In this document: positions 1 to 64,000 of the stretch, in pieces
Layout of the letters: each line of letters begins with the position of its first letter
Numbering within the stretch: the stretch's first letter is position 1
Origin: Chiloscyllium plagiosum
Lineage: Eukaryota
Length of the DNA stretch: 64,000 nt
Assembly: GCF_004010195.1 (NCBI RefSeq)
Contig: NC_057718.1
Location: 7,892,066-7,956,065 of the forward strand
Reading direction: 5' to 3'
Made by a program: the position numbers and the translations under genes
Notes under the pieces: generated by a model
What the model was told of the DNA's origin: nothing
Databases searched by the model: none
What the model saw: only the letters and a program-made list of their open reading frames with translations

Positions 1-436
1 AAGGGAGAGGCTGAACAGGCTGGGGCTGTTTTCCCTGGAGCATCGGTGGTGAGGGGTGACCTTATAGAGGTTTACAAAATTATGAGGGGCATGGATAGGA
101 TAAAATAGACAAACTCTTTTCCCTGGGGTGGGGTAGTCCAGAACTAGAGGGCATAGGTTTAGGGTGAGATGGGAAAGATATAAAAGAGACCTAAGGGGCA
201 ACTTTTTCACGTAGAGGGTGGTACGTGTATGGAATGAGCTGCCAGAGGATGTGGTGGAGGCTGGTACAATTGAAACATTTAAGAGGCATTTGGATGGGTA
301 TATGAATAGGAAGGGTTTGGGGGGATATGGACCGGGTGCTGGCAGGTGGGACTAGATTGGGTTGGGATATCTGCTCAGCATGGACGGGTTGGACTGAAGG
401 GTCTGTTTGCATGCTGTCCATCTTTATGACTCTATG
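1..436 (+). mobile_element. CR1-clade LINE 3' fragment (ORF2 C-terminus and 3' UTR)
   Basis: Encodes decayed RERLNRLGLFSLE..RGDLIEVYKIMRGMDR; ends in a (ctatgact)-type tail; many similar copies in the window. Confidence 0.9.
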
Positions 437-499
437 TCGACCAGCAGGATTAATTGAATTGTCCGTTTAAAGAGTTGGTCGATGAACAATGTTGAAACT

Positions 500-576
500 T
501 TATTGCTGGAACAGCACAGCAGGTCAGGCAGCATCCAGGGAACAGGAGATTCGACGTTTCGGGCACAGGCCCTTCG
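500..576 (-). mobile_element. Truncated PLE-derived pLTR fragment with partial hammerhead motif
   Basis: Reverse complement gaagggcctgtgcccgaaacgtcgaatc matches the family at 24627-25217; the CTGATGA box is cut off. Confidence 0.7.
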
Positions 577-860
577 GTCGATGGACAATGCCAAATGGCT
601 TCCTTCAGTGTTGGAAGCTTTTCTGATACAATAACATGCTGGTATCATATTTATCAATACACACATGTAACTGGCTCCTCCTATATTTTTGCTCAAAGAG
701 CAGGAGCAGTGTGTAAGTTGCATAACACTGACCAGAGAGTATCAGCCTGTTTGAGAAGATAGTCATCTAACTGTTGTAGCCATATGTAATGGGCACTTTG
801 TGGTTAAGTGCAGTGACTAACACAAAACCTACTTCGATGAACTCTGGTAAGGTGGTGGTA

Positions 861-1171
861 TGTTACAGACCAGGCCAGACTCGCTCAAAACATTTCAAGA
901 GGGTATCCCAGAACCTAATTTTGATGGTTGTTTTAAGCAGGTGTAACACGGACATTCCTGGAGAATGGTCAAACCGCTTAGTTTTAAACAAGACATAATT
1001 TATTTACAAGAGTGCTGAATGAAACCCAGCAATAGAAAACAGAATACTGAATAACTTAACCTCTCCCAACAGGTCATCCCAACCTAATGATGCTGCTTCA
1101 AGTACTTATAGCAATGCCCATAAACACCCCTTGGCACAACAGGTAAAATCAAACTGAGGTTCTTACAGGAA

Positions 1172-1203
<32 letters not shown>

Positions 1204-1512
1204 ATACCAGCATGGACCTGCTTCTGTGGGTCCAGCAGCTTTTACGACATTATTGCAAAAACCAAACCAAACCAAACCAAACCAGAGTAAAGCTGAGCTA
1301 GGAGAACTGGCCACTTCCCTTTCACTGTACAGGTATACTCCTTTTAAAAATAAACTTGAAGGCCTTCTGCCTGATGCAGTGTCTATTAGCTATTGTCAAA
1401 TTGGCCCTACAATCCTTCAACCCCAGACTTTTCGGAGTCTGTGTCTTTTCAATCTCTCTGGAAAAAAAAACCAAGGACAATATAACCTTATTTAAGGAGC
1501 AGCTTTGTCAAA
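861..1512 (-). repeat. 3' LTR of the Gmr1-like element
   Basis: Starts tgttacagaccaggccagac, ends ggagcagctttgtcaaa; aligns to 5920-6786; internal (GA)n; purine tract aagggcagagg directly upstream on the minus strand (PPT-like). Confidence 0.88.
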
Positions 1513-1799
1513 CCTCTGCCCTTAACAAAAAATGAACCATCAATATCCAAAGATGGTTTCATTATAAAACCTGTTAAACCTAAATTGTTAGTTCTCTAAA
1601 ACACACATATACGTTACATTGACTATAAACATGCAAATATGCACAACTACATTCCATTTCAGTCTGTTGTACTCCCACCACCGAATGCCTTCATTTCTCG
1701 TTCGAGTCTTGAAAATGCATCGGTGTTCATGTTTTCTCGTCCTGCCACGTTCACAATTTTCAAATTGAATGGCTGGACCATCTAAACAGTCTGGCATTT

Positions 1800-2960
1800 T
1801 TGCCCTTAAATTTCTCCACTAACTTCAATGGGTTATGATCAGTGTCTACAATTGTCTCAGACTCGTTACTGGTAACATAAACGCTGAAATGTTGTAACAC
1901 CAACACCAAGCTCAACCATTGAATATTTCTGCTGCTGAATGTTTAACTTCCTGGAGGAATATACAATAGGTCTTTCTATCTTCTCGTCGTCTACCTGCAA
2001 GAGCATAGCATCGACACCCACATCACTTGCTTCAATGGCCACTTTGAATGGCATCGCATAATTAGGTGTGGCTAATACTAGGGCAGTGGTTAACACAGCT
2101 TTCAGGCTGTCAAATGCCTTCCGACAATTCACTGTGCACTGAAACGTTTTGCCTTTCTTTAGCAATTCAGTGAGTGGAGCAGCCACACTGCTAGAATTTG
2201 GTACGAATTTTCAATAAAACCCATTCAATCTCAGGAACTGTAGTGTTGTACCTTTTGTCGATGGTATGGGAAACTCCCCTATTCGCTTTAAGCTTGCTTC
2301 CTGTGGGGCCATATGTCCATGTCCAATAACATGGTGTGGGAAGGTGACTTGGGCTTTGGCAAATTCACTTTTAGCCAGGTTTATCACCAAGCCTGCCTTC
2401 CACAGTCGATCAAACAAGTCTGATAAATGCGTAAATGTTCCTTCCATGAGTGACTAAAAATCACCATGCCATCGATATATACAACACAGTTGGATAATTT
2501 GACAATGACCTTGTTGGTTATTTGTTGCCTTTTTGTCTGAAATGTGGCTGGCACATTTTTTCATGGCAAATGACTTGACTTTGAACTGATACAGTCCATT
2601 TGGCACTACAAAAGTTGAAATTGCCTTTGCTCTCTTTGACAAAGATACCTGCCAGTATCCTCTGAGTAAGTCCAACTTAGAAAGATATCTTTCTTGTCCC
2701 ACCTTCTCAGCACAGTCTTCCAAACGAAAAATTGGATATGGATCAGTCTTTGTGATTGCATGACTTTGCGATAGTCCACACATAACCGATGGGTACAATC
2801 TGGTTTTGGTACCATGACTATGGGTGAGCTCCAGTCACTGTAACTCACTTTGATTTTGTCGTCTTGGAGCATGTGTTCAATCTCTTTTTGAACTTGTGCC
2901 AACTTTAGAGGGTTATGTCTCTAAGAATGTTGCTTAATTGGAACAGCATCTCCTATATCT
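1800..2960 (-). pseudogene. RT and RNase H remnants of the Gmr1-like pol
   Basis: WSSPIVMVPKPD..RLCVDYRK, YPIFRLEDC, LDLLRGYWQV, CVVYIDG (decayed YIDD), FKVAIEASDVGV; several frameshifts. Confidence 0.9.
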
Positions 2961-3061
2961 ACATCATGCATAATTAGATTAGTATTTCCCAGTTTATTTT
3001 CACATATCTCCCCATGTGATAGCAACAAGTCTTTCAGGTTATGTCAAATTTCCTCTGGAGG

Positions 3062-4330
3062 TTAACTCAATAATTTATCCCAATTTTTGACAACTTCCTC
3101 ATTGTCCAATTTAATTTGAGGAATGTCCAATTCAGAATCCTCTGAACTTGGTTCTTCCTTCTTTGTTGTAATCAATAACCCATTCTCCTCTTGCTTTCCT
3201 TCTCTATCAAAATGCCTTTTGAGCGTATTCACATGACACACTCTGTGAGATTTCTTTCTGCCTGGAATCCCTATCAAAGAATTCACCTCACTCAATTTCC
3301 TTTTGACCTGGTAAGGTCCACTAAATCCTGCTTTTAAAGGTTCACTTATCACTGGAAGCAACACTAATACCTTCTCCCTGACAGCAAAATTGTGAATTTT
3401 TGATTTCTTGTCTGCTTCCTGTTTCATTGTATGCTGTAATTATTTTAAATGCTGTCTAGCCAACTCTCCAGCTCTATTTAATCATTCTCTAAATTTGGAT
3501 ACATAGTCCGAACATGTGACCTGTGCATTCTAACTTACCAATTTCTCCTTAATCAATTTTAGCAGTCCTTTCAACGCATGCACAAAAATCTAGTTCAAAT
3601 GGACTGAATTTGGTCGATTCATTTGGTGCATCTTTGATCACAAAAAGTACAAACAGAATTGCCTTATCCCAGTCATCTGAATAGTCTTGACTAAGCCCTC
3701 AACATGGTCTTTAATGTCTGATGTCTCCTTTTGTAGCCTCCTTGCGATTCTAGATGGTATTCAGCAGACTTGAACTGCTTTATTCCAAAGCTGTCCATAA
3801 CTTTCTTTAATAATTTTGATGTGAAGCTTGACCCTTGATGATTGTATCGCTGTGGGTAATCCCTATCTAGTGAAAATTTGAGTAAGTCCTCTACAATCCT
3901 TTTAACTGTGATATTGTGCAATGAAACAGCCTCTGGAAATCTGGTTGACACATCCATTATTGTTAACTAACACTGATTCTCACTTTTCGTTTGAGGTAGG
4001 AAACCAACACATTCAATTAAAACTCTTGAAAATGTTTGTCAAATACAGGATTAAGTACTCAAGGTGTTGGTTTTCCAATTGCCTGACATGTATGACAGGT
4101 CTGGCAAAATTCAACTATATCCTTGTGCAGTCCAGGCCAGTAAAAATGTTTTTCTATTTTAGCTTGAATTGTTCTCACTCCTAAATGACCCTCTAGAGGT
4201 AGCTTGTGCACCACTTGCAACGCCTCCTTTCTATAACCCACTGGCAATACGATTTGATGAACTTCTGCCCATTTCTAATCTGCCTGAATATGTGATTGCC
4301 TCCATTTCCTCTTTATGATGTCATTTTTAC
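3062..4330 (-). pseudogene. Integrase remnant (HHCC, DDE core, GPY/F), upstream of RT
   Basis: H..GHLGV..HFYWPGL..FCQTCHTCQ; MDVSTRFPEAV; QGSSFTS; ESQG; FSGPYQV. Confidence 0.9.
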
Positions 4331-4525
4331 GATAATACATTCAGGAATACATTGAGATCTTTTTCTGTGCATGCCTATTGATACCATTGCTTTAAATTTT
4401 CATCATTCTGCTGTAACCCAGTTAATTTATCTGAGCTAAAGATGTCTGCTTTGTCATCTATCTGCTCCTGGTTTGTGCCAACCATCTGATCAAACAGGGT
4501 CTCCGCTAATTCCATTTCAACTTCC

Positions 4526-4925
4526 TTATCTGTACTCTTTGATCGCTCCTGTTTCAGCTGGTGACTTTGTGACCTCATTACCACACAATCCGGAAATATC
4601 CCAGGATGTGTCCTGCAATAGCTCAGTTGCCTGAGTTTCCATGGCCTTTTCAACCACAGTAGGCAGCAATCCTATTGGTGGATCAACTATATCATTAGCA
4701 TATTGTATTCCTGGAGCTGAGAATTTGTCCAGTACTCCTACCATGACCTCTCCACTCTTCATTGGACACTCTAACCTCAGTCTACATAATTGAGCGCTTC
4801 TTGTCTCACCATGAATTACTGTTATCAGTATATTTTCTGGCAATAGTCCTTCAGAAGTACATATCTCCTCATCTTTAGCATCCCAGATTGAGAGGATCCT
4901 GTGTCTCTTAATATTGTAACCTCTC
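4526..4925 (-). pseudogene. Retropepsin protease remnant
   Basis: Minus strand near 4885-4920 reads TILRDTGSSQS (catalytic DTG), followed by the 4526-4843 ORF. Confidence 0.75.
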
Positions 4926-5084
4926 CCTGCTGCTCCTGGCCTATGATTTAAGAAGTTCTGGCACTTCCTCCTTAACCCAGCCTCCGACCAGCTTGTACAT
5001 TCTGGTGCAGCTTTCTAGCCTACACTGTGCTTTCTGTCACAGGCTTATCCTGTTTTCCTACATCTGGCTCCCCAGTGCTTTTCC

Positions 5085-5790
5085 TAACTCGCCAACACTG
5101 TGATTTCCTACCTACCTTATTGCAGTGAAAACACTGGAGCTTTTTAACTTCTTTGTCCCCTTCAAGGGTTTCCTTTTTACCATGTGGCATGACCTTCACT
5201 GAGATCTACCTTTCCCTTTCCACGTGAGGATTTCTGTTTTCCCCAATTTCTATCCCTCGTGGATTGAAATTGATTCTGGAAGCCAAACCTTGCTTTGTGG
5301 ACTAACCCATAATGATCAACCATTTCAGCTCTGAAACCTGCTGTTTTAACTCTTTACACTTCCACGTGAGCTCTCACTATTTCAGGAAGTGCATTTTTGA
5401 ACTCCAGTCTAAGTGCCAATTTTTGAAAGTCAAAATCCTTCCCTTTCTTCCTTTCTTATCTCTCCTTTTCTCTCCCTTTCATCTTCTCTCTCCTCTGCTT
5501 TTGATCATAATTCAAACTGCTCCATTTCTGTGGCCCTTTCCCTGTCTTTTGCCTCTAACTCAAGCTGCTTCATTTTCAAGTGAACTTTAGCCATCTCTAA
5601 GGATTCTGATGGCACATCCAGCAAATCTAAATGCTGAGCTATTGCTGTAATTACCTCTCCTTTCCTCACGGAAGGAGGCAGCTCCAAATCCAGGTAATTC
5701 CAGCAGCTTGGCCTTAATCACCTTTTGTAAAATCCCCAAGGTAATTCCTCCCACCCCCCAGAAAACTCTTGGTGACTGAAACAGCCATTG
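5085..5790 (-). pseudogene. gag remnant (coiled-coil N-terminus, SCAN-like capsid C-terminus, broken zinc knuckle)
   Basis: LKMKQLELEAKDRER; EFKNALPEIVRAHV near 5360-5403; CFHCNKVG..KSQCW near 5090-5135; appears internally deleted. Confidence 0.7.
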
Positions 5791-5895
5791 TTATCCCAAA
5801 CACTGTTTAAACTAATCAAAATCAGCACCTGGAACAAAAGACACTAATACCTACCACTCGCTGTCTTCGAATCTAACAACCCGAATCACAATCAC

Positions 5896-5919
5896 AAATC
5901 CCACAAAGAGTCCACAATC
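5896..5919 (-). other. Degenerate primer-binding site, tRNA-Pro-like
   Basis: Minus strand tgtggactctttgtgggattt just inside the 5' LTR resembles the tRNA-Pro PBS tgggggctcgtccgggattt. Confidence 0.45.
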
Positions 5920-6786
5920 TGTTGTGGACCAGGCCAGATCCCCTCAAAACATTTCAAGAAAGTATCCCACACCCCAACTTTCCTAGTTGTTTTAAGCAGG
6001 TGTACCGTGAATATTCCAGGAGGGAATTAGATGATCAAACCACTTAGTTTTAAACAAATAGAATTTATTTCCAAGATTACTGAATGAAATATAAACAAAA
6101 GAGAACAGAATGCTGAATAACAAACTCTCTGAAAACCCAACAGAACGTTCCAACGTAATGATGTTGTTCCAAATACTTGCAACAATCCCCATAAACACCC
6201 CTTGGCACAAAAGGTAAAATCAAACCCAGAAGCTAACAGGAGAGAAGTCAGAGAGAGAGAGAGAGAGAGAGTACCAGCCTGGGCCTGCTTCTGTGCGTCC
6301 AGCAGCTTTTCCACACTACTGGTAAAATCCAAGCCAAGCCAGAGAAAAGCTGAGCTGGGAGAACTGGCCACTCCCCTTTCATTGTACAAGTGTTCACTTT
6401 TTTTTAAACTTGAAGGCCTTCTGCCTGAGTTGAAAAATGTGATGCTGGAAAAACACAGCAGGCCAGGCAGCATCCGAGGAGCAGGAGAATCGATGTTTCG
6501 GGCATAAACCCTTCTTCATGCCCAAAAAGTCGGTACTCCTGCTCCTCGGATGCTGCCTGGCCTGCTGTGTTTTTCCAGCAAAACATTTTTCAACTCTGGT
6601 CTCCAGCATCTGCAGTCCTCACTTTCTCCTAGGCCTTCTGCCTGAGGCAGTATCCGTTAGCTATAGTCAACTTGGCCCTGAAACCCTTCAACCCCAGACT
6701 CTTCGGAGTCTGTGTCTTTTATGACCTCTCTGAAAAAAACCCAATAAAGGACAACATAACCTTGTTAAAGGAGCAGCTTCGTCACA
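5920..6786 (-). repeat. 5' LTR of the Gmr1-like element, interrupted at 6430-6630
   Basis: tgttgtggaccaggccagatc ... ggagcagcttcgtcaca (TG..CA ends); homologous to 861-1512. Confidence 0.88.
6430..6630. mobile_element. Palindromic PLE-derived insert with 16-bp target-site duplication
   Basis: aggccttctgcctgag at 6414-6429 and 6631-6646; empty site in the other LTR near 1360; arms are inverted repeats. Confidence 0.85.
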
Positions 6787-6974
6787 GAGGGAGTAGAGTT
6801 TCTGAGCCCAGGGCTCATCTGCTCCAACTGCTTTGCTCTTTGATTTTTTTTCCTTTTAATCTCTCTCCTCTCATTTTTTCTCCTTTATTTTATTTTACTT
6901 ATCTCTTGATGGAGACCCCTGTCATGTCAATAGCAGTTGGTGAGTAGACTCGTGTAGGTGCAGCAGCATGGACG

Positions 6975-7597
6975 CGAATAAGCCCAGTATCATCAATTTG
7001 AGCAGGCCCAGCAGCACGGACTCGAGTGGACCCAGCACCGCGGACTCAAGTACGTCCAGCAGCGCAAACACGAGTGGGCCCAGCAGTGCAGACTCGAGTG
7101 GGCCCAGCAGTACAGACTCAAGTGGGCCCAGCAGCGCAGACTCGAGTGGGCCCAGCAGCACAGACTCGAGTGGGCCCAGCAGTGTAGACTCGAGTGGGCC
7201 CAGCAGTGCAGACTCGAGTGAGCCGAGCAGTACAGACTCGAGTGGGCCCAGCAGCGCAGACTCGAGTGGGCCCAGCAGTGCAGACTCGAGTGGGCCCAGC
7301 AGTGCAGACTCAAGTGGGCCCAGCAGTATGGACTCGAGTAGGCCCAGCAGTGTGAACTCAAGTAGGCCCAGCAGCACGGACTCAAGTAGGTCCAGCGCAC
7401 AGACTAAAATAAGACCAGCAGCTCCGATTCGAGCGGGCCCAGCAGTACGGACTCAAGTAGGTCCAGCAGCGTGGACCCGAGTAGGCCCAGCACCATAGAC
7501 TCGAGTGGGCCTAGCAGCATGGACCTAAGTAGGCCCATCAGCATGGACTTGAGTGGGCCTAGCAGCGTGGACTCGCGTAGACCCAGCAGCATGGACC
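6975..7597. repeat. 24-bp minisatellite (gactcgagtgggcccagcagtgca)n, about 25 units
   Basis: Direct periodicity; produces the SGPSSADS and LLGPLESA repeat ORFs. Confidence 0.95.
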
Positions 7598-8243
7598 GAT
7601 GACAGTGGCATTGGAGGTGAGTTTGGGTTCCAGGCAGCTTTTGCATCATCGAGACTGTCCTCGCACTAACCCATCGCTGCGGTGGAGGTGAGTTTGGGTT
7701 CCTGGAGCATCTGTCTCCAACACAGATTTAGGGAGGTTGTGGTGCTGACAGGTTTGGGTCCCAGTATGAGACCTGACAGCATCACCGGCGGCGAAATGGG
7801 TCGAAGCACACTCCTGGTAGCGGCGGAGTCAAGTTTGGGCCGGATCGATACCCGACAGCATCTGCAGTGTCTGCATTGGTGAGATCCAGCGGGGACTCAG
7901 TGGCGAGGCTGTCAGTGATAGTGAGATGCTGCCGAAGAATGATGACATTTGCTCCAGAGGTGGTGACACTGTGAAGGGGACCCATACCCTGGCCATCAGG
8001 CCCGTGGTGGAGCTCTTCACCAGAAGGACTGTAAAGTTGAACACTTACTTTATTCCTTTATTTCTCTGTCTTTATATTCTATGCTTTTGGTTTATTTTTC
8101 TATGATCTAAGATGGCACTGGAGAGGGTGACTCTATTCATTGTATTTTGTAACAAGATACGTGGGACAATAAATAAATAAACTTGCTTCTTTGCATCTTC
8201 CCCTTTTTGTAAAGTAGGATGTGTTTGAAAACCTTCTCTTTGT

Positions 8244-8710
8244 GGGCGGCATGGTGGCACAGTGGTTAGCACTACTGCCTCATAGCGCCTGAGACCTGGG
8301 TTCAATTCCTGCCTCAGGCGACTGACTGTGTGGAGTTTGCACATTCTCCCCGTGTCTGCGTGGGTTTCCTCCGGGTGCTCGGGTTTCCTCCCGCAATCAA
8401 AAAAGATGTGCAGGTCAGGTGAATTGGCCATGCTAAATTGCCCGTAGTGTTAGGTAAGGGGTAAATGTAGGGGTATGGGTGGGTTGCGTGCACGTTCTCC
8501 CTGTGTCTGCATGGGTTTCTTCCGGGTGCTTGGGTTTCCTCCCGCAATCAAAAAAGATGTGCAGGTCAGGTGAATTGACCATGTTAAATTGCCCATAGTG
8601 TTAGGTAATGGGTAAATGTAGGGGTATGGGTGGGTTGCACTTCGGCGGGTCGGTGACTTGTTGGGCCGAAGGGCCTGTTTCCACACTGTAATGTAATCTA
8701 ATCTAATCTG
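8244..8710 (+). mobile_element. HE1-type tRNA-derived V-SINE with internal tandem duplication
   Basis: A box ggcacagtgg, B box ggttcaattcc, V-domain gtggagtttgcacattctccccgtgtctgcgtggg; about 150 bp duplicated; (aatct)n tail. Confidence 0.9.
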
Positions 8711-9030
8711 ATCATGTTTCAAGTGTTTTTTCCCCCTAACTTCAAAGTTGCTGTAAACCTGTTTGAATGAGGTGATGAATTATTTGGAAATAGATCAGTT
8801 GTATCTCACTTCAGTGTGTGATTTCCAGACCATAATTATCACCCAACGTATTAAAGTTGCAACAATGGACTACAAATAGTCTGAACACCTTCTGTTTCCA
8901 AACAATCTCTTGAAAAATGATTAACTTGCAAAATGAATAATCTCTTTTGGATTCTGTCACATTGCTGCCTTGGACATTGCTCACCATTATGAACAGCGTT
9001 GTAGACAACTTCATTCATATTTGTGTTTAG

Positions 9031-9219
9031 AACAGAAACTGCTCATGCAGATTTAACCCAGGACACAACCCCATCTACATGCTCCAACATTTCACAAGGA
9101 GAAACCATTGGTAGACATTTGGCTGTTCTGATGGACCAACTGAATCAAACACTTCTACTGAAAGATAATGTTCAATATTTGCATAAGGTTCAAGAAGTTA
9201 CAAACTTTGGAACTAAATG
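9031..9219 (+). other. Candidate exon of an unidentified transcript
   Basis: tttgtgtttAG acceptor, GTGAGT donor at 9220, 189 nt, open frame TETAHADL..NFGTK; no homology recognised. Confidence 0.3.
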
Positions 9220-9545
9220 GTGAGTAATTTTTCCAGCTTCAGCTTATCTAAAACTCTGCTGTCTTTTATCTAGTTTGTACAAAATCCTGGCTCAACAATC
9301 ACCCCAGTGCTTTCCAAATACCGTTGATTCCAGTCAAGTAGCTCCTTAATTTTAAAATACCTATTCTTGTTTTCAAATCATTTCATGGATGAATATTTCC
9401 GTGGCTCTGCCATCTCGTCCAACCTTACAAATCTCTTGACCATCTTGAATGATCAGGCTTGACTTATCCGGTTTAAATTTAAATCAGGCTTGTCAATTCA
9501 CTGTCAGTCGTCATCTAACTGATGTACTCTTCATCGGCAACACCT

Positions 9546-9718
9546 TGTTGTGGACGAGATCAGACCCACCTTAAATTATTTTACAAAGGTAGCCCAGACC
9601 CTAACCTTTTTTTTTGTTTTAAAGGCAGATGTGAAGTGTTAAGTTCCAGATGTGATACAAATGGTCAAACGACTCTATGTTCAGCAAAACACAATTTCTT
9701 TAAACTCTGTAGTTAAAT
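9546..9718 (-). mobile_element. Partial LTR related to the Gmr1-like LTRs
   Basis: tgttgtggacgagatcagaccc..ccagaccctaac..ggtcaaac resembles the ends at 861 and 5920. Confidence 0.65.
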
Positions 9719-9719
9719 G

Positions 9720-10153
9720 ACAAAATATAGAGGACCCAGCACCGATCCTGTGGCACTCCACTGGTCACAGGCCTACACTCTGAAAAACAACACTCCACCA
9801 CCACCCTCTGTCTTCTACCTTTGAGCCAGTTCTGTATTCAAATGGCTAGTTGTCCCTGTATTCCATAGGATCTAACATTGCTAACCAGTCTCCCATATGC
9901 AACCTTGTTGATGCCTTATTGAAGTCCATATAGATCACACCTACTGCTCTGCCCTCATCAATCTTCTTTGTTACTTCCTCAAAAAACTCAATCAAGTTTG
10001 TGAGACATGATTTCCCACACACAATCAGGCCTTGCCTTTCCAAATACATGTACATCCTGTCCCTCAGGATTCCCCCAACAACTTGCCCACCACCGAGGTC
10101 AGGCTCACCGGTCTATAGTTCCTTGGCTTGTCTTTACCGCCCTTCTTAAATAG
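9720..10153 (-). mobile_element. CR1 RT fragment
   Basis: NYRPVSLTSVVGKLL, KSCLTNLIEFFEEVTKKIDEGRAV, SGVPQ. Confidence 0.9.
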
Positions 10154-10154
10154 T

Positions 10155-10283
10155 GTCATCACTGTCACTGTCGTCACCATCGTCATCACCGTCAGCATTA
10201 CCAAGACCATCTTCATCACCATCACCATCATCATCACCATCACCATCACTGCCATCATCATTACCATAACCAATACCATCATC
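10155..10283. repeat. (ATC/ACC)n degenerate trinucleotide repeat
   Basis: catcaccatcaccatcatcatcacc run. Confidence 0.9.
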
Positions 10284-10289
10284 AAAGTG

Positions 10290-10612
10290 TTTTATTCCCC
10301 GCAGCGTCGCCACAACCAGGTCTCGTACTTACAACGGGTCTGGTTTATACTCACTCTACGTGTTACCGGAACTGGGAGCCGTCAGTTCTCGTAGAGCGGT
10401 TGCCAACAACCCACGCTCGGCGGTTAAACGCAACCCCGGAGCAGACTCTACCGAACTGGAGACTTTTCCAGCTGATATACTCTTTTCGAGATCTAAACAT
10501 TCATGTGAACAGCAGAGCAAGGCTGAAAAACACATTCCATTCTGGTCACATACAGATAAGAAGATTCACACTGGAAGGTGTGTAATAAGATTCACGCGGG
10601 ACTAAGCGACAC
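10290..10612. promoter_or_regulatory. CpG-rich unique patch, possible promoter or first exon
   Basis: Many CpGs in an otherwise CpG-poor window; no repeat recognised; minus-strand donor-like GTAAGT (10327-10332) and GTGAGT (10349-10354). Confidence 0.35.
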
Positions 10613-10868
10613 CTTCCATTTTCGGTTAGATTCACACATGTATTGGGACACAATTTTAACCCTTTCACCACAGTGGGTTAGCCATGGGAGTGTATGGGGC
10701 TACAGGGATATAGAGGAGGACTAGGTCTGAGTGGGATATTCTTCAAAGGGTTGACTGACTGGCCTCTGCCTACATTGTGGTGATTCTCTGAAGCCTTTTG
10801 GAATAATTTTACGGACTGGAATGTATCACTGCTCATTTCTGGATTTGAAATGAACTGGTCCCTTCCAG

Positions 10869-11021
10869 AACAAATGACTGGGTTTCTGGTTAAAGCAAGT
10901 TTCAACAATGAGACTAATTGGCCAGTAAATTTCCTGAGCAGAACTGGGCTTTCTCCCAAAGGGAACCAATCAGCCAGCAGTTTGAAGGCACAGGTCAGAT
11001 TCACGCCCAAAACATCGCAAA
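10869..11021 (+). other. Candidate exon of an unidentified transcript
   Basis: tcccttccAG acceptor, GTGAGT donor at 11022, 153 nt, open frame QMTGFLVKASFNNETNW..PKTSQ. Confidence 0.3.
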
Positions 11022-11852
11022 GTGAGTACCAGACTCCAGACTACTGCTGAACATTACTCTTGGAAAAACAAGTTTGTTTTAGTGAAGATAGACTCAAGGT
11101 CAAATATTTCTCAATCAGGCCAAAATTCTTTTGAAATTATTGACAGGAAAAGTTTCAACCTTTCAGTTTTGCTTTGGGAAACAAAATAGCTTGTGTGTCA
11201 TAATTGTTGCCTAAAGTCATAAGGAGTTTTGACAGACAAACTGTTTCCATTGGCTGGAGGTGTGGTAACCAGAAGACAGAGATTTAAAATGAGACGGGAC
11301 TTTTATTTGATATGCGTTGCAAATCGTTATAATCTGGTGCACATGGCTGAAAAGGGCAGATTCATGAAAACATTCAGAAGTGAATTGGACATATGTTTGG
11401 AAAAAAGAAATTTCACTTGAAGAAATTCAGAGAATTATACAAGGAACAGCAACAGATCTATATATTAGCGGAGCCAGATCCAACGGTGGATCACTTAGTG
11501 CCAGCTATAGGTTCTCTGCTCCTGCTCCATTGTTGTGTGTACAGGTATGTTCATAGACTTACTTGAAGCCGTAGTTACATTGGAGTGTAAGAGTAGGGAA
11601 GTCTTACGTTGAAGAGTGTGGTGCTAGAAAAGCACAGCCAGTCAGGCAGCATCCGAGAAGCAGGAGAATCGATGTTTCAAGCATAAACTCTTCAACAAGA
11701 AGCCTTACTGCAACTGTACAAGGTGCTGGGGAGATGATATCTGGAATATTGTGAGCAGTTTTGGCGCCCTTATTAAAGGAAAGATTTCATTTCTTTGGAG
11801 GCAGTTCGGAGAAGGTTAACTGGGATGATGCCCAGTGTGGCGGGATTGTCTT

Positions 11853-11980
11853 ATTCACCTGTGAAGGAGCGTCGCTCCGAAAGCTAGTGTGCTTCCAATT
11901 AAACCTGTTGGACTATAACCTGGTGTTGTGTGATTTTTAACTTTGTACACCCCAGTCCAACACCGGCATCTCCGAATCAT
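11853..11980 (+). mobile_element. PLE-derived short element (ggagc/gctcc hammerhead type)
   Basis: cacctg-tgaaggagcgtcgctccgaaagctagtg then aaacctgttggactataacctggtg; related copies at 12925-13110, 25219-25285, 26024-26128. Confidence 0.7.
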
Positions 11981-12008
11981 TCTTTCTGAGGGTTGTGAGT
12001 CTATGGGA

Positions 12009-12282
12009 TGTTACTATATATGAACAGTTAATTAGTAATAGGTACTGTATCTATTATTCTGTTAGGTTTCCCAATTATTAAGATATTCTAAATTCCTCTT
12101 TCTTTTGTTTGTATTTTAACTAACCTGTTTAAATAAATTGTGTTTTGCTTATCATCAAGTAGTTTGACCAGACATATCGCATCTGGAACATAACACTTCA
12201 CATCTACCTTTAACAGAAGCCAAAGTTAGGGTCTGGGCTACCTTGTTCAAATATTTTGAGGGGGTTTGTCTGGTCCCTAACA
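12009..12282 (+). mobile_element. Partial LTR related to the Gmr1-like LTRs
   Basis: Ends ggggtttgtctggtccctaaca, the reverse complement of the LTR end at 861/5920; contains aataaa. Confidence 0.7.
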
Positions 12283-12654
12283 CACAGCAGCAGCACACAC
12301 ACACTTCATCCTCCCAGGTTACTGATCCTTCCAACCCTCTCTGCTTCCCACTCACTCGCTGGGTAATCCTTTTGAGCTTTCCTGCACTTTAATCACCACT
12401 TACTGCTCTTCTATCCATGATCATCACACACGGTCCATCCCTTGGGTCTAATTATAGCAACAAATGACCCACCCCCGTGAACTAATGTCTTGTTCACCAA
12501 GACTGAGCCAGTCTTCTGTCTAAGACTTCACGTGGGCATCCGTGCCCACTTGGTATCATGTTCCAGACTGAAGGGTTGGTGGTAGTAAGGCATCTCAGAT
12601 GGTCCCTGTGGAAACCAACATAAACAACGTAATCACGTCAAGGTAAGGTTCAGA

Positions 12655-12920
12655 TTGTGTGATGTTGATTGAGGAATGAATATCGGTTAAGTCTTTGGGG
12701 ATGTCTCCCTGGATTATTTCTTCAAAGTATTGGCATCCGATGTTTTAGATCCAACCGAGCAGGCTTTCGTTCTCAGTTTGATCCTGAAAGATGTTGCCAA
12801 TAGGAGCCCAGCACGCTTTCAATGCTGCATTGACTCAGAGCTTCCTGATCCAAGTCCTGGCGTGAGACTTAGAACCCAGAACCTCATATCTCAGAGACTG
12901 CTAGCAACTGAGTCACACCT
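12655..12920 (-). mobile_element. DeuSINE (SacSINE1/AmnSINE1-like), old copy
   Basis: Minus strand has a tRNA-like head and a Deu-domain-like core (ctttcaggat..tttgaagaa..atattcattcctcaatcaacatc); related pieces at 13150-13340, 39670-39835, 41498-41780. Confidence 0.6.
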
Positions 12921-12924
12921 GAAG

Positions 12925-13110
12925 AGTCAGAAGTCACACAATGCCAGGTTATTGTTCAAGATGTTTATTTAAAACCACAAACTTTCAGAGCGCTGCTCCT
13001 TCATCAGGTGAAGCACTCCGAAAGCTTGTGATAAACCTGTTGGATTATAATCTGGTGTCGTGTAACTTCTGACCTTGTCCACTCCAGTCCAACATTGGCA
13101 CCTCCACATC
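12925..13110. mobile_element. Palindromic PLE-derived element with antisense hammerhead core
   Basis: Minus strand 12976-13010 cacctgatgaaggagcagcgctctgaaagtttgtg; inverted arms. Confidence 0.7.
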
Positions 13111-13679
13111 ACATCTGAAGAGAGTTACCTTTGGTGCCATGATCAATGTTTACCCCTAATCAAATCACCTTATCTGGTGATACTATGCGTTTCACTGCTC
13201 TTGTGTGGGAGCTTGCTGTGCAGAAAGTGGCTGCCATATTTTGTACGTTACGACTGTAACAGCACCTTGAAAGCAGTTCACAGAATTTATAAAATCCTGG
13301 GGTTGCAAAACCAGCTCCTTAAACGCAAGTTTATTTTTTTATGGAAACTCCAACCCCAAAACTTCATTCAATAAGCATTAAAACTCTTAGCAGAAAAAAC
13401 AAATAAACTGCAGATTAAATCCACATGCACAGAAGTACTTGTTATCTGGCAAATCTTCATGTTTGGAATGATATTGGGCACATTTGCTCACTTCCAATTC
13501 ATATGCCAAGTGGTGAACAGACACAAATAATCATTTTTATTTTACCAGTTAAGAGTCCAGGACTCACAAACCGCTCAAGTTTAAACATTCACAAAGTTGT
13601 GAAAGATCAGTTAGAAATAATTGAACACTTGATAACTCCTGTTAAGTGGGATAATTGAAATCTCACAATTCTGGGCAAT

Positions 13680-14615
13680 AGATCTGGAGTGCAACTAAAG
13701 ACCAACACAATAACAAACTTATAGAACAATGATGACATCATGGTGCGCCTACGATCAGAAGAGGCTCCTCAAAATATCATAGATCAGGGAAAGTGGAAAA
13801 GTTTAGAATATGGATTGGGTGTGAGCAACAAAATGACAAAACAATAATAGTTAGATGAAGCTGGTTGGTGTCACTCTGGAATGAAGAGATACATTCATCT
13901 GTTTAAGCCAAATACTGTAATAACAGAAGGTGCAAGATGTTTTGAGGAGGCTTGAAGAAAGATCGAGATAGACAAGAATTATTTGGTGAGGCTGAAGGAT
14001 ATTTTGTAAGAAAACTCAAGCTCATAACAAGGGAAATGGGGAGACGATGACCGAGTGGTATCACTGCTAGACCATTAGTCAGAAGACGCAGGTAATATTC
14101 AGGGGAACCAGGTTCGAATCCCATCATGGCAGATGGTGAAAATTGAATTCAATTTGGAATTAAAAGTCTAATGATGACCATGAATCCATTGTTGGTTGTC
14201 AGGTAAGCCTATCTGGTTCACTAATGTCCTTTAAGGATGGAAACTGCCATCCTTAACCTGCTCTATCCTACGTGTGACTCCAGACCCACAGCAATGTAGT
14301 TGACTATTAACTGCCCTCTAGGCAATTAGGGATGGGTAACAAACATTGGCCTAGCCAGTGATGCCCACATCCTGTGAATAAATAAAAAAAAGACTCATAA
14401 CAATATACGTTCTATCCAGTTTCGCATATGCTACAGAACCCGAGGCAATAAATAAATACTTGTGGAAGAACAGAAGCATTTGATATACAGATGCTAAGAT
14501 AACTGCCAAAAAAAATTCCATAAACTGGCTGTAAGATAAACAATGAAGTGCTGGAAATCGCAAGAGTGGAAAGAACTCTACAAAGTGACATTCAAAAAAG
14601 AAAATATCAGTCTTG
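13680..14615 (+). mobile_element. Old RTE-clade LINE RT fragment, interrupted by a SINE
   Basis: Decayed GV...ITNL..DD...SEEA.QNIIDQ..SLEYGL; after the SINE, YA.E and NEVLEIARVERTL..IQKRK. Confidence 0.6.
14038..14392 (+). mobile_element. tRNA-derived SINE, family 2 (CR1/L2-like tail)
   Basis: B box ggttcgaatccc, core ctggttcactaatgtcctttaagg..gtgactccagacccacagcaatg, tail ggcaattagggatggg..cccacatcc and A-run. Confidence 0.85.
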
Positions 14616-14624
14616 AGGCAGTTT

Positions 14625-14912
14625 GATTAGACAGTATGGAAACAGGCCCTTCAGCCCAACAAATCCACACCAACCCTCTGAAGAGTAACGCACCCAGACA
14701 CATTCACCCCTGACTAATGCACCGAACACTGTGGGCAATTTAGCATAGCCAATTCACCTGACCTTGCACATCTTTGGATTGTGGGAGGAAACTCACACAG
14801 TCACAAAGAGAATGTGCAAACTCCACACAGACAGTTGCCCAAGGCTGGGATCGAGCCCACGTCCCTGGGGCTATGAGGCAGCAGTGCTAACCACTGAGCC
14901 AGAATGCTGCCC
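14625..14912 (-). mobile_element. HE1-type SINE
   Basis: Reverse complement of the 8244 family. Confidence 0.85.
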
Positions 14913-16767
14913 TAAGAGTGTGCTCAGAGATAAAGAGCTACAGAGAGCTCTACGCGAGGATCGTAGAGACAGGATTAATCATTGCAGGGATGAAAGATTT
15001 CAGACAGTGGAGCTACAGTAGATACACAATGATGGCACAAGATAGACAAACATGACAGAGCATGATGGGGGAGCTCCAGGCAGGAATAGCTAAGAGAACC
15101 AGCTGTATGAAATAAAATGCAATCCAGTGAGGATTTCAGACGTTTTGCTTCATTTGACTCTTCAATGGGAAAACAAAAAAGGAGATTTGATAGAGACATG
15201 CAAGATCTTGACAGATTAGATAAAGTGGTGAAGCAATGCTAGATAAAATCTGAAAGAACTATGAATGTCATAAATCAGAAACAAAACCAGAAGTTGCTGG
15301 AAAAGCTCAACAGATCTGTGCAGAGAAATCAGAGGTAATATTTTGGGTCCATTGACCTTGCCACAGTTCAAAGGAAAGGTTACCAGACCCAAAATGTTAA
15401 CTAATGAAACAATGCTGTCCCCTTTAGCTGCTGGTACAAAGACCGGGGAGCACGGGAGATACGTTTTTGGGGTCTGAGTAAAAGAAGAAATATGAGGAAG
15501 AACTTATTTTTGCAGCAAGCAATGACAACCTGTGGCACATTGTCTTTGGCGGAGAGAATCAATCATTTCGCAAAGAATTTGGAAATCCCTAGAAGATAAT
15601 AAACAAACAGAGCCATGGGAGGAGAAAGGGAGAATGGGAATGAATAGATTACTTTACAGAGAGCTTGCGTAGACTCAATGGGCTGAATGGCCATCTTCCA
15701 GATTGCAATGACTGTTTGGCTAATCTTCTCAAGGTCTTTGAGCCCTTGACATCAGAACCACATGAGTTGGTGTTCCTTACAAACTGGTTGAGGAGAAGGC
15801 AAGGTCAAGCACTACCTTCAAGCTCAGATGTCAAAGAAACATTATTTGTTATGCATTAATATTAAATATCGTGATACATGGCAATTATAGATCTAATTTG
15901 CTCTGACTTAGTTATATGAGATAAAGACTAATCTATCTTCTTTCTGTGTTCATGTCGGTTTGCTCACGTGAATCTACTGGAGGATATCGTACTCAGGTTT
16001 AGTTTGGTCTAGTGTTTTGCATCTCTGTCCTCCCTGTGCTATTTTTGCCCAGTGATGTTCAGTTCCATGACATCATCCCAAGATCACTCCAGGGTCTTGA
16101 AGCTCTTCCATGCCAGAACTGGCAGAGGGAGATTCCTGGTGGCAGCCTTTTAATTGGCTACGTCAATGGTAGGGTGAGAGATGTACAGGAAGCCTCAGCA
16201 GCTCAACTGGGAGAGATAGACTGTGCTCAGGCAGGTCAGAGACTAAAATGGAGCAAGAGTCAAATACAAATTAAGAAGGGCTAAGCAGGTCAGCCTATCC
16301 AGTTGGAGGTGGGGCATTGGGAATGTAGATGAGGATTTTCCTGACTGCAATCCCTTTATCTGCACCAAAGAGCCCCTGGCTCCTATATGGTTCAAGACAG
16401 AGCATTTCCATGAGCTTGGTGCCAGGGGCACGGTCTATTGCTGGACCAATGCCAGACTATCCAAATCACCCCAAAGGGGAACTTCTAAATATGGTCATTG
16501 GATACCCACCTTTGCACAATGGGTGGACAAGCTGGTTCTTAACCCCTTCTGGTAAACAACTCAGATGCCCGGGACTGTATCTGGAAGGTGTTCCTCTTTG
16601 GCCCCCAGATTTTGTTCAGCCCTGTCCCTTCCTTGCATCCTCAACCCCAGCCATTCTGGGAAAATTTTGCCCTATGACTCTAGGGGGAGCTGGACAGTGT
16701 CAAAAACCCAATGAGACAGAGGCCAATTATAAACCAGCAGGGCTAAAAACTAAACACACCAATGGAG

Positions 16768-17280
16768 ATGGGGAGAAAATGGCCTAGTGGCATTATTGAT
16801 CCAGATAATCTTCTAGATTAGAGTGGTGCTGGAAAAGCACAGCAGTTCAGGCAAGAACTGATAAAGGGCTTTTGCCCGAAACATCGATTTTCCTGCTCCT
16901 TGGATGCTGCCTGAACTGCTGTGCTTTTCCAGCACCACTCTAATCTAGAATCTGATTTCTAGCATCTGCAGTCCTTGTTTTTACCCAGATAGTCCTCTGG
17001 GGACCTGGGTTCAAATCCTGCCACAGCAGATGGTGGAATTTGAATTCAATAGCTATCTGGAATTAAGAATCTAATGATAACCATGAATCCATTGTTAATT
17101 ATTGGAAAATCCTATCTGGTTCTTTAGGGAAGGAAATTGCCATCCTTACCTGGTCTGGCCTATATGTGACTCCAGACCCACAGCAATGTGGCTGACTTAC
17201 AACTGTCCTCTGGGCAATTAGGGATGGGCATTAAATGGTGACCTAGCCAGTGATTCCCTCACCCAATGAATAGATCAAAA
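16768..17280 (+). mobile_element. SINE family 2 interrupted by a palindromic PLE-derived insert (about 16811-16985)
   Basis: Imperfect duplication ccagataatcttct / ccagatagtcctct flanks the insert, which has ctgataaagggcttttgcccgaaacatc. Confidence 0.8.
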
Positions 17281-17445
17281 GAAACAGAAATTACTGGAGA
17301 AACTGTGTAGGTCTGGCAGCATCTGTGGAGCGAGAAAGCAGAGTTAACATGTTGGGTCCAGTGACCCTTCTTCAGGGCTGCTGAGTTTCTCCAGCAATTT
17401 CTGTTTTAGTGTGTTTCTGATCTACAGCATCTGCTGGTCTTTTCT
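17280..17445. mobile_element. Older palindromic PLE-derived family (acagaaattgctggagaaactcagc type)
   Basis: Minus strand ctgaagaagggtcactggaccc (decayed hammerhead); relatives at 15245-15405, 18060-18170, 19765-19937, 31380-31490, 37150-37805, 39525-39610, 52880-53030. Confidence 0.65.
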
Positions 17446-18204
17446 TTTCAGGTTAACTATGACAAGTGCATCAAAAATATTGTGAAATGGCATGACAAAT
17501 TCCGAGTGAATCTGAGTGCATTGCCTTCAATATAAATAAAAAGTCAGAGAGATATAAATCGACTGTGATTCATGATTATCCATTTTATGATATTACACAA
17601 ACTTAACTTCTTCTCCAGTTACACACCACATCTGAATTTTTGTGGTCATGAATGACTCAATGTTTATCATTCTTATAATTCAATAATACTCCTCTCACTG
17701 CACCTTCTCAAACCGGAGTATCTCCAACCAGAAAGATTAAAGCTACAGATGTATGGGAACACCATCACCACCAGAATCTCTTCCAAAAATCTCACTACCC
17801 TGACCTGGAACTATATCATTGTTCCTTCGGTGTCTCTGGGACAACATCCTGGATCTCCCTCCCTCCCAGCTCCCTACCACCCCAGGAACAGTTTTCCTGG
17901 TGAATGGTGAATCCAGAAGGCGTTTCACCATTACATTCTCCAGGACAATTAGGGATGAACAGTAAACGCAGGCCTCATCTTACAAAACGATAAGTTAAGG
18001 CATCTGCTCACTTCCTTGTGAACTTTCGAATGGTTGCGAAGGCCTTGGAGAAGGGATGGAAGAGATGTTTTGAGTTCTGAAGAAGAGTCACTGGGTCTGC
18101 TTTCTAACAGATGCTGAATTTCTCCAGCAATTTCTGTTTTGATGTCAGATCTTCAGCACCTGACAAAAGGTTTTAGTTCTTGTTGAGAGCCTGAGAAAGG
18201 CTGG

Positions 18205-18835
18205 GTTGTCTCTGTGAAGCTCACAGGTAGGGTGGTTAGGAAGGCGTTTAGCATGCTTTCCATTATTGCTCATACCTTTGAATATAGGAGTTGGGACGTC
18301 ATGTTGCAGTTGTACAGGACATTGGTGAGACCTCTTTTGGAGTACTGTGTCCAGTTCTGGTCGCCCTGTTATAGAAAATATATCATTAAACTGGAGAGGG
18401 CTCAGAAAAGATTTACCAGGATGATGCCTAAAATGGGGGCTTTGAGTTATAACGAGAGGCTGGAAAAGCTGAGACTGCTTAGTCTGGAGCATAGGGGTGA
18501 CAAAGGTTTAAAAAATCACGACGATCATAGATAAGGTGAATAGCAAGGGTAGGGGAGTTCAAAACTAGGGGACATATTCCCTAGCGAGAGGAGGAAGTTT
18601 TAAACAGGACATGACAGAGAATTTGTTTTACACAGAGAGTGGTTCGTGTGTGGAATAAAATGCCAGAGGAAGTGGTGAGTGCAGGTACACTTACAATGTT
18701 TGGATAAGCACATGAATAGGAAAGGTTTGGAGGGATATGGGCCGGTTGGGACTAGTTTAGCTTGGGATTATGATTGGCATGGACTGGTCGAACTGAAGGG
18801 TCTGTTTCTGTGCTGTATGACTCTGTGACTCTTTG
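18205..18835 (+). mobile_element. CR1 3' fragment
   Basis: LYRTLVRPLLEYCVQFWSPCYRK; CR1 3' UTR. Confidence 0.9.
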
Positions 18836-19054
18836 ACTTTAAGAAGGAAGCTCACGGGGAGTCTCAGTGGAAGTTTTCAAAATTGTAGGGTGTTTTTGCC
18901 AGAATAGTTTGGGAGAATCTGTTTATTCTGGCAGGTCCTTCTTACCAGAGGATGCCCGAGTGGGAGGTGATAAGTAATTTTACACAGCAGGCTGTAGTGG
19001 TCAGGAATTTACTGTGTGTTAGGATGCTGGCCCAAATCCAATAGTAATTTTCAC

Positions 19055-19425
19055 AGAACATAGTGCATAGAACATGGAACATAGAGCATTGAGAATAGAG
19101 CATAGAACACAGAACATAGAAAATAGAGCATAGAACATAGAACATAGAACATAGAGCATGGAACATAGAACATAGAGCAGAGAACAGTACAGGCCCTTCG
19201 GCCCATGATGCCAATTTATCTTAATCGGAGATAAACCTTACCTACACACCCCTCAATTTACTGCCGTCCATGTGGTTGTCCAGCAGTTGCTTAAATGTCC
19301 CTAATGTCTCCGACTCTCATACAACCGCTGGCAGTTCATTCCATGCACCCACCACTCTCTGAGTAATGAACATACCTCTCACATCTCCCCTAAACCTTCA
19401 TTCAATCACCTTAAAATTATGGCCC
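19055..19425 (-). mobile_element. CR1 3' end with expanded (catagaa)n tail
   Basis: 7-bp repeat at 19056-19185 abuts the CR1 3' UTR acaggcccttcggccc. Confidence 0.85.
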
Positions 19426-20354
19426 AAATGGTTGAAAATTCCAACAGAAACGTTTGGAGGGTTGTAGGTGAAAAGAACAGGAGATGGTAGGATTAATTGG
19501 GCAGCTCTTTCAAAGGGGTGATACAGACAGACACGAGGGGCCAAATGGACTCCTATTGCATGATCGGCCATGATCGTATGAATGGGGGTGCAGGTTCGAA
19601 GGGCCGACTGACCTCCTCCTGCTCCTACTTTCTATGTTTCAATCTTTCTTCTGCGGTGTGTGAATACATAGCATGTATAGAAGGGGCACACACACTGTGA
19701 CATTCAATGGATCATCCAAAAGTAAGAATTTTTGCAGTGCCCGAATTAGATTTGCTAAAAGGCAAAATACTGCAGAGGCAGGAATTCTGAGGTAAACACA
19801 AAAAGTGCTGGGAGAAATTTATCAGGTCTGGCATCACCTGTGGAGAGAGAGTTAATATTTCCGGTATGAAGACAAACTGTTCTAACGAAGAGTCAGATAA
19901 GACGTGTGCCATTAACTCTGTTTCTCTCTCCACAGCTTAGATTTTCTCCACATCATCCCCCATATCCCAAACACTGCACTCTGTTTTCCCCGACTGCCCA
20001 CTAGTCAGAGCACCTCTTGGGAGGGCAGAGGTCTTCAGCTGGGTGGGTGGAGCCTGAAATGGCTTGGGCATCCCAATGTGGGCCTGAGACAGATTGCCCA
20101 ATGAAAACTCATTGACGTAGAAATCAGGACCCATTAACATTTTGACTTCTCGTGCTGGGGAGAAAGACTAGTGACGGCACGATTCACTCTTTCTGCTCAT
20201 CACATTTGAGGATTAGAATGTCATCCAATACCTGAAATATGGATGTAACAATATGAGTTAATGATTTATTATTTAAACTTGCATTTTACAGGGTTTAACG
20301 CAGTGAAAAGCTTCAACTGTTATCACCGTCTGGACACTGTTTTAAACAGTTTGT

Positions 20355-21512
20355 AAATTAAATAAGTAAAAGTTGGAAGCAGTAACAGGAATGCAAAGTA
20401 CTGGGCTGATGGTAAGATTCTTAGTAGTGTAGATAGTGTAGTGTAGTGGGCGGCACGGTGGCACAGTGGTTAGCACTGCTGCCTCACAGCGCCAGAGACC
20501 CGGGTTCAATTCCCGCCTCAGGCGACTGACTGTGTGGAGTTTGCACACTTTTAGAAACTCAATCCCTCTGCCAAAAAAGGTACTTACCATATGTCTTAAC
20601 AATCCTATCAACCTGGGTGACAACTTTCAAGGATCCATGTACCTGGACACTGAGATCCCTTTGCTTATTAGATGAGATTACTTTACAGTGTGGAAACAGG
20701 CCCTTCGGCCCAACAAGTCCACACNNNNNNNNNNNNNNNNNNNNNNNNNNNNNNNNNNNNCCGTGTCTGCGTAGGTTTCCTCCGGGTGCTCCGGTTTCCT
20801 CCCACAGTCCAAAGATGTGCAGGTCAGGTGAATTGGCCATGCTAAATTGTCCATAGTGTTCGGTAAGGGATAAATGTAGGGGTATGGGTGGTTTGCGCTT
20901 CGGCGGGTTGGTGTGGACTTGTTGGGCCGAAGGGCCTGTTTCCACACTGTAAAGTAATCTCATCTAATAAGCAAAGGGATCTCAGTGTCCAGGTACATGG
21001 ATCCTTGAAAGTTGTCACCCAGGTTGATAGGATTGTTAAGACATACGGTAAGTACCTTTTTTGGCAGAGGGATTGAGTTTCGGAGCCATGAGGCCATGCT
21101 GCAGCTGTACAAAACTCTGGTGTGACCGCACTTGGAGTATTGTGTACAGTTCTGGTCACCACATTATAGGGATGATGAGGAAGCTTTGGAAAGGGTTCAG
21201 AGGAGACTTACCGGGGTATTGCCTGGATATAGAGGGAATTGAGGCTGTTTTCTTTAGAGAGAAGAAGGTTGAGAGGTGACTTAATTGAGACATATAAGAT
21301 AATCAGAGGGTTAGGTAGGGTGGACAGTAAGAGCCTTTTTCCTCGGACGGTGATGGATAGCAAAAGGAGACACGGCTTTAAATTGAGTGGTGATAGATAT
21401 AGGACAGATGTCAGAGGTAGTTTCTTTACTCACAGTAGTAGGGGCATGGAATGTACTGCCTGCAACAGTAGTAGACTCGCCAACTTTAAGGGCATTTAAA
21501 TCGTCATTGGAG
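20355..21512 (+). mobile_element. CR1 3' fragment with nested HE1 SINE (20448-20968)
   Basis: CR1 frame resumes after the SINE: QRDLSVQVHGSLKV, RLFSLERRRLRGDLIETYKIIRG. Confidence 0.85.
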
Positions 21513-21519
21513 AGGCCTA

Positions 21520-23790
21520 CAAAGAACAAAGAACAAAGAAAATTTACAGCCCAGGAACAGGCCCTTCGGCCCTCCAAGTCTGAGCCGATCCAAATCTACT
21601 GTCTAAACCTGTCACCCAATTCCTAAGCATCTGTATCCCTCTGCTCCCCACCTACTCATGCATCTGTCCAGATGCATCTTAAATGAATCCACTATGCCTG
21701 CCTCTACCACCTCTGCTGGTAACATGTTCCAGACACCCACCATCCTCTGTGTGAAGTATTTGCCGCATGTATCCCCCTTAAACTTTCCACCTCTCACCTT
21801 GAAAACATAATCTCTCGTTATTGAATCCTTCACCCTGGGAAAAAGCTTGTCTTTATCCACCCTGCCTATACCCTTCATGATTTAGTAAACCTCATGATTT
21901 AGTAAACCTCAATCTCCTTTTTTCTAATGAAAACAAACCTAACCTACTCAACCTCTCTTCATAGCTAGCACCTTCCAAACCAGGCAACATCCTCATAAAC
22001 CTTCTCTGCACCCTCTCCAAAGCGTCCACATCCTTTTGGTAACGTGGTGCCCAGAACTGTACACAGTATTCTAAATGCGGCCGAACCAATGTCTTGTATA
22101 ATTTTAACATGTCTTGCCAGCTCTTATACTCAATAACCCATCCAATAAAGGCAAGCTTACTATATGCCTTTTTGACCACTCTATCCACCTGTGCAGCAAT
22201 CTTCAGGGTACAATAGACTTGCACTCCCAGATCTCTTGCCCATCAACTTTTCCTAAGGCTCTTCCATTCATTGTATAATTCGCTCTAGAATTAGTCTTGT
22301 CTAAATGCATCACCTCACATTTGTCTGGATTGAACTCCATCTGCCACTTTTCCGCCCAACTCTCCAGTCTATCTATATTCTCCTGTATTCTTTGACAGTC
22401 CCTTATGCTTTCTGCTACTCCACAAATCTTTGTGTCATCTGCAAACTTGCTGATCAGACCAACAGTGCCCTCTTCCAGATCATTTATGTATATTACAAAC
22501 AACAGTGTCCCCAACACTGACCCCTGTGGAACACCACTGGTCACCTTTCTCCATTTCGAGAAAGTCCCTTCAAATACTACTTTCTGTCTCCTGTTGCTCA
22601 ACCAGTTCTTTATCCACCTAGCTAGAACACCCTGCACACCATGCGACTTCACTTTCTCCATTAGTCTACAATGGGGAAGCTTATCAAGCACCTTTCTAAA
22701 GTCCATGTATATGACATCAGCAGTCCTTCATTCATCTATCAACTTGGTCACTTCTTCAAAGAACTCTATTAAGTTGGTAAGGCATGATCTCCCCCCGCAC
22801 AAAACCATGCTACCTATCACATTCTTTTCTAAATATAAATAGATCCTGTCCATCAGTACCTTCTCCAGGAACTTTCCCACCACCGATGTCAGGTTCACTG
22901 GTCTGTAGTTATCCAGAATATCCCTACTAGCCTTCTTGTACAGGGGGACAACAAGAGCACCAAAAAAGAAAATGCTGGAAAATCTTAGCAGGTCTGGCAC
23001 CATCTGTTTTGTCACTGAGGAAGGAAGTATGGCTGTGGAAGTGACATGAGCAACCTTCCAGTCCTCTGGCACCTCACGTGTATTTAAGGATGCGTCAAAG
23101 ATATCTGTCAGGACCCCAGCTATTTCCTCTCTCACCTCCCTCAGCAACCTGGGATAGATCCCACCTGGCCCTGTGGTTTTGTCCACCTTAATAATCTTTA
23201 GCCTACTCAACACATCTTCCCTTCCTCTGCCGATGTGATCCAGACTAATCAAACTTCTATCTCTAATTTCAAGATTCATCATGTTCCTCTCTTCAGTGAA
23301 CACTGATGTAAAGTAATCATTCAGAATCTCACCCATTCTCTCAGGTTCGGCACACAGCCAACCTTCATTATCCTTTAGTGGACCAATCCGTTCTCTAGTT
23401 ACCCGCTTACTTCTTATATAAGAACAAAATGCTTTGGGATTCTCCTTAATTCTGCTCGCTAAAGCTATGTCATGACCCATTTAGCCCGCTTGATTCCTTG
23501 TTTAAGACTTGTCCTATTCTTCTGATTTCCCCCAGGGCCCGTTCTGTTCTTGGCTGCCTAGACCTTATGTACACTTCCCTTTTCCTCTTGGCTAGTCCTA
23601 CGATTTCTCCTGTCATCCACGGTGCACGAATCTTGCCCTTCCTATCCTTTGCCTTCAACAAGACATGCCTATCCTGCACTATCTTTAACCTATCTTTGAA
23701 AGCCTCCCACATCTCAAATGTGGACTTCCCTTCAAATAGCTGTGACCAATCCACATTTCCGAACTCCTGCCTAATTTTGATATAATTGGC
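21520..23790 (-). mobile_element. CR1 LINE, about 2.3 kb 3' part with RT domain
   Basis: [41 protein letters not shown]; frameshifted; short PLE-like insert near 22961-23043. Confidence 0.95.
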
Positions 23791-24109
23791 ATATAAGTGA
23801 AAATGGAATATAGTATGTTATATGGACTTCAGATTAGTTTCACAGGTCTGCACAATATCGTGGGCCAAAGGGCATGTACTGCGCTGTAACATCCTATGTT
23901 CAAAAATGACATGACTGAAAGACAGTCCTTCCTGCCATCGCTGCCATCTGTGCTGGACCCACTGCCACCATGTTTTAGGCGTCATTTCTTTGCCACCTCA
24001 CTGATGCTACCGTCGAATCCTGTGCTGAACCCACACTTGCCCCTCCCTCTGGTGATACCAGCAGTTCTTGCTTCTGGGCATTCCTCATGCTGCCACTGCA
24101 TCTGCCAAC

Positions 24110-24610
24110 TCCCCAGGATTCCCCGCTCTGGGTTTACTGTAACCAGGATACCCCCGCCTGGGCCTACTGTAACCAGGAGTCCCCACTCTGGGCCTACTGT
24201 AACCAGGAGTCCTGCTCTGGGCGTACTGCAACCAGGGGTCGCCGCTCTGGGCGTACTGCAACCAGGAGACCTCACTCTGGGCATACTGCAACCAGGAGAC
24301 CCCACTCTGGGCCTACTGCAACCAGGAGTCCCCACTCGGTGTACTGCAACCAGGAGACCCCACTCTGGGTGTACTGTAACCAGGAGTCCCTGCTCTGGGT
24401 GTATTGCAACCAGGAGACCCCACTCTGGGCCTACTGCAACCAGGAGGCCCCGCTCTGAGCGTACTGCAACCAGGAGTCCCCGCTCTGGGCGTACTGTAAC
24501 CAGGAATCCCCATCTGGGTCCTACTGCAACCAGGAGTCCCCCACTCTGGGCCTACTGCAACCAGGAGTCCCCGCTCTGGGTGTAATGCAACCAGGAGACC
24601 CTGCTCTGGT
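24110..24610. repeat. 29-30-bp minisatellite (ctctgggcctactgcaaccaggagtcccca)n, about 17 units
   Basis: Direct periodicity. Confidence 0.95.
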
Positions 24611-24626
24611 TCTGGATCAGAGAGAC

Positions 24627-25217
24627 TCCCTGAGATTCTTGTAGAGAGAGGAGGAAAACTTCTTCAAGGCAGGCATCCTTGCAAGAGGATTCGCAGTAGG
24701 GTTAAAATCAACGAGGTAAAAACAATGACTGCAGATGCTGGAAACCAGATTCTGGATCAGTGGTGCTGGAAGAGCACAGCAATTCAGGCAGCATCCGAGG
24801 ACAGGCAAAATCGACGTTTCGGGCAAAAGCCCTTCATTAGGAATAAAGGCAGAGATTGCTGTGCTCTTCCAGGGAGTCTCTCTCCCACTGCAACTCCCAG
24901 GTCATTTCCTCAGCCCTGAAGCTCTTACTCTATGCTACTCTATCCCCACCCTCACCCTCCTCTAGCTTATCTCTCCACGCTTCAGGCTCTCTGCCTTTAT
25001 TCCTGATGAAGGGCTTTTGCCCGAAACGTCGATTTTGCCTGTCCTCGGATGCTGCCTGAATTGCTGTGCTCTTCCAGCACCACTGATCCAGAATCTGGTT
25101 TCCAGCATCTGCAGTCATTGTTTTTACCTCGTTGATTTTAACCCTCCTGCGAATCCTCTTGCAAGGATGCCTGCCTTGAAGAAGTTTTCCTCCTCTCTCT
25201 ACAAGAATCTCAGGGAG
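24627..25217. mobile_element. PLE insertion with near-perfect ~230-bp inverted pLTR arms
   Basis: 24627-24855 is the reverse complement of 24988-25217; pyrimidine-rich spacer; hammerhead motif in each arm. Confidence 0.88.
24997..25035 (+). ncRNA. Minimal type I hammerhead ribozyme motif
   Basis: CTGATGA (25003-25009), A, stem II GGGC-TTTT-GCCC, GAAA, C, GTC; predicted cleavage after 25030; palindromic ACGT stem III. Confidence 0.75.
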
Positions 25218-25759
25218 GAAAGCTAGTGTGCTTCCAATTAAACCTGTTGGACTATAACCTGGTGTTGTATGATTTTTAACTTTGTATAAAATTAAAGTCA
25301 GGATTAAAATGGGTGAAAGTTAATTTTCCCATGTGCAATGAAGTGAAAGCAGATGAAGTTTCTATCTCCAATTTCCCCTCAAATCTCACTCATTGTTTAA
25401 CCTATTAACCTCCCCTCAAGCTCAGTTTTTGTTTGAATGCAGCTGTGTAAACACTGAAGAGACTGTGCTCCACAAAAGACAAAGTGGCTTGATCGTCTTT
25501 GCTACCTGATACACCATCTTGCTTGTTCACTATCTCCGTCCCCATGGCTGGATGGCAGCAGCATGCACCATCCTCTAGATGCACAAGGGCACATTTCCTG
25601 AGCTTACAACTCTTAAACCTTCAATTTCTACCCACCCAAAGGACAGCCAATACATGGAAACACTACCACCAGCAATATCCCCTTCCAAGAGATTCAGCAT
25701 CCTGACTTGGAAATATATTGCCATTCCTTCAATATTGTTAGGTCAAAATCCTGGAACTG

Positions 25760-25985
25760 TAGGAGAAAGTGAGCACTGCTGATGCTGGAGATCAGACTCA
25801 AGATTGTGATGCTGGAAAAGCACAGCAGGTCAGGCAGCATCCGAGGAGCAGGAGAATCGACGTTTCGGGCATAAGCCCTTCATCAGCCTCATTCCTGATG
25901 AAGGGCTTGTGCTCGAAACGTCAATTCTCCTGCTCCTCAGATGCTGCCTGAGCTGCTGTCCTTTTCCAGCACCACACTCTCGACC
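25760..25985. mobile_element. Palindromic PLE-derived insert with two back-to-back hammerhead cores, inside a CR1/L2-like tail (25500-26185)
   Basis: Minus 25859-25886 ctgatgaagggcttatgcccgaaacgtc; plus 25895-25922 ctgatgaagggcttgtgctcgaaacgtc; flanks caaaatcctggaa / caagatcctggaa. Confidence 0.82.
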
Positions 25986-26820
25986 AAGATCCTGGAATTC
26001 CCTCCCCAATGGAACTGTGGGTTGCTCCAAAAGCTTGTCATTTCAAATAAATCTGTTGGACTATATCCTGGCATCGTGTGACCTCTGAATTTTTCCACCC
26101 CAATCTAACACTAGCACCTCCATGTCATGAACTGCAACAATTCAAGGATGTAGCTCATTGACTCCTTTTCCAGGGGCAGTTAGAGATGGAATTTCAAACA
26201 AAAACTTGTATAATGCAAACGTCTTTAAACAATGTAAGCTTTAACCTTACTCTCAAAAGGTGGGCTACTGGGCTGGAAATGTTAATTCCATTAATTTCGC
26301 TCTGCTTGTAAAGTTTTTCCAACAATTGTCAATAGTGTTTTGGATTTCCAGCATCCGCAGTTCCATGCTGGACAACGTTTAATGTGATTTTAATGAAAAG
26401 GATCAGAAATGACTTGAGCAAACAATTTTCTCCATTAAGTTCTTGTGACCTGCAATTACTGTCTGAAAGTAGAAACAGAGCCAAGAGTAGCTTCCAAAAG
26501 GGAAATTGAATAAATATTAAGGAAAGGAGTATTAGTCTACCAAGGACCAGAAACATCTCTCTTGATTACAGGGAGACAATTTTTTTATTCACTCCTGGGA
26601 TGTTGGCGTCTCTGACTGGGCCAACATTTATTGCCTGTGTATAATTGTCCTTGAGAGGGTGGTGGTAAGCTGTCTTCTCAAACCACCGAAGTTATATATA
26701 GTTTGAAGGTAACCAATCCACAATCATGGCTGGTGTAACCGCCTTAACGATCATAATCAGGTCAAGGTTTGACCTTGCACTGTCGGCTTTTGTTTTGTGG
26801 CCCTGCCAGCACAAACTCTG

Positions 26821-27555
26821 TCCCCTAAACTGAGGGGATTCTAAATCTCCTGGTTGCATTTTTTAATCCCTGAAACTGAGGGGATTCTAAATCTCCTGGT
26901 TGCATTTTTTAATCCCTGAAACTGATGGGATTCTAAATCTCCTGGTTGCATTTTTTAATCCCCTAAACCGAGGGGATTCTAAATCTCCTGGTTGCATTTT
27001 TTAATCCCCTAAACCGAGGGGATTCTAAATCTCCTGGTTATATTTTTTAATCCCCTAAACCGAGGGGATTCTAAATCTCCTGGTTATATTTTTTAATCCC
27101 CTAAACCGAGGGGGTTCTAAATCTCCTGGTTGCATTTTTTAATCCCCTAAACCGAGGGGATTCTAAATCTCCTGGTTGCATTTTTTAATCCCCTAAACCG
27201 AGGGGATTCTAAATCTCCTGGTTGCATTTTTTAATCCCCTAAACCGAGGGGATTCTAAATCTCCTGGTTATATTTTTTAATCCCCTAAACCGAGGGGGTT
27301 CTAAATCTCCTGGTTGCATTTTTTAATCCCCTAAACCGAGGGGGTTCTAAATCTCCTGGTTAAATTTTTAAATCCCCTAAACCGAGGGGATTCTAAATCT
27401 CCTGGTTATATTTTTTAATCCCCTAAACTGAGGAGATTCTAAATCTCCTGGTTACATTTTTAATCCCTGAAATTGAGGGGATTCTAAATCTCCTGGTTAC
27501 ATTTTATAATCCCCTAAACTAAGAGGATTCTAAATCTCCTGATTATATATTTTTA
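26821..27555. repeat. 46-bp tandem repeat, about 16 units
   Basis: Unit aatcccctaaaccgaggggattctaaatctcctggttgcatttttt; aaac recurs at 26827, 26873, 26919. Confidence 0.95.
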
Positions 27556-27672
27556 AAAGTTTCGCCCCACATTACTGCCTAACAGCGGGAGTGCTTACAT
27601 TTTCCCCAACACCCATGTTGTGTGTGTGTAGGTGTGAAACACAGTGAAAGACAACAGGTGTACAAATCTTTA
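27556..27672 (-). mobile_element. L1/Tx1-like 3' UTR fragment
   Basis: Homologous to 51785-51900 and to the stem-loop at 60735-60775. Confidence 0.65.
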
Positions 27673-27965
27673 TCCAGAGACCCAGATAATGTTCTGGGGA
27701 CCTGGGTTCGAATGCCTCCATGGCAGATGGTGGAATTTGAATTCAATAAATATCTGGAATTAAGAATCTAATGGTTACAATAAATCCATTATCAGGGAAA
27801 ACCAATCTGGTTCACTAATGTCCTTTAAGGAAGGGAAATCTGCCATCCCTACCCAGTCTGGCCTACATCCCAATATGGATGACTCTTAACTGCCCTCTGG
27901 GCAATTAAGGATGGGCATAAATGCTGGCCAAGCTAGTGATGCTCTCATCCCGTGAATGAATAAGA
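27672..27965 (+). mobile_element. SINE family 2
   Basis: Same core and tail as 14038-14392. Confidence 0.85.
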
Positions 27966-28284
27966 ACTGATTGATGCCAGCTAAATGTTTGGAGGCAAAT
28001 AAATCGCGGGGTTACCAATCTTGCCCAATTAGTTAAAAGCTGATCTTGGTAAAAGCAGAAGGGCACACCTTTTACACGTCCTGCTGTGTTCTAGTGATTA
28101 GTGAACTATAAAGTTGGCACATGGGGCCTGTAAGGATTGTTTCATGCTTCATAAGGTCCATGAGTAGCTTTCCAACATTATAATTCTTCAATTTGTCCAG
28201 CAAATCCTTCTAGCACATCTGCATTAGGAAGGGCATGATCATCAACTCAACAATTCTGTTGCGTGTCCATCTTAAAAACGGCTT

Positions 28285-28680
28285 CATAGAATCCCTGCAG
28301 TCTCGAAGCAGGCCATTCAGCCCATCGTGTCCATACTGACCCTTTGAAGGGCATCTCACCAAGACCGATTGTCCACATCCCATCCCTGTCATCCAGCAGT
28401 TCCCTGGACACTACAGGCCAATCGGCCCATCAAATCTGCTCCAACCTTTTGAACAGCATCCCAACTAGACTCACCTCACCCTCACATTTAACATGGCCAA
28501 TTCACCTGACCTGTACATCTTTGGACTGTGGGAGGAAACCAGAGCACCCAGAGGAAACTCACGCAGGCACTAGGAAAATGTGCAAACTCCACACAGACCA
28601 TTGCCTGAGTGTGGAATCAAACCCGGGTCCCTTGCGCTGTGAGGCAGCAGTGCTAATCACTGAGCCACCATGCACCCAAA
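28285..28680 (-). mobile_element. HE1-type SINE
   Basis: ggactgtgggaggaaaccagagcacc..gtgcaaactccacacag..gaggcagcagtgcta. Confidence 0.85.
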
Positions 28681-29514
28681 ATTTCACCATCTGACCTGGC
28701 AGACGTCAAACCCAGAGCTCCGTATTGCTAGACCAGTACCTTTACTATTATGTCAACACCCAGCCCCCTCTCCTTTTCTCTGCATTCATCCCTGGAGTTG
28801 TTTATGGTTTCTGTAGGCTTCTGTCCTAATGGCATGAGTTATAGTGAATCAATACAGAAGTTGAGTTTAATTCTGAATTGGTCATCCAATATGGTCGGTA
28901 TCTTCTGGGGCTCTTTTAACTTTTCAGCAGTAAATTGTGATGTGTTAACTCTGCTGCACTCTTTTTTTCCCAATTGCTAAGCAAATCTTAAAAGATTTGC
29001 TTTTCAGAGCACCTAAATCTCAAAACTGTGGATCCAAATTTTGATTAAACGTTTTAAATTCTATTAGGAGGTCTGCTGTGTCCCTATTTAAATTAGGACA
29101 TTTTGTGGCCATTTGAACAATGTGCCTTACTTTCCCTTGCTTACTATCAGTCCAGCACACATCATGTTTACTGAGTGAAACTGTTCTCTCAATAGGAGTT
29201 AGACTGTTTACCAACAAGTAATGTTTTTAACCTGCTCCAATCCTATAATAAGCAATGCCATTGAGGGATGTCTCATGCATATTAACATGGTTTCAGACTG
29301 TTGACAATGTCTTTGTAGATTGATTTGCTTCCTAACTGTTCAAACACAATACACTTCATCGGCATGATCTTTTCCATTACTGTTCAACCTATTAACGATA
29401 ATGGTCTAATAATCAGTTACACATTACGGATTGATTAACTCAGTGGGCTAGTTTATTTAAAACAGCAAAATGCATCATAGGTTAGGAGGCAGACATTTCA
29501 GAAAGCCAGAATTC

Positions 29515-29905
29515 CACCTCAAGAGCTTACAGCCCAATGGTCTCAACTTAGAGTTCACCAACTTCCAATTACCCTACCCCCAACCTCATCACATGTCCAG
29601 CCCTCCCTCTCCTCTCCACCTCCCTCACTAGACCTAGCCTTCCCATCTTCCTTCCCACCTATCTGCTCTACCCTTCACACTGACCAATCATAACTCCCTA
29701 CCTGCATCCACTTATCACCATCCCACCTACCCATTCCTCAGTCCCATTTCCCTCCTTCTATTCATTTCTCAGCTCCCTACCCCCTCCCCAGTCCTGATGA
29801 AGGATCATGACGTGAAACATTGACTTTCCTGCTCCTACAACACTGTCTGACCTCCACATTTTATCTGCACTGACCTCCAGCATCTGCAGTCCATACTGTC
29901 TCCAA
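29515..29905 (+). mobile_element. PLE 3' end: ORF C-terminus, pyrimidine-rich UTR and pLTR with decayed hammerhead
   Basis: SLQPNGLNLEFTNF, then a C/T-rich tract, then cctgatgaaggatcatgacgtgaaacattgactttcctgctcc. Confidence 0.75.
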
Positions 29906-30162
29906 CTTGCAGAGACCCAGTTGGTTTCTATGTGTGCAACTTGCAAACCTGCAGCAGACAAACTGGCAGGAAGAATCACAACATGATACATGCATAGTGC
30001 AAGATGAACTCTCTTAAAAACAAGGCTCATATACAATAACCTTCCTCGGTTCCAACATTTTCTAGCTGGATCCACTTTAGTTGTAAATAGACTTGACCAG
30101 AATATCGGCATTGAGTTTCTGTTGGTGAGTGAAGAAACCGTGAAGCTCAGGAACAGTATGGC

Positions 30163-30692
30163 TGTGAAGATGCTTTTAATTTAACAAGATTATTTTGTCC
30201 TTTTCTTTTCATTGGAGGTTGTAAAGGCAGAGGTGCAGAAGTGTCTACTTTAACAATAGCAGGGGAGTGGTCAGTTCTCCCATTTCAGTTTTATTTCTAG
30301 TTTGGTTTAGCAATCACAAGGTGTTGCAGTGTACAGAAAGGCTCCAAGTCTCAGCAGATGATTCCTGACTGACGTTTCTCTCTCAAATCTCTTCTTTCTG
30401 TGTTTGAATTTACCTTTTGCCAAGGGGGTGTGTTACTGGATTGGAACAGCTCCTTAGTTAAGTTGTTGTGTCGGGTCAATTAAGGTTTCAGTAGTTAAGT
30501 TTTTCTAAATTCCATTTTCTTTTGTTCATGTTTCAACTGTATTATTTGAATAAATTCTGTCTTGCTGAAAGCCGAGTGGTTTGACCAGCTGCATCATATC
30601 TGGAATATCCACTTCACATCTGCCATTAAAATAAGAAACATTTAGGGTCTGGGCTACCTTCTTAAAAGATTTGGGAGGCTCCAGCCATAACA
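30163..30692 (+). mobile_element. Solo LTR related to the Gmr1-like LTRs
   Basis: tgtgaagatgc..gccataaca (TG..CA); both ends resemble the 5920-6786 LTR; flanks atggc / atagt may be a decayed TSD. Confidence 0.75.
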
Positions 30693-31674
30693 ATAGTATA
30701 TCTCAGGAAATATCAAGCCAACAATTTTAAATGAGATCTCAATTTCCTGAGTTTTTCATGCCATCATTTAGACATCCCAAGTTGTCTAAATATATATTGT
30801 ATCAACATTTTTACAAATCTGCTTTGTTGTGGGTGATGTGCTAAATTCTGCACAGGCCCTGCCTTATATTTTGTGGCTAATATCCCTCTTGGGTTGACAC
30901 ACATGCACTTGGAAAGAAAGCACCACTCTCTATGGATCTACTGTTTGGCTGGGTGCCTCAACATGTTAATTATATTGACTGAAGACTCCCTGTTGAGATG
31001 CAACTATCAAATTCCACAAAGCTGAGGAAATCATTCCAGATAGATTTGAAACTTCAAAAGGATTGTTGAGACAGAACTAACATGGGGAAGTGAAACACTG
31101 GAAATTGACTAGGTTTTCAACTCGCCTCCCATAGTTACTTTTGATTATGGCCTTTCTTGTTTCCACTCATTCATGAGATGTGGGCATAGCTAAAACACCC
31201 AACATTTGGTGCCTATCTTTAATTACCCTCAAGAAGGTGATTCTGTCTTCTTGACTCGCTGCAGTCCATGTGTTGTATGGACACCTACAATCAGAAAGGC
31301 AACTCCAAAGTTTTGACCCAGTGACATTGAAGGAATGGTGCTTTGTTTCCAAGTCCAGATGATGACTGATAGACAAAGCAGCTAATCATTGTTTTAAGTT
31401 TCAAATCTGATAGCCCTTCTTCTGAGAATACGGTTAACTCTGTCTCACTTGCCACAAATTCTCCAGTACTTTCCATTCTTGTTTTCAATCTTTGTCCCTC
31501 TGGTTACCACTTCCTGCCACAGGAAAGAGTTTTGCTTTATTTCCTCTACCCAAGACCTTTGAGATTTTGAACACATGTATCAAATCATCTCTTCAAAGGC
31601 AACCCCATTAGCTACTGTAGCCTCTCTGGAGAATGGTCCTTCATTCCTGATGCCAAAGTAATGGGTCTCTGATA

Positions 31675-34600
31675 ATAAGATTAGATCATAGGGGATCCAG
31701 GGAAAGCTAGCCAACTGGATACAAAATTGACTTGAAGGTAGGAGACAGAAGGTGGTGGTAGAGGCTTGTTGACCAGAATAGAGACCTGAGTAATTGAGTG
31801 CCATAAGGATCGTTGAGTCCCCTGTTGTTCGACATTTATATAAATTATTTGGGTGAGAATATAGGAGGCATGCTTAATAAGTTTGCAGATGGGACCAAAA
31901 TTGATGGTGTAATGGACAGTGAAGAAGATTGACAAAGAGTACAAAGGGATATTGATCAGCTGGGCTAATGGGCCGAGGAGTGGCAAATGAAGTTTAATTT
32001 AGAACATAGAACATAGAACAGTACAGCACAGAACAGGCCCTTCAGCTCATGATGTTGTGCCAACCACTGATCCTCATGTATGCACCCTCAAATTTCTGTG
32101 ACCATATGCATGTCCAGTAGTCTCTTAAATGTCCCCAATGACCTTGCTTCCACAACTGCTGCTGGCAACGCATTCCATGCTCTCACAACTCTCTGTGTAA
32201 AGAACCCGCCTCTGACATCCCCTCTATACTTTCCTCCAACCAACTTAAAACTATGACCCCTCGTGTTAGCCATTTCTGCCCTGGGAAATAGTCTCTGGTT
32301 ATCNNNNNNNNNNNNNNNNNNNNNNNNNNNNNNNNNNNNNNNNNNNNNNNNNNNNNNNNNNNNNNNNNNNNNNNNNNNNNNNNNNNNNNNNNNNNNNNNN
32401 NNNNNNNNNNNNNNNNNNNNNNNNNNNNNNNNNTTATCTTGTACACCTCAATTAGGTCCCCTCTTCTCCTCCTTTTCTCCAATGAAAAAAGTCTGAGCTC
32501 AGTCAACCTCTCTTCATAAGATAAGCCCTCCAGTCCAGACGGCATCCTGGTAAACCTCCTCTGAACCCTCTCCAATGCATCCACATCTTTCCTATAATAG
32601 GGCGACCAGTACTGGACGCAGTATTCCAAGTGCGGTCTAACCAAAGTTTTATAGAGCTGCAACAAGATCTCACGACTCTTAAACTCAATCCCCCTGTTAA
32701 TGAAAGCCAAAACAACATATGCTTTCTTAACAATCCTGTCAACTTGGGTGGCCATTTTAGGGGATCTATGTACCTGTTCCTCCATACTGCCAAGAATAGA
32801 TAGTTTAGATTGTATGCAATTCTGGTCTCCTTTCTATCGGAGGGATGATGTGAAACTTGAAAGGGTTCAAAAATGTTTTAAAAGGATGTTGCTAGGGTTG
32901 GATGGTTTGAGATACAGGGAGAGGCTGAATAGGCTGGGGCTGTTTTCTCCTGAGAATTGAAGGCTGACGGGTGACCTTATAGAGGTTTACAAAATCATAA
33001 GGGGCATGGATAGGGTAAATAGACAAGGTCTTTTCCCTGGGGAGTGGGAGTCCAGAACTAGTGAGCATAGGATTAGGGTGAGATGGGAAAAATTTAAAAG
33101 GGACCTAAGGAGCAACTTTCTCATGCAGTAGGTGGTGCTTGTATGGAATAAGCAGCTACAGACTGGTATAATTACAACATCTGGATGAGTACATGAATAG
33201 GAAGGATTTGGAGGGATATGGGCCTCATGTTGGTAAATGGAACTAGATTAGGTTGGGATATCTGGTCGGCATGGACGAGTTGGACCAAAGTGTCTATTTC
33301 TATGCTGTACAGCTCTATGACTGTATGATACTAAATGTGAGGTGTTGCATTTTGCTAAGACATATCAGGACAGGACCTACATAGTTAATGGTAGAGTCTT
33401 GGGGAGTGTTGTTGAACAAAGCGATGGAGGGTGCACATACATAGATCCTTGACAATGACATCGCTGGTAGACAGATTGGTGAAGAAGGCATTTGGCATGC
33501 TTTCCTTCATTGGTCAGAGCATTCAGTACAGGAGTTGGAGCATCAATTTACAGCTGTACAAGAGATTGGTAAGGCGTCATTTGGAATACTGTGTACAATT
33601 CTGGTCTCCCTGCTATAGAAAGGATGTTATTAAACTGGAAAGGGTGCAAAAATGATTGACAAGGATATTACTGAGACTGGATAGGCTGGGCGCTCTTCTC
33701 CCTGGAGTGTAGGAGGCTGAGGGGTGACCTTGCAGAGGCTTTTCAAATCATGAGGGGCATGGATAAGGTGAATAGCCAAGGTCTCTTCCCCAGGGTAGGG
33801 GAGTTCAAAACTAAAGGGTGTGGATTTAAGGTGAGAGATGCAAGATTTAAAAGGAATCTGAGGGGCAACCTTTTCACACAGAGGGTGGTATGTGTATGGA
33901 CTAACTGACTAGTCTCATGTGCCTGCTTATGGCCCATATCCCTCAAACCTTTCCTATTCATGTACTTACCAAAATGCCTTTTAGACGTTGTGACTGTACC
34001 CGCATCCACCACTTCCTCAGGAAGCTCATTCCACACATGAACAATGCTGTATGTAAAAAAGTTGCCCCCTCATGTCTTTTTAAAATCTTTCTCCCCTCAC
34101 CTTAAAAACATGCCCCTTGTTTTGAAATCCCCCACCCTAGGGAAAAGACATCTGCCATTCACTGTATCCATGCCCTTCAAAATTTTATAAACCACTATAA
34201 GGTCACCCCTCAACCTCCTACACTCCAGTGAAAAACATCACAGCCAATCCAACCTCTTCCAATATATCAAAACCTGCCTTCCTGGTAACATGCTAGTAAA
34301 TCTTTTCTGAGACCTCTCCAGCTTAATAATATCCTTCCTATAACAGGGCGACCAGAACTAGACACAGTGGTCCAGAACAGGCCTCACCAATGTACTCTAC
34401 AACTTCAACATAACATCTCAACGTCTGTACTCAAAGGTCTGAACAATGAAGACAAGTGTGCTAAACACTTTCTTAACCACCCTATCAAAATGTGATGCAA
34501 ACTTCAAAGAATTATGTACCTGAACCCATAGGTCTCTCTGTTCTACAACACAACCCGGGGCCCTATTTTTAATTGTCTAAGTCCTGCCTTTGTTTGTTTT

Positions 34601-34760
34601 ATGAAAATGCAATACCTCACATTTATCCAAACTCAATTCCATCTGCCAATCTTCAGCCCATAAGACAAAGGAAGTAAGGCCATTCGACCCATCGAGTCCA
34701 CCCAGCTGATTAAGATCTCTTTGTTATCTTAGATAGACTTCTTCACTGTCCACTATACCT
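31675..34760. mobile_element. Nest of CR1 fragments: + host (31675-32003, 33330-33900), - insert (32004-32790), + insert (32810-33328), - fragment (33900-34760)
   Basis: Repeated KFAD, WQMKFN, RPHLEYCVQ and RGDLIEVYKI motifs in alternating orientation. Confidence 0.88.
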
Positions 34761-35017
34761 TCTCAATTGTCCGAAGGGTGTGTCCATATACACTCCATGG
34801 ACTGCATTTCTGCCATTACTTTAAAGTTACATTGTTTAGCTCCATTTACTTTTTAAATTTCTTCTTTCCCAAGTTGTGAGTCTGACTGGAAAAACCAGGA
34901 GGTGTTGTGTATCCTTATTATCCTCTGGAGGTTGGTGCTGAGCCACTTTCTTGAACTTCTTCCAATGCTGCAGGTATCAACCTGTCAACAACATGGAGCA
35001 CGCTTGTTATGTTCTTA

Positions 35018-35128
35018 CAGCTGGTCTTTGAAGTAAGTGATGCCAACAGCATGGGTTCAATTCCCACACAGCTAAAGTTAACATTAAGGACTATCCTTCT
35101 CAACCTCTCCCCTCCCCTGCAGCATGGT
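35018..35128 (+). mobile_element. tRNA-derived SINE, family 3 fragment
   Basis: gatgccaacagcatgggttcaattccc..ccttctcaacctctcccctc; antisense copy at 39230-39397. Confidence 0.6.
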
Positions 35129-36037
35129 GTGTGATGACTCTATCACTTTAAAAAGATTATTTTGCCCTGGGTTTTTTGAAGAGAGGTTGTAAAGGCAGAG
35201 GTGCCGAATGTTGACTCTCCTGCTCCTCGGATGCTGCCTAACCTGCTATTCTTTTCCAGCGCCTCACTCTTGACTCTAATCTCCAGTATCTGCAGTCCTC
35301 ACTATCACCCAAAGGTGACTTTACCTTTTTCATGCTCTTTCCATCAATATTTACCTCTGGAACTCAGTATTTCCCTGGATATTCTGTGGATGTGCCTCAG
35401 GAAATTCTCACCCTCCTGTGTGCCTTGCACGTTTATCAGGTTCAGAAATCCTGAACTTGAACTCCAGCAGGTCAAGAAACATGGAGGAGCTCCAACATGG
35501 CAAATGGACTGCAGGCAATGAGCTATGTTTTAGTTCCATAAAAAAAGCACAGCAAGGAGCTCCAAATGAGCACTTCAAGATTTTTATGGCAACAGCAGCT
35601 TTGGTAATTTTACCCTTATGCATGGTCTGTAGGCACTTAAATGATCCATTGAATGCAAAAACACTAAGCTGTTGCATGAACCTCATCTGCAACCAATGTT
35701 TGCTCTTGTCTTCATCTGTTACTTGAGAGTAATGTGTGGAATCAGTGACCTTCATAACCTAATCTTCCACACATATGGTGTAAGAACTGCAACTGGGACT
35801 TAACCCAACATGAAGCAGCCCAGCTCAAAGACTTCAATATAAGTCTCTGTGTGTTGCCATTCATATAAATGTCAGTACATTTGTAATACTTCAGCCACAT
35901 ATTTCTTCTGTTAGAATGTGGGTTCTCACATTGAATAAACAGACAGAAGACAGGATTGATCTTGTATATGATAATGAAGCACGTCTGGATGTACAAATAT
36001 TTAGAAAGATGATGTAAAGTTAACTTCAGTAGTAGTT

Positions 36038-36941
36038 AGAACAAAGAACAAAGAAAATTTACAGCCCAGGAACAGGCCCTTCGGCCCTCCACAGCTGAGC
36101 CGATCCAAATGTACTGTCCAAACCTGTCGGTCAATTCCTAAGCATCTGTATCCCTCTACTTCCCACCTACTCATGCATCTGTCCAGATGCATCTTAAATG
36201 AATCTACCATGCCTGCCTCTACCACCACTGCTGGCAACATGTTCTAAACACCCACCACTCTCTGTGTGAAGTACTTGCCGCATGTATCCCCCTTAAACTT
36301 TTCACCTCTCATCTTGAAAGCATAACCTCTCATTGCTGAATCCATCACCCTGGGAAAAAGCTTGACTCTATCCACCCTGCCTATACCCTTCATGATTTTA
36401 TAAACCTCAATCAGGTCCCCCCTCAATCTCCTTTTTTCTAATGAAAACAAACCTAACCTGCTCAACCTCTCTTCATAGCTAGCACCTTCCCTACCAGGCA
36501 ACATCCTCGTAAACCTTCTCTGCACCCTCTCCAAAGCGCCCACATCTTTTTGGTGATGTGGCGCCCAGAACTGTACACAATATTTTAAATGCGGCCGAAC
36601 CAACGTCTTGTACAATGTTAACATGGCCTGCCAGCTCTTATACTCAATACCCCGTCCAATGAAGGCAAGCATATTATATGCCTTTTTGACCACTCTCTCA
36701 ATTTGTGCAGCAATCTTCAGGGTACAATGGACCTGCACTCCCAGATCTCTCTGCCCATCAACTTTTCCCAAGGCTCTTCCGTTCATTGTATAATTCGCTC
36801 TAGAATTAGTCTTGTCTAAATGCATCACCTCACATTTGTCTGGTTGGAAATCCATCTGCCACTTTTCCGCCCAACTCTCCAGTCTATCAATCTCCTCCTG
36901 TATTCTCTGACAGTCCCTTAAGCTTTCTGCTACTCCACCAA
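36038..36941 (-). mobile_element. CR1 3' fragment, same subfamily as 21520-22420
   Basis: 203-aa ORF 36244-36855 and a near-identical 3' UTR. Confidence 0.95.
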
Positions 36942-37251
36942 GTTATTGAGGGAAAATGTACAATCAAGAGGCAGTTTATGAAAGGGAATAGACTCTTGAA
37001 CAAATTCCTTTGAGTCCTGTGCTTTAACCAACAAGCATGAAATTCAGCCATGGCAAATTCGCATCTTCATTCGGGTTTTCAACATCTCTTTCTTGTATCT
37101 CAGTTTGTTAGCAACAGTGGTGGCAGTTTATGATAGCTACACAGAAGCTGAAAAAACTGTGGATGCTGTAAATCAGAAACAAAAACAGAAATTGCTGGAA
37201 AAGCTCAGCAAGCCTGGCAGTATCTGAGGAGAGAAATCCGAGTTCAGAGTT

Positions 37252-37705
37252 GAGACGGTCAGCTCATGAGGAGAGACTGAGTAGACTGGGATTACATTCA
37301 TTGGATTTTGAAGAATGAAGGGGGATCTTATAGAAACATGTAAAATTATGAAGGGAATAGATAAAATAGATATAGAAGGACGTTTCCACTGGCAGGTGAA
37401 GCTAGGACAAGAAGACATAGCCTCAAAATTAGGGGGAGCAGATTTAGGACTGAATTGAGAAGGAACCTCTTCACCCAGAGTTGTGAATCTATGGTATTCC
37501 CTGCCCAGTGAAGTAGTTGACACCACTTTAGTAAATGTTTTTAAAGCTAAGGTAGATCTTTTTTTGAACAGGAAAGGAATTAAGGGTTATGTTGAGAGGG
37601 TGGGTAAGTGGAGCTGAGTCCATGAAAAGATCAGCCATGATCTTACTGAATGGCGGAGCAGGCTCGAGGGGCCAGACGGCCTACTCCTGCTCCTAGTTCT
37701 TATGT
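37252..37705 (+). mobile_element. CR1 3' fragment nested in an older PLE-derived element
   Basis: RMKGDLIET.KIMKGIDK; tail cctactcctgctcctagttcttatgtt. Confidence 0.85.
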
Positions 37706-38107
37706 TACGTTTCAGGTCATGTGACTCTTCCTCAGAATCCATCCAAAACATTAACTCTGCTTTCTCTCCACAGATGCTGCCCGACTTATTGAGCTTTTCC
37801 AGCAATAATGGCTGAATTGTTGGACTAAATATGCCTAATGCAGGAGGAGGGAAATTGAGAAGATATTGCCCTTTGAGGTGATGCTCAATAAAGTGGTCTG
37901 AGATTCCACACCATTTGGAAGATTGAGACGATCTCATACAATGTGTAAAGGTTCTAATGGTCAGGAATGTTCCCACTTACTGGCAAGTACAAAAGGGCAT
38001 CTCATTGTAACAAGAGGTCAACCACTTATTGTTGAGATGACAAGAAATTCCTTCACTCAAAGTGCTGTGGACTTTTAGAGTTCTTTCCATTGGAAAGCTG
38101 TGGATCA

Positions 38108-38432
38108 TCATAGAATCTCTTCAGTGTGGAAACTGGCCCTTCGGCCCAACAGGTCCAAGCCAATCCTCCAAACAGCAACCAACCCAGACCCACTCCTCCA
38201 TCCTATCATCCTTAACTGTGACCAATGCACCTAACCGACACATTCCTGAACACCATGGCCGATTCATCCAAACTGCTTATCTTTGGACTGTGGGAGGAAA
38301 CCGGAGCACCGGGAGGAAAAGGAAACCCACATAGGGAGAATGTGCAAACTCTACACAGATAGTCACCCGAGGGTGGGATTAAACGTGGGTCCCTGGCGCT
38401 GTGAGGCAGCAGTGCTAACCACTCTGCCACCC
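38108..38432 (-). mobile_element. HE1-type SINE
   Basis: V-domain and tRNA head in reverse complement. Confidence 0.85.
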
Positions 38433-38599
38433 CACATGAGGCACTGAGTATATTCGATGGATCAATACATTTCTAGTTAAGGGAAACATGACATATATTT
38501 GGCAAAATCATCCCCGCTTATAATGCCAGATGTCTACATTTCCAGGATAATATAATGGTGTGACTGGAAAGTTTTGAATGGATTCCCTGCCTCTTAGCA

Positions 38600-39042
38600 C
38601 ATGGGTTAGGCCACTGTTGGAATATTGCATGCAATTCTGGTCTCCTTCCTATCGGAAAGATGTTGTGAAACTTGAAAGGGTTCAGAAAAGATTTACAAGA
38701 ATGTTGCCAGGGTTGGAGGATTTGAGCTATAGGGAGAGGCTGAACAGGCTGGGGTAGGTTTAGGGTGAGAGGGGAAAGATATAAAAGAGACCTACGGGGC
38801 AACTTTTTCACACAGAGGGTGGAAAGTATATAGAATGAGCTGCCAAAGGAAGTGGTGGAGGCTGGTACATTTGCAACGTTTCAGAGGCATCTGGATGGGT
38901 ATACGAATGGGAAGGGTTTGGAGAGATATGGGCCGGGTGCTGGCAGGTGGGACTAGATTGGGTTGGGATATCTGGTCGGCGTGGACGGGTTGGACTGAAA
39001 GGTCTGTTTCCATGCTGTACCTCTCTATGACTCTATGACTCT
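38600..39042 (+). mobile_element. CR1 3' fragment, same subfamily as 1-436, internally deleted
   Basis: RPLLEYCMQFWSP; (ctatgact)n tail. Confidence 0.9.
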
Positions 39043-40975
39043 AACAGTCTAGGGGCAGAAGGAGGCTCTTTCTATGTTCACAGCTGATTATCTACATCAA
39101 AGCTATTGGCCCAGGCTATCTCCATATAAGGCCATAACACATATAAAACTCCCCACTTGCCTGGATGGGTGCAGCTCCAACCACTCTCAAGAGGTGTGAC
39201 ACCATCCAGAACAAAGCCGCCCATTCATTAGAGAGCGATGACTGACAATGGTTTAAGCTGAGGGTCATCATGCCTCAGGTGAGGGGAGAGGTTGTGAAGG
39301 AGAGTCCTTTATGGTAACGTCAGCCGGTGTGGGAATTGAACCCATGCTGTTCGCATCACTCTGCATCACAAACCAGCCAACTGAGCTGATCGACCTCTAT
39401 AAAGGAGTGAGAAAAGAAAGTCCTCTTCATCTTGGTTTTAAACAGAAGAGCCACCAGCTTCTGAGGTGACTTTCTCTGACCCTGGACTCTCCCATAAAGA
39501 GAAGCAAACTTCCCCAATTCTTAAACAAAAGTTGCTGGAAAAACTCAGCAGGTCTGGCAGCATGTGTGAACTGAAAGCAAGAGTCCACTGACCCTTTTTC
39601 AGAACTAATACTCAGGACCTGATTAAAGGACCAATTGGATGTAAGTAGGAAGTATGCAACTCATCAAAGAAAGACAGACATGCATTTACATAGCACCTTT
39701 CATAACCCTCAGATCTTACAAAGCACTTTACAGCCAATGAAATATTTGTTGAATGCTATTGCTGTAACATCAGTCATAACGGTGGCTAGTTTGCACCAAG
39801 AAAGACCCATACGCAGCCCCATGACAATAAGCAGGTAGCCTTCTAGTGGGGTATACCCTGACCCAACACTGAGGAATCCTCTGAAGGCTCTTTGTTAAAA
39901 GTTTTGACCTGAGAATGAATAAGAGGAGAAAGCTGAACAGGATAATGCCCACAGTAGGTATTGATTAATAAGTAACACAGAAGAAAGGCTGTGAAGGAAC
40001 ATTGTGTGAGTGAAACATTATCCCAAAGAGAAAGACCAACAATCTTGGTGTAAAAATTACTCTGGTTCAGTAGTCCTAATTGGTGAGGGATGCCTGCCTT
40101 TATGAAGTGCATCTGAAACACATACTCTTCAGTGCTTTGCAAGAGTTAGAAAGCAAATACTGACCTTGCCAGTGACACCCACAACAGACACTCAAGTAAA
40201 GTTAAGAGAGATTGAACAGTTTAGGTGACTTTGCTCTGAAATAATGGGGGCTTTAATAAGTTCACATGGGGACCTTTCTGTTTGTCGGAGAGAGTCTGAA
40301 GCTCAGGATCATAAGTAAAAGACTGTCATTAATAAGTCCAACTTTGTGTTTTAGAGATACACTTTTACCCAGAATATGATATGAATATGGGGGAAAATAA
40401 AGATGTCTTTAAGAGGAAGGACTAAAAAGTGATATAAAATAAAAGGCTCTTGTGGAATATAGATTGTTCAGCTTGATGGTTATCTTTGAGATGTTTTTGA
40501 TGCTAAGCTCTATAACATTTTATGAAATTGGCATAAGTAGTAACCTTGTGTTGTTTGGAAATCCATTAACAAATTTGATTTGTCACAGAGGTTTGAAGAC
40601 TACAGCAGATTCTGAATAAGGTTAAATCGAATATTATATTCACTTATTTCATTTGCCACAGGGTGCATCTGACCTTTTCCTGACACAACTGAGTGCCTGG
40701 TTCTGAAAACTGCAACCAGTGGGGGAGCCAAAATCTCACATTTCAATCCAGCGCTTAATGTAATCTAACCCTGTCTGCCTCGCCTCCTTCAAGGTCTCTC
40801 GCTACACCTCACCACCACCTCCCCCACAACCTTCCAGGCAAGTTCAAAGGGAAATTTTGGATACAGATGTTGAGAATCAAAACTAGTTTATTATCACAAG
40901 CACATGTGGATGGGAGAGTGGTTAACTGTTCTTGACACAACACATTGGCCTGCTGGCATTTCAGTCAAGGGCAAT

Positions 40976-41285
40976 TTAGATTAGATTACCTGCAGTATGA
41001 AACAGACTATTCAACCCAACAAGTCCACACACCAACCCTCTGAAGAGTAACCCACCCAGACCCATTCCCCTCCGACGAATGCACCTAACACTATGGGCAA
41101 CTTACCATGGCCAATTCACATATCTCTGAATTGCAGGAGGGAGCTGGAGCACCTGGAAGAAACTCACACAGACATGGGGAGAATGTGCAAACTCCACACA
41201 GATATTCACCTGAGGCTGGAATTGAACCCAGGTCCTTGGAGCTATGAGGCAGCAGTGCTAACCACTGAGCCATTGTGCCACCACA
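40976..41285 (-). mobile_element. HE1-type SINE
   Basis: Reverse complement of the 8244 family. Confidence 0.85.
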
Positions 41286-41867
41286 CAGTGCACTTTAGCA
41301 TTGCTTTCCCTTGTAAGTTCAAACTGTGGGTCTCTGATTTACATTTGTCATTCTTGATAAGAAGGTCAATTATCAGGAGGCTCCCACCCAATCTTCCAAG
41401 CAAGGATGTAAGGAATTGTAAATTTTTCTCAACTTTTATTCCTAGCCCAAAACTCCCATTTTCTCTCAAAGAGGCATGAGCAGATAATTACTAAAGTACA
41501 GTCTTTCAGATGAGGCACTAAACTAAGGGCTGGGCTGCCCTTTAAGACGGTTGTGAAATGCCTTAGATTTTAAGGAAAATGGGGATACACCCTAATTATG
41601 TTGTGAATACTTTTCCTTAAAATCTCAAAATCAGATGATCTGCTTGTTAACATTGTCTGTGGGATGTTACTGGGTTCAGGGTGGCTGCACCTTTATTTGT
41701 GTTTCACCATAAAGTACATATCAAAGGTACCATTGGCACATGCTGTGATGGGGAAGAGGCTATAGAAATGCAAGACTTTCTCTGCTCTCTTTTGGAAAAA
41801 GCATGCATATCGCTTCCTCAGTGGCTTGGCTTGAAGATCAGTGTTGGCAAGCTCCTCAATCCATTCT

Positions 41868-42245
41868 TAGAGTCATAGAAACATAGCTGATGTACAGCAC
41901 AAAAGCAGACCCTTCGGTCTGACTCGTCCATGCTGACCAGATATCCTTACCTCAACTATTCCCATTTGCCAGCACTTAGCCGATATTCCTCCAAACCCTC
42001 CTTATTCATATACCCATCCAGATGCATTTTAAATGCTGTAATTGTACCACCCTCCACCACTTCCTCTGGCAGCTCATTCCATTCATGTACCACCCTCTGC
42101 ATGAAACAATTGATCCTTAGGTCCCTTTTAACTTTTTCCTCTTTCACCCTAAACCTATGCCCTTTAGTTCTGGACTCCCCCACTCCAGGGAAAAAACCTT
42201 GTCTATTCACCCTATCCATGCCCCTAGTGATTGTATGAACCTCTT
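41868..42245 (-). mobile_element. CR1 3' fragment
   Basis: MDRVNRQGFFPGVGESRTKGHRFRV..WNELPEEVVE. Confidence 0.9.
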
Positions 42246-42249
42246 ATTG

Positions 42250-42605
42250 CCTCATTTCAGACAGTGCTGCTCTCACCCTTTCCCCAGGTTCTAGAAACAG
42301 ATAGAGGTTCTCCTGGTCCACACCTTCCATGCTACCAGCTTCTGTAGTCAACAAATGATCTTCTGCCATTTTATGCACATTGGCATCACCAACACATCTT
42401 TTCTTCTCTTCCCCATTCAATACTTCAAAGGGAACTCTGTGGCACTGTGCCCACTTCTGAGTCAGTCACAGCACCCCCTCTCCTTCACACTATTCATTCC
42501 ATCCAGGATGTCCAACACGTAACCTTTATCCAAACTCCTCCCTTTCATTGTCCCTGTTCCCAATAACTCCTTCCAGTTAGAACAGCGATTCACTTGTACT
42601 TTCAA
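42250..42605 (+). mobile_element. Decayed PLE ORF fragment (RT thumb / linker region)
   Basis: Frameshifted VLLVHTFHATS..HIF..SFQLEQRFTCT pattern resembling PLE ORFs. Confidence 0.5.
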
Positions 42606-42960
42606 TTTTCCTTTTGAATGGATCACATAACGCTAGCAGCCAAGTTCAACACATAATAGGAAAGGCAATGGAATGTTGGCGAATAACAATAAGGAGGGAG
42701 CAAAATTGCACCTGGGAGAATGTTTTAAGCCAAATATATAGAAGGCACAACAAGGAAGAGGGTGTTTCTGAACCTAATATTTTGAAATGAGCCCAGGTAG
42801 CTGGAAAGTGTATAGTAGAGGAACATTTTGGAAATAATGATCATAACGTGATTTGAGGTATCTGTGGGAATGGATAAACAGGCGGGCACTGAAAAGACAA
42901 CAACCAGTCACTACCCCTCTCAATCTGCTGAAACTGAGATGGCATCATTTATGAATATTA

Positions 42961-43222
42961 GGGGTTGTTGTGGTGCAGTGGTAGTGTCCCTACTTTTGGG
43001 ATAGAAGAACCAGGTTCAAGTCACAACTGTTTCAGGTGTGAAGAATAGCAAGTCTCAACAGGATAATTCAAAAACATCCTATGCGTATTATGTATGGCAA
43101 TCAAGGAGCTTCTAGCGCAATGGTAGTACCCCTTACTCCTGAGCTTGAAGACCTGGGTTCAAGTCTCACCTATTCCTGAGGTGTGTAGTAACATCTCTAA
43201 TATATTGATTCAGTAAGTATCT
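42961..43222 (+). mobile_element. Two adjacent short tRNA-derived SINE copies
   Basis: tggtgcagtggtag..ggttcaagtc (42961-43075) and agcgcaatggtag..ggttcaagtc (43106-43222) with similar 3' parts. Confidence 0.6.
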
Positions 43223-44044
43223 GTGAGATGTTTATCATTTTTGAAGTTAAGTTCCACCTCATCAATAACATACATGATGTTGACATGTTCTGAAAATATT
43301 TTTTGATTTATTCTAGCATTTAGTATGCTTTGAATGTAACCACCTCACATTGACTAGAAGCATTTAGAGAATATGTAACAAACAGACCCAAGTTCTTTTA
43401 TCGTCCTCGCATTATGCCAACATGCAGTCTATCATTACATATCAATACTGGATATGGAGGTTTTCAGTTTCGATGTGTATTACATTTATATCAATGTTAA
43501 ACCAATCTGCTATTAATTAGCCTCTATATTTAATATATCTGGAACCTTTGAGTGTAGTTTACTTCTCCTGAACTTGTCACTAATGACCATGATAATTGAA
43601 AACAGTTCACTATTATTGGGAGCATGGAGTGAATAGGGTTTTGCAAGACCCAGTTATTGCTTATAAAAAGCTACCAGTGAAGTTGTGATTGATTATAAAC
43701 CCCAGGAAATGTTCTTTTTCAACATCACCTGGTAGGATTTAACTGTCACTCCTGGTCGGAAACCAAATAATAGCAATGACAAATCCTCTGAAAGAATAAT
43801 TGAGTATCATGCACAGGCAATGGATAGTATAATGAGCAGGTGAATAATATATGGAGGGTCAGGCAAGTTGGATAACAGGCAGGGAAACGTAATGGTAGAA
43901 GGTCTAATAGGTGGAAGTTCAGTGGGTGGTGTGTATTGTAGGCCAGTAAGGTGGGTGCGAGTGTAAAGGGCTTTGTAACAGGCTGAGGGGATAGTGGAGA
44001 GAAGAGCAGATGGGAAGGGTATAAATGAATAGGACATTTGTCTA

Positions 44045-44340
44045 ATGTTCATTCACAAGATGTGGGCACCACTGGCTGGACCATCATTTGTTGTCCATTC
44101 TTTATACATCAACCACATTGCTGTGGGTCTGGAGTCGCATGGAGGTCAGGCCTGTCTCTTCCCTAAAGTTCATCATTGAACCAGATGGGTTTACCTGATA
44201 ATCCTCAATGGAGCCATTGTCATCATTGGGTTCTTAATTCCAGATTCTTATTGAATTCAAATTTCACCATCCACCATGATGAGATTTCCATCCAGGTTCC
44301 CAGAACATTGTCCCGGTTTCTGGAATTAATAGTCAAACAA
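44045..44340 (-). mobile_element. SINE family 2
   Basis: cattgctgtgggtctggagtc core in reverse; another antisense copy at 57690-57980. Confidence 0.8.
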
Positions 44341-44438
44341 AAACACTTCTTGGCTAACGTGTGCACAATGGGGTAAGACTGTCAATAGGGGAGCAGTTAA
44401 ACTCAGGAATGTGCAAGAGATCTGAATTGGAGGAACTC

Positions 44439-44516
44439 AGAATTGGGAAGCGAGGTAAGAATTGGGAAGCGAGGTCAGAATTGGGAAGCGAGGTCAGAAT
44501 TGGGAAGCGAGGTAAG
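44439..44516. repeat. 19-bp tandem repeat, 4 units
   Basis: agaattgggaagcgaggt(a/c). Confidence 0.9.
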
Positions 44517-44884
44517 TCCTAGGAACCCTGGAAAACAACGATAAGAATTTTAAAATAGAACCAGATGAATGGAGTTGAAGAATAATATTTTTTTAAATAA
44601 TAAATTAATAGTTTTCAATTGCTGTTAGTGTCTTCTGCTGTGAAGACTGATGCAAAACATTTATTCCATTCATTTGCCATTTCCTAGTTCCCCATGATGA
44701 TTTCCTTCTCCTCATTCCCTAAGATACCTATGTTCACCTTGGCTTCTCTCTTCCTTTATATCTCTTTAAAGAAGCTCTTGTTGTATGGGCCAAATGCAGG
44801 TAAGTGGGACTAGTTTAGTTTGGGAAGCTTGGTTGACATGGATGAGTTGGACTGAAGGGTCTGTTTCTAAGCTGTATGACTCTG

Positions 44885-45300
44885 TGTTTCCATGATTCTA
44901 AATAGACCTGTCAGCCCCACTATGTCTATGCTGACCAACACCACCAAACTGCACTGATCCCCTTCACTGCATTTTAAGTGCTCATCCAGGTGTTTCTTAA
45001 ATGCTGTGAGAGTACCTTTCTCCACTGCCCTCTCAGTAGCACCTTCTACATCTCCACCAAACTCTGGATAAAGAAAATTCTTTTTCACATCTCCTCTGAA
45101 CCACCTTCTTCTCATATTAACCATGTGCCGTCTGCTCTTAGACACATCAGCCATGGGGAAAATATTCTCATGATCTACCCTGTCCATGCCTCTAATAATT
45201 TTCTATATCTCAATCAGATCCATCCTCATCCTCCTCTGCTTCAGGGAAAACCACCCCAGCCTATTCTGTCTTCATAACTGAGACTTTTCACAGCTTGGGA
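44885..45300 (-). mobile_element. CR1 3' fragment
   Basis: MDRVDHENIFPMADVSKSRRH..AFKKHLDEHLK. Confidence 0.8.
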
Positions 45301-45304
45301 AAAG

Positions 45305-46105
45305 CTTTGGAGCTCAGGTTGTGAAGCAGGTTGTCAGTTTTCTCACTGAGCTGGTAGATTTGTTCTCAGAAGTTTCATCACCATGCTAGGTAGCATCATC
45401 AGTGAGCTTCTGTTGAAGCGCTGGTGCGTACTGTCCCACTCACTATTTATCTGCCTTAGTCTGTTGTGGTCTGTTTCTGAGAGGTTGGTAAATGGGGTCG
45501 AAATTGATGTGTTTGTTGATGGAATTCTGGTTTGAATGCCAGGCCTCGAGGAATTCCCACGCATGCCTTTGATTAGCCTGTTCCAGGATGGATGTTTTGT
45601 CCCAATCGAACTGGTGTCCCTCTTCGTCTGTGTGTATGGATACTAGTGATAGTTGGTCATGTCTTTTGGTGGCTAATTGGTGCTCATGTATCCTGGTGAC
45701 TAGTTTCCTGCCTGTCTGTCCAATGTAATATTTGTTGCAGTCCTTGTTTTGTATTTTGTTTGTGACGTTCATTCTGCTGGCTGTTGGTACAAAATCCTTT
45801 AAATTCATCAGGAGCTGTTTCAGTGTGGTGGTAGGTTTGTGGGCTACCATGATGCCTAGAGGACTGAGTAGTGTGGTTGTAATCTCTGAGATGTCTTTAA
45901 TGTATGGCAGGGTGGCTAGAGTCTTTGAGCGTGTTGTGTCTTCAGGTCCGTTGTGCAGGAATCAGCAGACTGTGCTTACTGGATACCTGCTCCTGAATAC
46001 TTTGTTTAGGTGTTTTTCCTTGTCTTGTTGTAGTTCCTGGGTGCTGCAATGTGTTCTGGCTGATTTAAATAATGTCCTGATGCAGGTCCGTTTGTGGGTG
46101 TTGAC
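45305..46105 (-). mobile_element. Penelope-like element 3' part: GIY-YIG endonuclease and pLTR
   Basis: VAHKPTTTLKQLL..DCNKYYIGQTGRKLVTRIHEH..HQFDW..FLEAWHS..SINK; hammerhead motif downstream. Confidence 0.9.
45365..45407 (-). ncRNA. Hammerhead ribozyme motif in the PLE pLTR, slightly decayed
   Basis: Minus strand ctca-CTGATGA-tgctacctagcatggtgat-GAAA-cttc-tgag; stem I ctca/tgag. Confidence 0.65.
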
Positions 46106-46295
46106 AGTTCACCCCAGGTAACATCCTGGTGAATCTCCTCTGCACTCTCTCCAGTGCAATCACATAGTTATACACCAAGGTCTCCTTGTTCATCAGTACT
46201 CCAAAGCACTTACCATTCATTGAGTATATCTTTCCCTTATTAAACTTTCCAAAATGTATCACCTCGCATTTATCAGAACTGAATTCATCAAGCAG

Positions 46296-47542
46296 TTGCA
46301 GGAAGGGAAGTTCGTGTTTGACAAACTTCTTGGAGTTCTTTGATGATGTAACAAGCGCGGTGGATGGAGGGGAACAGGTGGATGCTGTATACTTGGATTC
46401 CCAGAAGGTGTTCAGTAAGGTGCCGAATAAAAGACTCATCCATAAGATAAGAATGCATGAAGTTGTAGGGAATGTACTAGCATGGATAGAGGATTGGTTA
46501 ACCAATAGAAAGCAAAGAGTTGGGATAAATGGGTGTTTCTCTGGTTGGAGATCAGTGGTGAGTGGGGTGCCGCAGGGGTCGGTGTTGGGTCTGCAACTGT
46601 CCATGATATATATATATAAATGATTTGGAAGAGGAGACCGAATGTAATGTATCCAGGTTTACCGATGACACTAAACTGAATGGAAAGGCACACTGTGCAG
46701 AGGATGTGAAGGATCTGCAGAGAGATTTAGATAGGTTGTGAATGGGCAAGGGTCTGGCAGATGGAGTACAATGTTGGTTAATGTGAGGAAATAAAAGCAG
46801 TAGGTCAGACTATTATTTAAAGGGTGAAAGACTGCAGCATGCTGCTGTGCAGAGGGACTTAGGAGTCCTCGTAATGAATCACTAAAAGTTGATTTGCAGT
46901 TGCAACAGGTAATCAGGAAGGCAAATGGAATATTAGCTTTCATTGCTAGAGGATTGAATTTAAGAGCAAGGAGGTTCAGCTGCGATTGTACAAGGTGTTG
47001 ATGAGGTTGGATATTGTGAACAGTTCTGGACTCCTTACTTGAGGAAGGATATACAGGCTTTGGAGGCAGTGCAGAGGAGGTTCACCAGGTTGATTCCAGA
47101 GATGAGGTGGTTACCCTGTGAGGAGAGGTTGAGCCACCAGGGACTGTACTCACTAGAATTTAGAAGATTGAGAGGGGATCTTTTCGAAACATATAAAATT
47201 ATGAAAGGGATAGATAAGATCAAGGCAGGCAAATTGTTTCCACTGGTGGGTGAGATTAGGACTATCGGACATGGCCTCAAGATTAGGGGGAGCAGATTTA
47301 AGACAGAGATGAGGAGGAAATGCTTTTGCCAGAGAGTAGGAATCTATGGAATTCTCTGCCCTAGGAAGCAGTAGAGACAACTTCGTTAAGTATATTCACG
47401 GCACTGTTGGATGGGTTTTTGCATGGTAGGGGAATTAAGGGTCATGGGGATAATGCAGGGAGGAGGAGCTGAGACGATGGATAGATCAGCCATGATCTTA
47501 ATGACAGGTCTACTCCTGCGTCTATTACTATGAAACTATGAA
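46296..47542 (+). mobile_element. CR1 RT-to-3' UTR fragment (short antisense CR1 piece at 46112-46290)
   Basis: [37 protein letters not shown]. Confidence 0.9.
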
Positions 47543-47544
47543 TT

Positions 47545-50500
47545 CCACCTGCCATTGCTCTTCCCAATTTGCCAGTGGATCACTATCAGACTGCAGCCTG
47601 AGACCATCCATCTCACTATCACCAATTTTCCTACAAACTTCCTACTAATCAAACTTCTCTACATTCACATCCAAATTGTTAATGTAAATAACAAACAGCA
47701 AGGGTCCCAGCACCGATCCCTGTGGTATACCACTGGTCACAGACTTCCAAGCACATAAACATCCCTCCACCATCACCCTTTGCCTCCTGTTTGGAAGCCA
47801 ATTTTGGATCCAGTTTGCCAACTTGCCTTGGATCCCCTGGGCTCTTACCTTGCGGACCAGCCTTCCATGTGGGATCAAGTCAAAGCCCTTACTGAAGCCC
47901 AAGGAAACCACATTAACTGCACCAACTACATCAGTAAATTTGGTCACCTGTTTAGAAAACTCAATTAAATTAGTCAGACAAGATCTTCCTTTATAAATCC
48001 GTGCTGACTATTCCTGATCAATACCTGCAGTCCCAAGTATTGATTAAGTTTGTCCTTCAGAATTGTTTCCAATAATTTCCCTATCACTAACTGGTCTGTA
48101 ATTACCTGGCCTAAACCAGCTGAGGAGAAAGTGAGGGCTGCAGATGCTGGAGATCAGAGCTGAAAATGTGTTGCTGGAAAAGCACAGCAGGTCAGGCAGC
48201 ATCCAAGGAACAGGAGAATCGACATTTCGGGCATAAGCCCTTCCTCAGGAATGAAGAAAGTGTATCCAGCAGGCTAAAATAAAAGGTAGGGAGGAGGGAC
48301 TTGGGGGAGGGGCTTTGGAAATTAGATTAGATTAGATTACTTACAGTGTGGAAACAGGCCCTTCGGCCCAACAAGTCCACACCGACCCGCCGAAGCGCAA
48401 CCCACCCATACCCCTACATTTACCCCTTTAACCTAACACTACGGGCAATTTAGCATGGCCAATTCACCTGACTCGCACNNNNNNNNNNNNNNNNNNNNNN
48501 NNNNNNNNNNNNNNNNNNNNNNNNNNNNNNNNNNNNNNNNNNNNNNNNNNNNNNNNNNNNNNNNNNNNNNNNNNNNNNNNNNNNNNNNNNNNNNNNNNNN
48601 NNNNNNNNNNNNNNNNNNNNNNNNNNNNNNNNNNNNNNNNNNNNNNNNNNNNNNNNNNNNNNNNNNNNNNNNNNNNNNNNNNNNNNNNNNNNNNNNNNNN
48701 NNNNNNNNNNNNNNNNNNNNNNNNNNNNNNNNNNNNNNNNNNNNNNNNNNNNNNNNNNNNNNNNNNNNNNNNNNNNNNNNNNNNNNNNNNNNNNNNNNNN
48801 NNNNNNNNNNNNNNNNNNNNNNNNNNNNNNNNNNNNNNNNNNNNNNNNNNNNNNNNNNNNNNNNNNNNNNNNNNNNNNNNNNNNNNNNNNNNNNNNNNNN
48901 NNNNNNNNNNNNNNNNNNNNNNNNNNNNNNNNNNNNNNNNNNNNNNNNNNNNNNNNNNNNNNNNNNNNNNNNNNNNNNNNNNNNNNNNNNNNNNNNNNNN
49001 NNNNNNNNNNNNNNNNNNNNNNNNNNNNNNNNNNNNNNNNNNNNNNNNNNNNNNNNNNNNNNNNNNNNNNNNNNNNNNNNNNNNNNNNNNNNNNNNNNNN
49101 NNNNNNNNNNNNNNNNNNNNNNNNNNNNNNNNNNNNNNNNNNNNNNNNNNNNNNNNNNNNNNNNNNNNNNNNNNNNNNNNNNNNNNNNNNNNNNNNNNNN
49201 NNNNNNNNNNNNNNNNNNNNNNNNNNNNNNNNNNNNNNNNNNNNNNNNNNNNNNNNNNNNNNNNNNNCTCACCTTGACCTCCCTCCACCTATCGCATTTC
49301 CAAAGCCCCTCCCCCAAGTCCCTCCTCCCTACCTTTTATCTTAGCCTGCTGGATACACTTTCTTCATTCCTGAAGAAGGGCTTATGCCCAAAATGTCGAT
49401 TCTCCTGTTCCTTGGATGCTGCCTGACCTGCTGCGCTTTTCCAGCAACACATTTTCAGCCAAACCAGCTGAGACAAAGGAAACACATTAATAATCCTCTC
49501 GTCATTTGGCATTTCCCCTGTAGCCAGCGAAGTATTAAATATCTCCATCAGGGCCCCAGTAATCTCCTCCCTGCCTCCCAAAGCAGCCTGGGATACATCT
49601 CATTGGACCCTGGCAATGTATCTACCTTTATGACCACTAAAACATCTAATCTCTCCTCCCTATCAATCTTACCATGTTCTAGAACCTCCCCATCCCAAAT
49701 GAAATCCCCAGCTACAATGCCTTTCTCCTCTATAAATAAAGTTACGAAATATTCATTTAAGATCTCACCCACATCTACCTACTACACGCACAAGTTGCTC
49801 TATTGGTCTCTAATAGTCCCCACCTTTCCCTGGTATTCCTCTTATTTTTAATATACTTATGAAAAGCTTTGAGGTTTTCCTTAATCTTATCTGCCACAGA
49901 TATTCTGTGTCCCCTTTTTGCCCTTCTAATTTCCTTTTTAACCAACCCCTTACACTCTTCATAGTTTTGAAGGTCCTCCCTGTTTTTAATTCATTGAGTC
50001 AGATACATGTTTCATTATTTTTCTTTACCAAATTCTTGATATCCCTTGACATCCAGGATTCCCTGGACCTGCTTCCCTATCCCTTCCCTCTCAGAGGAAC
50101 AAGACAGTCCTGCATTCTCACTGCTACTTTTAACAGACTCCCACTTCCCAAATGTCGTCTTACCTGCTGCTCCCAGTCAGTGTTTGCCAGATCCTGTCTG
50201 ACAATATTAAAATTGACCCAACTTAAGCACTTAACTTCTGCACCATCCTTATCCTTTTCCATAATGACTTTGGAACTTACAGAGTTATGATCACTATTCC
50301 CAAAATACTTGCCCATTGGCACTTCAGATACTTGGCCAGCTTTATTCCCTAGGATTAGGTCTAACATTGTCCCATCTCCAGTCAGGCTATCTATGGACTG
50401 GTAGAAAAAGCTTTCCTGAATGCATTTTAAAAATTCCACATTGACTAATCTTTCAAACTGAGATGATTCCAGTTGATGTTAGAAAAGTTGAAATCCCCAA

Positions 50501-50900
50501 CAACTATAATCCTGTCGCTCTTGCAGCTTTATGTGATTTGCCTACATATCTGCTCCTCTATATTCCTGTGGCTGTTGGGAAGCCTGAAGTACTGTATAAT
50601 CCCAGCAAAGTAAACACCCCTTTTATTAATTTAAAAGCAGTACCCAGATGACCTCATTTGAAGACCCTATATGACATCCTCCCTCATTACTTCAGTGACA
50701 GTCTCATTTATCAATAATGCAATATCCCACCCTACTCACTGTCACCACTACCACGTCTTTACCTTCTATACTATGGAACATTAAGCTGTCATCCTGTCCA
50801 TCCTTCAACCGTGTCTCAGTGATTGCAACAATACCATTTTTCCATCAGGTTCATCCGCCTTGCCAGTGAAGCTCCTTACATTAGAATAGATACACTTCAG
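47545..50900 (-). mobile_element. Decayed CR1 ORF2 (APE to RT), split by a PLE-derived insert
   Basis: LDLILGN..FGNSDHNSV (APE), GEILNEYF, SGIPQGSVLGPLLF. Confidence 0.85.
48125..49460. mobile_element. Inverted-arm PLE-derived insert with 12-bp TSD; contains an HE1 SINE (48321-48478, minus) and an N gap
   Basis: aaaccagctgag at 48113-48124 and 49461-49472; about 48158-48321 is the reverse complement of about 49297-49459. Confidence 0.85.
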
Positions 50901-51572
50901 GCAAGTATTTTGGGAATAGTGATCATAACTCTGTAAGCTTCAAAGGCATTATGGAAAAGAATAACTAATGTCCCATGTGCCTTGCGCTGCCCATGTCCTC
51001 TTCACCAACTCGATTGTCCTAGCATTCCTTCTATATCTGACTGTGCCCCATCCCCCTGCCAAATCAGTTTAAAACCTGCCCAAAGGCATGGGCTAACCTC
51101 CCAGCAAGGATAGTGGATCCTTTCGAAAAGTCACGCACCCCTGAATATTCAGTTGCCAGCTTTGATCTGATGTCTGCACAATGAATATAACGCCTCTACG
51201 CTTCTACTTTGTTGCAAATACTGAAACCCAGATTTTATTCGAGCTGTTTGGTTTTTACTTGAAGAAAGCCACAACTTGGGCTCCCAGTCTGGAGCAGAAA
51301 TCACACGAGACACAATGAAATCTCACTGACACTGCAGCTATAATTCAGGAGCAGACAGCACGGTCAGTGTTCTGCAATTGTTTTCTGTGAAACCAACATG
51401 TTATGGCATCTACCTCCTGTTATGGTTGAGTAGCAATGCACTAATCCAGTGTCAGATTCTTGTAGCTGCTTGGCCAGTCTTAGAATCACATTTCACATAA
51501 GGAGGTTATTTGGCCCATCAGACTCATGCTAACTTTTAAAAGAACTTAGTCCCATGCTTGACCGTTTTCCCT

Positions 51573-52050
51573 TGATGAAATAACTCCACAGATGCTGATA
51601 TCCCACCACCAAGTCACCCTTTATTTATGCATATGTAGCACATGACACTGATCCAGCTAGCTCAGAGCCAGCTCCTAAAGTAAACATAAACTCTGACACT
51701 CCTGTTTATTTATTTCCTTTTTTTTCTTTTTTCTTCTTCTTTCTCTTTTTCTTTTGTTTTGTTTGTTTTTTTCTCTTTTTTTTATTTCACTACCGCCTAA
51801 CTGCGGCAGTGCTTATTTTTCCCCAGCACCCATGTTGTGTGTGTGCAGGTGTGAGACACAGTGAAAGATACAAGGTGCACAAATCTTTATTTAAATTTCT
51901 ACCACACGAGTGGCCAGTGACAAGCAGTGCCCTTACACTCCTGTTTATATCTGTCAGCCAGGGCTCCCAGATTGGGCTAGATTAATAGCCCCAATCAGGG
52001 AACTCCTATTCTATGAGGTCCATCTGGCTGACCTCATTCCAGTCCCTACA
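51573..52050 (-). mobile_element. Probable small solo LTR, interrupted by a Tx1-like tail
   Basis: TG..CA ends; aataaa on the minus strand near 51620; split by a TSD-flanked insert. Confidence 0.45.
51710..51934 (-). mobile_element. L1/Tx1-like 3' end with A-rich tail and 14-bp TSD
   Basis: acactcctgtttat at 51696-51709 and 51935-51948; T-rich tract 51710-51785; terminal stem-loop. Confidence 0.8.
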
Positions 52051-52187
52051 CTTGGGCTTTACATTTTATCTCAACTGGTTTTTATCCAATTCTTTCTCAA
52101 AATGTATTATAACAGATTTCACACTCTGAATGTCATTAGCATGTTCTGAACCAAATTGACAAAATGATAGAAAATCTTGGAAACCTG

Positions 52188-52830
52188 ACATAAGACCATA
52201 AGACATAGGAGCCAAAATTAGGCCATTCAGCCCTTCAAGTCTGCTAATAAGTTTCTTAACCCTATTCTCCCACTTTCTTCCCGTAATCCTTGATCCCCTT
52301 GATACTCAAGAACCTATCTATTTCCGTCTTAAATATACTCAATGACCTGGCCTCCACAGCCTTTTGTGGCAATGAATTCCACAGATTCAACACTCTCTGG
52401 CTGAAGAGGTTTCTCCTTATCTCCGTTCTAAAAAGTCTTCCTGTCGGGGAATGGGTCTGGGTGTGTTGCTCTTCGGAAGGTCAGTGTGGACTTATTGGGC
52501 CGAAGGGCCTGTTTCCACACTGGAAGTAATCTAATATAATCTAATCTTGTCTAAGACTGTGCCCTCAGGTTCTAGTCTCTCTTACCAATGGAAACACTTT
52601 CTCAACATCTACTCTGTCCAGGTCATTCAATATTCTGTAAGTTTCAATTAGATCCCCCTCATCCTTCCAAACTCCATTGAGTATAAACCCAGAGTCCTCA
52701 AATGTTCCTCATATGTTAAGCTTTTCATTCTTTGGACCATTCTCATGAACCTCCTCTGAACACACTCCAGGGCCAGTACATCCTTCCTGAGATATGGGGC
52801 CCAAAACTGCACGCAATAATCCAAACCAGA
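52188..52830 (-). mobile_element. CR1 3' fragment with nested HE1 tail (52443-52545)
   Basis: LDYCVQFWAPYLRKDVLALE. Confidence 0.85.
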
Positions 52831-53199
52831 TGTACAAGATAAGGCAAAATTCAACAGGTGCAGGATATCTGAATTTAAAACAGAAATTGTGGAAAATACT
52901 CGGAATGTCAAAAGGCATCTATGACGTGAAGAACCGAAGCTAACTCAAACCTAGTTGGGAAATGTTGACTCTCTTCCCCTGTCTAATAATGTGGCCTGAC
53001 CAAATCAGATTCCTGGCATCACTTGCTTTTCTTGTACAGTCGATGTCTTTTTGGAATTAAAAAACAGATCTCCAAACTTCTAGTATCTTTTGTGAAGAGA
53101 AATGTTTTGAAATGTCACTCCTGAAAAGTTTGAAGTGAATTTTTAAGATTGACATGTCCTGAATGTTCCAACAAGCAGACATTGATCAACACCCAAAAC

Positions 53200-53938
53200 A
53201 GGTAACACAGAGGGATCTGGGGGTTCTTCTGAAATGAAACACTAGCTGCAGCAAACAATTCAGATGACAAAATGAATTTTGGTCTTTATTGCTAACGGGT
53301 GACAAAATGAATTTTGGTCTTTATTGCTAACGGGTTGGAGTTTATAGATAGGGAGGTCTTGTGACAACTATTTAGGGTGTTGGTGAGGCCACACCTGATG
53401 TGCTGTACATGGTTTTGGACCTCATATGTAATACATGGTGGACTGGCATTGAAGGCAGTTCAAATGAGATTTCATTCCTGAGATGAAAGAGTTTACATAC
53501 CAAGAATGGATAAACAGGTTAAGCCTTTACTCATTAGAGTTTAGAAGAATGAGGGGAGATCTTACTGAAACATCCAAGATTCTGAGGGCTTGTCAGGGTA
53601 GATGTTGAGAAGATGTTTCCTCTAGTGAGGAAATCTCAAACTATGGGATGTGGTTCCAGAATGAGGGGAAACTCATGAGATGCAAAGGAATTTCTTCTCC
53701 CAGACGGTGGACAATGATGAAAATTCTCCACCCCAGAGAGTTGTGGAGGCTTGATCACTGAAGGTAGTTAAGGGGGAGGTAGATAGATTTTCAAAATATC
53801 AGGAAGTTGAGGGCTGTGCTGAGCTGGCAAGGAAGAGGAGTTGTGACCTGGGGCAGATCAGCCATGACCCTGTTGAATGGTGGGGCAGACTTGAAAGTCA
53901 GAAAGGCCAACTCCCTCTCCTATTTCTTATGTTCTTAC
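53200..53938 (+). mobile_element. Old CR1 3' fragment
   Basis: LVRPHL, LYSLEFRRMRGDL; ~34-bp tandem duplication near 53266-53334. Confidence 0.8.
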
Positions 53939-54859
53939 GAGCCTGTTTGATTCCCTTCCTAATTATGTGAACTTCAGTTCAATCTTCCCAGCACTGCTGA
54001 CAATCCCTCCAGGGGTTGTCTAATCAGCTCTTTGTAAAACTGAAACAAGACTTCCATCCTGTTGTATTCCAGTCTGGCAGATCTCCATGACAACATTTCT
54101 TCACCCCATTGATTATTTGCTGCCTGCATTTGAGGCAATTTAATGACTAATGTACTTCATTGCCCCAAGTTTCTTTGGATCTCTGATGTTTCACCAAAGA
54201 CCCCCGTAATGCATTGTGGTCAATCCCACATTAGTTTGCTGAGTGCCACAGATTCAGAGAAAGGTTACAGTGCTGAATGAGGCCATTCTGCTGTCATATC
54301 CATGCCAGCTCTTCGCAGGAGCAGCTCTAACGCTTCCCAGTACTACATTGCTCGTCAGATGTTAATCCATTTTAATGTACCCACTTATGTGGAATTCTGT
54401 TTGCCCATGATGCTGTCATAATTCCCTTTAGCCACGAATATCTCTTAGTTACTTTAAAGTTTCCTTCTATGCTGCCATCAATTTTGCATCTTTGTCAAAC
54501 TTGGAAAGCTGGTATTTTAGTTTCATCATTAAAATTATTATTTATTGAGGTCAACTGTTAAGGCTCCTAATATGGATTTTAGTCAGAACCAGGCGTTATA
54601 TTGTACCAATTCAACAGCCTGCCCATTATCCCAATTTCTCTACTCTCCTATGAGATTGGCAACTTTCCAATCTAGTTTCCAGGCTGCATCTCAGGGCTCC
54701 TCAGGCACCCTCTGAATGCTCACGCACTTTCTGACAACTTGGAGCTCACTGCATCCCTACCTTGCCTTTTTGCCCACATTACTTCTGTCTTGACTTGCCT
54801 TTCAGTGCTGACATGCAAGACCCAAAGCCAGACAGCTTTTCATTGTTGTCAGCAATGAC

Positions 54860-55752
54860 TAGAAACATGGAAACGAGAATAGGAGCAGGAGTAGGCCATT
54901 TGGCCCTTCGGACCTGCTCCAACATTCAATATGATTATGGCTGACCCTCCAATCCCAGTACCCCATTCCCACTTTCTCTCCATATCACTTGATCTCTTTA
55001 GCCACAAGGTCCACGTCAGGCTCCCTGTTGAATATTTCTAAAGAACCTTGGGGCAGCACAGTGGCTCAGTGGTTAGAATGCTGCCTCACAACATCAGGGA
55101 CCCGGGTTCAATTCGACACCTCAAGCGACTGTCCGCGAGCCGTTTGCACGTTCTCCCCATCTCTGTGTGGGTTTCCTCCAAATGGTCTGGCTTCTTCCCA
55201 CAGTCCAATGATGTGCAGCTTAGGTGGATTGTAGTGTTATGGGGTAGGGTTGGTTGGCTTGTTCCTTTTGTGACCCAATGTGGACTTGAAGGGCTGATAG
55301 GCCTGCTTCTACAAAATAGCGATTCTATGATTTGAACCGGTTCCAACAGCTTCCTGTGGGAGAGAATTCCACAGGTTCATAGCTCTCTGAGGGAAGAAAT
55401 TCTGCCTCATCTCAGTCCTGAATGGCTTACCCCTTATTCTTAGACTGTGTCCCCTAGTTTTGGACTTCTCCAACATCAGGAACATTCTTCCCACATCTAG
55501 TCTGTCCGGTCCCATCAGGATTTTAAATGTTTCCGTGAGATCCCCCCTTCATTCATCTAAATTCCAGCGAGTACAAGCCCAGCCGATCCAGTCTTTGCTC
55601 ATATATCAGTCCTGCCATCCTGGGAATCAGTCTGGGGAACCTTCACTAGACACCCTCAGGAGCAAGCATGTCCTTCCTCTGACTAGGAGACCAAAACTGT
55701 TCACAATGCTCGAGGCGTGGCCTCACCAAGGCCCTGGATAACTGCAGCAAGA
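54860..55752 (-). mobile_element. CR1 3' fragment with nested HE1 SINE (55048-55332, plus)
   Basis: KTRGHSLRIRGKPFRTEMRQNFF..WNSLPQEAV; SINE A and B boxes. Confidence 0.85.
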
Positions 55753-56124
55753 CCAATTAAGGGGGTGGACATGTTGCTGCCTGTCACTGTGGTTTCCAAC
55801 CTCACACCTGCATTGTGGGTCAGTCACATTCACAGCCCAAATGGCCATTTCTGAAAGTCCAACGGGGATTGGCAAGTCTGGGTCAGAGGGTCCTGGCATG
55901 GTAAGTCAAGGGTGACCTCCAGTAGCAGGATACCCTGGCAGTGGTGTGTGCTCATGCCTGTGGTGAGTAAGAGGTCATTCAGGTCTGAGAGGACAGCAGG
56001 GCTCCATGGGGACGTGGTGCACCAATAATGAGGTGAGTTTGTGACAGTAACATGAGGAAGATCACAAAGAGAAATCCTCCATGAAATCCACCAAAAGTGA
56101 CACTCGGCGGGTTTCTGGAAAGCT

Positions 56125-57670
56125 GCGGCCAGCGAGATCTGGGAGGATGTGTGTCCAATTTGTCACAGGTGGCAGGGCAAATTGAGAAAGGGGTTAAAAA
56201 TGCATGTGGACTGTCGGTCTTTATAAATAAAGGCACAAAGTACAAAAGCAATAAGGTTATGCTAAGCCTTCATAAAACTGGTTTAGCCTTAAGTGGAGTA
56301 TTGTGTCCATATGAGGATGATGAGGATGTTGGGACTGTACTTCTCTTCTGTTCTTTTCAAACCCTTGTTAGGCCGCATTTGGAGTATTGTGTACAGTTTT
56401 AGTCAACAGGAGGATGTGGAAGCTTTGGAGAGAGAGTGCAGAGAAGGTTCATCAGGATGTTACCTGGTCTTAAGGGCATTGGCCTATGAGGGGAAGGTTA
56501 AAAAGATGAGAAGTGATGGCTGAGAGGAGGCCTGATAGAGGGCTACACCATTATCAGAGGCATAGACAGGGTGGATAGTCAGAGGCTTTTTCCCAGGGTT
56601 GACATTTCAATTACAACGGGGAGCAGATTCAAGGTGAGAGGGGAAAGTTTAAGCGAGATGCGCGAGGGATGCTTTTCACCCTCTAGTGGTAGGGGCCTGG
56701 AACGCGCTGTCAGAAGAGGTGGTGGAGGCAGGCACATTGGTAATGGTTACATGAATAAGGAGGAAATAGGGGGAGACAGACCGAATAAAGACAGAAGGTT
56801 TGTTTGTTAATTTAATTAGTGCACGATGATCGGCATAGGCTTGGATGTACTTCTCTTCTGTTCTTTTGTTTTCCTTGGAGAGATGTAGGCTGAGAGGAGA
56901 TTTGTTAAAGGTTTTCAAACTCTTCTCAAAATCATGTTAGATTGAACAACAGGGAGGAAGTGTTCCCACGCATAAAAAGGAAAAGAAACAAGAGGGGCAT
57001 AGACATAAAGTAATATGCAAAAGTAGTAAGAGTAATGTGAGGAGAAACATTTTTAGGCAGCAAATAGTTAGAGTCTGGAATGCACTGCCTGGAGATGTGG
57101 TGGAAGCAGGTTCAATTAAAGCATTCAAGAGGGGCACTAGATAGTTATTTGTATAGGAAATGGTGTGCAGGGCTATGGGTGAAAAGGCAGAGGATTGGCA
57201 CTTGGCAATGTTACCAATGTGGGCACAATGGGCTGACTGGCCTCCTTCTGCACTATGACAATTCCATGGACCTGTGATTGTGAGACATCACATTTCAGAA
57301 AGGGAGAAAAGATAAGCAGCAAATTTTCTATGGACCAGGGACAGATTGGAGAAACTGGGGAAGTACTCCCCCATTGATGAGAAGATTGAGAGAGGAAATG
57401 AAGCAGATGATCAATATCCTCAAGGCTGTGGACGGAATCGATTGTGAAACACTGGCTTCTTTGGTGAAAGGGTCAAGAAGCAGAGGGCAACAGAGATTCT
57501 GTTGAAGGTGAAATGAGGAAAAGTCTCTTTCTCTCCAGCAAGTGGTTAGGACCTGAAGTGCAGTACCTGGAAATAGGGTCATCTACAGCCTTCAAATAAT
57601 TACCTGCACAGAAAATAACTAATCCATTCACAGGAAAGGGCAGGGGAATGAGACCAGCTGAGTTAACCCT
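56125..57670 (+). mobile_element. Cluster of several decayed CR1 3' fragments
   Basis: RDLG, LVRPHLEYCVQF, QRLFPRV and WNALP motifs recur. Confidence 0.75.
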
Positions 57671-58261
57671 GCAAAGAGTTGGCATTTTTATTTTACTCAT
57701 TCACAGGATGAGGACATCGCTAGCTTGGCCAGTATTTATTGCCCAGAGGGCAGTTAAGAGTAAACCATATTGCTGTGGGTCTGGAGTCACATGTAGGCCA
57801 GACCAGGTAAGGATGGCAGTTTCCTTCCCAAAAGGACATTGGCTTGTTCCTAACAATCAGCAATGGATTCAGGTCATCATTAGATTCTTAAAAAAAATTA
57901 AATTCAAATTCCACCAACTACTGTGGTAGGATTTGAAGCTGGGGTTCCCTAACCATCACCTGTGTGACCCAGTGACAATACCACTAGGCCGTCACCTTGC
58001 CAATATGGATGGGAGAATGATGGTATTCATTATCTGTGTGTTAACTTATTTAGAACAGTAAAACACTTTATCAGTTATAAAGCAGGTTGGGTGGAGCTAA
58101 TTCAAATTCAGTATGAACTTTTTTTATCAGGGGACTCGAAAGCTGACTGACAGTGGACTTAATGAGGAGCATTTTTTTTGGGTGATGAGCATTTGATGTT
58201 CTTTTAAGATTTTTTTTTAATCTTTGGCATACTCAAGATTAAAAACTTAGGCAAAGAAAGG

Positions 58262-58805
58262 TTTTTTCATATGCTGTTGCCATCTTGGAGACATAGGTAG
58301 AGCAGGGATAGGCATGGTTGTTGCGGGCTCTGGGGTTTAGATGTTTCAGTAAGAACAGAGAAGTTGGTAAAGGAGAGGGAGGTGTGGCATTGTTAGTCAA
58401 GGACAGTTTTACAGTGGCAGAAAGGACACTTGAGGACTCGTCTACTGAGGTAGTATGGGCTGAGGTTAGAAACAGGAAAGGAGAGGTCACCTCTCCTGTT
58501 GGGAGGTTTCTATAGGCCTCCGAATAGTTCCAGAGATGTAAAGGAAGGGATTGTAAAGATGATTCTGAAAGGAGCGAGAGTGACAGGGTAGTTGTTATGG
58601 GGGACTTTAACTTTCCAAATATTGACTAGAAATACTATAGCTTGAGTACTTTAGATGGGTCAGTTTTTGTCCAATGTGGGCAGGATGGTTTCCTGACACA
58701 GTATGTAGTCAAGCCAACAAGGGGCGAGGCCACATTGGATTTGGTACTGGGTATTGAATCTCGCCAGGTGTTAGATTTGGAGGTAGGTGAGCAGTTTGGT
58801 GATAG
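58262..58805 (+). mobile_element. CR1 ORF2 APE endonuclease fragment
   Basis: GGVALLVKDS, FYRPPNSS, VVMGDFNFPNID, PTRGEATLDLVLG, EQFGD. Confidence 0.9.
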
Positions 58806-60650
58806 AGCATAGAACATTACAGCGCAGTGCAGGCCCTTCGGCCTTCGATGTTGCTCTGACCTGTGAACCCAAGCTGAAGCCATCTAACCTACACTATTCC
58901 ATTCTTGTCCATATGCCTATCCAATGACCATTTAAATACCCTTAAAATTGTTGATTCTACTACTGTGGCAGACAGTGCATTCCACACCCCTACCAGTCTC
59001 TGAGTAAAGAAACTACTTCTGACATCTGTCCTATATCTATCACCCCTCAATTTAAAGCAATGTCCCCTCGTGCTAGCCATCACCATCTGAGGAAAAAGGA
59101 TCTCCCTGTCCACCCTATCTAACCCTCTGATTATCTGATATGTCTCAATTAAGTCACCTTTCAGCCTTCTTTTCTCTAATGAAAACAGCCTCAATCCCCT
59201 CAACCTGTCCTTGTAAGATCTTGCCTCCATACCAGACAACATCCTAATAAATCTCTGAATCCTTTCCAAAACTTCCACATGCTTCCTATAATGTGGTGAC
59301 CAGAACTGTATGCAATACTCCAAGTGCGGCTGCACCAGAGTTTTGTACAGCTGCAGCATGATATCATGGTTCCGAAATTGAATCCCTCTACCAATGTAAG
59401 ATAACACACCGTATGCCTTCTTAACAACCCTATCAACCTGGGTGGCAATTTTCAGAGATCTATGTACATGGACACTGAGATCCTCCTTCTCATCCATATT
59501 ACCAAGAATCTTACCATTAGCCCAGCATTCTGCATTCCTGTTACTGCTTCCAAAGTGAATCACCTCACACTTTTCCGCATTAAGCTCCGCATTTGCCACC
59601 TCTTAGCCCAGCCCTGCAGCTTCTCTACGTCCCTCTGTAACCTATAACATCCTTCGTCACTTATCCACAACTCTACTGACTTTAGTGTCATCCGCAAATT
59701 TACTAACCCATCCTTCTATGCCCTTATCCAGGTCATTTATAAAAATGACAAACAGCACTGGCTCCAAAACAGATCCTTGTGGTACACCACTAGTAACTGT
59801 ACTCCAGGATAAACATTTCTCGTCAACCACCACCCTTTGTCTCCTTTCAGTTAGCCAATTTCTGTTCCAACCCATTAAGTTACCCTCAATCCCATGCCTC
59901 CGCAATTTGTGCAATATCTCATCATGGGGAACCTTATGAAATGTTTAACTGAAATCCATATACACTACATCAACTTTACCCTCAACTACCTGTTTGATCA
60001 CCTTCTCAAAGAACTCAATAAGGTTTGTGAGGCATTACCTACCCTTCACAAAACCGTGTTGATTATCCCTAGTCAACTTATTCCTTTCTAGATTATTATA
60101 AATCCTATCTCTTATAACCCTTTCCAACACTTTATCCACAATTAAGTAAGGCTCACTGGCCTATAATTACCAGGGTTGTCTCTACTCCCTTTCTTGAATA
60201 AGGAAACAACATTTGCTACCCTCTAGTTTTCTGGCACTATTCCTGTGGACAATGGCAATATAAAGATCAAAGCCAAATAAAGATCCTATCTGCCAACGAC
60301 TTCTCATGTCCCCTCCTGGATCTTTGTAGCTCTCTCTTTAGGTCTTTCCTGGCTAACTTGTATCTCTCACGTGCCCTAACTGAACCTTCACATCTCATCC
60401 TAACATAAGCCATCTTCTTCCTCTTGACAAGAGATTCAACTTCCCTAGTAAACCGCGCTCGACCACTTCCTTCCTGCTTGACAGGTACACACTTATCAAG
60501 GATCTGCAGTAGCTGTTCTCTGAATAAGTTCCACATTTCAATTGTGCCCATCCCATGCAGTTTCCTTCCCCATCCTATACATCCTAAATCCTGCCTAATC
60601 GCATTGTAATTGCCTTTCTCCCAGCTATAACTCTTGTCCTGTGGTATATA
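58806..60650 (-). mobile_element. CR1 ORF2 post-APE region through RT to 3' UTR
   Basis: [38 protein letters not shown], 236-aa ORF 58889-59599. Confidence 0.92.
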
Positions 60651-60660
60651 ACCTAAAGAC

Positions 60661-60811
60661 TCCTTGGAGAAGGAGCACGCGGTGTCCACCAACACCCTGG
60701 AGTTGTTCAGGGAGAGGTGGGCGCCGCAGGAAAAAAAAAATATAATAAGCACTACCGCACTTAGGTGGTAGTGTGGGGGTTAAATTATTAAAAAAAAAGA
60801 AGAAAAAAAAA
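60661..60811 (+). mobile_element. Tiny L1/Tx1-like insertion with 15-bp TSD
   Basis: atataacctaaagac at 60646-60660 and 60812-60826; encodes SLEKEHAVSTNTLELFRERWAPQ, then stem-loop and poly(A). Confidence 0.8.
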
Positions 60812-60844
60812 ATATAACCTAAAGACAGACAAGAGTGAGTCACA

Positions 60845-63803
60845 GAATGAGGTGCAAGGGGTCTTACAGGTAAGGCTGATGAACTCAGGCCATGTATGGG
60901 AACATGGGACAGGGACAGGAAGTTGGCCGAGGGAAGGACAGGATTGCAACTCAATGTTCCGGGTTTTAGATGCTATTGGGAGGGTAGAAAGAGAGACAAT
61001 AAAGGATGGGGAATGGCATTCTTGATTAAGGAAAACTTCGCGACTGTAATTGGGATATTTCTGAGGGATAGTCCAGTGAAACAATATAGGTAGAAATTAG
61101 AAATAAGAAAGTGTTGATCACCTTGATGGGAATTGTACTGTTGGCAGACCAATAATCAGGAGAAATTGAAGAACAAACATATTGAGAGATCTCAGATATG
61201 CATAAGAAAAATAGGGTTGTAATAGTTCAGGATTTTAACTTTCCAAACATTGACTGGGATGCCAAAGAGTTAAAGGTTTGGATGGTGAGAAATTTGTTAA
61301 AGAAAACTTTCTTTATCAATATGTAAATATACCTATTAGAGAAGTTGCAAAACTTGACCTTCTCTTAGGAAGTAAGGCAGGGAAAGTTACTGAAATGTTA
61401 GTAGAGGAACACTTTGGGACCAGTGATCATAATTCTATTAGTTTTAAAATAGTTATGGAAAAGGATAAGCCTGACATGAAAGTTAAAGTTCTTAACTGAA
61501 GTAAGGTGAATTTTAATGGTATGAAACAAGAATGTTCAAAAGTTGATTGGAGTAGAGTGTTTGCAGGTAAAGGGATGACTGACAAGTGGAAGGCTTTCAG
61601 AAATATATAACAAGAGTCAGGAGACATTATGTTCTTATTAGAGTAAAGAATAAGGCCAGTAAGAGTAAGAAATAACAGATGAATAAAGATATTGACATTC
61701 CAGTCAAGAATAAGAAAGAATCATGTATTGGACCTAGACAACTAGGATCATGTGAATCTCTTCAAGATTATAAAGTGTGTAGGGGCATTGTTCATAGATT
61801 CACAGAATCATATTATCACAGAATCTCTACACTGGGGAAACAGGCCATTCAGCCCAGCAAGTCCATACTGACTCATAGAAGAGCATCCCAAACAGACCCA
61901 CCATTTGGTTCATTAAGTCCCTTGGGAAGGAAACTGCACCCTTATCTGGTCTGGCCTGCACGTGACTCCAGACCACTGCAATGTGGTTGACTCACAACTG
62001 TTCTCTGGGCAATTAGGGATGGGGCAATAAGGGATGGGGCAATAAATGCTGTAATAGCACTCATTCAGTGAATTAACAAAACAAGACCAACTGGAGAGAG
62101 AATAGGGCCCCTTAAAGATCAATGAGGTCATCCATATGTTGAACCTCAGGGGATAGGAGAGGTATTAAATAAATATTTCATGCCAGCTTTTACTGCGGAA
62201 AAAGAAGTGGAGGCTAGAGAACACGTGAAAATAAATATTCATGTTTTGAAACAGTTCATATTACAGAGGATGAAATGCTGGAGGTCTTAGAAAACATAGT
62301 TAAAAATCACACAACACCAGGACCTGACTAAGTGTTTCCCAGGACATTGTGGGAAGTTACAGAGGAAATGAAAGAGCCCCTAGCAGAAATATTTACATCA
62401 GCTATTATTATAGGTGAGGTACTGGACGGTGGCAAATGCTGTGCCTTTATTTAAGAAAGGCTATAAGGAGAAGCCTGGGAAATATGGACCCCTGAGCCTG
62501 ACATCAGTGGTGGGTAAGATGTTGGAGGGGTTTCTGAAAGATAGGGTTACATGCATTTGGAAGTGCAGGGACTGATTAGGCATAGTCAGTGTGGTTTTGT
62601 ACGTGGGAAATCATGTCTCACAAACTTGATTGAGCTTTTTAAGAAAGTAACCAAAAAGATTGATGAGTGCAGAGAGGTAGACATTGTTTACATAGACCCA
62701 GCAAAGTGTTTGACAAGGTTCGGCTTGGTAGAATAATTAGTGAAGTTCAATCACACGGGATTCAAGGAGAGTTTGCCAATTGGATACAAAATTGGCTTGA
62801 TGGTAGGAGACAGAGGGTAGTGATGGAGGGTTATTTTTCGTACTGGAGACCTGTGACCAGCGGTGTTCCACAGAGATCGGTGCTGGGTCCCTTTTGTTTG
62901 TCATTCATATAAATGATTTGGATGGAATATAGGAGGGATGGTTAGTAAGTTTGTGGATAACACCAAAATTGGTGGTGTAGTTGACAGTGAAGAAGGTTAT
63001 CTAAGATTACAAAGGGGTCTTGATCAACGAGGTCAACAGGCTGAGGAGTGACAGATGGAGTTTAATTTAGATAAATGCACGGTATTGCAGTTTGGTACAT
63101 GGGCAGGATTTATACAATTCATGGCAGGGCACTGGGGTGGTGTTGGGGTTCAGGTACGCAATTCTTTGAAACTTGTGTCACAGCTAGTCAGGCTGGTTAA
63201 GGAGGTGTTTAGCACACTTACCTTCATTGCTCAGACCTTTGAGTATAGGAGTTGGGACGTCATGTTGAGGTTGTACAGGACCTTGGTGAGGCCTCTTCTG
63301 GAGTACAGTGGATAGTTAGGTCTTCCAGCTATAAGAATGATATTATTAAATTGGAGAGGGTTCAGAAGAGATTTACCAGGATGTTGCTGGGAATAGAGGG
63401 TTTGAGTTAAAAAGAAAAGAGGCTGGATGGACTGAGACATTTTTCACTGGAGTGTAGGAGGTTGCGGAGTGACCTTATAGAGATTTATAAAATCATGAGA
63501 GGCATGGATAGGGTGAATGACAAGGGCCTTTTCCCCAAGGTGGGCGAAGTTCAAAACCACGGGCATATTTTTAAGGTGAGAGGAGAAAGGTTTAGAAAGG
63601 ACATGAGAGGCAATGCTTTTTACACAGAGGAAGTGGTGGCTGTGGGTACAGTTACATTTGGATAAGTACATGAATAGGAAAGGTTTGGAGGGATATGGGC
63701 CAAGCTCAGGCAAGTGGGACGAGTTTAGTTTGGGATTGTAGTCGGCATGGACTGGTTGTACTGAAGGGTCTGTTTCCGTTCTGTATGATTCTATGATTCT
63801 ATA
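60845..63803 (+). mobile_element. Near full-length decayed CR1 ORF2 and 3' UTR, interrupted by SINE pieces (about 61790-62080)
   Basis: GLTGKADELR, DFNFPNIDWD, FGTSDHNSISF, KSCLTNLIE, SGVPQ, LVRPLLEY, (ctatgatt)n tail. Confidence 0.9.
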
Positions 63804-64000
63804 ACTCCATTTAAACCACTCCCTAATGCAATATTAATAAGCCAGGTTGATAAACGATTTAGAAAAAAATATGGGGGTGGAGGAAGATAAGTAAATTTGC
63901 AGATGACACAATCATTGGCTGGGTGGTTGACAATAGGAAGAAGGTGTTAGGATACAGGAGGATACAAAAAGATTGGGCACATGGGCAGATTGGTGGCAAA

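Follow-up and report, generated by a model that had tools for sequence, protein, structure and literature searches.

Dense hammerhead-bearing inserts in a shark genome window, most probably truncated ends of Penelope-like elements

Introduction

What are the short inserts with hammerhead ribozyme motifs that crowd a 64-kb stretch of the Chiloscyllium plagiosum genome (the window, analysed here at its full length)? A first-pass annotation offered two readings: heavily truncated insertions of Penelope-like elements (PLEs), or independently amplifying, retrozyme-like RNAs mobilised by PLE enzymes. Only the former was borne out. We consider it highly probable that the inserts are dead-on-arrival, 5′-truncated insertions of several endonuclease-bearing Penelope-like families, each copy being an end module (pseudo-LTR, pLTR) with a minimal type I hammerhead. 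As elements they are unremarkable PLE debris, mostly of a known kind, and a PLE expansion in shark introns has been published (10.1101/443036). What makes them valuable is that they document, in a natural setting, a transposition cycle that is still poorly understood. Three features go beyond the cited PLE literature as far as its available text extends: the clustering of inner ends, a one-sided tail with either arm the longer, and a poly(A) site in one family.

Results

Profile searches recovered PLE ends at about 23 loci with 34 arms, falling into families A, B, C and D (Table 1), while the same search of the reversed window gave no matches. Family sequence is present at all 13 places named in the first-pass annotation, and about 12 further loci came to light in the window. 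The named places amount to 11 insertions rather than 13 separate inserts, since 25859 and 25895 are arms of one insertion, as are 48230 and 49370, which have a 12-bp target site duplication (TSD) in common and an N gap in between. Several named sites are indeed paired, as their description as palindromes implied, but 550, 11859, 18077 and 45365 are single arms; likewise, most copies are non-coding as claimed, but the family D copy carries PLE coding sequence. Nor is stem II wholly different between types, as those of A and C both open with AGGG and close with CCC; A and C are related families, with profiles that match each other downstream. The reported TSDs of 12–16 bp were found at 7 of the 23 loci (p ≤ 0.012, with 600 random flank pairs as the control), with one extra 10-bp TSD at p = 0.038 and significance at neither level in 15 of 23; one TSD is backed by an empty paralogous site.

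Table 1. PLE ends in the window. Inner ends are numbered with C3 of the ribozyme as +1.
Locus	Position	Strand	Family and form	Arms, core and setting	TSD
I1	492-575	-	A, single arm	Inner end +6; tail-less; first core box absent	477-491/576-590; 15-bp, 1 mismatch, p=0.003
I2	6430-6630	.	A, head-to-head pair	Left +2, tail-less; right about +15, tailed; without intact core	6414-6429/6631-6646; perfect 16-bp; single target copy in empty paralogous site near 1360-1375
I3	11608-11698	-	A, single arm	Degenerate core; tail-less; new relative to first-pass annotation	10-bp, p=0.038
I4	11855-11978	+	B, tailed single arm	First core box minus one base; within LINE fragment	None
I5	12926-13111	.	B, pair	Left -4, both core boxes, tail-less; right about +15, tailed	14-bp, 1 mismatch, p=0.003
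I6	15241-15404	.	C (old), pair	Left tailed; right short (+6 to +34)	12-bp, p=0.007
I7	16811-16985	.	A, pair	Left +51, tail-less; right +1, tailed, G8 mutated; inside dispersed repeat	16801-16814/16985-16998; 2 mismatches, p=0.012
I8	17282-17451	.	C, pair	Left +1, tail-less, second box mutated; right +61, tailed	None
I9	18072-18162	+	C, single arm	Second core box deleted	
I10	19759-19895	.	C (old), tailed arm	Plus weak short inverted piece (11/14 identities, uncertain)	
I11	22958-23009	-	C, stub from +50	Without ribozyme	
I12	24626-25217	.	A (young, subfamily A2), complex insertion		None
I12B	25218-25286	+	B, stub from GAAA box	Poly(A) site	
I13	25761-25984	.	A, pair	Left +1, tailed; right -8, tail-less; core boxes in both; stem I closes in neither	13-bp, 1 mismatch, p=0.005
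I14	26021-26126	+	B, tailed arm	From stem II (+14)	
I15	26257-26370	+	C-like (old), tailed arm	Weak, E 2e-7	
I16	29545-29903	+	A-related (older), arm	Long pyrimidine-rich upstream part; start approximate; boxes at 29794; stem II broken	
I17	35204-35309	+	A, tailed arm	From near +17	
I18	37151-37806	.	C, pair	Tailed left arm split by later insertion (about 37250-37700); core boxes 37735(-); right +21, tail-less	
I19	39520-39606	-	C, arm	Tail-less; second box deleted	
I20	45300-46105	-	D, 5′-truncated coding PLE	3′ end approximate	
I21	48122-49459	.	A, one pair (named sites 48230 and 49370)	Arms 158/162 identical; left tailed, interrupted by SINE-like repeat at 48320; right tail-less; N gap 48479-49267 in the inner part	48113-48124/49461-49472; perfect 12-bp, p=0.003
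I22	52848-52944	-	C (old), arm	Weak, E 3e-6	
I23	62294-62321	-	B, 28-bp stub	Without ribozyme	

The minimal-hammerhead pattern CTGANGA-N8-22-GAAANNTH occurs nine times in the window against 0.81 ± 0.73 expected, and none of 100 shuffles reached nine. Eight matches are family copies with both boxes, at least one in each family; the ninth, at 31022, lacks family homology and is probably due to chance. Rfam reported no hammerhead family, either at the gathering score (no matches of any kind) or at E up to 10, where the best of 14 matches were microRNA-hairpin models on the palindromes. The claim that the better copies keep their core boxes applies to six of the 13 named sites (12976, 25003, 25859, 25895, 45365 and 48230) and not to the other seven, where either the first box (550, 6500, 11859 and 16860) or the second (17350, 18077 and 49370) is lost or carries mutations, the whole core being found at neither of the two named type C sites (17350, 18077). 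Stem I of family A has only two contiguous pairs, and predicted monomer folds prefer alternative hairpins (nine copies; z from 0.4 to −2.9). Judged by their sequences, most stub ribozymes, shortened or mutated, would not cleave.

A coding link to PLEs comes from family D, in which the end of an RT region is followed by a linker, a GIY-YIG endonuclease (46105–45443), a 3′ UTR and the hammerhead (45402–45369), the RT core itself being absent through truncation. A protein with RT plus GIY-YIG matches 46096–45470 in tblastn (E 6e-63), and 46105–45443 aligns with the C-terminal 213 aa of such a protein at 52% identity; identity to a carpet-shark protein is 70%, and the PF01541 (GIY-YIG) match has an E of 0.007, below the curated cut-off. 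The linker contains no cysteine-pair (Zn-finger-like) motif, and the same is stated for the Penelope/Poseidon linker in the available part of PMC8557442; family D is provisionally placed with Penelope/Poseidon, solely by this feature of its linker.

In DNA contigs family A extends into a longer body; these contigs join 25217 back to 24877–24880 at a depth of 610 (contig depth is not taken as copy number). The arms of the A2 insertion at 24626–25217 are identical at 228 of 230 positions and both extend beyond the tail; its centre consists of an 18-bp internal piece and of 24870–24926, the element's own downstream continuation, and its core at 25003 is intact, with a predicted cut after 25030. 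This insertion departs from the one-tail pattern described below and is TSD-less. An open frame of A2 runs over 25002–25217 and 24877–24960; in a protein search its 72-aa frame gave one match among 21 candidates, an exonised piece of a Cep57-like gene model, and no PLE protein. For a 40-aa frame upstream of I16 that looked like an endonuclease C-terminus, protein searches first retrieved three repetitive, unrelated proteins and later nothing, leaving the likeness unsupported. Coding sequence linked to family B or C was not found in the window; we file both as putative PLE ends, B by its architecture and C by architecture plus homology to A.

Ten head-to-head pairs are present in the window, and their structure bears on how the copies arose. 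The first-pass annotation had suggested comparing breakpoints, which would be identical under independent amplification and unique under truncation; within the window no central junction recurs, all ten being different, which argues against independent amplification. Only one arm is tailed in nine of the ten pairs, and either arm may be the longer at the centre. Divergence between arms reaches 23%. The nearest neighbour is the sister arm for eight of ten family A arms, and for the other two it lies within 0.010 of the best. We infer from the one-sided tail with either arm longer that these pairs fit twin priming on one RNA, and PLEs with inverted 5′-truncated copies and a one-sided tail feature in the available text of PMC8557442 and PMC3846280. 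An inverted arm could also come from fold-back or self-priming, on one cDNA or on an antisense template (as PMC3846280 proposes); this would account for rare variants common to sister arms (three in I2, two in I21) and for short inner inverted pieces that end before any start site (the right arm of I6, the 18-bp piece of I12). We nevertheless hold this origin to be doubtful: of the six pairs whose centre can be read and whose outer ends are both present, four (I2, I5, I8, I13) have upstream sequence in the tail-less arm that is missing from the tailed one, while only the latter has the tail. Each arm thus holds sequence that its partner lacks, and neither can have been copied in full from the other.

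Truncation of the copies is non-random. Inner ends range overall from −14 to +62 and beyond, but 20 of 28 firm ones gather over the ribozyme in a 38-nt zone (−15 to +22); six uncertain arms (I9, I10 right, I15, I16, I19 and I22) are excluded from this count, which becomes 24 of 34 with them. None of the 34 arms ends within 2 nt of the ribozyme cut site, ruling out 5′ ends set by cleavage. Detection bias was rejected as the cause of the clustering in family A, the only family simulated: when arms were trimmed, every trial recovered them down to +60 if tail-less and +100 if tailed, and none of 12 trials did so for tail-less arms at +70 and +80. Loose ends also pile up before 24999 (1095 contigs and 370 reads, with an agreement of 0.33–0.47 that fits mixed flanks); subfamilies A1 and A2 diverge there, and this pile was set aside as proof of clustering. 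The outer ends lie at about +88 to +92 and at +126 in family A and at +84 to +89 and +121 in family B, with two outer ends by alignment in family C. Families A, B and C have two fixed 3′ ends some 35 nt apart, the interval being the tail, and in the accessible text of PMC11167929 the tail is mapped to two RT start sites.

Family B contributes a further feature of the RNA. Its stub at 25218–25286 carries ATTAAA at 25237–25242, poly(A) addition near 25255 and a GU-rich run behind, and in run X21 poly(A) loose ends fall behind 25254 (275 reads) and behind 25257 (397 reads). This poly(A) site is used, and lies near +59, upstream of the B 3′ insertion ends (+85 to +90 and +122 on this comparison); polyadenylated B transcripts end before both of these and therefore cannot template full stubs.

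Because the inner ends gather over the ribozyme, the inserts give the impression of a discrete family, and clustered rather than spread ends may point to a discrete short template RNA. One could thus imagine B or C as stand-alone, non-autonomous, SINE-like families, templated by a pLTR transcript of about 100–140 nt from solo stubs with no long parent; apart from the clustering itself, all six B arms and all C arms in the window are short, with coding sequence linked to none. Against this, family A clusters alike yet has long members, with four of 14 arms running further upstream and a contig depth just upstream of the ribozyme of about 30% of the core peak, and the early stop of polyadenylated B transcripts leaves them short of the 3′ insertion ends. 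We consider such families unlikely.

Retrozyme-like palindromic or circular RNAs, amplifying independently and mobilised by PLE enzymes, are far less credible still. Minimal hammerheads, TSDs, mostly non-coding copies and a near-constant size would suit them, and non-LTR retrozymes are pLTR-derived and present in the sole chondrichthyan sampled, according to the available portion of 10.64898/2026.07.22.740005. Retrozymes are recognised, though, as head-to-tail tandem units with a complete hammerhead in at least two consecutive ones, and head-to-tail ribozyme repeats are absent from the window, where none of 16 tandem-repeat rows contains a hammerhead. The differing central junctions leave no recurring monomer with fixed boundaries; the opposite-strand joints listed from DNA contigs are varied and shallow, the best among them having a depth of 112 (3 contigs) against millions over the core, in counts that are saturated; and only four of the 13 named sites retain both boxes together with 2 bp or more of stem I. 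The 3740 RNA reads of run X21, from a poly(A) single-cell library that is blind to circles, show no pile of beginnings or ends and none at the cut site. Among indexed sequencing runs no RNA run was listed as containing the sequence, which says nothing about expression. With no recurring junction, no tandem ribozyme array and no cut-site pile, the retrozyme reading is unsupported. An origin of the palindromes as MITEs at the DNA level, or as artefacts of assembly, might be suggested by inverted arms with TSDs and by two window inverted repeats flanking N gaps. It is scarcely conceivable given arms made unequal by a one-sided tail, the occurrence of TSDs around unpaired arms (I1, I3), the arm divergence noted above and the empty paralogous site.

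Discussion

The PLE reading draws on the coding match of family D, the longer body of family A, the two outer-end sites and the TSDs with the empty site, as well as on unique central junctions, sister arms as nearest neighbours and the absence of inner ends at the cut site. Under truncated PLE insertion, the RT-endonuclease of the element would nick both target strands 10–16 bp apart, and reverse transcription would start internally, from either of two start sites on element RNA that is uncleaved, and mostly halt about 70–135 nt on, over the ribozyme. Where both nicks prime, two cDNAs would join head to head, the palindrome being formed anew at each insertion. The lack of inner ends at the cut site fits an uncleaved template, in line with in vitro work in the available text of PMC11167929. 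The stop zone over the ribozyme raises the question of whether the RNA template starts in this zone or the RT is arrested by the folded ribozyme.

A more specific scenario is possible, and we offer it tentatively: a dimeric PLE enzyme may twin-prime one RNA with the strands on different start sites, giving one tail per palindrome, and may mostly use the start-site copy near the 5′ end of the RNA, since the element's own poly(A) site (seen in family B near +59) would end the normal mRNA short of the 3′ start sites. Short stubs headed by the ribozyme would then be the usual product, and long copies would depend on read-through. If this is true, B stubs spread ready-made poly(A) signals across a vertebrate genome. 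A stub family this abundant, carrying a poly(A) site that is used, could influence host 3′ ends and what introns contain. That a palindrome has one tail, while either of its arms can be the longer at the centre, yields a sharp prediction for the existing in vitro Anolis system.

Comparison with Known Systems

Metazoan non-LTR retrozymes, as far as the available text of PMC7229834 and 10.64898/2026.07.22.740005 describes them, resemble the shark inserts in being non-coding, with a type I hammerhead, a pLTR origin and TSDs longer than 4 bp. They are, however, head-to-tail repeats with a ribozyme per unit and are expressed as circles, whereas the shark stubs stand alone or head to head, and most of their ribozymes are broken.

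The described minimal PLE hammerheads likewise have a type I fold without stem III, an extra base before stem II, palindromic positions 15.2–16.2 (here in intact copies) and a G10.1–C11.1 pair, and occur as several families per genome, mostly solo and some close together on opposite strands; published examples include motifs on opposite strands at a distance of 100–700 bp and solo motifs left by truncated PLEs. They differ in that the published descriptions, in their available parts, name no shark, and stem I of family A is short.

With endonuclease-bearing PLEs (Penelope/Poseidon, Neptune) the shark families have in common truncated copies, a head-to-head inverted arm and a tail at one end, and canonical insertions are described with 5′ truncation, an adjacent inverted copy and a 30–40-bp tail (PMC8557442; PMC3846280, available sections). 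TSD size is similar, at 8–10 bp in rotifers, by the available accounts, and 10–16 bp in the shark window, and family D has a GIY-YIG endonuclease upstream of its pLTR. In contrast, most shark units are two stubs without an intervening ORF, their inner ends pile over the ribozyme, and some 23 loci occupy 64 kb. An ORF with RT then GIY-YIG (family D), a minimal type I hammerhead, the tail and inverted truncated copies with TSDs, which are features of endonuclease-bearing PLEs, are all found here.

For PAc, a Poseidon element of Anolis carolinensis, the accessible text of PMC11167929 reports neither clustered inner ends nor a poly(A) site preceding the start sites, as seen in the shark, nor does it compare the start sites used by the two strands of one insertion. 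The two systems agree in having two 3′ ends downstream of the hammerhead and an uncleaved template, with RNA ends absent at the cut site. PAc, a predicted dimer, cleaves both strands of the target and extends each of them (PMC11167929, same text).

Identity of the Hammerhead-Bearing Insertions

The hammerhead-bearing stubs are genuine and densely packed, and they belong to a kind already described, namely truncated, often inverted end modules (pseudo-LTRs, pLTRs) of Penelope-like elements (PLEs) carrying minimal hammerheads. Sequence was present at every place named by the first-pass annotation, although its 13 sites reduce to 11 separate insertions. A window search with a minimal-hammerhead pattern gave nine matches against 0.81 expected, eight of them members of repeat families, and profiles built from window copies recovered about 23 loci and 34 arms (single end copies) in the window and none in the reversed window; an Rfam search of the window returned no hammerhead match. 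The core boxes, described as retained in the better copies, are both intact in six of the 13 named sites and not in the other seven, and a stem I of at least 2 bp can be closed in only four of those six (12976, 25003, 45365, 48230). The four ribozyme types (families A to D) are less independent than had been stated, because A and C share homology downstream of the ribozyme.

Family D is a coding, 5'-truncated PLE, its frame aligning with an RT plus GIY-YIG protein over the C-terminal 213 residues (E 6e-63; closest named proteins from carpet sharks) and its hammerhead beginning 41 bases past the stop codon. Family A possesses a longer body: at insertion I12 both arms continue in an open frame for 90 bases beyond the tail, and DNA contigs lead on from 25217 into a stretch found elsewhere in the window with the frame also open. 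A protein search with the I12 frame gave no confirming protein, and families B and C have no coding sequence within the window. A, B and C each show two fixed outer (3') ends about 35 bases apart, the difference being the PLE tail, which PMC11167929 maps to a pair of internal RT start sites. The 12-16 bp target-site duplications (TSDs) noted earlier are significant at seven of 23 loci; at I2, the 16-bp target is present just once in an LTR-like paralogue near 1360.

Other features were observed alongside (see table). In Chiloscyllium punctatum, the first ~40 residues of a Cep57-like gene model (P0002) derive from a family A end piece, which would be either an exonisation or a gene-model artefact.

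Features of the window, by position
Position	Strand	Feature	Remarks
900-1600, 6000-6800		Two LTR-like copies	I2 landed in one of them; with the frames between them, an old LTR retrotransposon
1866-3439		Degenerate RT and RNase H-like frames	Flanked by the LTR-like copies
7005-7591		Minisatellite, 24-bp unit	No hammerhead
20554-21081		171-bp inverted repeat, 99% complementary	Around SINE-like piece and N gap; left arm ends in SINE-like start also present at 48341; may be an artefact of the assembly
24113-24609		Minisatellite, 30-bp unit	No hammerhead; array adjoins left end of I12
24877-24926		Family A body sequence	Reached by contigs
25237-25242		ATTAAA in family B piece	
26821-27556		Minisatellite, 46-bp unit	No hammerhead
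29461-29580		Open frame upstream of I16	Possible resemblance to an endonuclease C-terminus; no relative in protein searches
about 45300-46105	-	Family D element	
50249-50964		Inverted repeat with 65-bp arms, 94% complementary and separated by 586 bases	Within LINE-like sequence; perhaps a LINE 5' inversion

Inner Ends and Paired Arms

Inner (truncated 5') ends cluster over the ribozyme: counting its C3 as +1, they lie within -15 to +22 in 20 of 28 firmly delimited arms and 24 of all 34, the remaining firm arms ending downstream (four) or running on upstream (four). The stopping rate inside this zone, which was picked post hoc and includes non-independent sister arms, is about 16 times that outside, and in constant-rate simulations 0 to 9 of 20000 matched the observed count in their own best window. 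Tailed and tail-less arms share the zone despite start points 35 bases apart, and the effect is therefore positional. Detection bias was rejected for family A, as a leave-one-out control shows that shorter arms would have been recovered. Monomer folds of family A predict a hairpin spanning +2 to +29, and the cause of the clustering would be either a template RNA beginning just ahead of the ribozyme or a folded ribozyme halting RT. All 34 arms end more than 2 bases away from the cut site, consistent with an uncleaved template RNA as described for PAc, the Poseidon element of Anolis carolinensis (PMC11167929).

In each of the seven pairs whose two outer ends fall at or close to a start site, exactly one arm is tailed (p=0.008, even odds). 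The tail-less arm extends further upstream at I2, I5, I8 and I13 and the tailed arm at I7 and I18, while a gap hides the centre of I21; I6 and I10 combine a tailed arm with a short inner piece, and I12 is the exception, both arms extending past the tail. Palindromes such as those at I2, I5, I8 and I13, where the tail-less arm is the longer upstream, cannot result from a simple fold-back of a single cDNA. We infer that the simplest fit is two-strand priming on one RNA: each nicked target strand would prime at a different start site, and the rear cDNA would displace the front one. For PAc, both target strands are cut and extended, with a predicted dimer, according to PMC11167929. A title search for Penelope with twin priming and inverted copies found no paper on different start sites per strand. 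For inverted copies PMC3846280 puts forward another route, self-priming on an antisense template.

A Poly(A) Site in Family B

Among poly(A) single-cell RNA reads (run X21), 275 leave a B piece at 25254 and 397 at 25257 (672 in total) into A runs, 12-15 bases behind an ATTAAA and ahead of a GU-rich stretch, where the template is not A-rich. Depth is strand-biased in two bins over 25218-25247 (898-1182 vs 143-382), and 724 reads (agreement 0.88) also extend upstream across an intact, uncut B ribozyme. The exits occur in two sequence variants and therefore involve two or more loci or alleles; the A runs may alternatively derive from a genomic B copy with an A-tract. The hexamer is retained in four of five B arms covering its position, and the site, at about +59, lies ahead of both 3' insertion ends (+85 to +90, +122). 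Supposing that the signal belongs to the element itself, we infer that a normal mRNA would retain RT start sites nowhere but close to its 5' end, so that stubs would be the default product. B stubs may act as portable poly(A) signals. No comparable used site was seen for family A; a literature search of partial coverage found no paper linking poly(A) signals to a PLE pLTR, and 'polyadenyl' has no text match in PMC2377424.

Comparison with Retrozymes and Known PLE Insertions

The first-pass annotation had left two readings, truncated PLE insertions or independently amplifying retrozyme-like RNAs. Retrozymes, according to PMC7229834 and 10.64898/2026.07.22.740005, are head-to-tail repeats with a ribozyme in each unit, expressed as circles. 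None of the 16 tandem-repeat rows of the window contains a ribozyme, and the ten inverted pairs have ten different centres. Family A sister arms are mutual nearest neighbours in eight of ten cases and within 0.010 of the nearest in the other two; each pair therefore has a single source and is not itself being copied. Opposite-strand joints in DNA contigs (run X1) are varied, the best depth being 112 among the joints listed vs millions over the core, in counts that are saturated and with 77 further joints beyond those listed. Read starts or ends pile up nowhere in 3740 mapped poly(A) RNA reads, a library type blind to circles. Lacking ribozyme tandem units and a common centre, the stubs are not retrozymes by the defining features of that class, and the coding D element, fixed tails, TSDs and all-different centres uphold the truncated PLE reading.

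Three of the B insertions, at 25218, 26021 and 11855, are separated from an A insertion by 0, about 35 and about 155 bases, a proximity noted post hoc, and several A-B joints occur at low depth in DNA contigs. PLEs reportedly insert next to copies already in place (PMC6765202); here such insertion would be across families A and B.
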